Shown one piece after another: positions 1 through 64,000 of a stretch of DNA of 64,000 bases (position 1 is its first letter; each line of letters starts with the position of its first letter). The DNA is from Rhodothermales bacterium (GTDB taxonomy: Bacteria; Bacteroidota; Rhodothermia; Rhodothermales; Bin80), in assembly GCA_028278205.1 (NCBI GenBank), contig JANQES010000045.1, positions 16,319 to 80,318 on the forward strand. The letters run 5' to 3'. Under the pieces are notes generated by a model. That model searched no databases and was not told the DNA's origin. It was given only the letters and a program-made list of their open reading frames with translations. The position numbers and the translations under genes are program-made.

Positions 1-223
1 CGTAGACGCCTGCCCGGTCTACCTCAACCCCAGCCGCCTGGGTTTGCTGGCCAAAGAGCGCAAATACGAGGATATGATGGAGTTTCACATCCTCGATTGC
101 ATGGAGTGCGGCTCGTGCTCGTACGTCTGCCCCTCCAACATCCCGCTCGTCCAACGCTTCCGCGTAGCCAAAGGCCTTTTGCGCGAGAAGATGGCACGGG
201 AGAAGGCTAAGCAAAAGGCGTGA
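1..223 (+). CDS. rnfC: RnfC electron-transport complex subunit, 3' end only
   Basis: Frame 2 reads VDACPVYLNP...ILDCMECGSCSYVCPSNIPLVQRFRVAKGLL...KQKA*, with ferredoxin-type Cys motifs. Stop is at 221-223. It is followed directly by rnfD-G-E-A. Confidence 0.8.
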   Translation, partial: VDACPVYLNPSRLGLLAKERKYEDMMEFHILDCMECGSCSYVCPSNIPLVQRFRVAKGLLREKMAREKAKQKA

Positions 224-273
224 GGCTTGATTCGGATGCGTATCGCTGATTCGAACATAGTGCGGGAGATCTC

Positions 274-362
274 GAATTTTGGATTTTGGATTTGTGATTT
301 TGGATTGGCTGCCAGCGATCCAAACGACAATCCAAAATCCAAAATCTAAAATCTAAAATCGG
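274..362. repeat. GGATTTT-heptamer-armed hairpin element, short form
   Basis: Left arm gaattttggattttggatttgtgattttggattgg. Right arm caatccaaaatccaaaatctaaaatctaaaatcgg is its inverted complement. It fills the rnfC-rnfD spacer. Confidence 0.85.
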
Positions 363-365
363 ACC

Positions 366-1376
366 ATGAGCGCACAGACCCCGAAGTTGCTGCTAACGAC
401 CTCGCCCTTCCTGAAACAGCAGGAAGACACGGCGTGGATTATGTGGCAGGTGAACTACGCCCTGATGCCGGTGGTGCTGGCGGCGGTGTTCTTCTTCGGC
501 CTGCCGGCGCTCCTGGTGACGGCGGCCTGCGTGGCCGGGGCCGCGCTGCCGGAATGGCTGATCCAGCGGACGAGCGATAAGAAGCTGCTCAAAGACGGCA
601 CGGCGGTGATCACCGGGGTTTTGCTGGCACTCACGTTGCCGCCGACGATCCCGCTCTGGATGGCGTTCACCGGCGGCTTCATCGCTATCACGCTGGGCAA
701 ACTGCTGTTCGGGGGGATCGGCTACAGCCTGTTTAACCCGGCGCTGGTGGGGCGGGCGTTTTTGCAAGCCGCCTTCCCCGTGGCGATGACCACCTGGACG
801 CCCAACGGCACGCTGAGCGACTTTTTCTCGGTATCGGGCAGCAGTTTTGCCTGGCCGTTCATGAAGCCCTCGGTGGATGCCATCAGCGAGGCGACGCCGC
901 TGGCGCAGATGAAGTTTTCCGGCCAGGAAACCGGCGTGATGGACCTCCTGCTCGGCTCGACGAGCGGCTCGCTGGGCGAGACCGGCGCCCTCGTCATCTT
1001 GCTCTGCGGCGTCTACCTGGCCTCGCGGCAGGTGCTCAACTGGCGGATCCCGGTGAGCATCTTCCTGACGGTCTTCGCCTTTGCCGGTATCCTCCATCTG
1101 GTCGATCCGTCGGCTCATGCGTCGCCGTTTTTCCACCTGTTTTCGGGTGGGTTGATCATCGGCGCCGTCTTCATGGCCACGGATCCGGTGACCTCGCCCA
1201 ACAGTCAGCGCGGGTGCTGGATCTTCGGCTTCGGCATCGGGGCGCTGGTCGTCATCATCCGCGCCTTCGGCGGCCTGCCGGAGGGTGTCATGTACGCCAT
1301 CCTGCTGATGAACGCCGCCTCGCCCCTGATCAACCGCATCACCCAACCGCGCATTTACGGCACGCGGGGGCAGTGA
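366..1376 (+). CDS. rnfD: RnfD (NqrB/RnfD family, FMN-binding membrane subunit)
   Basis: 336-aa polytopic membrane ORF with the conserved GAVFMATDPVTSP flavinylation motif. Lies in rnf operon context. Confidence 0.9.
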   Translation: MSAQTPKLLLTTSPFLKQQEDTAWIMWQVNYALMPVVLAAVFFFGLPALLVTAACVAGAALPEWLIQRTSDKKLLKDGTAVITGVLLALTLPPTIPLWMAFTGGFIAITLGKLLFGGIGYSLFNPALVGRAFLQAAFPVAMTTWTPNGTLSDFFSVSGSSFAWPFMKPSVDAISEATPLAQMKFSGQETGVMDLLLGSTSGSLGETGALVILLCGVYLASRQVLNWRIPVSIFLTVFAFAGILHLVDPSAHASPFFHLFSGGLIIGAVFMATDPVTSPNSQRGCWIFGFGIGALVVIIRAFGGLPEGVMYAILLMNAASPLINRITQPRIYGTRGQ

Positions 1377-1407
1377 TTTTCTCAACTACCGAACCTGTAC
1401 GACCGCC

Positions 1408-1435
1408 GTAGAGACGTTACATGTAACGTCTCTAC
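1408..1435. repeat. 28-bp perfect palindrome GTAGAGACGTTACATGTAACGTCTCTAC, copy 1
   Basis: Exact self-complementary 28-mer in the rnfD-rnfG spacer. An identical copy lies at 32753-32780. Confidence 0.95.
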
Positions 1436-1487
1436 AAATGTCGCCATAAACACCCACGGCGACACACGCAATCGAATAAAACCTAGC

Positions 1488-2192
1488 ATGGCCGACCCGC
1501 CAAAAACATCCTTCCCCTTTCCGCCGCCGGAGCAGCCCAGCAGCGTTAAGATGATTGCGGTGATGGGCAGCGTGGGGTTGATCGCCAGCGTGTTGCTGGT
1601 GGCGACGTTTCAGCTTACCAGCCCGCAGATCGCCCGCAACAAGCAGGCGCAGCTCGAAGCCGCCGTGCTGGAGGTGCTGCCGGGGGCGACGTATTTCAAA
1701 CCCTTCAGCCCTACCGGCGACGGCGGGCTGGCCGCTGTGAGCGAAGACGACACCCCCGACTTCACGTTCTACGTGGGCTACGACAGCCTCAACGCCAACG
1801 CGCTCGTCGGTGTAGCTATCGAAGCGCAGGGGCAGGGCTATGCTGATGTCATCCGCATCCTCTACGGCTACGATCCCGCGTGCGAGTGCGTCGTCGGGAT
1901 GAAAGTGTTGGAGAGCAAAGAGACGCCCGGCCTCGGCGATAAGATCGCCAAAGACCCGGCGTTTTTATCCAATTTCGAAGCCCTCGACGTGAAACTCGGC
2001 CCGGACGGCGAGACGCTCGTCAACGAGGTGGTCCTCGTCAAGCAAGGCACCAAGACCGAAGCCTGGCAGATCGACGCCATCACCGGCGCGACCATCTCGT
2101 CGCAGGCCATCACCGACATCATCTGGAGCAGCACGCAGGTGCTCTTGCCGCTGATCCAGACCAACCTCACAACCCTTCAGGAAGGCTCATGA
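1488..2192 (+). CDS. rnfG: RnfG (FMN-binding subunit)
   Basis: N-terminal TM anchor and an FMN_bind-type motif ITGATISSQAI near the C-terminus. Its stop overlaps the rnfE start (ATGA). Confidence 0.88.
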   Translation: MADPPKTSFPFPPPEQPSSVKMIAVMGSVGLIASVLLVATFQLTSPQIARNKQAQLEAAVLEVLPGATYFKPFSPTGDGGLAAVSEDDTPDFTFYVGYDSLNANALVGVAIEAQGQGYADVIRILYGYDPACECVVGMKVLESKETPGLGDKIAKDPAFLSNFEALDVKLGPDGETLVNEVVLVKQGTKTEAWQIDAITGATISSQAITDIIWSSTQVLLPLIQTNLTTLQEGS

Positions 2193-2854
2193 CGACGCAG
2201 GAAGAGACCGCCACGCCGCTGCCGCCGCGCTCCGAGCCGCCCTCGGACATGGACACGTTCATCAAGGGGCTCTGGCGGGATAATCCGGTGTTTGTGCAAG
2301 TGCTGGGCATGTGTCCGGTGCTGGCCGTCACCAACACCGTCATCAACTCCGTGGTGATGGGGCTGGCGACGACGTTCGTGCTGTTGATGTCGAGCATCTT
2401 CGTCTCGCTGTTCCGCAAAGTCATCCCCAAACAGGTCCGGATCGCCTCGTTCATCCTGATCATCGCCACGTTTGTCACGATGGCGGATTACGTGATTCAG
2501 GCCGTCAGCCTCGAAGTGCATCAGAGCCTGGGCGCGTTCATCTCGCTGATCGTGGTCAACTGCCTGATCCTGGGGCGGGCCGAGGCTTTCTCGTCGAAAA
2601 ATACCGTCGGCAAGTCGATGCTGGATGCGGTGGGGATGGGCGTCGGGTTCACGTTTTCGCTGCTGTGCCTGGGCGTGGTGCGCGAGGTGTTGGGCAACGG
2701 CACCTTCGCCGGCATCTCCGTCTTCGGCCCCTCCTTCGAGCCCTGGGTGGTGATGATCCTGCCGGGCGGCGCCTTCTTCGTGCTCGGCGCCTGGCTGCTG
2801 TTGTTCAACTGGATGCGCGAGCGGAAAAAGCAACAAGAAGAGGTGTTTGCCTGA
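2189..2854 (+). CDS. rnfE: RnfE membrane subunit
   Basis: Contains LWRDNPVFVQVLGMCPVLAVTNT, typical of RnfE/NqrD. Polytopic membrane protein. Confidence 0.88.
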   Translation: MTTQEETATPLPPRSEPPSDMDTFIKGLWRDNPVFVQVLGMCPVLAVTNTVINSVVMGLATTFVLLMSSIFVSLFRKVIPKQVRIASFILIIATFVTMADYVIQAVSLEVHQSLGAFISLIVVNCLILGRAEAFSSKNTVGKSMLDAVGMGVGFTFSLLCLGVVREVLGNGTFAGISVFGPSFEPWVVMILPGGAFFVLGAWLLLFNWMRERKKQQEEVFA

Positions 2855-3435
2855 TGAAAACCGAATCGCTCTTCTACATCTTCCTCAACGCCTCGCTGAT
2901 CAACAACTTCGTGCTGGCGGCGTTTCTGGGGATCTGCCCATTCATCGGCGTCTCGAAGAAGCTGGAGACCGCCTCGCGCATGGGCATGGCCGTGACGTTC
3001 GTGATGCTCGTCAGCAGCGTCTGCGCCTACGGCGTCCACCTTGCGCTGGTAGCCATCAACGCGCCGTACCTCCAGTTGATCTCCTACATCGTCATCATCG
3101 CCTCGGCGGTGCAACTCGTCGAGATGTTTATCAAGAAATTCAGCCCGGCGCTTTTCCAGGCTCTGGGCATTTTCCTGCCACTGATCACCACGAACTGCGC
3201 CATCCTGGGCCTGGCGCTTTTTCAAACGGCCAAACAGTACGACTTCGTGCAATCGCTGGTCTACGCCCTCGGCGCCGGCGTCGGCTTTGCGCTGGCTATC
3301 ATCCTGATGGCCGGCCTGCGCGAAGAACTCGAACTCTCCGAGATGTCGGACGTTGTCAAAGGAACAGCCATCGTGCTGATGATCGCCGGCATCCTCTCGA
3401 TCTCCTTCATGGGCTTCGCCGGTTTAGGAGGCTGA
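2854..3435 (+). CDS. rnfA: RnfA membrane subunit
   Basis: ATG at 2854 overlaps the rnfE stop (TGATG). Begins MKTESLFYIFLNASLINNFVLAAFLGICPFIGVSKK, typical of RnfA/NqrE. The longer ORF 2311-3435 in the track is an out-of-context 5' extension. Confidence 0.88.
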   Translation: MKTESLFYIFLNASLINNFVLAAFLGICPFIGVSKKLETASRMGMAVTFVMLVSSVCAYGVHLALVAINAPYLQLISYIVIIASAVQLVEMFIKKFSPALFQALGIFLPLITTNCAILGLALFQTAKQYDFVQSLVYALGAGVGFALAIILMAGLREELELSEMSDVVKGTAIVLMIAGILSISFMGFAGLGG

Positions 3436-3437
3436 GC

Positions 3438-3580
3438 GAATTTTGGATTTTAGATTTTGGATTGTGTACCCCCGGCCAATCCAAAAACCGGAAAAGTCGA
3501 AACGCTCCGAATCGCTGCGGCTTTTTCGATTGAGAAAATGGTTTCGAATGAGACCAATCCAAAATCCAAAATCTAAAATC
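3438..3580. repeat. GGATTTT-armed MITE-like element, long form with terminator-like core
   Basis: Arms are gaattttggattttagattttggattg and ccaatccaaaatccaaaatctaaaatc. The core contains gctgcggctttttcgattgag, shared with the copies at 17261 and 53974. Confidence 0.85.
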
Positions 3581-3583
3581 GAC

Positions 3584-3763
3584 ATGTTGTCTCAACTAGC
3601 TATAGCGATCACCGGGCTGGGTCTTTTGATGACGGGCTGGTACGTCGTCCAGGGCTGGGTGCGCCGCCACTCGCCGGAGATCGGTGACGACTGCGACATC
3701 CTCGAAGGCCGCTGGGGCTGCGGCGATTGTATTCTGCACGGACGGTGTAAGCGGGAAGAGTGA
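3584..3763 (+). CDS. small Cys-rich single-TM membrane protein (hypothetical)
   Basis: ATG at 3584 lies just after the repeat. 59 aa: MLSQLAIAITGLGLLMTGWYVV (TM helix) followed by DDCDILEGRWGCGDCILHGRC. Function not recognised. Confidence 0.45.
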   Translation: MLSQLAIAITGLGLLMTGWYVVQGWVRRHSPEIGDDCDILEGRWGCGDCILHGRCKREE

Positions 3764-3922
3764 AGCAATCTGGCTGATTTGTCATTACTCCCGAAATAAA
3801 ATTCATTCTCCCTAAAAAAAATCGACCGATCCCGAAACGGGAGGACGTGCTTTCATGTAGATCTCACTGGTCTTTTGTAGATTGCACGATCACGCTTCAC
3901 CTCTCGGAGAACGGCGTAAAAC

Positions 3923-5233
3923 ATGGCGTACGCAGTACAAACAAGGGATGGCGGAGAGCTTAATCGTTTGTATGAAGAAGATCTCCCGGTTCATGAATGG
4001 TATCGGTTTGTACTTTCCTTTCCGCCACACCTCGTCCGGAAATATATTGAGCAATTTGGTCTGGGAAGATATCATTGGGTGCTCGATCCGTTCTGCGGCA
4101 CCGGCACGACCCTCGTCGAATGCAAGAAAAATGGCATTCCCAGCGTAGGGTTAGAAGCAAACCCCGTCGTTCAGTACGCCGCCTCGGCAAAAGTGAACTG
4201 GAGTGTTGATCCTGATGACTTGATCACCCATGCAGAAGCTGTTGCGGATGCTACGTGCCGAATACTACATGAGGAAGGCCTCGAAGACGATCCGCTGTTT
4301 CAGCCTTTGACGAATGGACATGAGGTTGAGCTGCGCACGCTTTCCAAAGATCAGGAACGGCTGCTCATCAAGAACTCAATCAGCCCGAAGCCGCTACACA
4401 AGGCTATCGTACTCATTGAGCAGCTTAATGGAATGATGGACGAGCGCTTCATCGCGCATGAAAAAACGGCGCTGGCCAAGCAGCTTGTCTATGCCATCAG
4501 CAATCTACGGTTTGGCCCTGAGGTCGGCGTTGGCAAGGCGAAGGAAGATGCTCCCGTCGTCGGCCTCTGGCTTCGCGGCGTCAAGGAAATGGCGAACCAC
4601 CTGCGCCGTGTCCATGACTGCAAAGACGTACCGGCCTTCGTGAAGCTTCATGACTCGCGGGGCCTCGATCCATCGCTGGAGCCCCTTGCCTTTGATGGAA
4701 TCATCACATCGCCGCCCTACCCAAACGAGAAAGACTACTCACGCACGACGCGGCTGGAGTCTGTCTTGCTCGGATTTATGAAGGACCGTGCTGATTTAAG
4801 AGCACAGAAGCAACGGTTGCTGCGCTCGAACACCCGCACCGTCTACAAGCACGATGCCGATGAGCGATGGGTGGAGCACAACGAACGCGTTCAAGAACTT
4901 GCCGACCGTATTGAAGCCAAACGCATCGAGCTAGGCAAGACATCAGGTTTCGAAAAGCTGTATGCGCGAGTCGTTCGGCTCTATTTCGGCGGTATGGCCC
5001 GGCATCTCGAAGAGTTGAAGCAAATCCTCGCGCCGGGTGCCCAGCTTGCTTACGTTGTCGGCGATCAAGCATCTTTCTTCCGCATTCTGATTCGCACCGG
5101 CGAGATCCTTGCCGAAATTGCCGAAGAACTCGGCTATGAAGTCACAGGGATCGATCTTTTCCGTTCTCGCTTTTCAACAGCAACGCAGGAGCAACTCCGA
5201 GAAGAAGTCGTTCTGCTTCGCTGGCCTGGCTGA
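3923..5233 (+). CDS. DNA methyltransferase (N4-C / N6-A type), putative R-M modification subunit
   Basis: Motif I-like VLDPFCGTGTTLVEC near the N-terminus and motif IV IITSPPYPNEKDY about 215 aa later. Lies in a visibly lower-GC segment. Confidence 0.8.
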   Translation: MAYAVQTRDGGELNRLYEEDLPVHEWYRFVLSFPPHLVRKYIEQFGLGRYHWVLDPFCGTGTTLVECKKNGIPSVGLEANPVVQYAASAKVNWSVDPDDLITHAEAVADATCRILHEEGLEDDPLFQPLTNGHEVELRTLSKDQERLLIKNSISPKPLHKAIVLIEQLNGMMDERFIAHEKTALAKQLVYAISNLRFGPEVGVGKAKEDAPVVGLWLRGVKEMANHLRRVHDCKDVPAFVKLHDSRGLDPSLEPLAFDGIITSPPYPNEKDYSRTTRLESVLLGFMKDRADLRAQKQRLLRSNTRTVYKHDADERWVEHNERVQELADRIEAKRIELGKTSGFEKLYARVVRLYFGGMARHLEELKQILAPGAQLAYVVGDQASFFRILIRTGEILAEIAEELGYEVTGIDLFRSRFSTATQEQLREEVVLLRWPG

Positions 5234-5235
5234 TC

Positions 5236-6078
5236 TTACCATTTCGGAGGCTTTGGACGCAGCCGGTAGCGTGCTTGCCGCGTAACTGATGTTGCATTCA
5301 GCTTTGATTTGAGCATCAACAGATCCGCCATCATACACATCGGAAATTCTACGATGTAGATGTCACCGTTGGAGAGAATCTTCACGCCAATAGGAATCAC
5401 ACCGGGCATATCCTTTTCCATAAGCCGTTGTAGCGTCGCAGCGGCGATGCCGACAATCTGATTGAGATTTATGGCGTCTCTGCCCTTTGATTTCGCCTCA
5501 CAGGCAATGGGTATGCGCTGATCATCCTTCTTCATCACAAAGAAGCTGTCCAATTCGTGCGGCTGCACCTTCACAGGCGACTGAACGCGCTTTACCGCTC
5601 CCTTCGGAACGCCGAAGAAGTCGTCCAGGAGATGTCCGTACTCCAGGGCAGCAAGTACGCCACCTTCATCGGGCCGAATGAGATCGAAGGTCTCGGGTGG
5701 AAATGCAATTTGAATTGTCTCTGCCTTCAACTCTGGAGGGCAATTAACCGCTATAGCTCCACCAGCCGGTCCACTACTTCTGAAGAAAACACCCATCGAA
5801 CCGCTGTGAGAGCCTTCACGTAGATAATATCCAGCATCGCGCGCCGAGGGGCTACGAGGATCTGATTTGCCTGTGCGGACAAGATCCTTGACAAAATTGT
5901 TGAGATTTAGCGGCACCTCGCCTCCTGTCGCCAAAATGGCATCATAGACCTCCTGCCTCGTAAACGCGATCTCATCCTGGGGATTGCCTGGATCGTACTT
6001 TTCATTAAAGATGTGTTCGAGCGTATCCGGTTTGCTGTAGGTTCTACGTGCCATGCTCAAACGATAAATGAATCTCAA
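5236..6078 (-). CDS. putative type II restriction endonuclease (PD-(D/E)xK-like)
   Basis: Convergent with the methylase, with 2 bp between the stops. Candidate catalytic pattern is HELD...(19 aa)...CEAKSK. An alternative start (MARRTY) is at 6054. No other family recognised. Confidence 0.5.
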   Translation of the reverse strand: MRFIYRLSMARRTYSKPDTLEHIFNEKYDPGNPQDEIAFTRQEVYDAILATGGEVPLNLNNFVKDLVRTGKSDPRSPSARDAGYYLREGSHSGSMGVFFRSSGPAGGAIAVNCPPELKAETIQIAFPPETFDLIRPDEGGVLAALEYGHLLDDFFGVPKGAVKRVQSPVKVQPHELDSFFVMKKDDQRIPIACEAKSKGRDAINLNQIVGIAAATLQRLMEKDMPGVIPIGVKILSNGDIYIVEFPMCMMADLLMLKSKLNATSVTRQARYRLRPKPPKW

Positions 6079-6099
6079 GGATTGTACTTGTGATACAGA

Positions 6100-6597
6100 T
6101 TACTCAATATTGGTATGAGAATCAAAGCCCACCTTCAGCCGCGCCACCTCCGCCCCAATCCGCTCGACGACCTGCTCGACGCCCTGTGCCACCTCCGGCG
6201 AAAGCCCTGCGCCCGCCTCGTACGTCTTCCCCTCAATCCCGTAAACAATCAAGCGCGGCGGCAACCGATTAAGGACGCGCGCCAATTCGACCGCCTCAGC
6301 CACGCTGAAGGCGTGTGTTGAGTAGTGGAAAAAATCCGTCGGGAGATGCTCGTCGCGCGCGTCGAAGCGGTGGATTTTGCCGGGCCCCGCGCCGGAGCGG
6401 ACGGCATCGACCAGGATGACTACGTCGGCGCCCTGCCACGCCGCCATCAACGCCGCACCCTCACCGGTGGCCTCCAAAACGATCACGCCCGGCAACGCCT
6501 TCTCCCGAAGCGCCCGTGCCACGGCCACGCCGGCCCCATCATCCCCCCGCCACTCGTTGCCGACGCCGATGATTTTTATGGACACGTCACCCGCCAT
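6100..6597 (-). CDS. [NiFe] hydrogenase maturation endopeptidase
   Basis: Contains IIGVGNEWRGDDGAGVAV, ILVDAV and STHAFSVAEAVELA, typical of the HyaD/HoxW/FrhD family. It is the last gene of the hydrogenase operon. Confidence 0.88.
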   Translation of the reverse strand: MAGDVSIKIIGVGNEWRGDDGAGVAVARALREKALPGVIVLEATGEGAALMAAWQGADVVILVDAVRSGAGPGKIHRFDARDEHLPTDFFHYSTHAFSVAEAVELARVLNRLPPRLIVYGIEGKTYEAGAGLSPEVAQGVEQVVERIGAEVARLKVGFDSHTNIE

Positions 6598-6666
6598 CCG
6601 ATATCCGATATCTGATACCCACCATCTGCTACCATCCGCGTTAATCCCCGTTCATCTGCGGTTGCA

Positions 6667-7977
6667 CTATTCCCGCTCCACGTGCAGCTTCAAGAAGTGG
6701 CACGAGCACGAGATGCACGGGTCGTAGTTGCGGATGCCTTGTTCGCATTGCCATTGCAAGTCGTCGTGCGGCAGGTCGAGGTTTTGCTCGACGAAGTGCC
6801 GCATGTCGCTTTCCATGACCTTCTGGTTTTGCGACGTCGGCGGGACGATGCGGGCATCCTGGACGATGCCGGTGTCGTCGATGGTGTAGCGATGCCAGCA
6901 GATGCCGCGCGGCGCTTCGGTGCAGCCCACGCCGGTGCCCGCGCGCGGCTTCACGTCGATGTACGGACGCGGCGGCTGTTCGTAGTTTTCGATGAGATCG
7001 AGGGCTACGTCGCAGGCGTGAATCAACTCGACGGAGCGGACCATGATGCTTTTGAACGGGTTGCGGCATTCCCGCCCGAGGCCCACCTCAAGCGCCGCCT
7101 TCTGCGCGATGGGCACGAGCTTGTCGAAGTTGAGGTTGTAGCGCGCCAGCGGCCCGACCATGTACGCGCCGCGCCCCTTCATCGCCGCGTGCAGCGACGT
7201 CGAGTGCGGCACATGCTCTTCGTAGGCGTGATCGAGGAATTCGTGGATGGGCACGTCGAGCCCTCTGTTCGAGACGAGGCGGCCTTCGAGGATGGCGTAT
7301 TCGTCCTCGTGGCGCAGGGCGACGAATTCGTAGTCCTGCTCGAAATCAGGAAACGGCAGCGTGGCCGTGAATTTCAGCGTGTCGATGGAGGCCTGCCGCG
7401 CCCAGGTCAGGTCTTCGACGAGCGTGTTCAACTCCTTCCGCGACGGCGCGCGGTAGAAGCCGCCGACGCGCGGGTTGATGGGATGGATCTCGCGCCCACC
7501 CAGCATCGTCATGACGTCGTTGCCGATCTTCTTGAGGCGAAGGCCCATCTGCGCGATATCGGGATGATCCTTCGCCAGCGCGATCACGTCCTGGTAACCG
7601 AGGAAGTCCGGCGCGTGGAGCATGAAGACATGGAGGGCGTGGCTTTCGATCCATTCGCCGCAATAGATCAGGTGGCGCAAGTCGCGAATCGGGCCGACGA
7701 CCGAGACGCCGCAGGCATCCTCCATCGCATAGGAGGCGCCCATCTGGTAGGCGATGGGACAGATGCCGCAGATGCGCGCGGTGATGTCCGGAATTTCGGT
7801 AAACATCCGCCCGCGCATAAACGCCTCGAAGAAACGCGGCGGCTCGAAGATGCGCAACTCGGCGTCGGTGACCGTGTCGCCTTTGATCTTTATGTAAAGC
7901 GCCCCTTCGCCCTCGACGCGGGCCAGGTAATCGACCTTGAGGGTGCGGGTGCGTTTGGGTTTAGATGTTGTGCTCAT
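6667..7977 (-). CDS. [NiFe] hydrogenase large (alpha) subunit, group-3b-like
   Basis: N-terminal RICGICP and C-terminal DPCISCSCH metal-binding motifs, with a 9-aa tail for protease cleavage. Start MSTTSKPK at 7977 overlaps the delta-subunit stop by 17 nt. The track ORF extends further, to 8160. Confidence 0.9.
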
Positions 7978-8809
7978 GGGCTTCGCTTTCGTGGCGGAAC
8001 GCAGCGGCGTTCGCGTTGAAGGTGCGGAACGAGCGGGCAATGCCGGCATGATCAAGCCCCAGATGCTCGAACCTGTCGGCCAGCGACGTGGTGTTGGGCG
8101 AGTCGTTGGGGCCGTAGCAGCCGTAGCACCCCCGGTTGTAGGCCGGGCAGAGCGCGCCACAGCCCGCGTGCGTCACCGGGCCGAGACACGGCGTGCCGTG
8201 GGCCACCATCACACAGACCGTCCCCTGTCGTTTGCACTCGACGCAGACACTGTGCGACGGGATGACGGGCCGGCGGTTGTTCAAAAAGGCGTTGAGCACC
8301 TCGACCAACTGCACCTTGTTGATCGGACAGCCGTGCAGTTCGTAATCGACGAAGACGTGGTACGAGATGGGCGTCGAGACTTTAAGCGTCTCGATGTATT
8401 GCGGCTGCGCGTAGACCAGCGAGATGAATTCGTTGACGTTCTGGAAATTACGCAACGCCTGGATGCCGCCCGCCGTCGCGCACGCGCCGATGGTGACGAG
8501 GTGCTTCGACGCCCGCCGGATCTTGTGAATCCGCTCGGCATCATGCGACGTGGTGATCGATCCTTCGACCAGCGACACGTCGTACGGGCCACGCACGACG
8601 GCCCGCGTGGCCTCCGGAAAATACGCGATGTCGATGGCATCGGCGATGGCCAGAAGCTCGTCCTCGCAGTCGAGCAGGCTCAACTGGCACCCGTCGCACG
8701 AGGCGAATTTCCAGACGGCTAACTTCGGCTTGCGTGGTGCTTTTTTCTTCGGCATAGCTGGTTTCGCGGTTGGCGTTTTATGCCTGTGTTTGCGTTGGTC
8801 ATGAGTCAC
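7961..8809 (-). CDS. [NiFe] hydrogenase small (delta) subunit, NuoB/20-kDa-like
   Basis: Contains [25 protein letters not shown] and a C-terminal Cys cluster. The upstream ATG at 8809 lies inside a palindromic repeat. The alternative start MPKKKAP is at 8755. Confidence 0.85.
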
Positions 8810-8863
8810 GGGTCATGAGTCATGGGTTCTTTTCTCATGACCCGTGACTCATGACCCATGACC
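8797..8863. repeat. CATGAC/GTGAC-type palindromic element
   Basis: ggtcatgagtcacgggtcatgagtcatgggt, a short loop, then ctcatgacccgtgactcatgacccatgacc. A related copy is at 37937-37996. Confidence 0.85.
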
Positions 8864-8867
8864 TCCA

Positions 8868-9716
8868 TCAAAACTCTCTGACGCTGAAAAATTCCTCAAT
8901 CTGATCGAAGCGAAACACCGGCCCGTCTTTGCAGACGAAATGAGGGCCGTACTGGCAGTGCCCGCACAGACCGATGGCGCACTGCATGTTGCGCTCCATC
9001 GAGACGAAGATCCGGTCGGAGGTTACGCCGCGCCGGTGGAGTTCGCGCACGCAAAAGTGCATCATGATCTCCGGGCCGCAGACCATCGCCAGGGCGTTTT
9101 TCGGGTCGAAGGGCGCGCGGGGAATCAGCGTGGTGATGACGCCGACGTTGCCGTGCCAGGTGCGCGTGGCGCGGTCTACGGTGGCGAAGACCTCTACATC
9201 GAGCCGCGCGCTCCAGCGTCCGAGTTCCTGTTTGTAGAGGATGTCTTCGGGCGTGCGGGCGCCGTAGAGGATCGTCACGCGGTTGTAGCGTTCGCGGTGA
9301 TCCATCAGGTGATAGAGCACCGGGCGCAGCGGCGCCAGGCCGATGCCGCCGGCAATGACGACCACGTCGCGGCCTTCGGCCTCTTCGACCGGCCACGCGC
9401 TGCCGAAAGGCCCCCGGATGCCGAGGTAATCGCCCTCTTTTAAACCACGCATAGCCCCCGTGACGACGCCCACCTCGCGCGTGGTATGGCGCACCACATC
9501 CGACTCGGCAGGATCGCCGCTGATCGAAATCGGGACTTCGCCGACGCCGAAGACGTAGAGCATGTTGAACTGGCCCGGCGCAAACGAAAACCGCCGTTTT
9601 TTCTCCAGTTCGATCTCCAACGTGAAGGTGTCTTGCGTCTCGCGCCGCCGCCGCCGGATACGCCCCACCACGGGCGTCATAGGCCGGGCAGCAACTTGTC
9701 CGTTCGTCATAAACAT
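8868..9716 (-). CDS. hydrogenase gamma subunit (FAD/NAD(P)-binding oxidoreductase with 2Fe-2S)
   Basis: Ferredoxin-reductase-like fold. Contains [15 protein letters not shown] and a C-terminal [10 protein letters not shown] cluster motif. Confidence 0.82.
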
Positions 9717-9722
9717 AGTCGT

Positions 9723-9749
9723 AAAACGGATTGCGAACGCAATCCGTTT
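9723..9749 (-). terminator. intrinsic-terminator-like hairpin inside the hydrogenase operon
   Basis: aaaacggattgcg-aa-cgcaatccgtttt, with a stem of up to 13 bp flanked by A and T runs. It lies directly after the cNMP-gene stop and 7 nt before the gamma-subunit ATG. Confidence 0.4.
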
Positions 9750-10205
9750 TTAGTGATACATGTCCGCCAGTTGAATGCGCGTGTTCATCAGCCGCTCGAC
9801 GATGACGTGCGAAAAGTGCTTGAGCACGTCGTAGCCGAAAGCCGGGTTGCTCTCGCAGAGATCCCGGACGCAGCGGGCATCGAACTGGATGGCCGAGACC
9901 GGCGTGGCCGCGCGCGCATCGTAATGCCACGTGTAAGGCGGCACCAGCCACGACCACCCCACGATGCTGCCCTCGCCGATGGTCTGGAGCGTGGTGATCT
10001 TGTTGGCCGCTTCCATCTCCAGGGCTACCATGCCTTCGCGGATGGCTACAAAGTGCGTCGCCTCATGGCCCACGAGCAGCAAGAACTCGCCTTTTTTGAA
10101 CGCGACGGGCGAGGCACAACCGGCAAGCATCTCCAGGTGCTCACGCGGCATATCCTTAAAAAAGCGGAGTTCGGCCAGGCTTTGGGTGATGCTCTGAACA
10201 GTCAT
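9750..10205 (-). CDS. stand-alone cyclic-nucleotide-binding (Crp-effector-like) domain protein
   Basis: 151 aa containing FKKGEFLLLVGHEATHFVAIREGMVALEM. Too short to carry an HTH. A strong SD (GGAGGAGG) lies upstream. Confidence 0.7.
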   Translation of the reverse strand: MTVQSITQSLAELRFFKDMPREHLEMLAGCASPVAFKKGEFLLLVGHEATHFVAIREGMVALEMEAANKITTLQTIGEGSIVGWSWLVPPYTWHYDARAATPVSAIQFDARCVRDLCESNPAFGYDVLKHFSHVIVERLMNTRIQLADMYH

Positions 10206-10245
10206 AACGGCTTGCTTCCTCCTCCGGCAGGCTCGCTGCCAGGCT

Positions 10246-11442
10246 TTAATACTCGCTCTCGTCCTCCAGGGCCGGCGCCGGGGGCGCGGTCGCGCGGATG
10301 GCGCGCACTTCCTCGGTCAGATCGATGCCTACCGGGCACCACGTGATGCATCGCCCGCAGCCGACGCAGCCCGACGTGCCGAACTGGTCGATCCAACTGG
10401 CTAACTTGTGCGTGAGCCACTGCCGGTAGCGCGCCATGCCCGACATCCGCACGCTGCCGCCGTGGATGTAGGAATACTGCATCGAGAAGCACGAATCCCA
10501 CAGTTGCACCCGCTCGGCAGTCTTGCCGCTGAGGTCGGTGAGGTCTTCGACAGTGCTGCAGAAACAGGTGGGGCAGACCATCGTGCAGTTGGTGCAGGCC
10601 AGGCACCGGTCGGCCACCTCGTCCCAGCGGGGATGATCCAGATTACCCAGGAGCAGATCGTGGACGTCCGTCGTGTCGAGCGAGCGCTGCATCGACTCAG
10701 CGGTGCGCTCGACGATGCGGCGGGCCTCGGCCAGGTCGTCGTTGGTGGCGGGGCGGGCTTCCAGTTTTGCCAGCAGCGCCGCGCCGGTTTCCGTGCCGGT
10801 TTCCACCAGAAAGACGTGCCGCTCGGCATCGACGATCTCGGTCAGCGCCAGGTCGAAACCCTGGCGCACCTGCGGGCCGGTGTCCATCGACGCACAGAAG
10901 CACGTAGCCGCCGCGTGCCCGCAATTGACCGCAACGATGACGGTGTTCTGGCGACGCGCGGCATAGACGGGATCGACGTACGGCCCCTGCATAAAGATGC
11001 GATCCTGGATGGCGATGGCGGCCAGTTCGCAGGCGCGCACGCCCAGGAAAGCCCGGCGCTGCGGCGTCTCTTCCTCAGGAATAACACGGAATTTTCCCTT
11101 CCCCTTGCGTTCAGCCTGCCAGAGACGACGCATGGGCGGGAAGAGATAACGTTTCCACGAATGCGGCCCGACGGCGAAGCCAAACAAGGCGTCGTCGTCG
11201 CGTCGTTTGAGGTGATAGACGCCGCCCTCCTGTTCGTCCATCCATCCCGCCGGCAGGTCGCCGGCAGCCTCCACCTCGTCGTAGACGATGGCGCCGTCAC
11301 GAAGCAGGGGTCCCAGCACCTGGTACCCCTCTTTCCGCAACACGTCGATGAGCCGCTGCATCTCCGTAGCATTGATCATGCCGGTGCGGAGGCCACCCTC
11401 GACGGCGACGGGTTTTTCTTCCTGCTGAGCAGATGCTTCCAT
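10246..11442 (-). CDS. hydrogenase beta subunit (4Fe-4S dicluster protein)
   Basis: Cys motifs [16 protein letters not shown] and [12 protein letters not shown]. Start [10 protein letters not shown] is at 11442. The track ORF extends to 11574. Confidence 0.8.
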
Positions 11443-11621
11443 AGATCCACCATGCTTTACAAATCGCGGGCGATGCCATGGAGTATGTACGGCCAGTGAA
11501 TTGCTTTTTTTGAAGGGTTGCCCCCACATCTTGTGTAGGGAAAACGCTATCGATAGCGTACGGAAAAAACCCACAAAAAAAGCGATTCAAATCATAAAAA
11601 ACTGCGCCAGAATTTTCACTA

Positions 11622-12798
11622 AACCTGTTGCGCGATAAGAAGTAGGACCTTTCAGCCTTCTTCCTTTACACCTAGATGCTACCTCCGATGGGCCTGTTTC
11701 GCAAGCTCCAGAACAAACCCACGCTGTTTCTCTCGACCACCGGCATGCAACTCCACCGCTTCGAGCAACTCATGCCCGCCTTCGAACAAGCCTATGAGCA
11801 GCTCGAAGCCCAGCGCAAAAGCCGCGTCGTCAAAACCGGCCAAGAACGCCAACGAAAACCCGGCGGCGGGGCGCAGTTCTCGACCGAGTTGGCCGAGAGG
11901 CTCTTGATGCTCCTGCTTTACTACCGGCTCTACCTCACGCAAGAGTTTATGACGCTCTTGTTCGAGGTCGAAGACAAGGCCACCATCAGCCGGGCTATCG
12001 CTCAAGTGCGGCCCGTCTTCGAGGCCGTGCTGCCGGTACCGGAACGGGCGCGCAAGACCATCGTGGCCTTGGCCGAAAAAGAAACCCAGCGTCGGCGCGG
12101 TCGCATCAACAACGTCGAGGACTTCGTCAAGGAATACCCCGAACTGTCGATCTTGATCGACGGCGTCGAACAGCCCAAACAAAGGCCGCAGGACCCGAAA
12201 AAGCGCAAGAGCGACTATTCGGGCAAGAAACGCCGCCATACGCTTAAGCAGATCGTCACGGGCACGCCCAACGGGATCATCCTCGATCAGAGTCCGTCGG
12301 TGGGCGGGCGCTGTCACGACTTCCGGGCCTTCAAAGCCCATGTGGCTAAGGACTGGTTGGGCGGGGCAGGGGTCGAGGGCTCGGCGATGTTCGAGCAACT
12401 TCGATCCCTCCGCGTGGTGGGCACCACCGACAGCGGCTTCACAGGCATCGACAAGCTCTCGCTGCCGATGACCACGCGCGTGGTCGAGCGGGCTCGCCGA
12501 AACCATCCGCTGAGTCCGCAACAGAAGGTGCTCAACCGGGTGCGCTCTAGAGAACGCATCAAGATCGAGCACACCATTGGCCACCGCAAGAAGTACCGGA
12601 TCGCCTCAGCGGTCTATCGTAATGCGGATGAAGACTACGACGAGGCGATGAACGTCGTCGGGGGTCTGGTCAACCTGCGGGCCTATGATCGTATCGTGCA
12701 ACAGACCGGGATCGATCTGCTGGCGGTGAGCATCTAGTCAAAGAACACCCTGGGACCGGTATGGTCCATGGAAAGTCACGCTTTATCGCGCAACAGGT
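11622..12798 (+). mobile_element. IS5-family insertion sequence (DDE_Tnp_4-like transposase)
   Basis: 16-bp perfect terminal inverted repeats ACCTGTTGCGCGATAA at 11623-11638 and, inverted, at 12783-12798. Direct CTA repeats flank the element at 11619-11621 and 12799-12801. Confidence 0.85.
11676..12737 (+). CDS. IS5-family DDE transposase
   Basis: Contains ILIDGVEQ, YSGKKRRHTLKQIV, TTDSGFTGI and RERIKIEHTIGHRKKYRI, matching a DDE_Tnp_4-like pattern. Confidence 0.85.
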   Translation: MLPPMGLFRKLQNKPTLFLSTTGMQLHRFEQLMPAFEQAYEQLEAQRKSRVVKTGQERQRKPGGGAQFSTELAERLLMLLLYYRLYLTQEFMTLLFEVEDKATISRAIAQVRPVFEAVLPVPERARKTIVALAEKETQRRRGRINNVEDFVKEYPELSILIDGVEQPKQRPQDPKKRKSDYSGKKRRHTLKQIVTGTPNGIILDQSPSVGGRCHDFRAFKAHVAKDWLGGAGVEGSAMFEQLRSLRVVGTTDSGFTGIDKLSLPMTTRVVERARRNHPLSPQQKVLNRVRSRERIKIEHTIGHRKKYRIASAVYRNADEDYDEAMNVVGGLVNLRAYDRIVQQTGIDLLAVSI

Positions 12799-13653
12799 CT
12801 ACTGAAGGTCGCGTTTGCGGGCGCGTGTTGCCGCATGCTCTTGCGCCGGCTCCTCATCCTGGTTGAGCAGGTCGGTGTCTGGCTTTTGCACAGGGATCCG
12901 CTCCGGCATGATCTCCGGAGAACGAGCTTCTGAGGCCGACGTCAGGAGCCTGGCAACGCGGTCGGCCAGCGTCTCCAGGTCTTCGTGCTTTTTCCGACGC
13001 CAGGATCGGTCGGCATAAAAGATGACCGGGGTGGCTACGAGAAGAATGAGCAGAAAGACGAGCCAGCCGAGCGCGCCCAACTCTGCCAGCGCCGTCGCCA
13101 TCACGGCAATGGTGCCGGCCAGGGCCACGCCGTAGGACAGGCTCTCGGCTACCGGACCGCTCAAACCGACCCGTTGGCTCAACCGGATGTGGACCTTGTC
13201 TCCATGCGGACGGACCAACACCCGCGTCTCGACACCAGACATGCTCTTGTGTTTCCACGCCACCGAACGACCGATTTGCTCGGTCACGCCGTCTCCGTAG
13301 TTCGGTATCCCCATCATGGCTCCGAGGCTGGAGTCGAACTGATGGCGCAGTTCGGCCACGACATCTTCCCAGGCTTCGGGGTTGAGCGGCCCCGGCACCC
13401 AGCGCTCCGTAAAGATATGGGTGGACGACGCGCTCCTCCTTCCCGGAAGCCCGGATCGCGGTTCGTCCATCTCGGCGGCTGCTTGCCGGAGCAGCGACGG
13501 ATCCAGACCGGCCTCGGCGGCAACCGATTCGAGTTCGGCCAGGGTAAGACCGGCTCGGTGGCCGCCGCGGTGGTTCTGCTCGGCCTGGAGTTCACTCGCC
13601 CGCTCAATCAGCGCAGCTATCTCCTGCTCCGTATAGACGCGCTCTTTCATCAA
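12799..13653 (-). CDS. hypothetical membrane protein
   Basis: 284-aa ORF with good coding look and two adjacent hydrophobic helices (VALAGTIAVMATALAELGALGWLVFLLILLVATPVIFY). No family recognised. Its stop codon coincides with the IS target duplication. Confidence 0.55.
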   Translation of the reverse strand: MMKERVYTEQEIAALIERASELQAEQNHRGGHRAGLTLAELESVAAEAGLDPSLLRQAAAEMDEPRSGLPGRRSASSTHIFTERWVPGPLNPEAWEDVVAELRHQFDSSLGAMMGIPNYGDGVTEQIGRSVAWKHKSMSGVETRVLVRPHGDKVHIRLSQRVGLSGPVAESLSYGVALAGTIAVMATALAELGALGWLVFLLILLVATPVIFYADRSWRRKKHEDLETLADRVARLLTSASEARSPEIMPERIPVQKPDTDLLNQDEEPAQEHAATRARKRDLQ

Positions 13654-13695
13654 CGTTGAGAGCCAGGGGCTTGTAGCGAGCGTGCAGCTTAACGC

Positions 13696-14325
13696 TTATT
13701 GAGACCCGGCAGCGCCGGTTATCGGCCCGGCCACCAACTCGGCATGGACGATCACCTCGTCGCCGGTATGGAGCGCGCCGAACATAGCCGTGGGCGGCTT
13801 GACCTTGTAGTCGCTCATCAACATGGTGTGGCTGCCGGTAAAGACGACCGTGCCGTCGGCCTGCATCTTGCCCTCGACCGTCATGGCAATCTGCTTTGTC
13901 TCGCCGGCCAGCGTCAGGTTGCCGAGCGTCTCCATCGTGAAGCTGTCATCGCCCGTGGCCGTCACCGATTCGACGCTCGTCAAGTCGTAGGTGACGTGCT
14001 CGTGCTGTTTGACTTTGAGGGCATCGTACATGAGGCGGTCCATGATGCTGCTTTTTTTGCTTTTGAGCATCTTGGAGGTCACCTTGAGGTGGGTCGATGT
14101 GAGGCCGGGGTCGGCGGCGGTGGCTGCCGGGTTCATCGTCACATAGCCTTCCAGTTCGGTGGCATGGACGGTCCAGTGGGGGGTTTTGTTGGACGTGCCG
14201 TCGATCCACACTTTGCTATCGGAGGTCAGGGGAAATTGCTTCTGGGCCAGAGCCGGCGCATCGGCCAGCAACAAACCGACGAGCAGCAGCAGCAGAGCGT
14301 GGGTGGTTTTCGTAGCGTTCGACAT
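13696..14325 (-). CDS. YceI-like periplasmic polyisoprenoid-binding protein
   Basis: Start MSNATKTTHALLLLLVGLLLADAPALA (signal peptide) at 14325. C-terminal region LTLAGETKQIAMTVEG...FGALHTGDEVIVHAEL is typical of YceI. Confidence 0.7.
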   Translation of the reverse strand: MSNATKTTHALLLLLVGLLLADAPALAQKQFPLTSDSKVWIDGTSNKTPHWTVHATELEGYVTMNPAATAADPGLTSTHLKVTSKMLKSKKSSIMDRLMYDALKVKQHEHVTYDLTSVESVTATGDDSFTMETLGNLTLAGETKQIAMTVEGKMQADGTVVFTGSHTMLMSDYKVKPPTAMFGALHTGDEVIVHAELVAGPITGAAGSQ

Positions 14326-14622
14326 GGTTCGCAAGAGGTTGGGCTCAGCAAAAAGGACGGACTGTACAACAGGCGAGACGATGACGCCCGGCCCGTGTTC
14401 TTCTAGACCATTACAGGCGCATTGTTTCGAAAAACAAGATGCTAACGCCATCCTTTGCACTTTTCACACCGAATGCACTCATCTGATTGTGAAATCATGA
14501 GAAATGTTAACGAAGATACCGCTCCCATGGGGTCAGGGATCAGATCGTGGATTACAATAGATTTCCGCAAGATTTATATTATAGGGTTAAAGCTCAGTCT
14601 GGTTCGAATTGCGATGAGATCC

Positions 14623-14708
14623 CGTACACCGTGAACCGTAAAACGTAAGGGCGCTCTGTCGAAACCGTTCTACTGGCACCCTTACGCTTGACGTTTTACG
14701 TTGTACGC
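14623..14708. repeat. CGTAAAACGTAAGGG-type palindromic element
   Basis: cgtacaccgtgaaccgtaaaacgtaagggcgc pairs with gcacccttacgcttgacgttttacgttgtacg. Relatives lie at 44197-44258 and 18781-18839. Confidence 0.8.
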
Positions 14709-14777
14709 CACCATCCATCCTAAAACGCCGGATGGAGCCCTCGGTCCATTCTCCACCATCTGCCAACCACGGGGATC

Positions 14778-16223
14778 ATGAAAAAGAAAAGCAAAAACAC
14801 CTCCAGAACCCGCAAGGAATCACGTCGGGAGTTCCTGAAAAAAGGCGCGCTGGGCGCCGCGGCGGTGATGGCCGGATGCTCGCCCAAGGTGGCCGAGCAG
14901 GTGGCCGAGACGCAAACGACCAAACCAGCAGCGCCGGCAACGGGAGCTGTGCTCGGGGCCAATGACCAGATTATCACCGGCTTCATCGGCGTCGGCGGCC
15001 AGGGGTTCAACTCGCACCTGCGCAACGTCATCAATGTCGGTCGCGAAGGCAGGCCGGCTCACAAACTACAACTCAACGCCATCGGCGCTGCCGCCTGCGA
15101 CCTCTACTCAGTGCGTAGAGATCGGGCCTACGAAGCCCTCGAGGGCGCCCGCGCCGCCGCCGGACGCTCGGCTCCGGTCACGGTCCACGAAGACTATCGC
15201 GAATTGCTCGACAACCCGGACATCGACGCCATCTTCATCGGCACCGTCGATCACTGGCACACCAAGATCGCCGTCGATGCCCTCGACGCCGGCAAGCACG
15301 TCTATTGCGAAAAGCCGATGACGCGCTACATGATGGAAGGCTTCGAGATCTATGACAAAGTCATGGAGACGAAGAAGAAGTTCCAGATCGGCTCGCAGTA
15401 TTGCTCCGAAGGCAAGTGGCACAAAGCCGCCGAGATGATCCAGGCCGGCCAGATCGGCCCGCTGGTGCTGGCGCAAGACTCGTACATGCGCAACAGCCCC
15501 GACGGCGAATGGAACTACTACCAGATTGAGCCGGAACTCGAACCCGGCAAGACCATCAACTGGAAGGAGTGGCTCGGCCCGGTGTCTGCGCGTGAGTTCA
15601 ACGCGGAGCATTACCATCGCTGGCGCAAGTACTACCCCTACTGCGCCGGCATCCTGGGCGACCTGCTGGCCCACCGCATCCACCCGCTGCTGATCGCCAC
15701 GGGCGCTCCGGAATTCCCGAAACGCGTCTGCTCGATCGGCAACAAGGTGATCATGGATTCCAACGTCGGCGCAGAAGACCGCGACGTGACGGAAAACACG
15801 CAGCTTCTGGTCGAATTCCCGAGCGGCCTCTGCATGCTCATCACGGGTAGCTCGGTCAACGAGCAGGGCCTGCCGCAGGTCATCCGCGGCCATGAAGGCA
15901 CACTCTACTTCAGCGGCGGTCGCGTAGAACTGCGCCCCGAACGGCCCTTCGCCGACCTGGTCGATGCAGAACTGCACGAAAACATCGAGCCCGGCGTGAG
16001 CATCCCGGCGCACATCCAGGACTTCTTCACGGCCATCCGTGACGACACGGACACCAACGGCAACATCGACGTCGCCGTCAAGTGCCAGACCATCATCTCG
16101 ATGTCCGAGATGTCGGAACGCCTGGGCGAGATGCTCTACTTCGACGAGAAAACCCGCACGCTCTCGACGGGCAGCAGCAAGAAGATCGAGCCGATCACGT
16201 ACGGCACGCTCGATCTTTCGTAA
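14778..16223 (+). CDS. Gfo/Idh/MocA-family oxidoreductase with twin-arginine signal
   Basis: TAT motif SRREFLKKGALGAAAVMAG and Rossmann motif GFIGVGGQG. Contains the conserved EKP motif (HVYCEKPM). Confidence 0.8.
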   Translation: MKKKSKNTSRTRKESRREFLKKGALGAAAVMAGCSPKVAEQVAETQTTKPAAPATGAVLGANDQIITGFIGVGGQGFNSHLRNVINVGREGRPAHKLQLNAIGAAACDLYSVRRDRAYEALEGARAAAGRSAPVTVHEDYRELLDNPDIDAIFIGTVDHWHTKIAVDALDAGKHVYCEKPMTRYMMEGFEIYDKVMETKKKFQIGSQYCSEGKWHKAAEMIQAGQIGPLVLAQDSYMRNSPDGEWNYYQIEPELEPGKTINWKEWLGPVSAREFNAEHYHRWRKYYPYCAGILGDLLAHRIHPLLIATGAPEFPKRVCSIGNKVIMDSNVGAEDRDVTENTQLLVEFPSGLCMLITGSSVNEQGLPQVIRGHEGTLYFSGGRVELRPERPFADLVDAELHENIEPGVSIPAHIQDFFTAIRDDTDTNGNIDVAVKCQTIISMSEMSERLGEMLYFDEKTRTLSTGSSKKIEPITYGTLDLS

Positions 16224-16226
16224 ACT

Positions 16227-16303
16227 AAGTGTTTGAGTGTTATAGTGTTTGGGTGTTCAAGTTCTTTTACTCAAACACTATAACACCTTAACACTCAAAC
16301 ACT
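16227..16303. repeat. GTGTT-oligomer palindromic element
   Basis: agtgtttgagtgttatagtgtttgggtgtt pairs with tcaaacactataacaccttaacactcaaacact. Relatives lie at 43569-43637 and 47519-47592. Confidence 0.85.
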
Positions 16304-17269
16304 ATGAAGACCGTCCGGCTGGCTCTGGAGGCGATGGCGACGCGCTTCGAACTCGTCCTCCACGGCGACGACGCGGTGCGGTTGCGGGCTGCCGGCGAAG
16401 AGGCCCTGGCCGAGATCCGGCGGCTGGAAGCGCAGTTGAGTTTCTACGATCCGTCGAGCCAGATCAGCCGGATCAACGCGCGGGCTGCTGACGGCCCGGT
16501 GCGGGTAGCGCCGCGTCTGTTCCGGCTGTTGCAAACGGCGCAGCAGTTGCACGCCGCCACCGACGGCGCCTTCGACCTGACCGTGGCGCCGCTGATGCGA
16601 TGCTGGGGGTTTACACGCGGCACGGGCCATCTGCCCGACCCTGAAGCGCTGGCCGAAGCCCGAAGCAAGACCGGCATGCATCTGGTCCTGCTCGACGAAG
16701 AGGCCTTCACCGTGGCCTTCGCCCGCCCCGGCGTGCTGCTCGACCTGGGCGCCATCGGGAAAGGATATGCCGTCGAAGAAGCCGCGCAGATTCTCGTCGA
16801 AGCCGGGGTCGAACGCGCCTTTCTGCACGGCGGCACCAGCACCATCCACGCCCTCGGCACGCCGCTCGACGAGGCCTGCTGGAACGTGGCGATCCCACAC
16901 CCGGACGCCGACCCCGCCGCGCCGAATGACGACGACGTGCTGGTGGTGGTCCCGCTCAAAGACGAGGCCCTGTCGGTCTCGGCGGTCTGGGGCAAAGCGT
17001 TCGAGGCCGATGGCAAAACCTACGGCCACGTGCTCGATCCGCGCTCCGGCCACCCGGTCGACGGCGCGGTGCTCACCGCTGTAGCCGGCCCCTCGGCCAC
17101 TACGTGCGACGCCCTCTCGACGGCCCTCCTCGTACTCGGCTGCGACGCCGGGGAACTGATGACCAGCCTTGACGATAGCATCCGTGCTATGACGGTCTGC
17201 TCAAAGGATGCCGAAGACGGGTTTGAGGTGATGCAGACTGGTATCGAGGTCTACGACCCTGGATTTTAG
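16304..17269 (+). CDS. apbE: FAD:protein FMN transferase (ApbE family), no signal peptide seen
   Basis: Contains [35 protein letters not shown] and DALSTAL. The TAG stop (17267-17269) lies inside the following repeat arm. Confidence 0.82.
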
Positions 17270-17406
17270 ATTTCGGATTTCGGATTTTGGATTGGTGATG
17301 AACAACGGTCCCGAACAATCGAAAAAGCCGCGATGGTCAGAAACGCTCCGGCTTTTTCGATTGAGATAACGGCGTCGTCTCAGACCAATCCAAAATCCAA
17401 AATCGG
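17261..17406. repeat. GGATTTT-armed MITE-like element, long form
   Basis: Arms are ggattttagatttcggatttcggattttggattgg and ccaatccaaaatccaaaatcgg. The core is aatcgaaaaagccgcg...ccggctttttcgattgag. Confidence 0.85.
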
Positions 17407-17425
17407 ATAACCCCGCTCTCCCGCT

Positions 17426-18718
17426 ATGAAACGTAAAGACAACGACCCCTCGACGCTGAGCCGGCGTAATTTCCTCAAAAGGAGCACGATGGCTTCGGTC
17501 TTCGGCCTTTCGGGGGCTGTCGAGATCATTCCGGAGTCGATCTCGAAGCAGGCCGAGGCCCGTCCGCGCCCGCAGGCGACGGTCAACTGCGCCATCATCG
17601 GCTTCGGCGCGCGAGGCCGCGAACTGGCTTCGACGCTGGCGCGCCTGCCTGAGGCCAACCTCATGGCCGTCTGCGACAACTACGACGTGATGCTGCGCCG
17701 CTCCAAGCGCGACGTGCCGCAGGCCAGCACCCATAGCGACTACCAGGAGGTGCTCAGCAACCCCGACGTGCAGGCCGTGCTCATCGCCACGCCCACGCAC
17801 CTGCACCGCGACATCGCCCTGGCGGCGCTGGAGGCCGGCAAAAACGTCTATTGCGAAGCGCCGATGGCCTCGACCATCGAAGACGCCCGGACCATGGCCC
17901 TCGCCGCCCGCGACGCCGAGAACCAGATCTTCCAGGTGGGCCAGGTCTATCGATCCAACCCGCAGCACCGGTCGGTCTTTCAGTTCATCCGCAGCGGCGC
18001 TATCGGCAAGCCGGCCATGGGACGCGGGCAGTGGCACGCCAAGCAAAGCTGGCGCCGCACCTCGCCCAACCGCGACCGCGAACGCTCCCTCAACTGGCGC
18101 CTCGACCACACCGTCTCGACCGGCCTGATCGGCGAAGTGGGCCTGCATCAACTCGACGTGTCTTTCTGGGTCCTCGGCGAACTGCCCAAAGCCGTCAACG
18201 GCTTCGGCCAGATCAGGGCGTGGGACGACGGGCGGCAGGTCCCCGACACCATCCAGGCCATCATCGAATTCCCCAGCGGCTTGCATATGATGTACGATGC
18301 CACGCTGGCCAGTTCCTTCGACGACGCCTACGAAATCTACTTCGGCAGCGACAGCACGATCATCTTCCGAGACCGGGGCAAGGCGTGGATGTTCAAAGAG
18401 GTGGATGCCCCGCTGCTCGGCTGGGAAGTCTATGCCCGCAAGGATAAGTTCTACAAAGAATCCGGCATCGCACTGCTGGCCAACGCCACCCAGCTCGATG
18501 CCCAGAACATGGACCCCACCGAAGACGACCCCAACGTCGAGTCGCCGCTGTGGTATGCGTTGAAGGAGTTCATGGATAACCACGCCTTCGGCCCCTACCC
18601 GCCCGCCGCCAACTACGAGCGCGGCTACCAGGCCGCCGTCTTCGCCATTAAAGCCAACGAAGCCATCACGCAGAATACACGCGTCGAAATAGACGAGGCG
18701 TTGTATTCGTTGGATTAA
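17426..18718 (+). CDS. Gfo/Idh/MocA-family oxidoreductase with twin-arginine signal
   Basis: TAT motif SRRNFLKRSTMASVFG and Rossmann motif CAIIGFGARG. Contains the conserved EAP motif (NVYCEAPM). Confidence 0.8.
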   Translation: MKRKDNDPSTLSRRNFLKRSTMASVFGLSGAVEIIPESISKQAEARPRPQATVNCAIIGFGARGRELASTLARLPEANLMAVCDNYDVMLRRSKRDVPQASTHSDYQEVLSNPDVQAVLIATPTHLHRDIALAALEAGKNVYCEAPMASTIEDARTMALAARDAENQIFQVGQVYRSNPQHRSVFQFIRSGAIGKPAMGRGQWHAKQSWRRTSPNRDRERSLNWRLDHTVSTGLIGEVGLHQLDVSFWVLGELPKAVNGFGQIRAWDDGRQVPDTIQAIIEFPSGLHMMYDATLASSFDDAYEIYFGSDSTIIFRDRGKAWMFKEVDAPLLGWEVYARKDKFYKESGIALLANATQLDAQNMDPTEDDPNVESPLWYALKEFMDNHAFGPYPPAANYERGYQAAVFAIKANEAITQNTRVEIDEALYSLD

Positions 18719-18780
18719 GGAACCCTTGACTGTTCAAGAAACAGCCCGCTCGCAAATCTTGATGGGCTAGCTTGACACAT

Positions 18781-18839
18781 ACTGCGTACTTCGTATTGCG
18801 TAAGGGTGCTTATTAATACGCAATACGGAGTACGCAGTA
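18781..18839. repeat. palindromic intergenic element
   Basis: actgcgtacttcgtattgcgtaaggg pairs with tacgcaatacggagtacgcagt. Confidence 0.75.
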
Positions 18840-18846
18840 CGTTTTT

Positions 18847-19077
18847 CTAAATAAACCACGCCGCCGTAGAAGAAGAGAGCAGAAACGGTTCCCAGCGGCC
18901 TCGGTGATGGGCGAGGAAAGGCTCGAAGCACTCGGCGTGGACGTGGCAGGGCGGCTCTTCGGGCAGGGCGCCCAGTTCGCGCAGCAGGCGCACCTCGGCA
19001 GGGTCAGCGATCTTGCGACCACAGGCATCACAGATAAAAATGCGCTGCGCAGAGCCGGTCCAGGAATAACGAATCAT
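18847..19077 (-). CDS. small Cys/His-rich hypothetical protein
   Basis: ATG at 19077 is preceded by GGAGGA. 76 aa with CDACGRK...CHVHAEC. Lies downstream of the PAS gene on the same strand. Confidence 0.45.
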   Translation of the reverse strand: MIRYSWTGSAQRIFICDACGRKIADPAEVRLLRELGALPEEPPCHVHAECFEPFLAHHRGRWEPFLLSSSTAAWFI

Positions 19078-19149
19078 CACGCTCCTCCACGAGATGGCCT
19101 CGCGTCTCATTGCACAACCAGCACCCGAATCAAAGGACGATCAAGACCT

Positions 19150-19587
19150 CTATGCGACAGGGGCTTCCAGGTGGATGAAAATGGCGCGTTCGGGTTGATC
19201 GAGTTGGTTGCCGACGGTGGCGCTGAACCAGTGCCAGCGTCCGGCGCCCGTGCGAAGGCGCAGCTTCCAATCGGCTTGCCGGCGTCCGTGGAAGCTCATC
19301 TCGGCCACGTCGCGCATGACACGGTAGAGGTCTTTGGTATGGACGTGGGAGAAGAAACTGGGTTTGTAGGGTTGTTCCGGGTGATAACCGAGCAGGCGGC
19401 GGGCGGCGGGCGTCAGACCCTGGATAGCCCCGCCGGCATCGAGCACGAGGACGGCGTCCTGCGCATCGCCGGCAGGCTGGAAGCGCTTCCGGCCCGGAGC
19501 ATTTTTTTTCGAGGGCCGCTCCTCGGCCATACGATGGGGTTTGAAGGGAGACAACGCTATAACCTTCTCTTCCAAGATCTCCGGCAT
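19150..19587 (-). CDS. PAS-domain protein (sensor module only)
   Basis: VLVLDAGGAIQGLTPAARRLLGYHPEQ...FFSHVHTKD...WKLRLRTGAGRWHWFSATV matches the PAS fold pattern. No output domain present. Confidence 0.6.
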   Translation of the reverse strand: MPEILEEKVIALSPFKPHRMAEERPSKKNAPGRKRFQPAGDAQDAVLVLDAGGAIQGLTPAARRLLGYHPEQPYKPSFFSHVHTKDLYRVMRDVAEMSFHGRRQADWKLRLRTGAGRWHWFSATVGNQLDQPERAIFIHLEAPVA

Positions 19588-19933
19588 GGGTGCGTCACGT
19601 GGGTTTGGGGGGTGGCTATGGGGGTCAGGCCTTATGTGAATGACGGCACGTCTCGTGCATCAGTTCCCAAAACACGGGTATCGTTACAATAAGAGGACAG
19701 CTATCCCCTTGTTGAGGTGGTATACCTGACACCTTTGCCAGGGACACCACGCCCGTCTGTGTGGGAAGAATCCTTACAAGCCTTACAACAACCAGCGCCA
19801 GCGGGAAGTGAATCTGCGGGAGATTGGGGGACGACTTCAATTCCGCTGTTTACCTAGGTAAGAAAAAGAAAGGCGCAATACAAGACCCTGAAATGCTTTA
19901 CATCGCGGTGTAAGCGTTTACAATGGTGAAAAA

Positions 19934-20671
19934 CTAGTCCAGCGCCATGGGGAACGACGGCGAGGGGTGCGCCGCCACTGTCTGCACGAAGCCCCCCTCC
20001 ACCCGATACCACCCCTGAAACGTCTGGCCTCGCTCGTTAAAAAAAACAACCAGCGGACGCCACGTCGTGGTTTTTTGGGGCGCGGCAAGATTCACCACGA
20101 CGCTTCGGGTATCCAGGCGCAGCCCTTCGCGGAGGGCTTTCAGAGCGCTCTCTTTGGCACTCCAGATAAGATTAGCCAGCCACGCCCGATCCGCCGCCGC
20201 CGCACCTTCGACGAGGGCCTGTTCTTCCGGCGTGAAATAATCGCTCACGAACGCCGGGCTGCGCGGCTCGATTTTTTCCAGATCACATCCTAACGCCACG
20301 CTGCCGGGCGCGACGACGCAGAACGCCTGCCCCCCGCTGTGGCTGATCGACAGGGTGAACGGGGCTGGCTCGTCATCCACAAAAACCTCCGGCGCCCCGT
20401 CTTCGGCAGCGCGGATGGCTATCGATGACAGAGCCGGCTGAGCAGCGGCCTCGGCGAGGCAGGCGACCAGGGCTTGCTTGGCGGCATAGCGGCCCAGCCG
20501 CCACTCGGCGCGGCGCTTCGGAAAACGCAAGCCGGCCAACACCGCCGCCTCATCCGGCGCCATCCACGCGTTGTCTTCGGGAAGGTCTGCCGCATTCCAG
20601 GTCAGCGTGTAGACGGGTGTTTGCTTGCCGGGGATAGCCCGTTGTGCCATCATCTCTGGCGTGTGTGCCAC
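19934..20671 (-). CDS. 4'-phosphopantetheinyl transferase (Sfp type)
   Basis: Contains SISHSGG and the C-terminal signature WSAKESALKALREGL. Adjacent to a multi-ACP megasynthase. Confidence 0.82.
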   Translation of the reverse strand: MAHTPEMMAQRAIPGKQTPVYTLTWNAADLPEDNAWMAPDEAAVLAGLRFPKRRAEWRLGRYAAKQALVACLAEAAAQPALSSIAIRAAEDGAPEVFVDDEPAPFTLSISHSGGQAFCVVAPGSVALGCDLEKIEPRSPAFVSDYFTPEEQALVEGAAAADRAWLANLIWSAKESALKALREGLRLDTRSVVVNLAAPQKTTTWRPLVVFFNERGQTFQGWYRVEGGFVQTVAAHPSPSFPMALD

Positions 20672-20679
20672 GATTAACC

Positions 20680-20765
20680 AGGAAAGGAAGAGAGGGAGAA
20701 AGGGCGAGAGGGCGATTTGTTCTTTTCACCCTTTCCCCCTCTCTCCCACTCCCCCTCTCACTCAC
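20680..20765. repeat. purine-rich/pyrimidine-rich (GAGGG-type) palindromic element
   Basis: ggaaaggaagagagggagaaagggcgagagggcg pairs with caccctttccccctctctcccactccccctctcactc. A related copy lies at 50776-50860. Confidence 0.8.
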
Positions 20766-23700
20766 TCAGAGCAGGCGAGGCATCCATCTGGTCGAGCACC
20801 CGCGCCATGCCGCGTTCGACGGCGTCGATGAGGTAGGGGCGCAGCGTTTCGGGCGGGATGATGTGCTGCACCGACCCCACCTTCTGCGCGCGGTGGACGC
20901 TGTGGATGCCGTCGAACTCGTCGGCCACCTGGCCGAGTTTTTCGGAGTGGATCTCGTGGAAGAGTTCCTCGCGGCGTGTTTGCAGGCGCACCTTCTCGGC
21001 GCCTTCGGCCTGCTTGATCTCTTCGTCGAGCGCGCGCAGGCGCGTGTCGGCGAGGGCGCGTTTTTTCACCTCGCGTGCAAAGACCACCGCCGCTGCCGGC
21101 GCCCCGCCGATGACCGACGCATAGGTGCCCTCCAAAGCGACAATCTCCATGTTCTCGTTGAGCGCGTTCGAGAAGACCACGAAAGCGCCGCCGTGATAGC
21201 GCGAGATCACACAGAAGATAATCGGCCCTTTGAAGTTGACCACCGCGCGCCCGATCTCGGCGCCGTATTCGAGCTGCCAACTCCGCAGTGACTCTGGCGA
21301 ACCGTCGAAGCCTGACAGGTTGGCCAGCACCACGACCGGGCGATTGCCCGAAGCCGCGTTGATGGCCCGCGCCACCTTCTTCGACGAACGCGGGAAGAGC
21401 GTCCCGCCCGTCCACACGTCCGGGCCATCGGCTGGGATAAAGCCGAAGCGCGAGAGCGGGCGCGACTCCAGGCCGAGCAGACACACCGGGTAGCCGCCGA
21501 TGTGAGCGTCCCACACCACCGCGATCTCGGCATCCTCCATCCCGTACCAGCGTTCCAGCGGCTCATGATCCTGATCGACACAGGCCTTCATGATGCGGCG
21601 CACGTCAAAGGGTTTCTTCCGTCCGGGGTTCTTCTCATCGGAGAAGACCTCGCCGATCTGGCCGAAGCTGATGCCGTTGACACGACCGTGCTCGTAGGTG
21701 CGCACATCGCGGGCGGTGGGGTCGTCGGTGTCGGCGCGGCGGGGGAAGCGCTCGCCGGGCACGACGTAGGTGTGATCGTAGTAGCGCAGCAGGATGTGGC
21801 AGGCTTCGGTGATGTCGCGGGCGAAGTACTGCGCCTGGCCGTTGGGCCCCATGATGCGCTCGTAGCCGCCGATGCCCAGGTTATCCTCGGCAGAGACGCC
21901 GCCGGAATAGTCGAGCGCCTGCTTGCCGGTGAGCACCATCGCAGCATCGGCGGTCATGATCAGGATGCCGCGCGTGTGCATGAGCATCGTTGCCTCGGCG
22001 TTCCAGTAGGGCTGCGCGCCGACGTTGATGCCGATGATGATGATGTTGACCTCGCCGCCGCCCTGCGTGAACTCGACCAGCCGCCGGAGCACCAACGCGA
22101 TCCAGTCCATGTTCTCGGTGCCGCTATCCATGGCGATCTTGGCGCCGGCAGAGACGGCGAACCATTCCAGCGGGATGTCTTTTTCCTTGGCCAGGCGCAT
22201 CGCCTCGTTGATGCGGCGGCATTCGGCCTCAGCGAGGTTGCCCATACCCCGGCTCGGATCACCCAGAATAATCACCCGCTCCATCCCGTCGGGATATTTG
22301 GCAGTGTAGTTGCGGATGGTCCCGACGACGACGTTGGTGGTGTTCTGCCCGGCGGGCCGGTCTACCGGCACGAGCACGTTGTTTTCGTCGAGATCGTATT
22401 CGGCGAACGAGCCGGGCGGCAGCCCCGTCGGCGCGCCTTCGCGCTGGGGCGTGAACATTTTGATGAGTTCGTAGGGATAGACGAGCCCGCGCCGCTTGAG
22501 CCGGAGCACCTGTTGCTCATAGGCACTCAACGGCGCCAGCGGCTCCTCGGTCGGCTCGTCGAAGCTCGTCACGACGCCGCTATCGCCGATGTTGGAGATG
22601 GTGATGACGATGTCGCGGGCCTCTTTCGTCTCCGTCTTCGGCAGCGTAGCGTGTACTTCGATGGCTTCGATGCCGAGGCCTTCGGTAGCAGGAGCCAGCC
22701 GGTGGACGATGTGGTTGAACTCGTCGCTTCGAAGCGCGATGGGCGGCCAGATGTAGAGCAAGATCCGGTTCCAATGCAGCCGCCTGCGGGGCGGGCGCTG
22801 GGCCTGGAAGTGCCGGAAGCCAGCCAGCACCTCACTGAGCATCCGTTCGAGGTGCGGCAGTTGAACGACCCGGCCCGAGGCATCGCGCACGGGGGTCATG
22901 TCGCGGATCTCGGCCACGCCGAAGAGCCGTTCGTCCTGCGGATTGTCCCGCGCCACGCCGCGCATCAGGTAGACGTCTTCAGGCGAGGACAGGCGTTCGA
23001 TGTCGAAGTTTTGGAGCCGCCACAGGTTGAGGCGTTTGGCCATCATCGGGTGGAGGCCCCGGTGCAAGACACCTTTGAAGGATTTCTCTTCCCAGTAGCC
23101 GTCTTCCGAAGGACGGATGGTGAAGTGCTGCGTGCCGCCGATGCCCATGCCGCTCTCCGGCCCGGAGAGCGCCACGACGATCCGCCGGAGGCCGCGCGGG
23201 CAGGCGCTATCGTTGAAGACAGCCAGCACCTCCTGCAAGGTCTCTTCCGAGTCGCCGAGCGGGCCGTCTTTCCACAGATAGAAATCGACCACGATGTCGT
23301 GATCTTCGGGCAACGTCTCGACCATCGGGCACAACATCACAGCGGCATGGGCCAGCCCCTCGTAGGGCGCATGCGTGGTGATGGTGTGGACGTGTTTGCC
23401 CTCGTGATCGTATTCCGCCATCACGAAATGCTTGCCTTCTATCGTTTTGGCCTGAACGTTTTCGAGCGAACGGATCCGGTAGTACCGCCGGGTGATGACC
23501 TCCAGCATGATCGCCCCCAGCGCCGACGACGCCGTCTCGAACCGGCTCGAAAGCAGGCTCTTGAGCGGCTGCGGGCACCGCACGAGCGCTTCGATTCGCG
23601 CGGCGCGGTCCGGGGCGTCGGGATGTTCTTCGAGATAGGCCAGGTGGGCGACAGCTTCGGTATAGGCTTCGCGGCGTGCTTGCTCCAGCAGCGGCTGCGC

Positions 23701-26367
23701 GTAGAGCCGGTAGCGCACCTCACGAGCGAGGTCGTTGATGGCCGGGAAGCTCCCCTGCGTCTCGGCGATGACCCGGTCGAGCAAGGCCCGGTGGTCTTCG
23801 TCGGCAAACTCGGCCAGCGCGTCGCGATGATCCAGGTGGCGCTGGAGGATGCTCAGAACGGCGCCTACCTGCTGCGCCATCCGCTGATGGCTCTTGCCGA
23901 TGCGGAAGAGGCTCTCCTCCAGCTTCGGCGACCGGTCCAGGCTGTCGACGTCGTAATGGGCCAGCATGCGTTCGAGCTTCTCGATGAAGCCGGCGGGCAG
24001 CTTTTCGCCCTTGGCGTCGAGGTCGCGCAGGTAGGTGAAGAGGTATTCTTCGGTGCTGCGCCGGCTGAGCGCCTCATCGCCGCCGGGCTGGCGCTGGTGG
24101 AGGGCGCTGATGTCGACGAAGATGTTGAGAATGGCTGCCTCGCTACGCCACATGACGGCGTCGTCCGGGGCCAGGCAATCACAGATCATCCCGCGTTGAG
24201 AGAGCGCGCGCTGCATCTCGTCCGGATCGACGTCGTAGCCCAGCATCAGGCTTTCGACCTCTGCAAAATTACGGCGGCATCGCGCGATGAGGCTCTCTTC
24301 GCGCTGCGACACAGGCACGCCAAGCGCGTCGAACGACACTTTCCCCGCGTGCGCGGCGCCGCCTGCTTCTTCGGCAGGCTCGACCAGCAGCAGTGGCGCG
24401 CCGGCAGGCACCTGCACGTTGCTGCGCACCAGCACTTCGCGCACCCGTCCGGGGAACGTCGCCAGCACCGACAGTTCCATCTTCATCGCTTCGAGCACCA
24501 CCAGCCGGTCGCCCACCGAGACCTCGTCGCCCTCTTTGACGCCCACCGAGACGACGACTGCCGGCGACGGCGCGCGGATCGTGCCGCCCTCGTCGCGCGA
24601 GATGCGATGCGGCAGGCCGTTGACTTCGACGAAATGCGTCACGCCGTGTACGCGCGAGAGCACGCGGAAGGGATGCCCGCCGCACGTCAAACGCCGCTCG
24701 ATCTTGCCGATCTGCTCGACCACCACGTCGATGCGGCGGCTGTCTACGTCGATGTGATACTCGCGCGGGCCTTGACGATAGACGTAAAGCTTGTAGGTCT
24801 GCCCTTGATAGCCCAGATCGATCTCGCGCCCGATCTCGCCTTTGACTTCGGGCCGTCCCCGCGAGGCCGAAGCGTAAAACTGTGCTTTTTCGACATCGAC
24901 CTCGGCTTCGTAGGCTTCGATGGCAGCGGCCAGCAAGGCTACTTCGGCGTGACGATGCGAGAGGTGCCCGCCTTCGGCCACGAGCCGGTCGAGCCAGCCG
25001 ACGTCGAAGATGCCTTCCTGCACTTCGGGATAGTCGAGCAATTCGAGCAGGAAGCCTTTGTTGCTCATCCCGCCCCGGATGATGACGGCGGCTTCCTCCA
25101 GGCCGCGCTTGAGCCGGGCCAGCGCTTCGGCGCGGCTCTGCCCGTGCGCGAGGAACTTGGCGATCATCGAATCGAACTCAGGCGGCACCACGTCGCCCTC
25201 TTCGACGCCCCGGTCTACGCGGATGCCCGGCCCCGTCGGCAGGCGCAGGTACTCGACCGTGCCGGGCGCCGGCGCGAAGCGGTTGGCCGGATCTTCGGCG
25301 TTGAGACGCACCTCGATGGCACAGCCGTTCTGCGGCGGCGGCTCGCCTTCGAGCAACCCGCCGCGCGCCACGTGAATCTGAAGTTTGACGAGGTCCACGC
25401 CGGTGGTCATCTCCGTGACGGGATGCTCCACCTGAAGCCGCGCATTAACCTCCATGAACGAAAACGCCTCGCTGTCGGGATCATACAAAAACTCGACCGT
25501 CCCCGCGTTTTGATAGCCGACGACCTGGCCGAGCCGCACCGCCGCCGCGCGCAACATCGCATCTTGCTCTTCGGTCAGCACGGGCGAGGGCGATTCTTCG
25601 AGGATCTTCTGATGACGGCGTTGCAACGAGCAGTCGCGCACGCCGAGGCCCCAGGCGTTGCCTGCGCCGTCGGCGATCATCTGGACTTCGATGTGACGGG
25701 CGCCGGCCATGAGGCGCTCCATGAAGACCGTGGCATCGCCGAAGCCTTTGAGCGCTTCGGCCCGCGCGCTCTCGAAGGCTTCTACCAGATCGCCGTCGTT
25801 ATAGACTTTGCGGATGCCGCGCCCGCCGCCGCCGGCGGTGGCTTTGACCATGAGCGGATAGCCGAGCCGCTTCGCATGCGCCTTCGCATCTTCGAGCGTC
25901 TCGACCGGCCCGCCGCTCCACGGCGCCACCGGCACCTCGGCCTCTTCGGCCTTGAGCTTCGAGGTGATCTTGTCGCCGAGCTGGCGCATCACATCACCCG
26001 AAGGACCGATGAAGACGATGCCGAGGCGTTCGCACAAATCGGCGAAAGCAGCGTGTTCAGCCACAAAACCCCACCCGACCCAGACGGCTTCGGCGCGGCT
26101 CTTGACCAGCGCGCGTTCCAGTTCCTTGTAGTCGAGGTACCGGTTTTTGCTGGCCCCGTCTTTTTCGTCGACGAAGATGGCCGAGCCCAGGTTGACGGCT
26201 TCGTCGGCCTCGCGCACGAACATGGCGCGGCGGTCCGGTTCGGTGTAGAGGGCGATGGTGCGGATGGAAGTGTTATACTCCCGGTTGTACTCGCGCACCG
26301 CGTGGATCAGCCGCATGGCCGGCTCCCCACGATTGACAATAGCGATCCGCTCAAAATCCCGTCGCAT
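20758..26367 (-). CDS. single-chain multidomain biotin-dependent acyl-CoA carboxylase (BC-BCCP-central-CT)
   Basis: 1869 aa. N-terminal biotin carboxylase (IAIVNRGEPAMRLIHA, ATP-grasp). Biotinyl site VLEAMKMEL encoded near 24474-24500. C-terminal carboxyltransferase region. Confidence 0.88.
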   Translation of the reverse strand: MRRDFERIAIVNRGEPAMRLIHAVREYNREYNTSIRTIALYTEPDRRAMFVREADEAVNLGSAIFVDEKDGASKNRYLDYKELERALVKSRAEAVWVGWGFVAEHAAFADLCERLGIVFIGPSGDVMRQLGDKITSKLKAEEAEVPVAPWSGGPVETLEDAKAHAKRLGYPLMVKATAGGGGRGIRKVYNDGDLVEAFESARAEALKGFGDATVFMERLMAGARHIEVQMIADGAGNAWGLGVRDCSLQRRHQKILEESPSPVLTEEQDAMLRAAAVRLGQVVGYQNAGTVEFLYDPDSEAFSFMEVNARLQVEHPVTEMTTGVDLVKLQIHVARGGLLEGEPPPQNGCAIEVRLNAEDPANRFAPAPGTVEYLRLPTGPGIRVDRGVEEGDVVPPEFDSMIAKFLAHGQSRAEALARLKRGLEEAAVIIRGGMSNKGFLLELLDYPEVQEGIFDVGWLDRLVAEGGHLSHRHAEVALLAAAIEAYEAEVDVEKAQFYASASRGRPEVKGEIGREIDLGYQGQTYKLYVYRQGPREYHIDVDSRRIDVVVEQIGKIERRLTCGGHPFRVLSRVHGVTHFVEVNGLPHRISRDEGGTIRAPSPAVVVSVGVKEGDEVSVGDRLVVLEAMKMELSVLATFPGRVREVLVRSNVQVPAGAPLLLVEPAEEAGGAAHAGKVSFDALGVPVSQREESLIARCRRNFAEVESLMLGYDVDPDEMQRALSQRGMICDCLAPDDAVMWRSEAAILNIFVDISALHQRQPGGDEALSRRSTEEYLFTYLRDLDAKGEKLPAGFIEKLERMLAHYDVDSLDRSPKLEESLFRIGKSHQRMAQQVGAVLSILQRHLDHRDALAEFADEDHRALLDRVIAETQGSFPAINDLAREVRYRLYAQPLLEQARREAYTEAVAHLAYLEEHPDAPDRAARIEALVRCPQPLKSLLSSRFETASSALGAIMLEVITRRYYRIRSLENVQAKTIEGKHFVMAEYDHEGKHVHTITTHAPYEGLAHAAVMLCPMVETLPEDHDIVVDFYLWKDGPLGDSEETLQEVLAVFNDSACPRGLRRIVVALSGPESGMGIGGTQHFTIRPSEDGYWEEKSFKGVLHRGLHPMMAKRLNLWRLQNFDIERLSSPEDVYLMRGVARDNPQDERLFGVAEIRDMTPVRDASGRVVQLPHLERMLSEVLAGFRHFQAQRPPRRRLHWNRILLYIWPPIALRSDEFNHIVHRLAPATEGLGIEAIEVHATLPKTETKEARDIVITISNIGDSGVVTSFDEPTEEPLAPLSAYEQQVLRLKRRGLVYPYELIKMFTPQREGAPTGLPPGSFAEYDLDENNVLVPVDRPAGQNTTNVVVGTIRNYTAKYPDGMERVIILGDPSRGMGNLAEAECRRINEAMRLAKEKDIPLEWFAVSAGAKIAMDSGTENMDWIALVLRRLVEFTQGGGEVNIIIIGINVGAQPYWNAEATMLMHTRGILIMTADAAMVLTGKQALDYSGGVSAEDNLGIGGYERIMGPNGQAQYFARDITEACHILLRYYDHTYVVPGERFPRRADTDDPTARDVRTYEHGRVNGISFGQIGEVFSDEKNPGRKKPFDVRRIMKACVDQDHEPLERWYGMEDAEIAVVWDAHIGGYPVCLLGLESRPLSRFGFIPADGPDVWTGGTLFPRSSKKVARAINAASGNRPVVVLANLSGFDGSPESLRSWQLEYGAEIGRAVVNFKGPIIFCVISRYHGGAFVVFSNALNENMEIVALEGTYASVIGGAPAAAVVFAREVKKRALADTRLRALDEEIKQAEGAEKVRLQTRREELFHEIHSEKLGQVADEFDGIHSVHRAQKVGSVQHIIPPETLRPYLIDAVERGMARVLDQMDASPALSE

Positions 26368-26370
26368 GGC

Positions 26371-26479
26371 GATTTTGGATTTTAGATTTTGGATTTTGGA
26401 TTTGGAATCGGGATTGCGGATTCCGGACAGCTTGATTCAATCAAACCAATCCAAAATCCGCAATCCAAAATCCAAAATT
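26371..26479. repeat. GGATTTT-armed hairpin element between megasynthase and carboxylase genes
   Basis: gattttggattttagattttggattttggatttggaatcgggattgcggattcc pairs with ccaatccaaaatccgcaatccaaaatccaaaat. It occupies the whole 110-bp spacer within a same-strand gene pair. Confidence 0.85.
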
Positions 26480-27400
26480 AAGACATGGCAGCCTGAAGCG
26501 GCTTCAACGCTTCGGCTTCGACGCCGCCGGGTAGTTCGGCGGTGCCGTAGCCTTTGAGCGTCACGAAGACGGCGCCTTTTTCGTCCACCACGCGGGCGTC
26601 GTAGCGGTCGCCTTCGGGTGTGACTACGGCAAAGAGCCGGCCTTTGGCTTTGGCCGGATCGCCGAAGCGCCGGACCTCGTCGATGCGCATCGGCAGGCCC
26701 ATCCGTCCGTGTGTGCCCATCTCCCACATGCCGGCTGTCTGGAAGCAGCTTTCGATGAGGCGCGGGGCCATCACCAGCGGCAGGTCGTCCGGGCTATGGT
26801 TGGCCGGGAGGTCCGCCGGCAACAGGCCCACGACGGTGTCGCCGTCGCGCCAGACGGTTTCCAGCACTTGATAGGCCGGGCCGTGGAAGTAGACGCGGTA
26901 AACGTCGTCTTGCTCGACGGTCGAGCCTTTGGCGGCGGCAGGCGCCTTGGTCTTCCTGGCTTTGGGCGCTTCCTCTGCTAAGCGCACCGTCGCCTTGAAG
27001 TGCGTAGTCGCTTCCGTGCCGCGCGGCAGCTCGCGCACGCCGATCAACCGGCAATCAGCCAGCAATTCGTCGCCGTCGTGGCGAAGCACCGCTTTGACGG
27101 TGACGGTCCTCGGCTCATCGCGGTAGAACTTGAACGGCGCGAGGAAATCGACGTCTTCGATGGCCGCTACGTGCCAGCCGGGGAAGAGCTTCTTAGCAGC
27201 TTCGCCGAAGGCTTCGACGCCCATCACGCCCGGCAGCACCGGGATGCCGTCGATGCGGTGGTCGAAGAGGAACGGCTGTTCGTTCGGGTCGAGCGTCGTC
27301 TCGATGGTCAGACCGTCAAAGAGCATCAGGCCGGTGACCTGCTCCGAGATCGGGCCGAGCGGCTCCGCCTCCAGGGCGTCGAGGTCGAGGCCGCCGGTGG
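26478..27400 (-). other. PKS-type dehydratase (double hot-dog) domain
   Basis: Contains LFDHRIDGIPVLPGVMGVE, with a second hot-dog half ending at the C-terminus. Confidence 0.65.
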
Positions 27401-30400
27401 CGTCCCATTCCTGCACCAGGATGCCGAGTTCCTTGCCGGCCACAAACTCACCGCTCCAGCCGCCCGAGATCAACTCGCGGCGGATGATGGGGATGCCGGC
27501 TTCCGGCGGCAACATGCCGATGCCGGCGGCTTCCATCATCTTGGGAATCGACCCGCGTGTCGCCATGCCGATGCCGCCCCAGGCGGTCCAGTCGATGGCG
27601 ATGCCGCGCGTCTCAGGACGGATCGCGCGGAAGCTCGACGAGGTCTTGCACAGCAGGTCGTTGGCGGCGCTGTAGTCCGTCTGCCCGGCATTGCCGAAGC
27701 GCCCGGCCACCGAGCTAAAGACGACCGCCGCGCCCAGCGGCATTTCGCCGATAGCCTTCAGCAGGCTGAACCAGCCGTCGCTCTTGACGTCGAAGACGAG
27801 GTCGAATTCCTTGCGCTCTTTTTGAGGCAGGAAGCGGCTGATTTCGAGGCCGCCCGCGTGCAGCAGCACGTCGATGCGTCCATGCTGTTCGCGGATCTCG
27901 TCGATCACCTTCGTGAGGCCTTCGGCGTCGAGGAGGTTGACGCTGTGGTAGTGCGCCGTGCCACCGGCTTGCTCGACCGCCTGGATGGCGGCGAGGGCGG
28001 CCTGCGCCCGTTCCAGCTTCGCCAGTTCCTTCTCGACCATCGCGGGCGTGGCCCGTTCGCCGCTGGCTTTGATGCGTTCGAAGATATCGCGCTTCAGCCC
28101 ATCTTTGTCTGTGATGAAGCGTTCGATGTCTGGGTCGGCGGGATCAGGCTTGGGCACCAGATCGAGCAGGTAGAACGTGCCGCTCGATGCCTCAGCGAGA
28201 TCCTGCGTGATGGCCGAGACGATGCTGCCGGCAGCGCCGGTGACAACGAAGATGGTGTCTTTATTGAGATCCAATCCGCCGTCATTCTCCGGAATCGGCT
28301 GCACTTCCAACCCGATGGCGTAGCGCTGGTCGTTTTTGTATCCGACCTCAACGACGCCGGGGTCACGCAGCGTCTCGTCGATAATCAGGTCGGCCAGGGC
28401 TGCGGTCTTGCGGCTCGGCGGGAAGTCTACGGCTTTGCAGAGAACGTCGTTGTGCTCGCGCTTGTACGTCTTCGTGAAGCCTACGACCGGGCCGCCCATC
28501 GGGGCAACGGCGCCGGCTTCGTCGTAGCCGTGCTGCCCGCCCAGGCGCGTAGCCGAGACGAGGAACGTCTCCGCCGTGTTGACCTGCTCGTAGAGCGCGC
28601 GCATCGTGGCGTAGAGCAGCTTGACACGCACGCGCAGCGCCTCGCGCCAACCGTCGAGATCCATCTCGAAGAGCGAGCCTTCGTCGTCGAGCGCCGGCAG
28701 CCAGTAGACGCCGGTCACCGGCGCCTCGCCGCGCCATTCGTCGATCCGCGCGATCAGCGCTTCAGCGTCGGGCGCGTCGTCGATGGCGAGGACGTTCACT
28801 TTGCGCTTCTCCAGCCGGTTGACGAGCGCTTTGCCGACGCCGCCCTGGTCCTTCATCACGACGACGTAGCTGTTTTCGTCGAGCGTCACGCCGGTGGGTT
28901 TGCACAGGTCGAGCGCTGGACGCAGCACCGGCACCGGCACGCGACGCGCAATCGTGGCCGCGTCTTCGAGCGTGCCGACGATGCGCGGTGCCATTACCGG
29001 CGCTTCGGGCGCCGCGACGCCGTCGCCTGCGTGGTCGGCGACGCCGGACGCCAGACTCGGCGCGCGGTCGTGGACGAACTGGATGACGTGCGAGAGCGTC
29101 GGGTAATCGCGCAGTTGCAGGTTGTCGTCCCGTTCGATGTCGTACGCGGCGCGGATGTTGGCGAACATCTCGGCCTGCTTGACCGTGTCGATGCCGAGAT
29201 CAGCTTCGAGGTCGAGATCCAACCCCAGCATGTCCTCCGGATAACCCGTCTGCTCAGCAACGAGTTCGAGCACTTTCGCCGTGACGGGATCTTCGCCCGC
29301 CTCAGCCGGCGTGGCTGCCGGGGCTTCCGGCGCCGCAGCGGGCGCTTCGGGCACCGCAGCCGGAGCCGCCGCAACGGGCGCCGCCGATGGCTTCAGGTCA
29401 GGCCGTTTGTCGTAGACGAACTGAATCGTGTGGGCCAGCGTCGGGAAATCGCGCAATTGCAGGTTCTCATCCCGCTCGATGCCGTATTCCTCACGCACCG
29501 CAGCGAAAAGCTCAGCCTGCTTGACCGTGTCGATGCCCAGATCGGCCTCCAGATCCAGATCCAATTCCAGCATCTCCACCGGATAGCCCGTCTGCTCGGC
29601 GATCAGGTCGAGCACCTTGATCTTGACCGGCTCGTCCACCTCCACCGGCGCGGCTGCCGGAGCGCCGTTGCCTGTCGGCGCAGCGACCGGCGTTTCCGGC
29701 GCAGCAACAGCCGCAGGTGCCTGAGCAGGCGCTGCCGCCGGAGCGGCTGTCGGCGCCAGATCAGGCCGTTTGTCGTAGACGAACTGAATCGTGTGGGCCA
29801 GCGTCGGGAAATCCCGCAGTTGCAGGTTCTCATCCCGCTCGATGCCGTATTCCTCGCGCACCGCAGCGAAAAGCTCAGCCTGCTTGACCGTGTCGATGCC
29901 CAGGTCGGCTTCCAGATCCAGATCCAACTCCAACATATCGACCGGATAGCCTGTCTGCCCGGCGATCAGTTCGAGGACTTTTTCTTTGACGGGATCTTCC
30001 GTCGCCACCGCCGGAGCCGCGACAGGCGCAGGCGCCGGAGCGGGTGCGGCGGCAGGAGCGGAAGCCGCCACCGGCGTCGCGGCGGGCGCCGGTGCGGGTG
30101 CTGCCGTCTTCAGATCAGGTCGTTTGTCGTAGACGAACTGGATCGTGTGGGCCAGCGTCGGGAAATCCCGCAGTTGCAGGTTCTCGTCCCGCTCGATGCC
30201 GTATTCCTCACGAACAGCGGCGAAAAGCTCGGCCTGCTTGACCGTGTCGATGCCCAGGTCGGCTTCCAGGTCGAGGTCCAGATCGAGCATGTCTTCGGGG
30301 TAGCCCGTCTGCTCGGCTACCAGCGCCAGCACTTTCTGCTTGATCGGATCCTCAGCCGTCGCTACTGGAGCAGCAGGTGCCGCAGCGGGAGCCATCGCGC

Positions 30401-33400
30401 CGTTGCCCGACACTGTCGGAGCCGGAGCCGGGGCTGCTTGCTTCAGATCAGGCCGTTTGTCGTAGACGAACTGAATCGTGTGGGCCAGCGTCGGGAAATC
30501 CCGCAGTTGCAGGTTCTCGTCCCGCTCGATGCCGTATTCCTCACGCACCGCAGCGAAAAGCTCAGCCTGCTTGACCGTGTCGATGCCCAGATCGGCTTCC
30601 AGGTCCAGATCCAGATCGAGCATGTCTTCGGGGTAGCCCGTCTGCTCGGCCACCAGCGCCAGCACTTTCTTTTCGATCGGATCGACGGCGGGTGCTGCCG
30701 GGACGGGAGCCGGGGTGACAGCCACCGGAGCCGGTTCAGGCGCTTTCGGCACAGGCGCCGGGGCTGCCGGCGTCGCGGCTACAGGCGCGGCAGGCTGCTT
30801 CGGCACGACGGGTGGGGGAGCCGGCGCCGGGGCCGGACGCGCCACGCGTTCCGGCACGGTGTCGAAGTCCGGCACGCCCTGGTCTTTGAACCGAAGCGTC
30901 CGTTTGACGATTTCGAGTTCGGGCGAGGCATAGCCGCTGACACGCGCCAGCCAGTCTTGCCGCGCGCCCTCGTTTTCGACGCGGTACGCGAAGCCGAGCC
31001 CGTCAGGATCGGGCCGCGCGCCGTTGGGCGAGGGCACCCAGCGCATCAGCGATAGGCTGATCTGCGAGCCGAAGCCCGCGCCCAGCCGCAACGCATACTG
31101 CACCGGATAGGCTCCGCCTTTCGACAGGTTGAGATTACCCAGATCCGGGTCGATCTCCTTGAAGTTGGCCACCGGCGGCACCAGCCCCGTCTCCAGCGCT
31201 TTGATAGCGAGAACGTCCTCGACGCCCGCACCCATGGCGTGGCCGGTGTAGCCCTTCGTGTTGGCGATGACGACCTGATCGGCAGCCGCGCCGAAGACGT
31301 GGCGCAGCGCGTCGATCTCGGCCTGGGCGCTACCGCCGCGCGCCGGGGTGTAGGTCTCGTGCGAGACGAAGACCGTCTGCGGCGCGATGTCGTAGCGGTT
31401 GATGCCCCACTGCTGCTCGGCCTTGACGATCAGATCCTCCATCACATGCCGGATGTGGCTGATGTCGAGGCGTGTGCCGTGGAAGGCGCTGTTGCGCGTC
31501 ACGGTGCTCAAGACCTCGGTAATGGGCCGGACGCCGCGCTCGCGCGCCGCATCTGCACTCTCGACCACGATAGACGCCGCGCCCATACCAACGATCATGC
31601 CGTGACGCCGACGGTCGAACGGCAGCGCCGCTTCTTCGACCACCTCGTCTGTGGCGGCGGCACCCGAAGCCAGGAAGCCGGCGCCGATCCAGTGCAGCAG
31701 ATTGTCCGACGTGACGTTGTCGGCGGCGACGATGACCACGCGGCGGCACCGCCCGGTGCGGATCCAATCCTCGGCCAGCGCCACGGCCTGCGTCGTCGAG
31801 GCGCAGGCGGCGTTGATCTGCGTGTTCGGTCCCCGCGCGCCGATGTACTCGGCAAACTGCGAGTGGCCCATCGACAGGATGCGGAACATCCACTTCCGGT
31901 CGAGATGGTACTCCTCTCTGGTGAGGCCCGCTTCGAGTTCGTGGATGCGCCGGTCGATTTCGCGGGCGAGCGTGTCGTCGCCGTTGGTGCCGGTCAGGCG
32001 TTCGCGCAGGCTTCGCAGGTCTTCGAGGCGCTGGCGCAGGGCCTGATCGGTGTAGAAATTCTTCATCTCCTCGGCGAAGGCATCATAGCCGGGGAAGGCC
32101 GAGGCGAAGATGACGCCCGTCTCGTCGCGCAGGGCGGGGGGTAACATCCAGCGCTCAGGCAGCTTCGAGTTGGTCGTCGTGACTTTGTAATGCATCGCCA
32201 GCGGCACGCCTGCGTCGCGCAGCGCATCGACGCCTGCGCCGATGCAGAGCCGGTCGGTCGATTCCAGCGCGTCGTCGCGGTTGGCGGGGTAGCCGAAGTC
32301 TCCGACGATGTCGAGTTCACCGGCGCGTCCGGCGAGTTTGATAACTTCGGCCTGGTTTTCGATGATCTCGAAATGCGGCTCGCCGTTTTTGGGTTTGACG
32401 AGGCGCGTGATGTGTTTATTGACCATGTCCCGGCGCAGCTTCGTCGGGATCACGTCGATGAACTGATCGCCGTGGAGCAGCGCTTCGACGTTGGTGTCGT
32501 CGAAGACCTTGTCGCGCCCCGGCAGGCCGAGGCTGGCGCCGGTGACGACGATAGGCTCCTGCAACCCTGCCGGCGCAGGCGTCGGGCGCCCTTCGTAAAT
32601 CTGCCGCCCCCGGTCGAGGAAGTCGGCGAAGAGCTTGCCGAGTTCGACGTATTTGTCCTGTCCCGCAGCCGCATGAACGGGCGGGCGCGGTGCCGCTGGG
32701 GCCTGCGCCACAACGGGCGCCGGTACCAGCGCGGGTTCGGGTTGCGACGTTTGTAGAGACGTTACATGTAACGTCTCTACGGATGCCGTCGGAACCACCG
32801 TTTCGCCAACACCAACCCCGTGCCCGGCGGCATACAATCCGCACAGCGCGTGGTTGAACGTCATCACGTCACCCTGTTTCGGGTGGTTGGCGAAGAGGGC
32901 TGAGACTTCCGGATCGCTGCCCAGCACGTCTTCGGCAAAGCCCCAGAGCGCCTTCTTCGGGCCGGTCTCGACGAACACGCGCACCCCGGCGTCATAGAGC
33001 GTCTTCAAGCCCTTGACGAACTGCACCGGCGAGGCGACTTGCTTACCGAGAATGTCGATTATTTCGGGGACGACGCCGGGGTGCATCGGGTAAAACTCCC
33101 CGCTGACGTTGGCAATGATCGGGCGGGTGGGCGGTTGGAGGTTGAGATCTTTGAGGTACTTCTTGAGCGGCTCGCTGGCCGGCGCGACGATGGAGGTGTG
33201 GAAGGCGTGGCTGACCGGGATGGGCCGCACGTCGTAGCCCGCCTCCATGATGACCTTCCCGGCTTCTTTAACCCCTGCCGTCGAGCCGCCGATGACCGAC
33301 TGAGCGGTGCTGTTGATGTTGGCGATGACCACGTAGCCTTCTACCGTCTCCAGCAGCCGTTCCACCTCTTCGATGGGCGCGAAGACCGCCGCCATCAGGC

Positions 33401-35642
33401 CGTTGTCTTCGAGCGACACTTCTGTCATCGCATGCGCGCGGGCGCTGACGGCCCGGAGCGCATCGTCGAAAGGCAGCGCGCCGGAGGCTACCAGGGCGCC
33501 GTATTCGCCGAGGCTGTGGCCCATCACCATGTCCGGCACGATGCCGTAGGCGGCCATCATCCGCGTGAGCGCGTCGTCGGTGGCGAGCACCGCCGGCTGG
33601 GTGATTTCGGTCTGCCGCAGGTCGGCTTCGAGCTTTTTGACCGCCGCCGGGTCGTCCGCGTCGATGAAGATGTAATCGCTCAGCGGCTTGCCGAGGATGG
33701 GCGTCATCACCTCGTCAGCCTCTTTAAACGTCTTGGCGACGATAGGCTCCATCTTGCGGAGGTTGCTCAGCATGTTGGCATACTGCGAGCCCTGGCCGGT
33801 GTAGAGGAACGCCACCTTGAGCGCGGGACCCTCGCCCCGGAAAATGCCTTGCGCCCGCAGCGCTTTCCACATGCCGGGATGGTTGGCGTCGATGGCTTTG
33901 AGTGCCCTTTCGGCTTTGCCGGCCAGTTCGGCGGCATCGGCATAGTCGATGGCGAGACGCACCGGGGCGCGGAGGTCTTTCTCAGCAGGCGGCGCCGGTT
34001 CCGGCGCGCGGCCTTGATCGGCCTCCTGTTTCACCTGCGTCAGGCGCTCCTTGATCTCGTCGTAGGATGCACCGCCTATCACCAGTGCGCCCCGCAACGG
34101 CGTCTTCGGCGTAGCCGAGGCAGGCGCTGACGGACCGGATGCTGACACCGACGCCGGAGCCGAGCCGCCAGGCTGCGCGCCGGCAAAGCTCACCGCCGTG
34201 CGCCCGTTCGTCTTGAGGCGTCCGGGGACGTATTCTTCCATCACCCCGTGGAAGTTCGTCCCGCCAAAACCGAAAGCGCTCACGCCCGCGCTTCGCACCT
34301 GATCGTCCTTCTTCTCCCAGGGCCGCAACTCGGTGTTCACACGCAGCGGCGATTCGGCAAAGTTGATGTTGGGGTTTTTGGTCTCAGCGTTAAGGCTCGG
34401 CGGCAGCGTCTTGTGATGGAGCGCCAGGGCCGCTTTGAGCATACCCGCCGCGCCCGCCGCGCCTTTGAGGTGGCCGATGTTGGATTTGACCGAACCCAGC
34501 GGGATCGACCCTACCGGCAGGCCGTAATCTTTGAAGACCTCCGCCAGCGAATCGGCTTCGATGACGTCGCCGACGCGGGTAGAGGTGCCGTGGCCTTCGA
34601 TCAGCGTGGCGGCGTCCGGAACGAGGCCCGCGTTCTCCCAGCCGCGCTGGATGGCAAACTTCTGCCCGATGGGGTTGGGCGCCGTGATGCCTTTACCGCG
34701 CCCGTCGCTCGATCCGCCCATACCGCGAATGACGGCGTAGATCTTATCGCCGTCTTTTTCGGCGTCGGCGAGGCGTTTGAGCAGGAACATGGCCGATCCT
34801 TCACCCATCACGAAGCCGTCGGCGCCTTTGCCGTAGGGGCGGGTGCCGGTGGCCGAGAGCGCGCCGATCTTGCAAAACTTGGTAAACGTCGAAGCGCTCA
34901 TGTTGGCATCGGTGCCGCCGGTGATGACGGCATCGTAATCGTGCTCCGTCAGCCCTTCGATGGCCGCCGTAATGCCGGCCATGGCCGAGGCGCACGCAGC
35001 ATCGACGATGTAGTTCGGCCCGTGGAAATTGAACAGGTTGGCGATGCGACCGGCGATGATGTTCGCCAGTTCGCCGGGCATCGTGTCTTCGGTGATCTCA
35101 GGAATCCGCTTGCCGATGCCGGCTTGCATTTCTTTGAGGATGGTCTGTTGCACCTCCTCCGGCAACGCCGCAAAACTCGGCGCGTGCTCCAGTTCCTGGG
35201 CATATTCCGGGAAGAAGATGCGCAGCGCTGTGATGTAATGCTTGTCGCCGCCCATGGCGTTGCCCACGATGACGGCGGTGCGGTCCGAGTCGAGCGCCCG
35301 GTCGGGGTAGCCGTAGTCGTTGAGCGCTTCGCGGGCGGCGATGATGGCCCACTTCTGCGTGCGGTCCATCTGGTCGGCCACCTTGGGCGGAATGGGCAGG
35401 CGCCATTTCATGGGCTCCCAGTTCCAGTCGTGGCACCAGCCGCCGATCTTGGAATAGCTCTTGTCGGGGGCTTTGGGATCGGGATCGAAGTAGAGGTCCG
35501 GGTCCCAGCGTTCGGGGCGGACGTCGGTGATGCTGTAGCGCCCACTTGTAAGGTTATTCCAGAAAGTGGGGGCGTCGGGCGCGTCGGGGAGGACCGCACC
35601 TACGCCTACAATGGCGACAGCTCGGTGTGCGGTATCGGTCAT
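26478..35642 (-). CDS. PfaA-like iterative type I polyketide / secondary-lipid synthase (KS-AT-KS-5xACP-KR-DH)
   Basis: ORF 26478-35717. The upstream ATG at 35717 lies inside a palindromic repeat. ATG at 35642 (MTDTAHRAVAIVGVG) has an AAAGGAAAAG-like RBS. Motifs seen: DAACASAM/HGTST/SNIGH (KS), GHSLGEY (AT), NAACAST/SHETYT/GHAMG (second KS), 5x LGIDTVKQAE (ACP), VVTGAAGSIV (KR) and FDHRIDGIPVLPG (DH). Confidence 0.9.
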   Translation of the reverse strand: MTDTAHRAVAIVGVGAVLPDAPDAPTFWNNLTSGRYSITDVRPERWDPDLYFDPDPKAPDKSYSKIGGWCHDWNWEPMKWRLPIPPKVADQMDRTQKWAIIAAREALNDYGYPDRALDSDRTAVIVGNAMGGDKHYITALRIFFPEYAQELEHAPSFAALPEEVQQTILKEMQAGIGKRIPEITEDTMPGELANIIAGRIANLFNFHGPNYIVDAACASAMAGITAAIEGLTEHDYDAVITGGTDANMSASTFTKFCKIGALSATGTRPYGKGADGFVMGEGSAMFLLKRLADAEKDGDKIYAVIRGMGGSSDGRGKGITAPNPIGQKFAIQRGWENAGLVPDAATLIEGHGTSTRVGDVIEADSLAEVFKDYGLPVGSIPLGSVKSNIGHLKGAAGAAGMLKAALALHHKTLPPSLNAETKNPNINFAESPLRVNTELRPWEKKDDQVRSAGVSAFGFGGTNFHGVMEEYVPGRLKTNGRTAVSFAGAQPGGSAPASVSASGPSAPASATPKTPLRGALVIGGASYDEIKERLTQVKQEADQGRAPEPAPPAEKDLRAPVRLAIDYADAAELAGKAERALKAIDANHPGMWKALRAQGIFRGEGPALKVAFLYTGQGSQYANMLSNLRKMEPIVAKTFKEADEVMTPILGKPLSDYIFIDADDPAAVKKLEADLRQTEITQPAVLATDDALTRMMAAYGIVPDMVMGHSLGEYGALVASGALPFDDALRAVSARAHAMTEVSLEDNGLMAAVFAPIEEVERLLETVEGYVVIANINSTAQSVIGGSTAGVKEAGKVIMEAGYDVRPIPVSHAFHTSIVAPASEPLKKYLKDLNLQPPTRPIIANVSGEFYPMHPGVVPEIIDILGKQVASPVQFVKGLKTLYDAGVRVFVETGPKKALWGFAEDVLGSDPEVSALFANHPKQGDVMTFNHALCGLYAAGHGVGVGETVVPTASVETLHVTSLQTSQPEPALVPAPVVAQAPAAPRPPVHAAAGQDKYVELGKLFADFLDRGRQIYEGRPTPAPAGLQEPIVVTGASLGLPGRDKVFDDTNVEALLHGDQFIDVIPTKLRRDMVNKHITRLVKPKNGEPHFEIIENQAEVIKLAGRAGELDIVGDFGYPANRDDALESTDRLCIGAGVDALRDAGVPLAMHYKVTTTNSKLPERWMLPPALRDETGVIFASAFPGYDAFAEEMKNFYTDQALRQRLEDLRSLRERLTGTNGDDTLAREIDRRIHELEAGLTREEYHLDRKWMFRILSMGHSQFAEYIGARGPNTQINAACASTTQAVALAEDWIRTGRCRRVVIVAADNVTSDNLLHWIGAGFLASGAAATDEVVEEAALPFDRRRHGMIVGMGAASIVVESADAARERGVRPITEVLSTVTRNSAFHGTRLDISHIRHVMEDLIVKAEQQWGINRYDIAPQTVFVSHETYTPARGGSAQAEIDALRHVFGAAADQVVIANTKGYTGHAMGAGVEDVLAIKALETGLVPPVANFKEIDPDLGNLNLSKGGAYPVQYALRLGAGFGSQISLSLMRWVPSPNGARPDPDGLGFAYRVENEGARQDWLARVSGYASPELEIVKRTLRFKDQGVPDFDTVPERVARPAPAPAPPPVVPKQPAAPVAATPAAPAPVPKAPEPAPVAVTPAPVPAAPAVDPIEKKVLALVAEQTGYPEDMLDLDLDLEADLGIDTVKQAELFAAVREEYGIERDENLQLRDFPTLAHTIQFVYDKRPDLKQAAPAPAPTVSGNGAMAPAAAPAAPVATAEDPIKQKVLALVAEQTGYPEDMLDLDLDLEADLGIDTVKQAELFAAVREEYGIERDENLQLRDFPTLAHTIQFVYDKRPDLKTAAPAPAPAATPVAASAPAAAPAPAPAPVAAPAVATEDPVKEKVLELIAGQTGYPVDMLELDLDLEADLGIDTVKQAELFAAVREEYGIERDENLQLRDFPTLAHTIQFVYDKRPDLAPTAAPAAAPAQAPAAVAAPETPVAAPTGNGAPAAAPVEVDEPVKIKVLDLIAEQTGYPVEMLELDLDLEADLGIDTVKQAELFAAVREEYGIERDENLQLRDFPTLAHTIQFVYDKRPDLKPSAAPVAAAPAAVPEAPAAAPEAPAATPAEAGEDPVTAKVLELVAEQTGYPEDMLGLDLDLEADLGIDTVKQAEMFANIRAAYDIERDDNLQLRDYPTLSHVIQFVHDRAPSLASGVADHAGDGVAAPEAPVMAPRIVGTLEDAATIARRVPVPVLRPALDLCKPTGVTLDENSYVVVMKDQGGVGKALVNRLEKRKVNVLAIDDAPDAEALIARIDEWRGEAPVTGVYWLPALDDEGSLFEMDLDGWREALRVRVKLLYATMRALYEQVNTAETFLVSATRLGGQHGYDEAGAVAPMGGPVVGFTKTYKREHNDVLCKAVDFPPSRKTAALADLIIDETLRDPGVVEVGYKNDQRYAIGLEVQPIPENDGGLDLNKDTIFVVTGAAGSIVSAITQDLAEASSGTFYLLDLVPKPDPADPDIERFITDKDGLKRDIFERIKASGERATPAMVEKELAKLERAQAALAAIQAVEQAGGTAHYHSVNLLDAEGLTKVIDEIREQHGRIDVLLHAGGLEISRFLPQKERKEFDLVFDVKSDGWFSLLKAIGEMPLGAAVVFSSVAGRFGNAGQTDYSAANDLLCKTSSSFRAIRPETRGIAIDWTAWGGIGMATRGSIPKMMEAAGIGMLPPEAGIPIIRRELISGGWSGEFVAGKELGILVQEWDATGGLDLDALEAEPLGPISEQVTGLMLFDGLTIETTLDPNEQPFLFDHRIDGIPVLPGVMGVEAFGEAAKKLFPGWHVAAIEDVDFLAPFKFYRDEPRTVTVKAVLRHDGDELLADCRLIGVRELPRGTEATTHFKATVRLAEEAPKARKTKAPAAAKGSTVEQDDVYRVYFHGPAYQVLETVWRDGDTVVGLLPADLPANHSPDDLPLVMAPRLIESCFQTAGMWEMGTHGRMGLPMRIDEVRRFGDPAKAKGRLFAVVTPEGDRYDARVVDEKGAVFVTLKGYGTAELPGGVEAEALKPLQAAMS
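27480..28980 (-). other. ketoreductase (SDR) domain
   Basis: Rossmann motif IFVVTGAAGSIVSAI and the region YSAANDLL (catalytic Tyr). Boundaries approximate. Confidence 0.7.
29050..30700 (-). repeat. five tandem ACP domains (coding tandem repeat, periods 333/354/363/342 bp)
   Basis: The landmark gtcgt(a/g)gacgaactg recurs at 30459, 30126, 29772, 29409 and 29067. The first four protein cores are identical over LGIDTVKQAELFAAVREEYGIERDENLQLRDFPTLAHTIQFVYDKRPDL. The fifth has diverged. Confidence 0.9.
31040..32560 (-). other. second KS-like domain (KS2) with long insertion
   Basis: IVVTGASLGLPG...NAACASTTQA...VSHETYTPARGG...KGYTGHAMGAGV. Retains Cys/His/His but with non-canonical contexts. Carries a charged helical insert (ALRQRLEDLRSLRERL...RRIHELEAGL). 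Confidence 0.65.
32753..32780. repeat. 28-bp perfect palindrome, copy 2, in frame inside the megasynthase gene
   Basis: Identical to 1408-1435. Translated on the minus strand as VETLHVTSLQT, in the linker after the AT domain. Confidence 0.95.
32940..33820 (-). other. acyltransferase (malonyl-type) domain
   Basis: Contains FLYTGQGSQYANM, GHSLGEYGAL and SHAFHTS. Boundaries approximate. Confidence 0.75.
34230..35630 (-). other. KS1 domain of megasynthase
   Basis: Cys-His-His triad motifs DAACASAM, EGHGTSTRVGD and SVKSNIGHLKGAAG. Confidence 0.8.
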
Positions 35643-35696
35643 GGTGCTTTTCCTTTTAGGTTCAGGCAGGATGCTTCCGTTCTGCTTTTTTGAGCC

Positions 35697-35779
35697 GTTG
35701 AGTTGGTCACTGGTCATTGGTCATTAGTGTCTTTCAAGAACCAGTGACTAGTGACCAATGACCAGTGACCAACTCAACG
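35697..35779. repeat. GTCACTGGTCATTGG-type palindromic element
   Basis: gttgagttggtcactggtcattggtcattagtg pairs with ccagtgactagtgaccaatgaccagtgaccaactcaac. A related copy lies at 46692-46770. Confidence 0.85.
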
Positions 35780-35821
35780 CAGAGGGCAGCATAATGGGTG
35801 AGGCTTCAGCGAGGCGTTGCT

Positions 35822-37507
35822 TTATTCGCGAAAGTCGCGATAGATCGCGTCTGCCACGGCGTTCATATCGTCGAGGAGGCCGCTTTGCGCGGCGTAGATG
35901 GCCGGCATGTTGAGTTTGGCCGAGAACGCTTCGACATCACTGCCGGTGACACCGGCGGCGCCGGTGATCCAGCGCAGCCCTTCGAGGCCAACCTTGAGGG
36001 CGGCTTCGCGGGCGAAGACGCGGGCGATCATGGCCAGTTCGTCCGGCTTGAAGCGTTTGTCGGCTTTGGGGTTGAGGTCGCCGTTGGCATAACGAATGGC
36101 GCGGCGGCCCAGGCAGGCGGCGCATTCGGCGAACGCGCATATCTCGCCCAGGCGGAAGAGGATGTGCTGGTTGCGCGTCAGGCGCTGCTGGCGGGCGCGT
36201 TCCATCAACTCGGCCAGCGCGTGATAGGCCAGCGCCGCCGCGTCGAGCCCGACGTTGGGATTGGCGGCATGCTCGGCTTCGAGTTGTCTGGCGGCATCAT
36301 GATAGTACGCGCCGCGCGTCTTCAGATGCTCCTGCCAGCGCGCGCGTCCGATGGTCATCTCCATGATCTCAGACGTGCCTTCATAGATCGTGGTGATCCG
36401 CACGTCGCGCTTGATCTTTTCGACCATAAACTCTTTGACGTAGCCGTAGCCGCCGTGGGCCTGGATGGCCGCTTCGGCGGCGGCGTTGCCGGATTCGGTG
36501 GCCATGTACTTGGCGATGGCGCCTTCGGTGTTGAGCGCCCCGCCATGGCCCTCGCCCGCGTCAATGCCTTCAGACGTGTATTCGATGAAGGCACGCGCGG
36601 CTTCGAGGCGAACGGCGTGCGGCACGATCAGCTTGTGGGTGTAGCCCTGCTTTTCCATCAGCAGGCTGCCACCCTGGACGCGTTCGGTGGAATAAGGAAT
36701 GGCGCGGTCGAGCGCGGCCCAGCCGGCGCCCAGGCCGAAGGAAGCCACCATCACGCGGGTGTAGCCGAAGACGTTCTGCGCCTGAACCAGACCCTGGCCC
36801 TCGACGCCGCCGAGGAGCCGGTCGGCATCGACGTAGACGTCTTGGAGCGCCAGCGCCGAGGTGTTGCTGGCGCGGATGCCGTGCTTGTCTTCGGGCTTGC
36901 CTTTGGTGAAGCCTTCGGCGTCGCGGTCAACGACGAACCAGCTCGGCCCACCGGGCGTGCGCGCCAGGATGGTGTAGAGATCGGCATAACCGCCGTTGGA
37001 GATCCACTGCTTGTTGCCGCTGATCTTGTAGCCGACGACTTTGCCGTCTTCTTCGACGGGCACGGCGGTGGTGCGGAGGGCGCCCAGGTCGCTGCCGGCG
37101 CCCGGCTCGGTGGCGCCGTAGGCCATCAGCAGGCCTTCATTCGCCAGGCGGGTGAGCCAGTGCTTCTGCTGCTCTTCGGTGCCGCCGAAGACGATGGGGT
37201 CGCTGCCCAGGAACGTGGCGAAGACGCCGGTAGCCACGCCCAGGTCAATGCGCGCCAGTTGTTCGCAGACGCGGTAGACGTCGAAGGTGCTCGCGCCCAT
37301 CCCGTCGTATTCTTCAGGGATGAACAGGAGTTGGACGCCCAGCGCATCGCCGCACATCTCGTGGATATTGTCAATCGGAAACTCGTCGTCGTGATCGAGT
37401 TGGAGGAGCTTCTCATCCGGGAAGTTGATCTCGGCGTACTCGCGTACGGCGTCGATGACCATGTCGAGGTCGTCCTTGTCGAGTCCGGTCACGTGGGTTA
37501 GTTCCAT
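35822..37507 (-). CDS. acyl-CoA dehydrogenase with C-terminal extension
   Basis: Contains [12 protein letters not shown] and [15 protein letters not shown] at 37507 is preceded by AAGGGTGA. An in-frame GTG lies at 37516. Confidence 0.85.
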
Positions 37508-37936
37508 CGTCTTCACCCTTGGGTTTCTTAGGGGCTTGGTAGGTCGAAAAATCGAGTGCCCTAAGGAACCCTTCTGCCAACTTTATCTGTAGCGGCAATA
37601 GGATACTTCCCGTGTAGGGGTAACACAAAAGGGGCGGTGGGGGATTACCCTACAAAAAGGGAGCGGCCTGCCTCTGCCCGGCCCAAAGGTGGCTGGATTT
37701 TAAGTTTTCGATTCTTTTGACCTTGACAGCAAGAAATCCCTCTGTTTCTTCCACCCTTCAAGGCACCCCTCCCCCCTGCCGTCAGACGCTCCACGTAAGG
37801 ATCCACCCCACGCCGGTTCGCAGGCAAGGATACGCCTGCGTATATTGCGCGCACCGTCGGAAACACTAACACTCAGCAGGCAAGAAAGCGTTATGCGGTA
37901 TGGCCCGACGCCACGCGTTGCACCGCGTCCGGCGCT

Positions 37937-37996
37937 GGTCATGGGTCACGGGTCATGAGTAAGAATCCCATGACTCATGACCCGTGACTCATGACC
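37937..37996. repeat. CATGAC/GTGAC-type palindromic element
   Basis: ggtcatgggtcacgggtcatgagt pairs with catgactcatgacccgtgactcatgacc. Confidence 0.85.
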
Positions 37997-38074
37997 AACG
38001 CCGACGGGCGCGCAGCGTGCCTCCGTCAAAAAACCGCAAAACGTACTTCCTGCTTGCAAAAAAGACCGGGGAAA

Positions 38075-40123
<2,049 letters not shown>

Positions 40124-40254
40124 TGGGATCTGTCTGGACGTTTTTATGCCGGCTTCTTCCCTCGAATTAATCCTCTCAACGCCCGGTTTACCGATTCTGA
40201 ATCGGGGAAATGAGCCTGCACGTCGGGGTCTAGCTCGACCATTCCCGGCTCCCC

Positions 40255-40755
40255 CTACGCCAAAAGCGCGTCGATGGCCTGGACGAGGGAGGAGACCGAA
40301 ACCACGTCGGCGCCGATGCTCTCCACCTGCACGAGCACGTTATACCGGGCGAAAAGGGTACCCGTCTGCACGTCGCCGGGGGAGCCGAAACACACGTCGC
40401 CGGCCTCGGTGCCTACCGAGGCGCACCGCGGCAAAGACGTAGCCATGAACGTCATGACGACGTCGATCAGGCCCTCATGCGCGGCCAGCACCGTGGGGTA
40501 TTGGTAGAGCCGCACCATGACCCGCTCGCGTCCATCGGTCTCCCGGCGTCTGAAGAGATACCGATCCACCGCCTCGACGCGTTCCCCCCCTTCGCCGATG
40601 GGGTCAACGCGCTCCAGGATCCATCCCTCAACGGGTGTCTCCGGCAGTTTGACGTCTTTCCGCGTCGCGTCGGGATCGCCCTTTACGCGGCCAGACCACG
40701 CCGAGAACTCATACCGGGCCTTTACGGCCTCTCTGTAATCGTCTTGTGTCGCCAT
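40255..40755 (-). CDS. hypothetical cytoplasmic protein (partner of 40760-42196)
   Basis: ATG (MATQDDYREAV) lies 4 nt after the upstream stop. 166 aa, with no TM segment and no recognised motif. Confidence 0.5.
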   Translation of the reverse strand: MATQDDYREAVKARYEFSAWSGRVKGDPDATRKDVKLPETPVEGWILERVDPIGEGGERVEAVDRYLFRRRETDGRERVMVRLYQYPTVLAAHEGLIDVVMTFMATSLPRCASVGTEAGDVCFGSPGDVQTGTLFARYNVLVQVESIGADVVSVSSLVQAIDALLA

Positions 40756-40759
40756 AACG

Positions 40760-42196
40760 CTACGTGGGGATTCTACGCCCGTTGTTCGAATTGGGCCACG
40801 GAGACGTGGCATTGCAACTGCCGATTCCCCCGGCATTGTTGGTGCAGAGACGCTCTCGATAGGTGTTCGCGTTCAGCGGCGTGGGGATCGGCAGCGGGGC
40901 GCCCGGCAGCGCGGTGAACGGAACGTTGAGGGGCAGTTGCGCCGTGTGAGGCGCCACCCAGGGATCGGTATCGCCATCGACCTCCAGACACGCGTCAAAG
41001 ATGGGATCGGTCTGCCCGCCCGCGCCCGTCCAGGCCACCTCATGGTAGGAGAAGCCGCACCCCCAGTTGGGGCACCCGAACCCTGCCTGACCAATCGCCT
41101 TGATGGGCGTCAGGTCGAAGAAGGCCTGCATGCGAGAGGCGTGGAGGTCGCATCCCAGGACATTCGAGAACGTGGTGACGATGGTGCCGCAGTCGGTGCA
41201 GTTGACCACGTTTCCGAGGCCCGTTCCGTTATCGAGATAGTCGATGAACTGGGTGCAATAGAAGTTCAGGCCGTTGCCGGGCGACGTGTACTTGGAGGCA
41301 CCGAAGTTCATGTCGTAGGTGAGCCCGATGGAGGCGTTGACGTTCTGGGTGACGGCGCCGGCGGCCCCAACGACGGTCGCCTGCCCGTTGGCCCAGACAC
41401 AGGAATAGTCGAGCACGTCGGTCCACGGATTGTTCGTGCTGCCCACGGTTTGATCCCACGGACTCTTGGGCGTCTCCAGCACGATGTAGATCCGATGCCG
41501 GGTGGCGTCGGCGTCCTGCCAGGCCGTCTGTCCCGGACAGCGATACTTCCATTGCCAGGTGATGTCCTCGCGCAGGATCCCTCCGGTGCCGATGGTATGA
41601 TTTTTGAGTTCGAACGTGACGAACTCGGGCGTCGAGACCCCCCCGGCGAACTGAACGGTCTGGGCATCGAGCGCACCGAGCACCCCGCCGCCATCGGCCC
41701 GAATCTCCGCACTCGTTACGGTGCCCGGCGTGATGCTGAACTTCACCTTCACCGTGACCGTGTTGCCTGTCGTTTCGAGGATGGCGTAGGCCGCCGGCGA
41801 CTCTTCGGGCTGCGTATCGCCCGCCTCCCACTCCGGCAGCGTGACGGGCGTGGTGAAGTTCTTCCGGATGGTGAGGGCATCGCCCGTGGCGCTAGACGTA
41901 TTATGATTGAACTGGATCGCCTCGACCGAAACGCTACACGCCACCACCTCATCGTGCGGATGACACACCTTGAGATACACCACCACCCATACGATCAACA
42001 GGATCGTCAGGACGAGCAGCAACCAGAAATGCGCCAGCGGAGATCCCCACACCAGCACCAGGATCAGGGCGAGGATCGTCAAAACGACGAGGATCTGGAT
42101 CCACCAGATTATCCACGGGGCACACTTTTTTTTACGAGCGATCTGCCAGCACATGATGCTGACGATGACGAGGATCACGGCCCAGATCAAGTACAT
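40760..42196 (-). CDS. 3-TM, Cys-rich exported protein with transglutaminase/papain-like Cys-His-Asp pattern (hypothetical)
   Basis: The N-terminal 75 aa form three hydrophobic helices. The ectodomain has about 16 Cys. Candidate triad: VNCTDCGTIVTTF, then FSYHEVAW, then 11 aa further DPIFD. Confidence 0.55.
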   Translation of the reverse strand: MYLIWAVILVIVSIMCWQIARKKKCAPWIIWWIQILVVLTILALILVLVWGSPLAHFWLLLVLTILLIVWVVVYLKVCHPHDEVVACSVSVEAIQFNHNTSSATGDALTIRKNFTTPVTLPEWEAGDTQPEESPAAYAILETTGNTVTVKVKFSITPGTVTSAEIRADGGGVLGALDAQTVQFAGGVSTPEFVTFELKNHTIGTGGILREDITWQWKYRCPGQTAWQDADATRHRIYIVLETPKSPWDQTVGSTNNPWTDVLDYSCVWANGQATVVGAAGAVTQNVNASIGLTYDMNFGASKYTSPGNGLNFYCTQFIDYLDNGTGLGNVVNCTDCGTIVTTFSNVLGCDLHASRMQAFFDLTPIKAIGQAGFGCPNWGCGFSYHEVAWTGAGGQTDPIFDACLEVDGDTDPWVAPHTAQLPLNVPFTALPGAPLPIPTPLNANTYRERLCTNNAGGIGSCNATSPWPNSNNGRRIPT

Positions 42197-42551
42197 GGTT
42201 TTTTGACTCCTTCTGGTCTATTGTCGTGTCGGCTCGCGCGTGCTAAAAAGAACTGCCAGGAACTGCAAAAAACGCATAAGTACTCGGTTCCTTACCCGAA
42301 AATATAACGTAAATGCCCCCTGAGAGTCAAATGGGCTACCGATGGCCAGAACCCGTTGATTTGGCCTGCCTTTGGATCAGCAGCCAGAGCCGGTTTTAGT
42401 GAGAGAAAACACAACCCGGACGGCGAGGAGTCAGATCCATCGCCCTGATTTCGACCGGGACGCGACAGCCGATCTGGCTCGCCCCCTGCTTCGGTTACGC
42501 CATCGACCGAAGGCAGTGTGTAACATTTCCATTATTTGGTCAAACAACTAT

Positions 42552-42580
42552 TTGCGAGTGACGCCCCAGACTGGTATAAT
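42552..42580 (+). promoter_or_regulatory. sigma-70-like promoter candidate upstream of coxM
   Basis: TTGCGA, a 17-nt spacer, then TATAAT (42575-42580). Lies about 120 nt upstream of the coxM ATG, in a 500-bp divergent intergenic region. Confidence 0.3.
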
Positions 42581-42700
42581 GCATCGCCACCATTTCAGTG
42601 CCCCCTTCCCCTCTGTAGTGCCGTCCTTCGGAAGCGCTTTCGAAAGACGCGTCAGGCGCTGTCTTTTTATCCTCCTCACTCTTGCCAAAACGGTGTGCTC

Positions 42701-43570
42701 ATGATACCCGCGCCTTTTGATTATCACACACCCTCCTCGCTCGACGAAGCCCTTTCTTTGCTTCAGGAGTACGGCTACGAGGCTAAGATCCTCACGGGCG
42801 GGCAGAGCCTGCTGCCTATGATGAAACTGCGCCTGGCCGAGCCGGAGCATATCATCGATCTCAACGGGATTCCGGGCCTGGCGTACATCCGCGAAGAAGA
42901 CGGCCACGTCAAGATCGGCGCCTTGACGCGCGAGGCGGAGATGGAAGAATCCGCCCTGATCCGCGCGAAGCTGCCCATCCTCCATGACACTGGCAAGCTC
43001 ATCGCCGACCCGCAGGTGCGCAACCTGGGCACGCTCGGCGGCAACCTGGCCCACGGCGATCCGGGCAACGATCACCCGGCGACGATGCTGGCCCTCGGCG
43101 CGCGGGTGGTGGCCATCGGCCCCAACGGGCAACGCGCGATCCCGGTGACGGAGTTTTTTGTGGATTTCTACACGACGGCCCTCGAACCGGAGGAGATCCT
43201 CACCGAGATCCAGATCCCGCTCCCACCGCCGGGCAGTGGCGGCGCCTACCTCAAGCTCGAACGCAAAGTAGGCGACTACGCCACGGCGGGCGTCGCTGCG
43301 CAGGTGACGATTGATGCTACAGGACGTTGCACCGAGGCCGGCATCGGGTTGACGAATGTGTCGTACGTGCCCGTCAAAGCCACCGACGCCGAAGCGCGCC
43401 TGCGCGGCTCAACCCTGAGCGAGGTGGACCTCAACGAAGCCGCCGGGTTGGCCGCCGCCGCGAGCCGTCCGTCTTCCGATCTTCGCGGATCCGAAGAATA
43501 CAAACGCGCCATGGTCCGCGTGCTGACCAAACGCGCCCTCCAACGCGCCATCGCACGAGCACGCGGGTAG
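42701..43570 (+). CDS. coxM: CO dehydrogenase medium (FAD-binding) subunit
   Basis: Start MIPAPFDYHTPSSLDEALSLL...ILTGGQSLLPMMKLRL. Belongs to the FAD_binding_5/CO_deh_flav_C family. The M-S-L gene order is typical of form I. Confidence 0.88.
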   Translation: MIPAPFDYHTPSSLDEALSLLQEYGYEAKILTGGQSLLPMMKLRLAEPEHIIDLNGIPGLAYIREEDGHVKIGALTREAEMEESALIRAKLPILHDTGKLIADPQVRNLGTLGGNLAHGDPGNDHPATMLALGARVVAIGPNGQRAIPVTEFFVDFYTTALEPEEILTEIQIPLPPPGSGGAYLKLERKVGDYATAGVAAQVTIDATGRCTEAGIGLTNVSYVPVKATDAEARLRGSTLSEVDLNEAAGLAAAASRPSSDLRGSEEYKRAMVRVLTKRALQRAIARARG

Positions 43571-43637
43571 TGTTTTAGTGTTATAGTGTTTTAGTTCTCC
43601 TTCCTCAAACACTATAACACCATAACACTAAAACACT
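43569..43637. repeat. GTGTT-oligomer palindromic element
   Basis: agtgttttagtgttatagtgttttag pairs with caaacactataacaccataacactaaaacact. Confidence 0.85.
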
Positions 43638-43699
43638 TCTATCACCCGCTTGACAAAACGCCAGGGCATCCCACCCTCTCCAGATCAAAAAACGCTACT

Positions 43700-44191
43700 A
43701 TGGCTACCAGAACCGTTTCAATAACCGTCAACGGCGAGACCCATACCCGCGACGTCGAACCCCGGCTGCTGCTCGTCCACTTCCTCCGCGAAAACCTCGA
43801 CCTTACCGGGACCCACATCGGCTGCGACACCAGCAACTGCGGCGCCTGCACCGTCCTGCTCGACGGCAAGTCGATCAAGTCGTGTACGTTGCTGGCGGTG
43901 CAGGCCCACGGCAAAGCCGTGACGACGATTGAGGGCGTGGCGCAGGGCGGCCAACTCCATCCTTTGCAAGAGGGCTTCAAGGAGAAACACGGTTTGCAGT
44001 GCGGCTTCTGCACCCCCGGCATGGTCATGCGCGCCGTCGAACTGCTCGACAAAAACCCCGACCCCACCGAAGACGACATCCGCTGGGGCATCTCCGGCAA
44101 CCTGTGCCGCTGCACCGGCTACGTCAACATCGTCAAAGCCATTCAGTATGCGGCGGAGAAGATGCAGGCCGAGGAAGCCGTGGAGGCTTAG
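43700..44191 (+). CDS. coxS: CO dehydrogenase small (2x[2Fe-2S]) subunit
   Basis: Contains [24 protein letters not shown] and CRCTGY. Confidence 0.9.
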
Positions 44192-44196
44192 TTCAT

Positions 44197-44258
44197 GAAA
44201 CGTAAAACGTGAGGGTGCCTCGCTGAGACCTCTCTACATGCTCCCTCACGTTTCAAAC
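44197..44258. repeat. CGTAAAACGTGAGGG-type palindromic element
   Basis: gaaacgtaaaacgtgagggtgcc pairs with gctccctcacgtttcaaac. Confidence 0.75.
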
Positions 44259-44294
44259 ACACCGTTCAGAAAACAACAGACCCCATACAGATCT

Positions 44295-46661
44295 ATGCAG
44301 CCTAGAACCTCCGAGAAGATCTGCGGCATGGGCCACAGCATGAAGCGTAAAGAAGACGCGCGCTTCCTCCAGGGCAAGGGCAATTACGTTGACGACGTCA
44401 AGCTGCCCGGCATGCTCTACATGGACATCGTCCGCAGCCCGTTTGCCTACGCCAAAATCAAAAGCATCAACACCGAAGCGGCGCTTGCCATTCCGGGGGT
44501 GCTGGCCGTCATCACCGGCGAGACGCTGGCGCAGTACAACCTACACTGGATGCCGACGCTGATGTCGGACACGCAGATGGTGCTGCCCACCGACACGGTG
44601 ATGTACCAGTCGCAGGAGGTCGCGGCCGTCATTGCCACCAGCCGCTACATCGCCGCCGACGGTGTGGAGGCCGTCGAGGTGGAGTATGAACCGATGCAGG
44701 CGATGGTCACGCCCTTTCAGAGTATGGAGCCCGGTGCGCCGGTGCTGCGCACGGACAAGGAAGGCAAGACCGATAACCTGGCCTGGCACTGGGAACACGG
44801 CGACCGCGAGGCCACCGACAAGGCCTTCGCTAGCGCCGACGTCGTCGTCCGCGAAAAGATGCACATCCCGCGCATCCACGTCGCCTCGATCGAGACGTGC
44901 GGCTGCGTGGCCGACTTCGACCCGGTCGAGGGAAAACTGACCGTTTATATGACGACGCAGGCGCCGCACGCCGTGCGGACGGTGCTGGCGCTCGTGGCCG
45001 GGCACGTCGGGCTGTCCGAAGAAAAAATCCGCATCATCTCGCCCGACATCGGCGGCGGTTTCGGCGGTAAGGTGCCGGTGTATCCGGGCTACGTCGTCGC
45101 CATCGCCGCGTCGGTGGTCATCGGCAAGCCGGTCAAGTGGATCGAAGATCGTTCGGAAAACCTCCAGGCCGATTCCTTCGCCCGCGACTATCACATGGAT
45201 TGCGAGTTGGCCGCCACGAACGAGGGCAAAATCCAGGCGCTGCGCATCAAAACCGTGGCCGATTACGGCTACACCGATGCCGCCGCCAACCCGTCGAAGT
45301 TTCCCGCCGGTTTGTTTTCGATCTGCACCGGCTCGTACGACATGGACACGGCGTTCACCGAGATGGACGCCGTCTACACCAACAAGCCGCCGGGCGGCGT
45401 GGCCTATCGCTGCTCCTTCCGCGTCACCGAGGCCGTCCACGCCATCGAACGCATGGTGGACGTGCTGGCGCAGAAACTTCAGAAGGATCCCGCCCAACTC
45501 CGGTTCAACAATTTCATCCAGCCCGAACAATTCCCCTATCAATCGCCGATGGGTTGGGAGTATGACAGCGGCAACTATCCGGCCGCTTTGCAAAAAGCGA
45601 TGGACATCGTCGGCTATGAGGAGTTGCGGCGGGAGCAGGCTGAAAAACGGGCGCGCGGCGAGTTCATGGGCATCGGCATTTCGAGCTTCACCGAGATCGT
45701 CGGCGCCGGGCCGTCGAAGCATTTCGACATCCTGGGCATCAAGATGTTTGATAGCTGCGAGTTGCGGATCCATCCGACGGGCAAAGCCATCGCGCGCTTC
45801 GGCACGAAGTCGCAGGGGCAGGGGCACGAGACGACGTATGCGCAGATCATCGCCGAAGAACTGGGCATCCCGGCCCTGCACGTCGAAGTCGAAGAAGGCG
45901 ACACCGACACGGCGCCGTACGGCCTGGGCACCTACGCCAGCCGCAGCACCCCGACGGCAGGCGCCGCCGCGGCCAAAGCCGCCCGCAAGGTGCGTAATAA
46001 AGCCCGCAAGATCGCCGCCTACCTCCTCGAAGTCAGCGAAGAAGACCTCGAATGGGAGCCCGGCGTCTTCACCGTCAAAGGCGCACCGGATAAATCGACG
46101 ACGATTCAGGACATCGCCTTCGCGGCCTACACCAACCATCCGCAAGGCATGGAGGCCGGGCTGGAGGCCGTCCATTACTACGATCCGCCCAACCTGACCT
46201 TCCCGTTCGGCTCCTACATCTGCGTCGTAGACATCGACAAAGGCACCGGCGAGATCAAGATCCGGCGGTTCGTGGCTGTCGATGACTGCGGCAACATCAT
46301 CAACCCGATGATCGTCCAGGGGCAGGTTCACGGCGGGTTGACGCAGGGCCTGGCCCCGGCGATGTACGAATCGTTGATCTACGACGAGGAGGGCAACATC
46401 CTCAACGGCACGTTCATGGACTACCTGTTGCCTACCGCCGTCGAGACGCCCAACTGGGAGACCGCCCACACCATCACGCCATCGCCGCATCACCCGCTCG
46501 GCGCCAAAGGCGTGGGCGAGTCGGCCACGGTGGGCGCGCCGCCGGCCATCGTCAACGCCGTCGTCGATGCGCTCTCGCCGCTGGGCGTCACCCACCTCGA
46601 AATCCCGATGACGCCGCCGCAGATTTGGGAGATTCTGAATGCGCATGGCGTTGCTGAATGA
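44295..46661 (+). CDS. coxL: form-I aerobic CO dehydrogenase large (Mo-Cu) subunit
   Basis: Active-site loop GGVAYRCSFRVTE carries the form-I signature AYRCSFR. N-terminus GMGHSMKRKEDARFLQGKGNYVDD. ATG at 44295 was chosen because the track start at 44238 lies inside a repeat. Confidence 0.9.
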   Translation: MQPRTSEKICGMGHSMKRKEDARFLQGKGNYVDDVKLPGMLYMDIVRSPFAYAKIKSINTEAALAIPGVLAVITGETLAQYNLHWMPTLMSDTQMVLPTDTVMYQSQEVAAVIATSRYIAADGVEAVEVEYEPMQAMVTPFQSMEPGAPVLRTDKEGKTDNLAWHWEHGDREATDKAFASADVVVREKMHIPRIHVASIETCGCVADFDPVEGKLTVYMTTQAPHAVRTVLALVAGHVGLSEEKIRIISPDIGGGFGGKVPVYPGYVVAIAASVVIGKPVKWIEDRSENLQADSFARDYHMDCELAATNEGKIQALRIKTVADYGYTDAAANPSKFPAGLFSICTGSYDMDTAFTEMDAVYTNKPPGGVAYRCSFRVTEAVHAIERMVDVLAQKLQKDPAQLRFNNFIQPEQFPYQSPMGWEYDSGNYPAALQKAMDIVGYEELRREQAEKRARGEFMGIGISSFTEIVGAGPSKHFDILGIKMFDSCELRIHPTGKAIARFGTKSQGQGHETTYAQIIAEELGIPALHVEVEEGDTDTAPYGLGTYASRSTPTAGAAAAKAARKVRNKARKIAAYLLEVSEEDLEWEPGVFTVKGAPDKSTTIQDIAFAAYTNHPQGMEAGLEAVHYYDPPNLTFPFGSYICVVDIDKGTGEIKIRRFVAVDDCGNIINPMIVQGQVHGGLTQGLAPAMYESLIYDEEGNILNGTFMDYLLPTAVETPNWETAHTITPSPHHPLGAKGVGESATVGAPPAIVNAVVDALSPLGVTHLEIPMTPPQIWEILNAHGVAE

Positions 46662-46691
46662 ACGGTTTGCGGTGTTTGCGCCGTTGACGTG

Positions 46692-46770
46692 GGTCACTAG
46701 TCACTGGTGGGAAATCAACATACCAGTGACCAGTGACAGCGAGCGCCAGCGAGCGTAATGACCAGTGACC
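46692..46770. repeat. GTCACTGGT-type palindromic element
   Basis: ggtcactagtcactggtgg pairs with ccagtgaccagtgac, with a further arm taatgaccagtgacc. Confidence 0.75.
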
Positions 46771-46835
46771 GACACCAGGGTCTGCGCAACGTGAGACCTC
46801 GCGACATACCACCTTGCTCCTAACCAACTGCCCTC

Positions 46836-47498
46836 ATGCAAGTCAAAATTAACGAATCGTTTCAGGTTGATGCGCCGATTGTGGATGTCTGGGCGATGCT
46901 CAGCGATCCGAACAAAGTGGTCACGTGCGTGCCCGGCGCCCGGATCACCGAGACGATCGACGAGCGCCATTACAAAGGCACCGTCAGCATGAAAATCGGC
47001 CCGGTGGTGACCAACTTCAAAGGCGACATCGAGATCGAACATCTGGACGAGGCGGCGGGCGAGTTGGTGCTGCAAGGCAGCGGCATGGATGCCAAAGGCA
47101 AAGGCAGCGCCAGGATGAAGCTCGTCGGCACGTTACGCGCGCTCGACGGCGGCACCGAGGTGACCCACAGCATGGAGGTGAGCGTCAGCGGCAAGCTGGC
47201 GCAATTCGGCTCGCGGCTGATGGAAGACGTCTCCGGGCGAGTCTTCGAGCAATTCGTCGAATGCTTCCAGGCCAGCGTGCAACCGGCTGTGGCGGCGCCT
47301 GCGGTAGAGACCGCCGCTGCCGGAGAAGGGGCCGCCGGCGCCGCCGTCGAGGAGGCCGTGGCAACGGCGCCGGCTCCGCCCCCGGCGCAAGCCCAGGCCG
47401 CCGAGCCGGTCAAGGCGTTGCCGCTGTTGTTCAAAGCCATTGGCGCATCCATCGCCCGCTTCTTCCGGCGTCTGTTTGGACGGACTGAGCGGGCTTGA
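46836..47498 (+). CDS. coxG: CoxG-like SRPBCC protein with Ala/Pro-rich tail
   Basis: MQVKINESFQVDAPIVDVWAMLSDPNKVVTCVPGA is typical of the CoxG family. Confidence 0.8.
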   Translation: MQVKINESFQVDAPIVDVWAMLSDPNKVVTCVPGARITETIDERHYKGTVSMKIGPVVTNFKGDIEIEHLDEAAGELVLQGSGMDAKGKGSARMKLVGTLRALDGGTEVTHSMEVSVSGKLAQFGSRLMEDVSGRVFEQFVECFQASVQPAVAAPAVETAAAGEGAAGAAVEEAVATAPAPPPAQAQAAEPVKALPLLFKAIGASIARFFRRLFGRTERA

Positions 47499-47518
47499 TA
47501 GCGATTAGAAGTGTTTTA

Positions 47519-47592
47519 GTGTTATGGTGTTATAGTGTTTAAGTTGATTGATTTAAAAGAACTAAAACACTGAAACACCATATAGAACCCGT
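47519..47592. repeat. GTGTT-oligomer palindromic element (imperfect)
   Basis: aagtgttttagtgttatggtgttatagtgttt pairs with aactaaaacactgaaacaccatatag. Confidence 0.7.
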
Positions 47593-47609
47593 TTGCAAGA
47601 GGTAATCCC

Positions 47610-48512
47610 GTGGCCGATCCCGCCATCCAGAACGTCGACATAGAAACCATCATCGAGGGTTTCGAGCGCGAAGGCTACGTGACCGACGACGCGCTGGCGA
47701 CGACGGCCTTCTTGCTGCTCAAGCTCCGGCGGCCTCTGCTGGTCGAAGGCCACGCGGGGGTGGGTAAAACCGAACTGGCGCACGTGCTCGCCGGATATCT
47801 CGGCGCCCGGCTGATCCGGCTGCAATGCTACGAAGGCCTCGACGTCCACACGGCTATTTACGAGTGGAATTACCAGCGGCAACTCCTGGCGATCAAAATT
47901 CAGGAAGGCTCAGATCGGTCGCTGGAAGAAAAGGAGGCGCATATTTTCGGGGAACCCTACCTGCTGGCGCGCCCGCTCTTGCAAGCCATCACCGAAAAAG
48001 ACGCCGCGCCGGTGCTCTTGATCGATGAGATCGACCGGGCCGACGAAGAGTTCGAGGCGTTTCTGCTGGAATTGCTCTCGGCCTTCCAGATCACCATTCC
48101 GGAAATCGGCACGATCAAAGCCCGGCACATTCCCCACGTCATCCTCACCTCGAACCGCACCCGCGACCTCAGCGACGCGCTCAAACGGCGGTGCCTCTAC
48201 CACTGGGTCGATTATCCGGATCGGGAGAAGGAGCGGCGTATCATCCAGAAACGCATGCCCGGCATCGAAGCCGCGCTGGCCGATCAGGTAGTCCGTTTCA
48301 TTCAGTCCCTGCGCCAGTTAAAACTCACCAAAACTCCGGGCGTCTCGGAAACGCTCGACTGGACGGCGGCGCTGCTGGCCCTGGGCAAACACACCCTCGA
48401 CCCGGCCACCATCGAACGCACCATCGGCTGCGTGCTGAAATCGACCGAAGACATCGCCCTGCTGAAGGCGGAAGGCATCGAGCAGTTGCTGACGCAAGCG
48501 CTGGCTGCCTGA
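47610..48512 (+). CDS. coxD: MoxR-type AAA+ ATPase (CoxD-like maturation factor)
   Basis: GTG start. Walker A LLVEGHAGVGKTELA and Walker B VLLIDEIDRA. Confidence 0.85.
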   Translation: MADPAIQNVDIETIIEGFEREGYVTDDALATTAFLLLKLRRPLLVEGHAGVGKTELAHVLAGYLGARLIRLQCYEGLDVHTAIYEWNYQRQLLAIKIQEGSDRSLEEKEAHIFGEPYLLARPLLQAITEKDAAPVLLIDEIDRADEEFEAFLLELLSAFQITIPEIGTIKARHIPHVILTSNRTRDLSDALKRRCLYHWVDYPDREKERRIIQKRMPGIEAALADQVVRFIQSLRQLKLTKTPGVSETLDWTAALLALGKHTLDPATIERTIGCVLKSTEDIALLKAEGIEQLLTQALAA

Positions 48513-48535
48513 AGCGAAAGGGTGAGAAAAGCAAG

Positions 48536-48567
48536 AAGTCCCCCTTCGAAGGGGGACTTTCGGTTTT
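48536..48567 (+). terminator. hairpin plus T-run after coxD
   Basis: aagtcccccttcgaagggggactt is a perfect palindrome with a GC-rich stem. It is followed by tcggtttt. Confidence 0.4.
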
Positions 48568-48594
48568 GCCCGCTATTACCTGAATAATTCGTCC

Positions 48595-49749
48595 ATGCAC
48601 CCACCCTTGAACACAGGCGCCGCTTCGGCAGACAGGCTCACCGACGCCGTCGTCGGGTTCTGCCGGTTTGTGCGCGAGCAGGGATTCAACGTCGGAGTGG
48701 AAGAGACCATGGATGCCTTGAAGACCGCCCGCCTCGGGACGTTGACGGACCGGCGGGTCTTCCGGCTGGCCCTCCGCGCGTTGCTCTGCACCGGCAAAGA
48801 CGAGCACGACCGCTTCGACGGCCTCTTCGAACAATATTGGACGAATGTGTCGACGCCCGGCGCAGTGGTGCGCCAACGGCGGCGCGTCCGGCCTGTGGCA
48901 CGGGTTCAACAGGGCATCCCGCTGTTGATGATCGGCGCGAAGCAGGAGGCCGTCATCGATGACGAAGAAGGCCGCAGCACCACGGGCGCGCACGCCGTCG
49001 AACGCCTCCGCAAAACCGACTTTTCAAAGGTGCCGGAGCACGACCAGGAACGGCTCGAACAGCTTGCCCTGCGCCTGTTCAAGCAGATGAGCCTGCGCCT
49101 GTCGCGACGCCTCAAAACGACCACGCGGAAGGATCAGGTGGATCTGCGGCGGACGATCCGCCGCAGCATCGCGCGAGGCGGCACGCCGGTAGATCTGCGC
49201 TTCCGGGGGCGTAAGCCGAGGAAGCCGCGCCTCGCCGTCCTGCTCGACGTCAGCGGCTCGATGGATCAGTACAGCTTCTTCCTCCTGCGCTTTATCTATG
49301 CCCTCCAGCGTCATTTTGGCCGGGTTGATTCGTTCCTTTTCAGCACGCGCCTGCAATGCATCAACGACGTGATGAACGCCCGTCGCCTGCCCGAAACCCT
49401 CTCGGCCCTGGCCGATACCTCGGAGGCGTGGTCGAGCGGCACGCGCATTGGAGCTTGTTTTCAAACCTTCAACGACCGCTACGCCCGGCGTGTGCTGTCG
49501 AAAAACACGCTCGTGCTCATCCTCAGCGACGGGCTCGATACAGGCGAAGCAGACGTGCTGGCCCGCGAAGTGCGCGCGATGAAGCAGCGGGCTAAGAAGC
49601 TGATCTGGCTCAATCCGCTGCTCGGCATGGCCGGCTATCAGCCACTGGCACGGGGGATCCAGACCGTGTTGCCTCACGTAGACGCTTTCCTGGCAGCGCA
49701 CAACCTGGAGAGCTTGCTCACCCTGGAAACGCACTTGCGCTATGTTTGA
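48595..49749 (+). CDS. coxE: VWA-domain CoxE-like protein
   Basis: MIDAS-type motif VLLDVSGSM. Lies downstream of the MoxR ATPase. Confidence 0.82.
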   Translation: MHPPLNTGAASADRLTDAVVGFCRFVREQGFNVGVEETMDALKTARLGTLTDRRVFRLALRALLCTGKDEHDRFDGLFEQYWTNVSTPGAVVRQRRRVRPVARVQQGIPLLMIGAKQEAVIDDEEGRSTTGAHAVERLRKTDFSKVPEHDQERLEQLALRLFKQMSLRLSRRLKTTTRKDQVDLRRTIRRSIARGGTPVDLRFRGRKPRKPRLAVLLDVSGSMDQYSFFLLRFIYALQRHFGRVDSFLFSTRLQCINDVMNARRLPETLSALADTSEAWSSGTRIGACFQTFNDRYARRVLSKNTLVLILSDGLDTGEADVLAREVRAMKQRAKKLIWLNPLLGMAGYQPLARGIQTVLPHVDAFLAAHNLESLLTLETHLRYV

Positions 49750-50764
49750 CGTTTTCTTTAACAAGGCGACCGAGCTTAACGCCGCACGCCGGCCTTTTGC
49801 GCTGGCCATCGTGGTGCGCTACGAAAAACCCATCTCCGGCAAAGCCGGCGACAAAGCCATCATCCTCGCCGACGGCAGCCTCTATGGATGGATCGGCGGC
49901 GGCTGCACCAAGCCGCTGATCATCCAGGAAGCCCAGAAAGCCCTCGCCGACGGGCGCCCGCGCCTGGTGCGCATCGCGCCGTCGTCCAACACGTCGGCCA
50001 ACGGCATCATCGAATACAAGATGACCTGCCACAGCGGCGGCTCTCTCGACATCTACATCGAACCCGTGCTCCCCAAACCCCAACTCGTCATCTTCGGACG
50101 CACCGAGCTGGCCCAGACCCTGGCCCGCCTCGGCAAGGTGATGAACTACCAGATCACCGTGGCCGCCCCCGATGCCGGCGCCGACCTCTTCCCCGAGGCC
50201 GACCTCCTCCTGCCCGGCCTCGACCTTGCCGGTGTGCCGCTGGCCGAACCGACCTTCGCCATCGTTGCCACGCAGGGCGAAGACGACGAGGCGGCGCTGG
50301 CCGAAGCCCTCAAGCACGACCTGCCCTACGTGGCCTTCGTCGCCAGCCGCAAGAAAGCCGAGCGCGTGCTGGAATACCTGGCCGAAAGCGGCGTCTCTGC
50401 CGAACGCCTGGACCAGATCAAGACCCCGGCGGGCCTCGACATCGGCGCCCGGCTGCCGGAGGAGATCGCCGTGAGCGTGCTGGCTGAGATCATCGCGGTG
50501 ATGCGCCGCGCCGAAGCCCAGCCTCAACCCGAACAGGCTCCGCTGGCCGTCAACCACGCCGTCGAAACGTTGCACCTGGGCGAGATGAGTTGTTCGCATT
50601 GCGTGATGACGGTGCGCAAGACGCTCGAAGCCCTCCCCGACGTGATGGTGTACGCGGTCGAAATCGGCTCGGCCCAGATCAGCTACGACCCCGCCGAGAT
50701 CAACCGCGAGCAGATCGTCGCGGCGCTGGAAGCGCGGGGGTATCCGGTGCTCGTCGAAGCCTAG
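49742..50764 (+). CDS. XdhC/CoxF/CoxI-family accessory protein fused to a C-terminal heavy-metal-associated (HMA) domain
   Basis: N-terminal XdhC_CoxI-like region (FALAIVV...GSLYGWIGGGC) and a Rossmann-like middle (LVIFGRTELA). The last ~70 aa, LHLGEMSCSHCVMTVRKTLEAL...ALEARGYPV, carry the MxCxxC motif. Confidence 0.8.
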   Translation: MFDVFFNKATELNAARRPFALAIVVRYEKPISGKAGDKAIILADGSLYGWIGGGCTKPLIIQEAQKALADGRPRLVRIAPSSNTSANGIIEYKMTCHSGGSLDIYIEPVLPKPQLVIFGRTELAQTLARLGKVMNYQITVAAPDAGADLFPEADLLLPGLDLAGVPLAEPTFAIVATQGEDDEAALAEALKHDLPYVAFVASRKKAERVLEYLAESGVSAERLDQIKTPAGLDIGARLPEEIAVSVLAEIIAVMRRAEAQPQPEQAPLAVNHAVETLHLGEMSCSHCVMTVRKTLEALPDVMVYAVEIGSAQISYDPAEINREQIVAALEARGYPVLVEA

Positions 50765-50775
50765 CGCGTTGACTC

Positions 50776-50860
50776 GAAAGGGGGAAAGGGAGAGAGGGCG
50801 AAAGGGGGATTAAAAGCGATTTTTCTCCCTCTCCCCCGCTCTCCCTCTCTCCCTCTCTAA
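50776..50860. repeat. purine-rich/pyrimidine-rich palindromic element
   Basis: gaaagggggaaagggagagagggcgaaaggggga pairs with tctccctctcccccgctctccctctctccctctc. Confidence 0.8.
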
Positions 50861-50872
50861 CCCCCACACACC

Positions 50873-51475
50873 ATGGTCTCAGCGATCGTCTTAGCGGCAG
50901 GCGAATCGACCCGGATGGGGGCTGACAACAAGCTCCTCTTGCCTTTTCGGGGCCAGCCGCTCATCAAGCATATCGTCCGGACTGTGTTGCAATCGGAGAC
51001 TGATGAGGTGCTCGTAGTGCTAGGGCATCAAGCCGGCTGCGTACGCGAGGCGCTCGCCGCCTACGACGTGACGTTCGCCCACAACCCGCGCTACCGCGAA
51101 GGCATGACGACGTCGATACAGGCCGGGGTGCAGGCAGCTTCAGCGCACGCCGCCGGATTCATGATCTGCCTGTCCGATTTACCGATGATCGAACCCGCCG
51201 AGTTGAATCAGGTGATGGCGGCGTTTCGGGAGGCGGCGGCGCGCGATCCACAGCCCATCATCCGGCCTGTTCATCAGGGCAAGCCCGGCAACCCGGTGAT
51301 CTTTTCCGCGCCCTACAAGCCGGCTATCCTGGCGCATCAAGATTTGCGGGGATGCCAGGCCCTCGTCAAACAAAACCATGCCCACGTCATCACCGTCGAG
51401 ATGGCGACCGACCACGTGCTGCGCGACGTAGACACGCCGGAGGCCTACCGAAGCCTGGACTCCACCGGCGAGTGA
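50873..51475 (+). CDS. mocA: molybdenum cofactor cytidylyltransferase (MobA-like NTP transferase)
   Basis: AIVLAAGESTRMGADNKLLLPFRG is an N-terminal nucleotidyltransferase motif. Lies in cox-cluster context. Confidence 0.75.
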   Translation: MVSAIVLAAGESTRMGADNKLLLPFRGQPLIKHIVRTVLQSETDEVLVVLGHQAGCVREALAAYDVTFAHNPRYREGMTTSIQAGVQAASAHAAGFMICLSDLPMIEPAELNQVMAAFREAAARDPQPIIRPVHQGKPGNPVIFSAPYKPAILAHQDLRGCQALVKQNHAHVITVEMATDHVLRDVDTPEAYRSLDSTGE

Positions 51476-51550
51476 AGGAGTTTTTTAGCCACAAAGACAC
51501 CAAAACTTCGTGATCCTTCGTGGCTATCGAAAAAGACTGCTCGAAGCTGA

Positions 51551-52351
51551 CTACTCAGCCGCTACGTTCGGTTGCATCAGCCTATCCACCGGCGCCTCGT
51601 CTTCGAGATCAAATCCAAAATGCGCCCGGAGCAGTGTCCTGTATTCGTCCACACTCACAACGGCCCGCTCCTCACGGCGTCCTCCGGCCGTGACGATCAG
51701 GCGTCCATTCGCCAGGGTGACGCGCCCGTCGGGGGTGGCTCGCGAACAGACTGATTTCTGCGTGAAATGCGACTCCGGCGACGTCTGCTGATAATGGCAC
51801 ATCGCCTCGAACTCATCGAGCCGCCGGGGGGGCATCGAAAAAACGTACTGAGGCTCCCACACGGCTTCGGGCTTGCGCTGCTGAAGCACCCATTTCCCCT
51901 CACGCTCGACGAGGCGATACGAGCGTCCATACGGATCACGCGCTTCGGCGTCGAACGGCTGCGGATCGAGGAACGAATCGCCGAAGCCGACGTCGGCCAG
52001 GATCTTGTCATCCGCGCCCACCAGAAGCGTCATGTGATCGAAATCAGGGCCGGGCTGCCCCTCATCGAAAACACGCGCCGCATGCATCGTCATCGAGAAG
52101 CCGAGTTCTTGCAGCAGCCACGCGAACAATCCGTTCAACTCATAACAAAACCCACCCCGCCGCCGCCCGACGATTTTTTCGAACAACAACGGCAACGAAA
52201 GCACGATGGGCCGGCCCAGGTGGATGTCGAGGTTTTCAAACGGCACCGCTACCATATGCGCCCGGTGGAGCCGCCTGAGCGTCTCCGCCGTAGCCTCCCG
52301 CGGCCCGTCATAGCCGATTCGATGGAGATAGGCCGCTACGTCCATGAGCAC
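51551..52351 (-). CDS. arylamine N-acetyltransferase
   Basis: Contains VPFENLDIHLGRPI and RRGGFCYELNGLF (catalytic Cys context). Confidence 0.82.
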   Translation of the reverse strand: MLMDVAAYLHRIGYDGPREATAETLRRLHRAHMVAVPFENLDIHLGRPIVLSLPLLFEKIVGRRRGGFCYELNGLFAWLLQELGFSMTMHAARVFDEGQPGPDFDHMTLLVGADDKILADVGFGDSFLDPQPFDAEARDPYGRSYRLVEREGKWVLQQRKPEAVWEPQYVFSMPPRRLDEFEAMCHYQQTSPESHFTQKSVCSRATPDGRVTLANGRLIVTAGGRREERAVVSVDEYRTLLRAHFGFDLEDEAPVDRLMQPNVAAE

Positions 52352-52483
52352 ATTCGGGCTTTAGGAAGATCATCCAGCTACCTTTAGAAACCGCCGGACC
52401 ACGTCCTGTAATCTACTGCTTTCGCTAACAAAGTGTGGATAGTGGGCCTTGCTGTCTTGATGACGCCTTAGCTTCTTTAACAA

Positions 52484-52788
52484 GTCATCCCTGCGAAGGC
52501 AGGGACCCATCCAGGTTTCGAGGGCTACCGACATCCTTGTAGCATTGGATGGGTTCCCGCCTGCGCGGGAATGACTTTCATGAGGAGCGCATCAACACAG
52601 CGAAGAGCGCTACCAAACACTACCAAAATGCGAACGTCAGCCCTAAGCCCGATACCCTTCAAACAAGAAAAAACTTGTCATTCCGAGCGAAGTCGAGGAA
52701 TCTTTCATTTATTGGAACGGGATTGTTTACCTCAAACGGCGCGTTTCAAAAAGATCCCTCGACTCCGCTTCGCTCCGCTCGGGATGAC
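52484..52788. repeat. two inverted pairs of GTCAT(T/C)CC...-type stem-loop units
   Basis: Unit gtcatccctgcgaaggcagggacccat (52484) faces atgggttcccgcctgcgcgggaatgac (52549-52575). Unit gtcattccgagcgaagtcgaggaatc (52677) faces gatccctcgactccgcttcgctccgctcgggatgac (52753-52788). Confidence 0.75.
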
Positions 52789-52834
52789 AGCCTGGTTTTG
52801 TGATAGCAACCTGGCCTGACACTGTTCGCTCTTG

Positions 52835-53974
52835 ATGTACCAGTATCAACAAACGAATCGCTTTTTCGCCCAGATTGCGCGGGGGCTTGAAGACCTCGGC
52901 GCAGAGGAACTCGAAGACCTCGGCGCGCGCAACACCGCCCCGGCCTATCGCGGGCTGTATTTCGACGCGGACGCCGAGGCGCTCTATCGCATCACCTACT
53001 GCGCGCGGCTGATTACGCGGGTGCTGGCGCCGCTGACGGCGTTTCACTGCCACAACCCGGATTATCTCTACCGCGCGGCCAAAAAGATCGCGTGGACGGA
53101 TTTTCTGTCGATGGATCAGACTTTCGCCGTCTTCGCCAACGTTTCGAACAGCAAGATCCGGCATTCGAAATACGCGGCGCTGCGCGTCAAAGACGCCGTC
53201 GTGGATGGGTTTCGGGAGCAGTTCGGGCGGCGGCCCAGCGTCGATACGCGGCAGCCGGACGTGTGGATTAATCTGTACATCGAAAACAACCACGCCACGC
53301 TGAGCCTCGACGCGTCGGGCGGGTCGCTGCACCGGCGGGGCTACCGGCAGCAGGCGGGCGAGGCGCCGATGCAGGAGACCGTGGCCGCCGCCGTCATCCG
53401 CCTCTCCGGCTGGCAGGGCGAGCAGCCGCTCTACGATCCGATGTGCGGCTCCGGCACGCTCCTGGCCGAGGCGCTGATGCACTACTGCCGCATCCCGGCG
53501 GGCTTCCTGCGCAACCGGTTCGGCTTCGAAGCCCTGCCCGATTTCGACGCGGCGCGCTGGGCCGCCGTCCGCCGGGAGGCCGACGCGTTGATGCGCCCGC
53601 TGCCCACCGGACTCATCGCCGGCAGCGACGTCTCGGCAGAGGCCGTCGCGATGGCGCGGACCAACCTCGGCGCGCTGCCCTACGGCGAGACCGTCTCGCT
53701 CGCCGTCAAAGATTATCAAGACATCGCCCGCCTCGAAGACACCACCCTGATCACGAATCCGCCTTATGGAAAGCGCATCGGGCGGCAGGAATCCATCAGC
53801 GTTTTCTACAAAACTCTGGGCGATTTCCTCAAACAACGCTGCACCGGCTCGACGGCCTATCTCTACGCCGGAGACCGCGCCCTGCTCAAAAAAGTAGGCC
53901 TGCGCCCCTCCTGGAAAAAGCAACTGTTCAACGGCGCGCTGGATGGGAGATTGGCGAAGTACGAACTCTACTAA
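52835..53974 (+). CDS. THUMP-domain class I SAM-dependent RNA methyltransferase (RlmL/COG0116-like)
   Basis: Has a THUMP-like N-terminus, DPMCGSGTLLAEA (motif I) and ITNPPYGKRIG (motif IV). ATG at 52835, with an in-frame TTG at 52832. Confidence 0.78.
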   Translation: MYQYQQTNRFFAQIARGLEDLGAEELEDLGARNTAPAYRGLYFDADAEALYRITYCARLITRVLAPLTAFHCHNPDYLYRAAKKIAWTDFLSMDQTFAVFANVSNSKIRHSKYAALRVKDAVVDGFREQFGRRPSVDTRQPDVWINLYIENNHATLSLDASGGSLHRRGYRQQAGEAPMQETVAAAVIRLSGWQGEQPLYDPMCGSGTLLAEALMHYCRIPAGFLRNRFGFEALPDFDAARWAAVRREADALMRPLPTGLIAGSDVSAEAVAMARTNLGALPYGETVSLAVKDYQDIARLEDTTLITNPPYGKRIGRQESISVFYKTLGDFLKQRCTGSTAYLYAGDRALLKKVGLRPSWKKQLFNGALDGRLAKYELY

Positions 53975-54127
53975 TTTTGGATTTTAGATTTTGGATCTTG
54001 GATTGTTTACATCCACGATCCGCAATAATCGAAAAAGCCGCGACGGTCGGGACCGCTGCGGCTTTTTCGATTGAGATGTTGGTGCCAAATCAGACCAATC
54101 CAAAATCCAAAATCTAAAATCCAAAAT
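53974..54127. repeat. GGATTTT-armed MITE-like element, long form, between convergent genes
   Basis: Arms are aattttggattttagattttggatcttggattg and ccaatccaaaatccaaaatctaaaatccaaaatt. The core aatcgaaaaagccgcgacggtcgggaccgctgcggctttttcgattgag resembles a bidirectional terminator. Confidence 0.88.
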
Positions 54128-56395
54128 TCACTTACCCGGCATGCTCGTCAGGTACTCGACAGCGGCTTGCAACACCTCGTCTTCTCCGGCACGAAGGCCC
54201 TGGATCGTGGGTTTGACTTCGACGTGGGGGACGAGGCCGAGGCGTTGGAGTTGGCGTCCGTCGGCGTGGCGGACAGATTGGCCGGTGAAGCCCAGACGGA
54301 TGCCGCCGGGCACGAAAAAGCCGGTGACGTCGCCGTTGGCGCCGTTGGTGTGGCTGCCGATGAAGACGGTGCCGTTGGCGGCTTCGAAAAATAGCCCTGT
54401 GTGCTCGGCCTGGCTGATGGTGCGCTCGTCGATGAGCATGACAGTCTTGCCTTCATAGCGCGTCACGTGCGGCCCCGGCGCGGGGATGCGCTGCGTAAAC
54501 GTGTACTGCTGCCGCCCCGACCGGCCCGGCCCCAGAATCATCGGGCGGTCGAAGAGCGCGGCGCCAGCCTGAGGTTCTTCGGCCAGGTAGGGTGCGATGG
54601 TCCAGGCGGTGCCGTTGGGATAGCCGCGCATGTCGAAGATGATGGCGTCGGTGTCTTTGAACTGGTCGAACATCGCCGGCACCTGCGCCGGAGTCAGCCG
54701 GTCGAGGTCGGCATAACCGATGTTGTCGTCGAGCATCCGGACGACTTCGCCCGTCCGATAGGTATAACGCGGCCAGCCTGCCCGGCGCAGCGCCTCGACG
54801 GTCTTCACCTGGCCGTTTTTGCCGCGCACCGTAAGAACCGCCTTGCTGCTATCAGGGCCGCTCAGAATCTGGCCTACCGCCCGGCTCATGAGCGCCTGCT
54901 GCGTCGAAGCGGCGATGTATTGAGTGTGATGATGGGCCAGTTCGACGGCGTCCTTGCCATCGACCGTGAGAATCACGTCACCGATTTCGATGCCGGAGGC
55001 AGGGGCAATTTCGTCGTCGAGATATTTGACCACGACCGGCGCATCTTCAATCCATCGAAGATAGAACGGCGGGGAGCCGGTGCCGTGGTGCTCGTTCAGC
55101 ACCTCGCTCCGGAGGAAGCCGTGCGTGTCGCGGATGTGGGCGTACATCTCGGCGACGGCGAGGTGATAGGCCGCGGCATCCTCGGCCTGGATGAAACGCG
55201 GGAGGTAGGCGCGGAAGACCTCGTCCCAGTCGTCGTCCATCAAATCGAGATAGGGGAAGAAATAATTGATGACGGCCCAGATGCGATAGGCCCCCAGGAT
55301 CCGGTATTCGAGCGACGGATAGGCCGGATCGGCATAGGCCTGATCGGGAGGTAAGGCAGCGGTGGCGGCCACCGGACGGCGCGACGCGGGCCGGGGTTCG
55401 AAGTTTTGCGCGAGCATCAGGCTGCGTTGCACGGCTTCGTCTGCGCCGTCTACACTGAGGTTGGGCGCAAACCCGGCGGTTCCATCAGGATAGATCAGCT
55501 CGCCGAGGCGCACCGACGCCTGCACGCCGTCGCTCATCGCCACCGTGTGCGTCTCGACGAGGGCCGCATCCGAGACCGTTCCCTCGCTGACGACAGCCGC
55601 CCGGCCTGCCTCCTGCAACGCCAGCGCCAGCGACGGAATGCCGCCGCTTTCGTTGATCAGAAAAACCACCGGCGCGTCGATGCCGGAGCCGCTCGGCGCG
55701 ATGTACTGGCCGTTGCTGGTCGTAAAACCGTTGTAGTATCCGCCCGACGACATGCCCTGCTGCGGCGGATAGCCCATGTGCAGCCGCTTGCGCTGGCCGG
55801 GCGGCGCCAGCGGCACAGCAGCCAGCGCCTTATCGAGCCCACTCCATTGCAAGTAATAATCAAGCCCGATGGGGAATTCGGAACGCAGGTCGAAGACAAG
55901 GCCACGCGCCTTGCCCGCCTCTGCCGCCACGCCACGCAGCTTTCCGACCGCCGCAAAAAAATCCTGGCCCAGCGTCTTCGGATTCAGCGTCACCACCAGC
56001 ATGCTGTCGACCGTCCAGTACGAGAGCGGGTCGGGTTCGCCGGGCGGCGGCATAGGCGGGAAATCGACTTCGACGATGCGTGTGGCCGGGTCGTCGAGGG
56101 CGTCGAGCATCGTCTGAACAGCCGCTGCGTAAGACGCCGAATCCGTCGCGGCCTCGACCGTCGGGATCGTGGCGACGAGGGCGGAATCCCAGTCGATGGC
56201 CCGGTAGGCCAGGTAGGGATGGAAATATTTGACGGTGCCCCAGAGCTTCCCCAGATCGACGAGCCGTTCCAGGCGAAGCGAGTCGGGCGGCGTCTGCTGC
56301 GCGTGCGCGGGCGGCACCGATGCCGTCAGCCCCAAAAGCACAATCAACACAGCAAGCACAAAACGAATACGGGCGATACGAAATCGTCTAGACAT
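54128..56395 (-). CDS. S41-family (C-terminal processing / tricorn-core-like) peptidase with PDZ-like segment
   Basis: Signal peptide MSRRFRIARIRFVLAVLIVLLGLTASVPPAHA starts at 56395. PDZ-like segment GIEIGDVILTVDGKD. C-terminal S41 region VMLIDERTISQAEH. Confidence 0.7.
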   Translation of the reverse strand: MSRRFRIARIRFVLAVLIVLLGLTASVPPAHAQQTPPDSLRLERLVDLGKLWGTVKYFHPYLAYRAIDWDSALVATIPTVEAATDSASYAAAVQTMLDALDDPATRIVEVDFPPMPPPGEPDPLSYWTVDSMLVVTLNPKTLGQDFFAAVGKLRGVAAEAGKARGLVFDLRSEFPIGLDYYLQWSGLDKALAAVPLAPPGQRKRLHMGYPPQQGMSSGGYYNGFTTSNGQYIAPSGSGIDAPVVFLINESGGIPSLALALQEAGRAAVVSEGTVSDAALVETHTVAMSDGVQASVRLGELIYPDGTAGFAPNLSVDGADEAVQRSLMLAQNFEPRPASRRPVAATAALPPDQAYADPAYPSLEYRILGAYRIWAVINYFFPYLDLMDDDWDEVFRAYLPRFIQAEDAAAYHLAVAEMYAHIRDTHGFLRSEVLNEHHGTGSPPFYLRWIEDAPVVVKYLDDEIAPASGIEIGDVILTVDGKDAVELAHHHTQYIAASTQQALMSRAVGQILSGPDSSKAVLTVRGKNGQVKTVEALRRAGWPRYTYRTGEVVRMLDDNIGYADLDRLTPAQVPAMFDQFKDTDAIIFDMRGYPNGTAWTIAPYLAEEPQAGAALFDRPMILGPGRSGRQQYTFTQRIPAPGPHVTRYEGKTVMLIDERTISQAEHTGLFFEAANGTVFIGSHTNGANGDVTGFFVPGGIRLGFTGQSVRHADGRQLQRLGLVPHVEVKPTIQGLRAGEDEVLQAAVEYLTSMPGK

Positions 56396-56567
56396 AGCGC
56401 GAGATGGATTGTGGGTTTTGAATTTCTGATTTCTGGATGTAATCCTGTCTATTGGGGCTGTAGACGCGCTCTTGATAGGGAACGCCGCGTTTCCACCACA
56501 GAAACCCACTCACTGCGAATAGGACGAAGAGAAGGAGGAAAAAGTTTACGAACCAAAATCCAAAATC

Positions 56568-57095
56568 CTACAACTCTGCCATAAACGCGCGTCGCAGCGC
56601 CGCCGAGTCGAACCAGATGAGCACCCAGAACGTCGTCTCGCCGAGACGTTTTAGAGCTTCGTGCCGGTGCGCGCCGTCGTTGAGCAAGAGCCGGAAGGCG
56701 CCGGTTTCATCGCGCGCGGCGCGGGCAATCATCGGCGGCATGTCTTGGGGATGAGCGAAGGCGTTTTGGATGGCCGTCACGCGCCGTTCCCAGTCTTCGC
56801 GGGGTTCTTTCCAGGGCATCGCCTCTTCGGGGCCGAGGCGCCGTATCAACCGGGCCAGCGGCAATTCGACCGGCCCAATCCAGAAGCGTTCTGCGCGGTC
56901 GAACCACGCGCCCAGCCGCTGGTGGTAGTCGTCTTCGCCCGTGCTGAGATACGCCCGAATCCACGCTTCGAGCCAGCCTTGCCCGGCGCACTGCATCGCC
57001 CCCTCGACCGTGAAATCGTGGAGGGATGCCTCGGTATGGTCTGCGTGATTCACGGAAAAACGAGGCTGGGTAACGAATTGAAGGTATTTGGTCAT
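56568..57095 (-). CDS. hypothetical protein, possible ParB/sulfiredoxin-like domain
   Basis: Start MTKYLQF at 57095. The C-terminal LLLNDGAHRHEALKRLG resembles the DGxHR motif of ParB/Srx folds, but the match is weak. Confidence 0.4.
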   Translation of the reverse strand: MTKYLQFVTQPRFSVNHADHTEASLHDFTVEGAMQCAGQGWLEAWIRAYLSTGEDDYHQRLGAWFDRAERFWIGPVELPLARLIRRLGPEEAMPWKEPREDWERRVTAIQNAFAHPQDMPPMIARAARDETGAFRLLLNDGAHRHEALKRLGETTFWVLIWFDSAALRRAFMAEL

Positions 57096-57141
57096 CCGGG
57101 TCGCCTCGCAATCAACCTGACAAAACCTGCGCGCGATAGGC

Positions 57142-57183
57142 AAAAATACGACAGACCCGAAGGGTTCAAAAACCCTCCGGGTC
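57142..57183 (-). terminator. terminator-like hairpin after etfA
   Basis: gacccgaagggtt-caaaa-accctccgggtc forms a 12-bp stem with one mismatch. On the minus strand it is followed by a U-rich tract (plus-strand aaaaata, 57142-57148). Confidence 0.45.
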
Positions 57184-57207
57184 CATAAAAAATGCTTCAG
57201 CCGATGG

Positions 57208-58191
57208 CTACACGCCGACCTTCAAATCCTGGATCGCCTCGGTCAGAGCCGGTACGACCTCGAAGAGATCGCCGACGATACCGTAGTCGGCCACTTTGAA
57301 GATGGGCGCTTCGGGATCTTTGTTGATGGCCACGACGAACTTCGACGAGGCGATGCCGGCCACATGCTGGATGGCGCCGGAGATGCCGCAGGCGATGTAG
57401 AGATCAGGCGCGACGGTCTTGCCGGTCTGCCCGACGTGTTCGTCGTGCGGGCGCCAGCCGTCGTCGGAGACGGGCCGTGAGCAGCCCAGGCCGGCGCCGT
57501 CGCCCAGCACGTCGGCCAGCTTTTCGAGCACGCCCCAGTGCTCCGGTCCCTGAAGCCCACGCCCGCCGCTGACGACGATGTCGGCCTCGGTGACGTCGAG
57601 CTTTTTGCTGGCGCTCTTGAGCAGTTCTTCCACCACAGCCAACGGCTCCGGCAGATCGACCTGCGCGCGTTCGACGGTCGTGGCTACCGGCGCCTCTTCG
57701 GCTTTGTAGGCTTTCGGGCGGATGGTAGCCAGGACGGGGGTGGAGGTCACTTTGACCTCGGCCAGCACCTTGCCGGCAAAAAGCGGACGGGTGAACAGGA
57801 TGGTGCCGCCGTCTACGCGGAAGCTGACGCAATCCTGGGCCATCGAGGTATCGAGCACCTGGGCCACGCGGGCCATGAGGTCTTTGCCCGTCACCGAGGC
57901 GCCCATCAGCACCACGCCGGCGTCCTGCGCCTGGGCTACCTGCGCGATGGCCGCGGCATAGCAGTCGGGGCTATAGCGCTCCAGCTTCGGATCTTCCACG
58001 AGCACCGTCTTGCCAACGCCGTAGGTGCCGGGGGTTTCTGCCAGGGCATCGAGGTTGCCCCCGCCCAGCATCAGAGCGGTCACGGTCTGCCCGGTCTCGC
58101 GGCCCAGCTGCACGGCGGCAGTATAGACCTGCTGGCTAACGGATCGAATCTCTCCCTCAAGAATCTCGGTGACAACGAGAATGGTGGACAT
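57208..58191 (-). CDS. etfA: electron transfer flavoprotein alpha subunit
   Basis: C-terminal FAD-binding signature [18 protein letters not shown]. Confidence 0.9.
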
Positions 58192-58231
58192 GTCTATGGC
58201 CTCCGTATTGGTTTATACTCGTTTTACTCGT

Positions 58232-58407
58232 GTCATTGGTTCGCTTCGCTCTCGTCAGTTGGCTCGCCTTCGGCTCGCCGTCAGTTGTGCCTTCGGCGCG
58301 TCATTTATTGTCATTGGGTCGAACGTGACAATGAATGACAGCGAGCGAAGCGAGCAATTGACGTGAGCGAAGCGAACTAATGACGCGTGCCAAGCACGCC
58401 AATGACC
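58232..58407. repeat. ~175-bp imperfect palindrome between etfB and etfA
   Basis: gtcattggttcgcttcgctctcgtcagttggctcgcc...gtcatttattgtcattgg pairs with gtgacaatgaatgacagcgagcgaagcgagcaattgacgtgagcgaagcgaactaatgac...ccaatgacc. Confidence 0.8.
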
Positions 58408-58408
58408 A

Positions 58409-59158
58409 CTAAATAACCTTCGCCTCTTCGCGCAGCAGGCGCACGACTTCGGGCACGGCATCGACGCCGTTTTCGAAGAGTTTGCCGGCGGCTTTTTCAG
58501 GCGGATAGCTCAGCCGTTCGATGACCAGATTTTCGGCCCCCAGGGCGGCGGGCTGCACGTCGATGGGTTTCTTCTTGGCCTGCATGATCCCCCGGAACGA
58601 CGGATAGCGCGGCTCGACCAGACGCCGGTTGACGCCGACGACCGCCGGCAGGCTGAAACCCACCTTTTCGTGGACGCCTTCGAGCACGCGTCGCGCCCAG
58701 CCCTTGCCGTCTTCGAGGTGAAATTCCTCGACGGCGGTCACGCAGGGCACCTTGAGCGCCTGCGCGATGAACTGCGGCACCTGAGCATTGTCGCCATCGA
58801 CGGCTTGCTGGCCCATGAAGATGAGGTCGTAGCCCCCCGCTTCCAGCACCGGGATGAGCGCCCGCGCCGTCGCCAGCGAATCGATGGGCATGTGGCCGGT
58901 GTCCAGGCGGATGGCTTTGTGCGCACCCATCGCCAGCGCTTCGCGGATCGACTTCTCGATGCGCTCCGGCCCCAGCGAGATGACCGTCACCTCGCCGCCG
59001 TGCTCTTCGGTCAACAGCAACGCCTGCTCCACCGCCGACTCGTCGTAGGGGTTGATGATCCACTGGATGTCGTCTTCGACGATCCACTTGCCATCGTCGG
59101 CGATTTTAACCCGGGTTTCGGTATCCGGGGTCTGTTTTATGCAAACGGCAATGTTCAT
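58409..59158 (-). CDS. etfB: electron transfer flavoprotein beta subunit
   Basis: Start MNIAVCIKQTPDTETRVKI at 59158. The track ORF extends to 59263. Confidence 0.9.
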   Translation of the reverse strand: MNIAVCIKQTPDTETRVKIADDGKWIVEDDIQWIINPYDESAVEQALLLTEEHGGEVTVISLGPERIEKSIREALAMGAHKAIRLDTGHMPIDSLATARALIPVLEAGGYDLIFMGQQAVDGDNAQVPQFIAQALKVPCVTAVEEFHLEDGKGWARRVLEGVHEKVGFSLPAVVGVNRRLVEPRYPSFRGIMQAKKKPIDVQPAALGAENLVIERLSYPPEKAAGKLFENGVDAVPEVVRLLREEAKVI

Positions 59159-59433
59159 AAGCCCGTCCTCGTCATAGGTTGTTGCAAAACGTTTCCAATG
59201 ATCACAAACCAGCGGCGAACATTCTGGCAGTGATCCGCTATTCTGCGTGTAGGGGATCTGCAAGAGGTGGAAGTAAGGGATCCCCCCACAGCGTCACAAT
59301 TTAGGAAGCGCAAAAAAAGAGAATGGTGAATATCGATCAAGAAATCGAAAGGGAGAAAGGGGGATTTTCTGAATATCGAATATCGATCAAGGAATGTCGA
59401 TTGGAGAAGGTATTCTCAGTTCCTCCGACATTC

Positions 59434-59457
59434 AAAAATCCAAAATCTAAAATCCCA
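59434..59457. repeat. solitary GGATTTT-type arm
   Basis: aaaaatccaaaatctaaaatccc overlaps the stop of the lipoprotein gene. No partner arm was seen nearby. Confidence 0.6.
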
Positions 59458-60631
59458 ACCTCCCCGCATCCCCGACGATGATCGTGTCGAGCGGGATCCA
59501 GGTGCCGGAGAGGCGGTAGCCGGCGCCAACGAAGCCGAAGCCGTTTTCGACGTTGGTCAAGGTGCCGGGCTGCACCAGCACGTCGGCGTCGAAGACCCCG
59601 CCGGGCGGATCCCATTCGGCATTGGCCACAATCAACCGGATCGTCAGTTTCGCCAGCTTCAGCCCGATGTTCGGATCGACGGTCGTGTTCTGTTCGATAA
59701 GGCGTTGGAGGGTTCGGAGGTCGCCGCGCGGCGTCAGGTCGATGACCCAGCCGCCCGCGACGCGGCGTTGCTTGCCGTCGTAGGTCAGCGTGGCCGTGCC
59801 GATTTCGATGCCAGCCGGTGTCAGGTACCGATAGCGATAGGTCACCTCGATGCGGATGAGGTTGGGCACGTCGGTGCCCTGGACGAAGACCGTCAGGAGC
59901 GGCGGCGCCAGGTCTGTGCGTGCCGGCAGCACCAGCGTCGCCGGCCCCGGCACCTCCACCTCCACGTGGCTGGCCGCGCCGTCGGAGCGTTCAACCTCCA
60001 GGCGATAGGCCCGCCCGAACGGCGCCGCAAACGACGACCAGTAGACGTGCGCAAACTGGCCGTTCTCTTCCTGAATGAGCGAATCCTGCCACACCCGCTG
60101 CTCGCCCGTGAGCAGATCCGTCGAGGTAAACTGTGCGTCGAGCGGCCCCGGCGGCGCCGGCTCTAACCGCCCTTCGATGGGAAAAACACGCACCCACTGC
60201 GTATCAGACTGCGGCGTAAGCACGCCGAACATCGAGAACGGCAGTTCGGTCCCCAACACCGCCACCACGTCTTCCTCGCACGCGCTGAAGGAGACGGCGA
60301 AGAGACAGGCGAAGACGGCCCAGGCTGTGAGGAGAGGGGTCGGATTTTGGATTTTGGATTTTGGATTTTGGATTGGGGTGCTGTTCTCAAAACGATCCGC
60401 AATCTCCCTACTATCGAAGCTCGTCACGTGGCTCTGCCGCGTGACGTCATTCCGGACGGCTCTGCCGTCATGAGGCCGTTTGGGCGACAGAGCAGCAGGG
60501 TTTTCGAATTGCGAATCAGTCCTCTTTCTCAAACAATCCAAAATCCAAAATCCAAAATCCAAAATCCGATCCCCATACCTCTCACTGGTAGGTAAAAAAG
60601 TTTCGCTATGTGAATGCTCAGATCGTCTCAT
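59447..60631 (-). CDS. lipoprotein downstream of TonB-dependent receptor (DUF4249-like by context); start uncertain
   Basis: Lipobox-type signal LLTAWAVFACLFAVSFSAC is encoded near 60270-60330, with no ATG/GTG/TTG just upstream. The only coupled start is ATG at 60631 (TAATG overlap with the receptor stop), and it reads through repeat 60342-60568. Confidence 0.5.
   Translation of the reverse strand: MRRSEHSHSETFLPTSERYGDRILDFGFWILDCLRKRTDSQFENPAALSPKRPHDGRAVRNDVTRQSHVTSFDSREIADRFENSTPIQNPKSKIQNPTPLLTAWAVFACLFAVSFSACEEDVVAVLGTELPFSMFGVLTPQSDTQWVRVFPIEGRLEPAPPGPLDAQFTSTDLLTGEQRVWQDSLIQEENGQFAHVYWSSFAAPFGRAYRLEVERSDGAASHVEVEVPGPATLVLPARTDLAPPLLTVFVQGTDVPNLIRIEVTYRYRYLTPAGIEIGTATLTYDGKQRRVAGGWVIDLTPRGDLRTLQRLIEQNTTVDPNIGLKLAKLTIRLIVANAEWDPPGGVFDADVLVQPGTLTNVENGFGFVGAGYRLSGTWIPLDTIIVGDAGRLGF
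60342..60568. repeat. GGATTTT-armed element with a distinct core, embedded in the 5' end of an ORF
   Basis: Arms are ggattttggattttggattttggattttggattgggg and caatccaaaatccaaaatccaaaatccaaaatccg. The inner hairpin is cgtcacgtggctctgccgcgtgacg. Confidence 0.85.
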
Positions 60632-62898
60632 TAAAACGAAATCTTGACCCCAAACGACGGGACCAGGGGGAGTTGATCGACGCGGCGGAGGGTGAACACG
60701 TCGAGGTAAAAGAGGTTGCGCCGGTCGTAGAGGTTGATGACGCTGCCCTGCACCGCCAGATCGGCCCCGCCGAGCGGAAACGACCGTTCGACCGACACGT
60801 CGAGCCGGTGATAGGTGGGCAGGCGGGCGTTGAACGGACGTTCGTAGATCACCCGCCGCGACCCCGGCGTCTCGGCGATGTTGGTGACGTCGTTGACCAG
60901 CGTAAAGCCGTCGAAGCCGATGGCGCGGCTGAACGGCAGCCCGGAGCCGAACTCCCACCGCGCGCTCACGTCGAAGCCCCAGAGCGTCGTGCTCACGAGC
61001 GCGTTGAGTTGATGCCGGCGGTCGTGCGGCGGGTTGAAGTTGAGCATTTCCTGGCCGTACCAGAGCAACAGCGACGCCTGCTCGGCCTCATACTCGGTCG
61101 AGGAAAAGCCATAGTTGACGTAGCCGTAGACGCGGCGGCCCCGCACCTCCATGCGCGCATCGAAGCCGTACGAGGTGCCGTTGGCCGGTTGCAACTGCGT
61201 GGTGAACCGGGGAAACGCCGTCCATTCTGCGATGAAAAGGTTGGAGAGCCGTTTGTAGAACCCTTCGACCGAGAGTTCGAGCCACGAAGCCGGGGTGGCG
61301 CGATAGCCAAGGATGGCGTGCGCCGCCCGCTGCGCCCGCCCGGCGCGAACGTCTTCGAGGTCCGTCCGGGGGCGCGGCGCGCTCGTCCAGACGGTGAAGA
61401 CACTCGCAGCGTCGCGACGGTCGTTCAGGCCCAGCACGGCCTGGTGATAGATCCCTGCCGCCGCGCTCACCTGATGGGTGCCGCCGTCCCAGACGATGCG
61501 CAGGCGCGGCTCCAGAAACGGATCGAACCGCACGTCGAAAAACTGCACGCGGATGCCGGCGCGGAGCCGCCACGCCCCGCCGAGCTTGAATTCCGGCTCG
61601 ACGTACGCCGAGGCGTGTTCCAGCCGTTCGTCGCGCGTTTCGATGTTTTGATAGAGCCCGCCCAGCCTGCTTTTGAGCGATAAAACCCGCAACGCCATGC
61701 CCGCATCGACGTCCGCCTTATCGCCGTAAAACGTGCCGTCTATCGAGACGTGGCCGTTGTCGATGACGCTGCGGCGGCCCGGTTCGTCGCGGGGGCCGAG
61801 TTCGGTTGCGAGGTAGGAATAAGAGGCGCGCAGATCGGCAGAGAGCGGGAACAGACGCGGCAGAATCAGGAAGCGCGCGCCGGCGGCCCGGTTTTCCCAG
61901 CGCACCTCCTCAGGCGGCGTCCCCCCGGTATCTTCGACGAGCGTGCCCCGGTCGAACGTGCGCAGCCCCAACACCGACGCCCGGCTAGACGGCGAGACGA
62001 CGCCGCTGAGCTTGAAAAACGCATCGCCGAAGTCGAACGGCAACGGCTGGCTAACTAACTGAGACGCCCCGTCCTCGACCAGCGACTGCCGCACCGACGC
62101 CATCAGCGAAAGCCGATCTTTGACAATCGGCCCTTCGAGGCGCGCGCTGCTGATAAACGGCGAGAGCGTCACCGCACCAGCATAGCGTTGGTTGTTGCCG
62201 CTGCGCGCCGTAATGTCGATCACCGACGAGATGCGCTCGCCGTATTTACTGCCGAAACCGCCTGCGTAGATGTCCGTCCGGCTGAGCAGATCCGAGGGAA
62301 AGGCCGAATAAAAACCCAGGATGTGAAACGGCTGATAGACCATCACCCCGTCGATCTGCACGAGGTTTTGCGACGGTTCGCCGCCGCGTATGAAAAGCTG
62401 CCCGCCCCGGTCGCCGACGGCCACCACGCCCGGCAGCGTCGCCAGGAAGCTGGCGAGGTCGCCCGACAGGTCGGGCGTGGGCACCAGTTCGATGTCGCGC
62501 GGGCGGACGGTCTGCTGCCCGGCGGTGATGCGCGCCGCCCCACTGGTCCGCTCCGACTCGACGAGCACCTCGTCGAGCGCCATACCGGGCACCAGCGCGA
62601 TGTTGATCGAGCGGCGTTCGTCCGGCGCCAGATCGAGCGTATCGGTAAACGTCTGATAGCCGATGAAGGACGCCCGCAAGACGTACCGCCCCGGATCGAT
62701 GGCCGGAATCAGATAAAGCCCATCCCGATTGGTCACGCCGCCTTTGACCGCGCCCGCGTCGCCGAGCAACGCCACATTGACCAGTTCGAGCGCCTGCCCA
62801 TCCGTCTGATCCGTCACAAACCCCCGAAGCGACGCCGGTTGCGCCAGCGCAGACTGTGCAAAGGCGAGGAGGAGAACGAAAAACCATGTGCCTCTCAC
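60631..62898 (-). CDS. TonB-dependent receptor with N-terminal carboxypeptidase-regulatory-like domain
   Basis: Likely GTG start at 62898 (MRGTWFFVLLLAFAQSALAQ), with a TTG alternative at 62904. Has a CarboxypepD_reg-like segment, a plug domain (LFIRGGEPSQNLVQIDGV) and a C-terminal ...FGVKISF. Confidence 0.82.
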   Translation of the reverse strand: MRGTWFFVLLLAFAQSALAQPASLRGFVTDQTDGQALELVNVALLGDAGAVKGGVTNRDGLYLIPAIDPGRYVLRASFIGYQTFTDTLDLAPDERRSINIALVPGMALDEVLVESERTSGAARITAGQQTVRPRDIELVPTPDLSGDLASFLATLPGVVAVGDRGGQLFIRGGEPSQNLVQIDGVMVYQPFHILGFYSAFPSDLLSRTDIYAGGFGSKYGERISSVIDITARSGNNQRYAGAVTLSPFISSARLEGPIVKDRLSLMASVRQSLVEDGASQLVSQPLPFDFGDAFFKLSGVVSPSSRASVLGLRTFDRGTLVEDTGGTPPEEVRWENRAAGARFLILPRLFPLSADLRASYSYLATELGPRDEPGRRSVIDNGHVSIDGTFYGDKADVDAGMALRVLSLKSRLGGLYQNIETRDERLEHASAYVEPEFKLGGAWRLRAGIRVQFFDVRFDPFLEPRLRIVWDGGTHQVSAAAGIYHQAVLGLNDRRDAASVFTVWTSAPRPRTDLEDVRAGRAQRAAHAILGYRATPASWLELSVEGFYKRLSNLFIAEWTAFPRFTTQLQPANGTSYGFDARMEVRGRRVYGYVNYGFSSTEYEAEQASLLLWYGQEMLNFNPPHDRRHQLNALVSTTLWGFDVSARWEFGSGLPFSRAIGFDGFTLVNDVTNIAETPGSRRVIYERPFNARLPTYHRLDVSVERSFPLGGADLAVQGSVINLYDRRNLFYLDVFTLRRVDQLPLVPSFGVKISF

Positions 62899-62953
62899 TA
62901 CCAAGGCAGGGCTTTTAAGTACTTTGCCAACGACCGTGCGAAGACGCCAAGGA

Positions 62954-63083
62954 GTTTCCCCTCCTGTCCAGGAGGGGGCTAAGGGGTGGTCGATCTCAAC
63001 CCTCGAAAAAACACCCCAACGCTGCGATTTTTCACGACTTGGGCGATCAACCACCCCTGTCCCCTCCTGTCCAGGAGGGGAAC
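62954..63083. repeat. inverted pair of CCCCTCCTGTCCAGGAGGGG-containing units
   Basis: gtttcccctcctgtccaggagggggctaaggggtggtcgatc (62954-62995) pairs with gatcaaccacccctgtcccctcctgtccaggaggggaac (63045-63083). Confidence 0.75.
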
Positions 63084-63314
63084 TTGGACCGCTACGTTTA
63101 GCAGAACTCAACAGCCCTGCCCTGTGCTCAGGGGGAGAGCCGCGTTTTTTCCCGGTTTTGAAGAGCAATCTGAAAGGAGAAGCCGGAGTCACGTAGGATT
63201 ACCCGATGCGCCGGAAATGACGAAGGTCCTGCGACAGAGCGAGCGCAAGGTAGCAAGCGCAACGGCCAAAAGACAAGGCAGTTTCGCAGGAAGCGCAACG
63301 ATTCAGTTTCGAGT

Positions 63315-63386
63315 TAGGGTTCAACGTTCAGGGTTCATTCTTGAGAATCTTTGAACTTTGAACCTGGACCCTTGAACTTTGAACCA
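63315..63386. repeat. GGGTTCA/TGAAC-oligomer palindromic element
   Basis: gggttcaacgttcagggttca pairs with tgaactttgaacctggacccttgaactttgaacc. Confidence 0.75.
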
Positions 63387-63435
63387 GTAACCAGGGTATC
63401 CCCAACCCTGCCCCCTCGAACCGGCATCCGTCCCA

Positions 63436-64000
63436 TGGCCCACGACGACGCCCCCGACAAGGAACCCACCCGCCGCGTGACGTTGAGCGACGTGGCCGCC
63501 GACGCCGGGGTCTCGCGCGCGACGGCCTCGCTCGTGCTGCGCGGCAGCCCCCTCGTCTCCGACCGCACCCGCGCCCACGTCCGCGCCTCGATGGCGAAGC
63601 TGGGCTACGTCTACAACCGCACCGCCGCCAGCCTCCGCGCTCAACGCTCGCACACCGTCGGCCTGGCCGTCACCGACATCACCAACCCGTTTTTCGCCGA
63701 GTTGGCCGTCGGCATCGAGACGCACCTCGACGAGGCGCGCTACACGGTGCTGCTGACCAACACCGCTGAGAAACTCGACAAGCAAGATCGCCTGCTGACG
63801 ACGATGCAGGGCTACCAGATCGACGGCCTGCTGCTGTGCCCGGCGCGCGGCACCACGCTCGAAACCCTCGAAAACCTGCGCCGGTGGGGCCTGCCTTTCG
63901 TCCTGATCACCCGCTACCTGCCCGGCAGCGATGTCGATTACGTCGGCGCAGACAACATCGCCGGGGCCGAGATGGCTGTGGAGCATCTGGTCGCGTTGGG
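63436..64000 (+). CDS. LacI-family transcriptional regulator, 5' part (runs off the window)
   Basis: Own translation from ATG 63436: MAHDDAPDKEPTRRVTLSDVAADAGVSRATASLVLRGSPLVSDRTRAHVRASMAKLGYVYNRTAASLR..., a LacI HTH followed by a periplasmic-binding-like core. Absent from the ORF track because no stop falls within the window. Confidence 0.8.

Follow-up and report, generated by a model that had tools for sequence, protein, structure and literature searches.

The 64,000-nucleotide stretch of the Rhodothermales bacterium genome analysed here (the window) carries rnfA and rnfD, an ApbE gene, two giant genes on the same strand and a convergent methyltransferase and peptidase pair, and beside these genes lie small elements whose inverted arms are tandem arrays of the heptamer GGATTTT (Table 1). 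The family proposed in the first-pass annotation of this stretch is real, with all six of its paired copies lying where they had been placed. Allowing up to two mismatches, GGATTTTGGATTTT matches 47 times in the window, compared with 0.23 ± 0.51 matches in shuffled sequences, and each arm comprises 2.3-4.7 units with a period of 7 (Tandem Repeats Finder). The window also contains at least ten hairpins built from words other than GGATTTT, and none of it matches an Rfam family.

Table 1. GGATTTT elements and central hairpins in the 64-kb window.
Coordinates	Feature	Detail
274..362	Core-less GGATTTT hairpin upstream of rnfD	Arms 274-308 and 327-362, loop of ~20 nt
3438..3581	Cored copy directly after the rnfA stop (TGA 3433-3435)	
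17261..17406	Cored copy overlapping the end of the ApbE gene	
17317..17362	Hairpin at the centre of the 17261 copy, with A-run, GC stem and T-run (AATCGAAAAAGCCGCG...CCGGCTTTTTCGATT)	Matches family consensus
26370..26480	Copy with a short 42-nt centre, without the terminator-like core	
53972..54129	Cored copy between two convergent genes	
54027..54072	Central hairpin of the 53972 copy, near family consensus (AATCGAAAAAGCCGCGACGG..CCGCTGCGGCTTTTTCGATT)	Partly caught by a simple terminator scan
56406..56568	Degenerate old copy with eroded left arm (GGATTGTGGGTTTTGAATTTCTGATTTCTGGAT), right arm CCAAAATCCAAAATCC and unique interior	
59360..59457	Composite in which a hairpin of another word (GAATATC / AATGTCG type) lies between one GGGGATTTT unit and a right arm of three units	
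60342..60568	Copy whose arms are perfect, with 4.7 units each, around a 157-nt centre	

These copies are closely fitted to the genes around them. The right arm of the first (predicted fold -33.6 kcal/mol) stops 3 nt ahead of the ATG at 366 of rnfD, which was identified by Pfam. The stop codon of ApbE (TAG, 17267-17269) is indeed found inside the left arm of the 17261 copy, the right arm of which ends 20 nt before the following start codon (17426). Equally in keeping with the original description, the copy at 26370-26480 occupies the whole 110-nt gap between the giant genes (stop 26478, start 26367); its predicted fold is -43.5 kcal/mol and its core is unique in the genome. The 53972-54129 copy exactly spans the gap between two convergent stop codons, as had been noted, with the methyltransferase TAA (53972-53974) forming part of the first arm unit, TAATTTT, and the peptidase stop lying at the other end (54128-54130). 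As the methyltransferase C-terminus, ...KYELY*, is conserved in 18 orthologues, this element starts at the ancestral stop; across the 18 orthologous loci it is the stop position only, and not the downstream synteny, that is conserved.

A core common to the three long copies had also been described. This stands for the 17261 and 53972 copies, which carry AATCGAAAAAGCCGCG...GCGGCTTTTTCGATT, but only in part for the 3438 copy, in which the central stem has degenerated in its 5' half but is intact, T-run included, in its 3' half. Two arms previously listed as solitary have partners: that at 56553-56568 faces a degenerate arm at 56406-56436, and that at 59435-59455 pairs with the single GGGGATTTT unit near 59360. 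The 60342 copy does have a different core, namely another dispersed repeat with GC-rich REP-like hairpins, a segment of which has at least ten copies elsewhere in the genome; the copy (predicted fold -108.9 kcal/mol) is hence a nested composite.

A genome-wide search detected approximately 804 arms and 316 paired elements, occupying around 300 intergenic gaps, and 185-231 copies with one homologous core of about 91 nt in common, with both arms present at 199 of 231 cores. The arm stems are 21-35 bp long and composed of between two and seven units, the numbers on the left and right being uncorrelated (rho 0.08). Linkers are homologous between copies, reaching 91% identity over 132 nt, nearest-neighbour identity is 81%, and a special inner arm unit, GGATTGG/CCAATCC, is common to about 230 loci. 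The copies descend from one common ancestor and are old, and the view of them as a dispersed, gene-less family with inverted arms holds for the roughly 230 with the homologous core. The 5' arm is the G-rich one in 300 cases, and the 3' arm in none. Tandem 7-nt units, intergenic location and over-representation would also allow the elements to be classed as simple heptamer repeats of the STRR type, the cyanobacterial STRR heptamers being comparable tandem repeats; however, this label leaves the shared core, the inverted pairing and the strict polarity unexplained.

The consensus core, AATCGAAAAAGCCGCGACGG-loop-CCGCTGCGGCTTTTTCGATT, is a hairpin of around 46 nt, in which an A-run, a GC stem and a T-run follow one another. 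The resemblance to a bidirectional intrinsic terminator suggested in the first-pass annotation is borne out by the GC-rich stem-loop, U-tract and mirrored A-tract. The mean energy of the core hairpins is approximately -22 to -25 kcal/mol; 78% of core copies have a T-run of at least four, 69% an A-run of at least four, and 61% both. A simple terminator scan, its limits being too narrow for the loop and bulges of the cores, mostly fails to detect them, and fold statistics were used in its place. Compared with the consensus, the linkers are 53-64% identical, the stem 85-88% and the inner arm unit 94.5%, and even in the most diverged quartile, the linkers of which are 40% identical, the stem is 83% identical and the fold is around -23 kcal/mol. 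Arms and central hairpin have been kept, therefore, while the linkers decayed, and it could be homogenisation by slippage or recombination, instead of selection, that has conserved the arms.

GGATTTT copies sit in intergenic gaps hard against stop codons, at a median of 2 nt from the stop codon upstream and 33 nt from the start codon that follows. Convergent gene pairs account for 21% of cored and 6% of uncored copies (p = 4e-4), relative to a background of 13.6%. T-tracts of at least five are commonest in convergent cases (74%), followed by tandem-sense (64%), tandem-antisense (59%) and divergent (50%) ones, sense and antisense tracts in tandem gaps not being significantly different. In same-strand gaps, 48% of cored copies lie no more than 25 nt ahead of the next start codon, and one such copy separates a kinase gene from its regulator partner with 0 nt to spare at both ends. 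Since a strong terminator would be harmful so near to start codons, any termination at cored copies must be partial or bypassed. Arm-less terminators in relatives look like the core of the GGATTTT family. On these sequence features a terminator function for the cored copies is plausible, and the repeat has probably been retained because it marks gene ends.

GGATTTT belongs to, and is the largest family in, a class of about 929 inverted word-array pairs found throughout the genome and based on about 117 words. Approximately one in five intergenic gaps in the genome contains a word hairpin. Neither this class nor its association with PF05635 genes, described below, formed part of the earlier reading. 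The GGATTTT elements share the class architecture of two inverted arrays of a 6-8-nt word, the G-rich one lying 5', an orientation seen over all words in 815 cases against 18 in reverse. Word hairpins are found nested inside the loops of others. The GGATTTT core does not recur in the other word families, whose mid-size copies proved to be nested composites. Two 'long' GGATTTT elements that seemed to hold cargo were rejected as pairs of separate elements bracketing ordinary genes.

Seven of the eight genes in this genome encoding PF05635, the 23S-rRNA IVS protein, lie between inverted word arrays, and the words flanking them also have gene-less families. Among 64 PF05635 loci in other phyla, 26 are arranged in the same way, and 22 of these 26 have the G-rich array on the 5' side. 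PF05635 also includes the DGR accessory protein Avd; synthesis of the arrays by a reverse transcriptase was discounted, there being no RVT_1 gene in the 90%-complete genome, as was arm-to-arm templating, mirrored AGATTTT variants being no commoner than chance and unit counts failing to correlate between sides. In a genome of the same order (G028), a PF05635 gene between GGATTTT arms fills an intergenic gap. Its inner unit, GGATTGT/CCAATCC, was counted as the same as that of the GGATTTT family, the arms being of such low complexity that the homology rests on few informative positions. No PF05635 gene was found between GGATTTT arms in the 90%-complete assembly of our bacterium; given the G028 cassette, the copies here would be gene-less derivatives and not full members. 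Further genomes of the order have cored or short homologues, in low copy numbers.

Filled and empty sites, for GGATTTT or other word hairpins, were seen between paralogues and between genera. In a protein-level comparison of eight paralogous kinase/regulator pairs, the two genes of one pair overlap (ATGA) and those of another are separated by a single cored element and nothing else. Of 26 genera, most have no element in the orthologous purH-mreB gap and three have a word hairpin there, each a different one. At the DNA level, the joined flanks of each element matched only themselves. The genomes searched include none of the same genus, the best metagenome-contig match having 49% protein identity, and among them no precise between-strain empty site for a GGATTTT copy was found; nor was an rnfD orthologue present in 20 genomes of the same family.

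Several alternative accounts of these elements were weighed. The arms themselves might be the functional part, either as arrays to which a protein that reads heptamers (cold-shock, S1-type or PF05635) would bind or as a translational-coupling stem melted by a terminating ribosome, with the core incidental. The conservation of the arm sequence itself (98-100% at unit positions 2-6), the strict polarity, and the left arm adjoining a stop and the right arm a start codon in about half of same-strand gaps are all consistent with this, and CspB is a reported binder of heptamer repeats (PMC4679880). However, neither the conservation of the central hairpin and its enrichment at convergent gene ends, nor the existence of some 117 different words, would be explained; we regard this account as improbable.

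Rather less probable still is that the elements never moved, each hairpin having grown in place from a terminator or spacer by 7-nt slippage, with selection then acting on the structure. Bacterial heptamer repeats are slippage-prone and over-represented (PMC4692102, PMC4679880), their number differs between Coxiella strains (PMC4990558), and here too unit numbers vary and differ between the arms, with AGATTTT variants not mirrored. Yet approximately 230 loci share the same word, inner unit, homologous linkers and stem sequence, which independent growth would not produce, and the architecture is seen again around a cargo gene. Slippage probably does explain the variation in arm length after insertion.

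Spread as a REP/REPIN family, with single-stranded hairpins as the substrate of a RAYT (Y1 transposase), would fit with abundant, intergenic, hairpin-forming elements lacking target duplications, and the genome has three PF01797 genes. These Y1 genes are, however, flanked by their own GC-rich REP hairpins (of the GCCCCTACGGGGC and TTCCCACGC..GCGTGGGAA types), and the proposed search for a cognate RAYT revealed no GGATTTT array within 1.5 kb of any of the three, leaving this route very unlikely. As for the 'MITE' label initially applied, that is, an internally deleted IS mobilised in trans by a DDE transposase, for which the arms would serve as terminal inverted repeats, the elements are small, gene-less, multi-copy and intergenic with inverted ends, but we give it hardly any credence: these ends are variable tandem arrays, uncorrelated in length, and not a fixed terminal sequence; adjacent direct repeats of 2-8 nt number 12, 1, 0, 0... 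where 14.6, 2.3, 1.0... are expected, albeit for old copies with fuzzy arm boundaries; the longest shared flank word is 3.04, and 3.12 with partners shuffled; as already observed, the copies neither contain nor adjoin a transposase gene, and no transposase has matching ends; the genome has no coding copy with GGATTTT ends; and the one gene found enclosed by such arms, that of G028, encodes PF05635, not a known transposase.

The explanation we favour, and consider reasonably probable, is that GGATTTT is the largest, lineage-expanded family of a tandem-word foldback class, which spread without target duplication and was then retained for use at the RNA level. Class members have arms formed of tandem arrays of a 7-8-nt word, G-rich array 5', with complete members carrying a small PF05635 gene, encoding a four-helix bundle, between them; the GGATTTT copies here have no gene, most having the conserved hairpin of about 46 nt instead. 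The mechanism of spread, leaving no target duplication, appears to favour hairpin centres and gene ends, and retention would reflect usefulness as RNA. The central hairpin may be an intrinsic terminator that works in both directions and is probably leaky, and in read-through RNA the 21-35-bp arm stem may be a stabilising structure or one processed in the manner of RNase III, by analogy with the Coxiella IVS. A broader proposal, advanced tentatively, is that tandem-word hairpins, of which GGATTTT would be the gene-less lineage with the greatest success here, are a distinct system of selfish elements across many phyla, with the PF05635 proteins as element-encoded factors, each reading its own word array. 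Insertion at hairpin tips or gene ends, free of target duplication, might then proceed via a single-strand (ssDNA or RNA) intermediate that imposes the 5' G-rich rule; the 23S-rRNA IVS would be a special case, and hosts would repeatedly have domesticated gene-less copies as terminators or RNA-processing sites.

The Coxiella burnetii IVS resembles the word cassettes in having an inverted-repeat terminal stem of 28 bp containing tandem heptamers, the number of which varies between strains, and it encloses an S23p (PF05635) gene in its loop (PMC4990558), as do the G028 GGATTTT cassette and seven of the eight cassettes here. Both have come under suspicion of being selfish. In contrast to the IVS, GGATTTT copies lie between protein-coding genes rather than in rRNA helices, are gene-less, number about 300 and mostly have a terminator-like hairpin in place of the ORF; RNase III has been shown experimentally to cut the stem and excise the IVS (PMC4990558), such processing being putative for the GGATTTT copies. 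The convergent pairs of GGGAATC heptamers in Xanthomonas (70-75 per genome) and the Nostoc GGGGA(C/T)T repeats (Rehm et al. 2015, PMC4692102) are likewise intergenic tandem arrays, typically of around four units, and often lie in inverted pairs able to form stem-loops. They were interpreted as G-quadruplex-forming simple repeats, in a description that does not involve a shared core, cargo gene, polarity rule or copy-family analysis (PMC4692102).

SPRITE elements are also small, dispersed and intergenic, with a terminator-like body and nesting with other repeats, but they have neither tandem-word arms nor a link to PF05635 cassettes, and come from another phylum. Correia elements differ from the GGATTTT elements, with their tandem-word arms and absence of duplication, in having fixed terminal repeats of 26 bp and in duplicating a TA target. 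Nevertheless, these Neisseria repeats (also termed nemis) are similarly about 100-155 bp long with inverted ends, and form a long RNA stem, predicted in the present case, which RNase III cuts following co-transcription with neighbouring genes (PMC10969869); such co-transcription is putative for GGATTTT elements. REP/REPIN sequences with their RAYT (PMC3116915) are comparable as abundant extragenic palindromes with within-genome family structure and no target duplications, from which the GGATTTT elements differ in their tandem-array arms and in having as candidate partner a four-helix bundle protein, not a Y1 transposase.

The GGATTTT repeat hence looks like a gene-less relative of the ribosomal-RNA intervening-sequence cassettes. 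It provides three handles on the nature and movement of IVS-type PF05635 cassettes: an absolute polarity, conserved arms and core against decaying linkers, and a gene-bearing counterpart in a related genome. The family may also tie decades-old observations of heptamer repeats, such as cyanobacterial STRR and the Xanthomonas GGGAATC pairs, to one mechanism. If the cores do terminate or process transcripts, then a single repeat family would have rewired the 3' ends of several hundred genes.

The GGATTTT elements, in which inverted arms of tandem heptamers usually enclose a hairpin of around 46 nt (A-run, GC stem and T-run), are a real, abundant and old gene-less family. All six paired copies reported from the window in the first-pass annotation were recovered in place; each of their arms repeats with a 7 nt period over 2.3-4.7 units, and GGATTTTGGATTTT, with up to two mismatches, matches there 47 times against 0.23 expected. 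The gene junctions that had been described also hold: an arm contains the ApbE stop codon (TAG, 17267-17269), the copy at 53972-54129 runs exactly from a stop to a convergent stop, and that at 26370-26480 occupies the entire stop-to-start gap between two giant genes on the same strand. However, neither of the arms thought to be solitary is so: that at 56553 pairs with an eroded arm at 56406-56436, whilst that at 59435 is partnered by a single unit near 59360, the pair enclosing a hairpin of another word. In an rnf/nqr-type cluster, rnfD is closely preceded by a core-less hairpin, and a cored copy follows the last gene. The different core noticed in the copy at 60342 includes a separate dispersed repeat, of which there are ten or more copies elsewhere (77-89% identity) on contigs C22, C85, C79, C17 and others. 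A 503 aa open frame (59447-60958, reverse strand) passes through this perfect-armed element (60342-60568), hence perfect GGATTTT arrays are free of stop codons in any frame; the gene itself, which matches DUF4249 weakly, probably begins downstream of this copy.

Features in the window and elsewhere in the source genome (G000)
Feature	Location	Strand	Remark
Other-word hairpins	window 8797-8863, 16228-16303, 18780-18841, 20682-20767, 35703-35771		GGATTTT-like architecture
Other-word hairpins, further sites	window 37937-37996, 43568-43637, 50776-50858, 63316-63384		GGATTTT-like architecture
Nested dispersed repeat	window 60376-60533		paired GC-rich hairpins GTCACGTGGCTCTGCCGCGTGAC + GACGGCTCTGCCGTC, inside perfect-armed GGATTTT copy
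rnf/nqr-type cluster	window 366-3435		RnfD, RnfE/A-type subunits
Giant genes, 1869 and 3079 aa	window 20758-26367 and 26478-35717	-	GGATTTT hairpin is sole separator
Mini-insert examples	C25 near 125.2 kb; C47 near 22.1 kb; C42 near 24.5 kb	+ (all)	
Y1-transposase (RAYT/IS200-like) genes	L119, G000:C8:8862-12206; L120, C95:27097-30372; L121, C31:30664-33888		

The window is C60:16319-80318 of a 6.86 Mb assembly (60.6% GC, 149 contigs, around 90% complete), throughout which 804 GGATTTT arms of at least two units were found, the mode being four. These include 316 pairs in which GGATTTT precedes AAAATCC, with arm-to-arm distances clustering at 80-120 nt. One similarity cluster holds 185 cores, and a consensus search found 231 core loci; as both arms are present at 199 of these, arms and core have spread as one unit. 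There are also around 55 plain core-less hairpins and around 60 copies with other centres, although the census criteria undercount, a cored copy between a kinase and a regulator gene having escaped them. The consensus element, (RGATTTT)n GGATTGG, ~23 nt, AATCGAAAAAGCCGCGACGG-loop-CCGCTGCGGCTTTTTCGATT, ~22 nt, CCAATCC (AAAATCY)n, has a folding energy of -54.5 kcal/mol.

No copies are identical: nearest neighbours share a median identity of 81% and at most 94%. Identity to the consensus is 53-64% in the linkers between arms and central hairpin, 74% in the loop, 85-88% in the stem and 94.5% in the inner arm unit, with positions 2-6 of the outer units conserved at 98-100%. In the most decayed quartile, where linkers are near saturation (40%), the stem keeps 83% identity and a folding energy of about -23 kcal/mol. 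Compensatory double changes are seen at some stem pairs, and paired cells number 4693 against 4626 +/- 15 in shuffles. Hence the arms and hairpin are maintained while the remainder drifts. Left and right arm lengths are uncorrelated and unit variants are not mirrored across arms, so arm length probably changes through local slippage.

Possible insertion was examined at gene junctions, among paralogues and across genomes of the order. Among eight paralogous pairs of LytS-type kinase and LytTR regulator genes, one overlaps (ATGA), in another a single cored GGATTTT element spans the gap exactly from stop to start, and three have word hairpins (foldbacks with arms of tandem 6-10 nt words) of other types. 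Of 30 genomes in the order, 26 share the purH-mreB junction, which mostly lacks a word hairpin; G393 has a GGATTTT hairpin there, G347 a GGTCATG one, and the source genome a GTGTTAT-type hairpin between conserved spacer ends. Hairpin centres themselves appear to serve as landing sites, since the loops or arms of word hairpins contain other hairpins, REP pairs and a mini-insert of around 25 nt (CACGAGCGAAGCGACTGACGAAGTA). The last, present in at least 129 copies in the source genome, is hosted by arms of many word families (GGATTTT, GTGAAAC, ATACGCA and CATGACT) and by REP hairpins; uninterrupted arrays represent its empty sites, and GA^A or CA^A appear to be its targets, with no duplication. 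It resembles very small mobile repeats that are known from cyanobacteria. Intergenic tandem units of 22-26 nt in the window (58211-58395), of GTCAGTTGGCTCGCCTTCGGCTCGCC and AATGACGCGAGCGAAGCGAACA types, have GAGCGAAGCG in common with it.

The earlier MITE-like label was not upheld: with no target-site duplication and no coding copy in the ~90%-complete genome, the family is not a classical MITE. A REPIN/RAYT identity was rejected, as each of the three Y1-transposase genes is flanked by its own GC-rich REP hairpins, constituting a distinct, conventional REP/RAYT system. The ~90%-complete genome yielded no reverse transcriptase, and there was no match in Rfam.

Pairing of arrays detected by Tandem Repeats Finder across the whole genome gave 929 inverted pairs of 6-10 nt word arrays, comprising around 117 words, of which GGATTTT is the largest family (around 294 pairs). 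Word hairpins are found in around 20% of same-strand gaps, 18.5% of convergent and 16% of divergent ones. Ten or more in the window have other words; those in the table are built from GGTCATG, AGTGTTTG, TACTGCG, GAGAGGG, TTGGTCA/ACCAGTG, TAGTGTTT, GAAAGGGG and AGGGTTC, several of which are also found flanking PF05635 genes at other places in the genome. These structures have a marked polarity: GGATTTT...AAAATCC occurs within 160 nt 300 times and the reverse order never, whilst over all words the 5' arm has G in excess of C in 815 pairs versus 18, and in 86 word families versus 10. Since either order of the arms would make an inverted repeat, this may point to a strand-specific step in array making, or to selection on the single-stranded form.

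PF05635 is the 23S rRNA intervening sequence (IVS) protein family, and seven of its eight genes in the source genome lie between inverted word arrays. With the exception of GGGCGAG, the words flanking them also occur in gene-less hairpins, at 2 to 35 copies each. Using a profile of the local proteins, 64 full-length PF05635 loci were retrieved from many phyla; at least 26 are flanked by inverted word arrays, with an inner span of 390-530 nt, and the G-rich arm is 5' in 22 of the 26. None of the local cassettes in the ~90%-complete genome is GGATTTT-armed. In G028, of the same order, CGATTTTGGATTTTAGATTGCGGATTTTGGATTGT and CCAATCCAAAATCGTAAATCCAAAATCCAAAATCGG enclose a PF05635 ORF; this GGATTTT cassette occupies the gap between two genes, has its own stop codon inside the right arm, and shares a special inner arm unit with the GGATTTT copies of the source genome. 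The Coxiella IVS has a 28 bp terminal stem with tandem GACAGAT heptamers of strain-variable number, encloses an S23p ORF and is cut by RNase III at the first repeat (PMC4990558). The GGATTTT family is most readily interpreted as derived from PF05635-type word-array cassettes. Both heptamer repeats and convergent pairs have already been described (PMC4692102, PMC4679880), as have terminator-like or RNase III-cut MITEs (PMC10969869); the word-array architecture as a family tied to PF05635 outside rRNA was not found in the literature searched.

The GGATTTT family is present at low copy across the order, with a large expansion in the source genome. Cored homologues are recognisable in G025 and G336, short GGATTTT hairpins are found in G393, G336 and G019, and (GGATTTT)x2.7 occurs in six of 300 other genomes sampled from the phylum, one having 17 matches. 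None of 18 same-family genomes yielded the cored family; by MreB identity, though, those genomes are more distant from the source genome than are several other families. MreB of the source genome shares 84-85% identity with its counterparts in other families of the order but only 67% with that of one 'same-family' genus, and 20 same-family genomes have no rnfD orthologue; hence the source genome is unusual either in its family placement or in its gene content.

Position relative to genes was assessed against 4675 genes called by a home-made codon-usage caller. Arm edges facing a gene's 3' end are within 8 nt of the stop codon in 59% of cases, the first arm unit often being TGATTTT or TAATTTT and so including it. 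Next to the 53972 copy, the adjoining protein's C terminus (...KYELY*) is conserved in 18 orthologues, hence this element starts exactly at the ancestral stop. Copies in same-strand gaps lie a median of 2 nt from the upstream stop and 33 nt from the next start. Convergent locations account for 21% of cored copies, versus 6% of uncored (Fisher p = 4e-4) and a background of 13.6% (chi-square p = 0.009), and cores in same-strand gaps are oriented with the genes 79 times and against them 45 times (p = 0.003). The T-tract is intact in 74% of convergent, 64% of tandem sense, 59% of tandem antisense and 50% of divergent copies, with only the convergent versus divergent contrast significant (p = 0.03), and related genomes have arm-less terminators similar to the GGATTTT core. 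However, among cored copies in same-strand gaps, half lie within 25 nt of the next start, and one splits a kinase from its regulator with zero spare bases on either side, arguing against a strong terminator. The family is probably retained as a putative leaky two-way terminator and RNA-processing site.

What the first reader, a model, noticed from the sequence alone, without database searches (positions are those of the whole stretch)
31040..32560. Second KS-like domain keeps Cys/His/His but in non-canonical motifs and carries a charged helical insertion
KS2 reads NAACAST, then SHETYT (not HGTGT), then GYTGHAMG (not KSNIGH). Between its N-terminal lobe and the active-site Cys lies an insert of about 60 aa rich in heptad-like charged residues (ALRQRLEDLRSLRERLTGTNGDDTLAREIDRRIHELEAGLTREEY). 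This does not look like a CLF, which would have lost the Cys. It also does not look like a standard elongating KS.
Basis: seen in the sequence. Interest (0 to 1): 0.6.

Follow-up and report, generated by a model that had tools for sequence, protein, structure and literature searches.

The report
Second active ketosynthase in lipid megasynthase
A giant fatty-acid/polyketide-type synthase carries a second, strongly diverged but apparently active chain-extending domain; it defines a large uncharacterised enzyme subfamily that a 2011 catalogue ("Type R" lipid synthase) labelled as an inactive chain-length factor.

Summary
Window 31038-32555 (minus strand) encodes residues 1055-1560 of a 3079-aa protein with the order KS1-AT-KS2-ACPx5-KR-DH. 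KS2 has the motifs NAACAST, SHETYTPARGGSA and NTKGYTGHAMG, plus a charged helical insert.

An AlphaFold2 model (pLDDT 82.6) and Foldseek show a complete FabF/KASII fold. It has two additions before the catalytic Cys: an 18-aa beta-hairpin and a roughly 45-aa antiparallel amphipathic helical hairpin.

Cys, both His, the Lys and the gating Phe are kept in 120 of 121 family representatives. No curated HMM claims the domain (fabF model: 129 bits against a cut-off of 494). It is therefore not a CLF. It is a distinct and very constrained KS subfamily, 63-74% identical across phyla and present in at least 597 species genomes.

The hairpin varies in sequence but keeps its amphipathic pattern. It was lost at least six times within the family, and KS1 has its own insertion at the same site, so it is an accessory module.

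The gene sits in a conserved operon of ACAD, synthase, fused ACC and PPTase. This is the "Type R" secondary lipid synthase of Shulse & Allen 2011, which called KS2 a "CLF". Its product is unknown. This scan has already found the same domain on other genomes.

Most likely role: a second working condensing domain that shares the elongation cycles with KS1.

The parts
26478..35717 (-). Megasynthase gene, 3079 aa: KS1-AT-KS2-ACPx5-KR-DH
   Evidence: Single ORF. Pfam domains. TIGR02813 PfaA scores 1019.7 bits against a cut-off of 1010.1.
34218..35645 (-). KS1 (aa 25-500), a canonical Pfa/PKS-type ketosynthase with DAACAS, HGTSTRVGD and VKSNIGH
   Evidence: Only 21% identical to KS2.
32919..33809 (-). 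Acyltransferase domain (aa 637-933)
   Evidence: PF00698, 132.8 bits.
32753..32780 (-). In-frame copy of a 28-bp perfect palindrome in the Ala/Pro-rich linker between AT and KS2
   Evidence: Sequence read. The palindrome has 37 copies with at most 2 mismatches in the genome.
31038..32555 (-). KS2 core (aa 1055-1560), a divergent KASII-fold ketosynthase domain. This is the finding.
   Evidence: AF2 pLDDT 82.6, pTM 0.86. Foldseek to act KS and FabF: E 1e-23, TM 0.76-0.82 normalised by target length. HMM matches to FabF over the C-terminal two thirds.
32145..32201 (-). KS2-specific beta-hairpin insertion (aa 1173-1191, LAMHYKVTTTNSKLPERWM)
   Evidence: Model strands 124-130 and 136-142. Highly conserved (entropy 0.70 bits). 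Aligns to a gap in KS1 in the profile-profile alignment.
31917..32087 (-). Helical region containing the charged amphipathic hairpin (aa 1211-1267)
   Evidence: Model helices 162-194 and 199-218. Hydrophobic positions are 91-100% conserved although the sequence varies. Absent from 30 of 121 representatives.
31803..31805 (-). Codon of the active-site Cys1305 (NAACAST)
   Evidence: Kept in 120 of 121 representatives.
31326..31364 (-). SHETYTPARGGSA motif with His1453, replacing the canonical HGTGTxxGD
   Evidence: Invariant in the 25-sequence alignment and near-universal in the wider family. AF2 is uncertain here (pLDDT below 50 at model residues 406-412).
31230..31262 (-). NTKGYTGHAMG motif with Lys1488 and His1493
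31062..31082 (-). GAGFGSQ loop with Phe1549, the equivalent of the FabF GFGG gatekeeper
   Evidence: Invariant A498-Q503. Aligned to FabF GFGG.
30876..31037 (-). Conserved C-terminal extension of KS2 (aa 1561-1614)
   Evidence: Model helix 534-545 and two strands. Invariant L525, G526, R530, E553 and L559.
29058..30680 (-). Five tandem ACP domains, each with DLGIDTV (Thr at the phosphopantetheine site)
26529..28052 (-). KR and PKS-type DH domains
   Evidence: PF08659, PF21089 and PF14765.
35822..37516 (-). Acyl-CoA-dehydrogenase-family flavoprotein (564 aa), directly upstream on the same strand
   Evidence: Pfam. Directly upstream in 57 of 57 homologous loci of at least 20 kb.
20758..26367 (-). 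Fused BC-BCCP-CT carboxylase (1869 aa)
   Evidence: The homologous neighbours in L001, L003 and L004 carry PF08326 ACC_central. Present in 45 of 57 loci.
19934..20671 (-). Sfp-type phosphopantetheinyl transferase
   Evidence: PF01648 and PF17837.
37991..40123 (+). Membrane Fe-S/CCG (EtfD-like) oxidoreductase, transcribed divergently
   Evidence: Sequence. Homologue upstream in 35 of 57 loci. L004 has EtfD-EtfB-EtfA-ACAD in one row.

Best explanation
KS2 is a catalytically competent second condensing domain. It is a strongly diverged member of the Cys-His-His (KAS I/II-type) ketosynthases, built into an iterative Pfa-like 'Type R' lipid megasynthase with the order KS1-AT-KS2-ACPn-KR-DH.

It keeps every residue needed for the ping-pong Claisen cycle. 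Cys1305 would take the acyl chain. His1453, His1493 and Lys1488 would decarboxylate malonyl-ACP. Phe1549 would gate the site. I infer that KS2 shares the elongation cycles with KS1, each handling a different range of chain length or beta-carbon state. This is how the two KS domains of PUFA synthases divide labour (general knowledge of that system, not tested here).

The family-specific invariant loops (HETYTPARGGS, PFDRRRHG, GMG, NSAFHGTRL) reshape the malonyl/pantetheine side of the pocket.

The charged helical hairpin of about 45 aa extends the two 'cap' helices. In FabF and KasA these helices line the acyl pocket and the dimer interface (general knowledge). The hairpin is an accessory structural module for an interface or for docking, and is not part of the catalytic machinery.

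Shown here: the fold, the retention and conservation of the residues, the anatomy and dispensability of the insert, and the operon context. Inferred: condensing activity, division of labour with KS1, and the role of the hairpin.
For: - **Fold:** AF2 gives pLDDT 82.6 and pTM 0.86. Foldseek top hits are the actinorhodin KS subunit (1tqy_A, the KS and not the CLF chain) and many FabF structures, with E about 1e-23 and TM 0.76-0.82.
- **Catalytic residues:** Cys, His, His, Lys and the GFG Phe align with those of FabF. They are invariant in 25 diverse homologues and kept in 120 of 121 family representatives.
- **Constraint:** KS2 is 63-74% identical across Acidobacteriota, Acidimicrobiia, Myxococcota, KSB1 and Calditrichia. 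This equals the constraint on KS1 (65-75%). The core entropy is 0.5-0.8 bits.
- **Hairpin:** it has two helices. Its hydrophobic a/d-like positions are 91-100% conserved while the sequence is free to vary. It was lost at least 6-7 times on the family tree without loss of the catalytic motifs. The hairpin-less forms have the same length as FabF in this segment.
- **Context:** the operon has its own malonyl-CoA supply (fused ACC), a PPTase and a flavoprotein. This fits a self-contained iterative elongating synthase.
Against: - No biochemical data exist for any family member, and no paper on this domain was found.
- The residue after the first His is Glu instead of Gly. The Asp of the canonical HGTGTxxGD and the Glu of GEG are replaced. 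AF2 is least confident exactly at these invariant loops (model residues 304-325 and 406-412). The active-site chemistry could therefore differ from a normal KS.
- Division of labour with KS1 rests only on analogy with PUFA synthases.
- Whether KS2 forms homodimers or pairs with KS1 could not be tested.
Confidence: 0.6

Rival explanations
1. KS2 is functionally a chain-length-factor-like partner, as the 2011 catalogue labelled it. It would form an intramolecular pseudo-dimer with KS1 and mainly shape the acyl tunnel, or prime the synthase by decarboxylating malonyl-ACP, without doing most condensations itself.
For: - Shulse & Allen 2011 annotate the position as CLF.
- Both KS1 and KS2 carry insertions at the same site, in the segment that in FabF (general knowledge) lies next to the dimer interface. 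The two insertions could therefore meet in a heterodimer.
- KS2 is tethered to AT by a long Ala/Pro-rich flexible linker, which would allow it to fold back onto KS1.
- The His/His/Lys set is the decarboxylation machinery.
Against: - The defining CLF feature, loss of the Cys nucleophile, is not met in 120 of 121 representatives.
- The best structural match is a KS chain, not a CLF chain.
- Known KS-CLF pairs are adjacent in sequence or are separate proteins. Here an AT and about 600 residues lie between them.
- There is no evidence of heterodimerisation.
Confidence: 0.2
2. KS2 has been recruited for a non-condensing or non-canonical reaction on the ACP-bound chain. Candidates are chain release or transfer (the cluster has no thioesterase), a head-to-head or other unusual Claisen reaction, or acyl transfer to an acceptor.
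For: - No TE domain or TE gene is conserved in the operon.
- The invariant non-canonical active-site loops include a new carboxylate (Glu1454), an Arg (PARGG) and RRRH.
- The whole family co-occurs with another oddity, Thr at the carrier attachment site in 715 of 725 ACP motifs.
- The KS1-KS2 branch on the tree is very long, about 8 substitutions per site.
Against: Retention of Lys1488, the second His and the gating Phe is best explained by malonyl-ACP decarboxylative condensation. These residues are not needed for simple hydrolysis or transfer (established KS mechanism; inference). Nothing here points to a specific alternative reaction.
Confidence: 0.15
3. KS2 is a decaying, inactive duplicate kept only as a structural spacer.
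For: One representative (P0160) has lost the Cys and the HETYT motif.
Against: The active-site motifs are the most conserved parts of the domain across phyla. KS2 is as constrained as KS1.
Confidence: 0.03

Closest known systems
'Type R' secondary lipid synthase gene cluster (Shulse & Allen 2011, PLoS One 6:e20146, PMC3098273; Koribacter, Solibacter, Roseiflexus, Elusimicrobium)
   Same: A single pfaA homologue described as KS-MAT-'CLF'-ACP(3-6)-KR, with a PPTase gene downstream. In Koribacter an ACC gene lies between the two, exactly as in this window. Homologues from Korobacteraceae and Bryobacteraceae MAGs are 64-66% identical over KS2.
   Different: The paper calls the middle domain a CLF, gives no residue-level description and reports no product. 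Here the domain keeps Cys/His/His/Lys/Phe, so the CLF label is wrong on the defining criterion. The ACAD partner (57 of 57 loci), the DH domain, the Thr-ACPs and the hairpin are not described there.
FabF / KAS II and the KS subunit of type II PKS (e.g. 4ddo, 2gqd, 1kas, 1tqy_A)
   Same: Same thiolase-type fold over the whole domain (TM 0.76-0.82). Same catalytic residues and GFG gate. 17-23% identity.
   Different: - HGTGT becomes HETYT, with a 3-residue PARGG insertion where the canonical Asp sits.
- GEG becomes GMG and RDG becomes RRRHG.
- An extra 18-aa beta-hairpin and a helical hairpin of about 45 aa lie before the Cys.
- There is a 55-aa C-terminal extension.
- KS2 is embedded in a megasynthase.
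- It scores far below the fabF HMM cut-off.
KS-CLF didomain of PUFA synthase PfaC (Moritella marina, PDB 6RIW) and the KS_A/KS_C pair of PUFA synthases
   Same: A Pfa-type iterative synthase that uses two KS-like domains. KS1 of this protein aligns end to end with the KS half of 6riw_A at E 4e-54 (identity of 6RIW from PMC9138089).
   Different: In PfaC the partner directly follows the KS and has no Cys. Here the second domain follows the AT, keeps the Cys, and did not appear with 6RIW among the 60 best sequence matches or the 50 best fold matches. No pfaD homologue was found in this genome, which is 90% complete.

Membership tests
Cys-His-His condensing enzymes (KAS I/II-type ketosynthase, thiolase superfamily) | Two-lobed thiolase (alpha-beta-alpha-beta-alpha) fold | tested here: met
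   AF2 model with pTM 0.86. Foldseek gives 1048 PDB hits at E<=0.001, with FabF and act KS at the top.
Cys-His-His condensing enzymes (KAS I/II-type ketosynthase, thiolase superfamily) | Nucleophilic Cys at the N-terminus of the central helix, two His, a Lys five residues before the second His, and a gating Phe in the GFG loop | tested here: met
   C1305, H1453, H1493, K1488 and F1549 align with the FabF residues. They are invariant in A1 and kept in 120 of 121 representatives.
Cys-His-His condensing enzymes (KAS I/II-type ketosynthase, thiolase superfamily) | Pfam PF00109 and PF02801 above the gathering score | tested here: met
   51.2 and 28.3 bits against a cut-off of 20.8, but only partial coverage of each model.
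Cys-His-His condensing enzymes (KAS I/II-type ketosynthase, thiolase superfamily) | Decarboxylative Claisen condensation activity | not testable with these tools
   Needs an enzyme assay.
FabF (TIGR03150) or any other named KS subfamily in NCBIfam | Score above the curated cut-off, and the canonical HGTGT and KSxxGH motifs | tested here: not met
   129.3 bits against a cut-off of 493.75. All 17 NCBIfam hits are far below their cut-offs. The motifs read HETYT and KGYTGH.
Chain length factor (KS-beta / CLF) | Active-site Cys replaced (Gln or another residue), leaving a non-condensing partner | tested here: not met
   Cys is present here and in 120 of 121 representatives.
Chain length factor (KS-beta / CLF) | Obligate heterodimer with a KS subunit | not testable with these tools
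   Only single-chain predictions of up to 1200 aa were possible, and KS1 to KS2 spans about 1540 aa.
Type R secondary lipid synthase (Shulse & Allen 2011) | pfaA homologue with a KS, a MAT, a second KS-like domain, 3-6 ACPs and a KR | tested here: met
   KS1-AT-KS2-ACPx5-KR(-DH). Description in the paper.
Type R secondary lipid synthase (Shulse & Allen 2011) | PPTase gene downstream, and an ACC gene in between in Koribacter | tested here: met
   ACC at 20758-26367 and PPTase at 19934-20671, both on the same strand. Same order in L003, L004 and many other loci.
Type R secondary lipid synthase (Shulse & Allen 2011) | KS1 falls in the Type R clade of their KS phylogeny | not tested
   The reference sequences of the named strains were not retrieved. 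Only MAGs of the same families (Korobacteraceae, Bryobacteraceae) were matched.
Canonical PUFA synthase PfaA (TIGR02813) | HMM above the cut-off, together with pfaB/C/D partners | tested here: inconclusive
   1019.7 bits against a cut-off of 1010.1, a marginal pass. No PfaD-family hit in the 90%-complete genome, and no pfaB or pfaC in the window. Canonical PfaA has no KS2.

The most novel reading that the evidence does not exclude
KS2 may not be an ordinary elongating ketosynthase. The invariant Glu/Tyr/Arg-containing active-site loops, which co-occur family-wide with threonine-type carrier domains and a dedicated flavoprotein, could mark a KS-fold enzyme with new chemistry. Candidates are chain release, head-to-head coupling, or condensation on an unusual intermediate. 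In that case Type R synthases, present in hundreds of soil and sediment bacteria, would make a lipid class not yet described.
Probability: 0.12. Interest if true: 0.75.

Novelty: new variant of a known kind. Interest (0 to 1): 0.4.

Why it matters
This synthase type is widespread. At least 597 species genomes carry it, mainly Acidobacteriota, Acidimicrobiia and Myxococcota, with 686 clusters at 50% identity. Its product has been unknown since it was catalogued in 2011.

Showing that the middle domain is a conserved and apparently active ketosynthase, not a chain-length factor, changes how the assembly line should be read. It has two condensing sites on one polypeptide.

The work also gives concrete handles for experiments: point mutants C1305, E1454 and Y1456, and a cleanly deletable hairpin with natural hairpin-less relatives. 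For enzymology, KS2 offers a natural, deeply diverged variant of the HGTGT/GEG active-site loops of KAS enzymes. For this window alone it is one more member of a catalogued but uncharacterised family, and this scan has already reported the same domain on other genomes.

Tried and rejected
1. **Hairpin as a docking site for the trans-acting ACAD, needed only when no enoyl reductase is fused.** Not supported. An NMO/FabK-type ER is fused N-terminally in 10 of 68 hairpin-bearing representatives and 4 of 22 hairpin-less ones.
2. **AF2 model of KS1, to see whether its insertion is also a helical hairpin.** The model is poor (pLDDT 52.3). It predicts helices in residues 134-180 but is not reliable, so the result is inconclusive.
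3. **KS1-KS2 heterodimer against homodimers.** This could not be modelled. The tool takes a single chain of at most 1200 aa, and KS1 to KS2 spans about 1540 aa.
4. **A named KS subfamily that would explain the motifs.** None was found in Pfam or NCBIfam. The PDB holds only generic FabF and KS matches.
5. **Literature on characterisation of Type R or of a KS-AT-KS layout.** Only the 2011 catalogue turned up.
7. **Vertical inheritance.** KS2 was not found in any of the 30 relatives searched from the same family or order. The cluster is patchy in this lineage, so horizontal acquisition is likely.
8. **Primary fatty-acid synthase.** Rejected, because the genome has a canonical fabF (622 bits).
9. 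**A linker alignment to test whether the in-frame palindrome is absent from homologues.** The script failed to cut the sequences properly, and I did not pursue it.
Full report
**1. What is there**

The window holds one uninterrupted 3079-aa ORF on the minus strand, at 26478-35717. Pfam finds these domains:
- KS, residues 32-444
- AT, residues 637-933
- a second, weaker KS signal around residue 1300
- five PP-binding domains
- KR, residues 2556-2714
- a PKS-type dehydratase, residues 2801-3063

The whole protein barely passes the PfaA model TIGR02813, at 1019.7 bits against a cut-off of 1010.1. The finding's coordinates (31040-32560) correspond to residues 1055-1560, which I call KS2.

**2. Fold and catalytic residues**

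By sequence, only the C-terminal two thirds of KS2 align with solved structures. The best match is FabF (4ddo at 8e-28, 2gqd at 1e-27 with a family profile). The profile also recovers a weak match of the N-lobe, KS2 59-123 to FabF 54-116.

An AlphaFold2 model built on 25 diverse homologues has mean pLDDT 82.6 and pTM 0.86. Foldseek against the PDB returns the actinorhodin KS subunit (1tqy_A) and dozens of FabF/KAS II structures. These hits have E about 1e-23 and TM 0.76-0.82 normalised by target length, and they cover the whole KS fold.

The following residues align with the FabF catalytic Cys, His, Lys, His and gating Phe:
- Cys1305, in NAACAST
- His1453, in SHETYT
- Lys1488 and His1493, in NTKGYTGH
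- Phe1549, in GAGFGSQ

**3. The family is real and constrained**

A word-indexed search with the KS2 region found more than 3600 proteins. The best 120 are all 63-74% identical over KS2 and share the same architecture. They come from Acidobacteriota, Gemmatimonadota, Acidimicrobiia, KSB1, Calditrichota, Myxococcota and Woeseiaceae.

An exhaustive HMMER search of 1.84 billion cluster representatives gave 686 clusters at E<1e-30.

In the close set, these motifs are invariant or nearly so:
- NAACAS
- SHETYTPARGGSA
- NTKG[FY]TGH
- GAGFGSQ
- PFDRRRHG...GMG
- NSAFHGTRL

Among 121 full-length representatives at 50% identity, the Cys is kept in 120, and the TYTPARGGS and GxTGH motifs are almost universal. 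KS2 is as conserved between loci as KS1, at 63-74% against 62-75% identity.

No curated model claims the domain. Against fabF (TIGR03150) it scores 129 bits where the cut-off is 494. Only the generic Pfam KS halves pass, and only partially.

The motifs therefore do not fall within a named, characterised KS subfamily. By the defining criterion (loss of the Cys) the domain is not a CLF.

**4. Anatomy of the insert**

Between the N-lobe helix and the Cys, KS2 has 111 residues where FabF has about 50. The model resolves the excess into two elements.

The first is a beta-hairpin, model residues 124-142, protein 1173-1191, window 32145-32201. It is highly conserved (entropy 0.70 bits) and is absent from KS1.

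The second is an antiparallel helical hairpin, helices 162-194 and 199-218, protein 1211-1267, window 31917-32087. Its first turns correspond to the canonical helix after the GxGG strand. The rest is an extension of about 45 aa.

The hairpin is much more variable in sequence than the core (1.7-2.3 bits against 0.5-0.8 bits). However, nine positions are hydrophobic in 91-100% of 120 homologues: 182, 185, 188 and 192 in the first helix, and 201, 205, 209, 212 and 216 in the second. There are essentially no gaps.

Two results temper its significance:
- **It is dispensable.** Thirty of 121 representatives lack exactly this segment (27-36 residues between the FPG and MGH anchors, against 61-84) while keeping all catalytic motifs. 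I built a tree without the hairpin columns and rooted it on KS1. The hairpin-bearing forms are basal, and the hairpin-less state needs at least 6-7 changes, which indicates repeated loss. The root lies on a very long branch, so this polarity is tentative.
- **KS1 has its own insertion at the same site.** Modular-PKS KS structures skip KS1 residues 134-196, about 53 extra residues. BLAST and hhalign align that KS1 segment with the KS2 hairpin without gaps.

In FabF and KasA the flanking helices line the acyl pocket and the dimer interface (general knowledge of those structures, not tested here). From this I infer an interface or docking role for the hairpin.

**5. Context**

The gene lies in an operon conserved across phyla:
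- An ACAD-family flavoprotein is immediately upstream in 57 of 57 loci of at least 20 kb.
- A fused BC-BCCP-CT carboxylase is downstream in 45 of 57 loci. The homologous carboxylases in L001, L003 and L004 carry the ACC_central domain.
- A PPTase follows in 34 of 57 loci.
- An EtfD-like Fe-S/CCG membrane protein is upstream in 35 of 57 loci.

The counts for the carboxylase, PPTase and EtfD-like protein are lower bounds, limited by the length of the flanks. One locus has WS/DGAT-EtfD-EtfB-EtfA-ACAD-synthase-ACC-PPTase in a row.

More distant family members fuse a FabK/NMO-type enoyl reductase to the N-terminus and the PPTase to the C-terminus.

This genome has a normal fabF and no PfaD, so the system is a secondary synthase. 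None of the 30 relatives searched from the same family or order carries KS2, so its distribution in this lineage is patchy.

**6. Comparison with the known**

Shulse & Allen (2011, PMC3098273) catalogued this arrangement as the 'Type R' secondary lipid synthase. They describe a pfaA homologue with the order KS-MAT-CLF-ACP(3-6)-KR plus a PPTase. They note that in Koribacter an ACC gene separates the two, and the product is unknown.

Five further full-text searches found no later characterisation and no description of the KS2 motifs.

Earlier notes of this scan reached the same placement for the same domain on other genomes. The cluster type is therefore known, and this window adds one more member. 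What is not in the literature I could search:
- the domain-level reading that KS2 is an active-looking, separate KS subfamily and not a CLF
- the invariant non-canonical loops
- the separable hairpin

**7. Mechanism**

The retained Cys, His, His, Lys and Phe set is the full machinery of decarboxylative Claisen condensation. Its invariance argues for a working condensing site (confidence 0.6). By analogy with the KS_A/KS_C pair of PUFA synthases, KS2 probably shares the elongation cycles with KS1.

The alternatives are:
- a CLF-like or priming partner of KS1 (confidence 0.2)
- a recruited non-canonical reaction such as chain release (confidence 0.15)
- an inactive relic (confidence 0.03)

The Glu and Tyr in HETYT, the PARGG insertion that replaces the canonical Asp, and RRRHG/GMG are invariant. 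They lie exactly where the AF2 model is least confident (model residues 304-325 and 406-412). Altered chemistry therefore cannot be excluded.

**8. Limits**

- No coordinates of the model were available for measuring where the hairpin lies.
- Multimer prediction was not possible.
- The KS1 model was poor.

Noticed in passing
window 29058-30680 (-), ACP1-5; also P0122-P0271: All five ACPs read DLGIDTV, with Thr where carrier proteins normally have the phosphopantetheinylated Ser. Across the KS2-containing family, 715 of 725 such motifs have Thr, in both the hairpin-bearing and the hairpin-less subfamilies. Earlier scan notes reported this on other genomes.
   Followed up: partly
window 32753-32780 (in frame, AT-KS2 linker) and 1408-1435: The 28-bp perfect palindrome GTAGAGACGTTACATGTAACGTCTCTAC is a dispersed genomic repeat. 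The assembly holds 37 copies with at most 2 mismatches, 21 of them exact. One copy sits in frame inside the megasynthase linker and is translated as VETLHVTSLQ.
   Followed up: partly
window 35822-37516 (-) and 37991-40123 (+); L004:2300-7931: The ACAD-family flavoprotein is directly upstream of the synthase in 57 of 57 loci and is 62-73% identical. It is often preceded by EtfD-like, EtfB and EtfA genes. The synthase has no ER domain and the genome has no PfaD, so the ACAD may supply enoyl reduction or a desaturation step.
   Followed up: partly
P0182, P0205, P0199 (distant family members): Some relatives are all-in-one proteins with the order [NMO/FabK-type ER]-KS-AT-(ACP)-KS2-ACP-KR-DH-PPTase, up to about 4000 aa.
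   Followed up: partly
G000:C108:14461-21486 (L085:4462-11487): The same genome has a second megasynthase of different layout, AT-KS-...-KR-DH, 2341 aa.
   Followed up: no
G000 compared with 30 relatives: The Type R cluster was not found in any of 18 genomes of the same family or 12 of the same order. G000 (6.9 Mb) is larger than all of them (2.7-6.2 Mb). This suggests horizontal acquisition.
   Followed up: no
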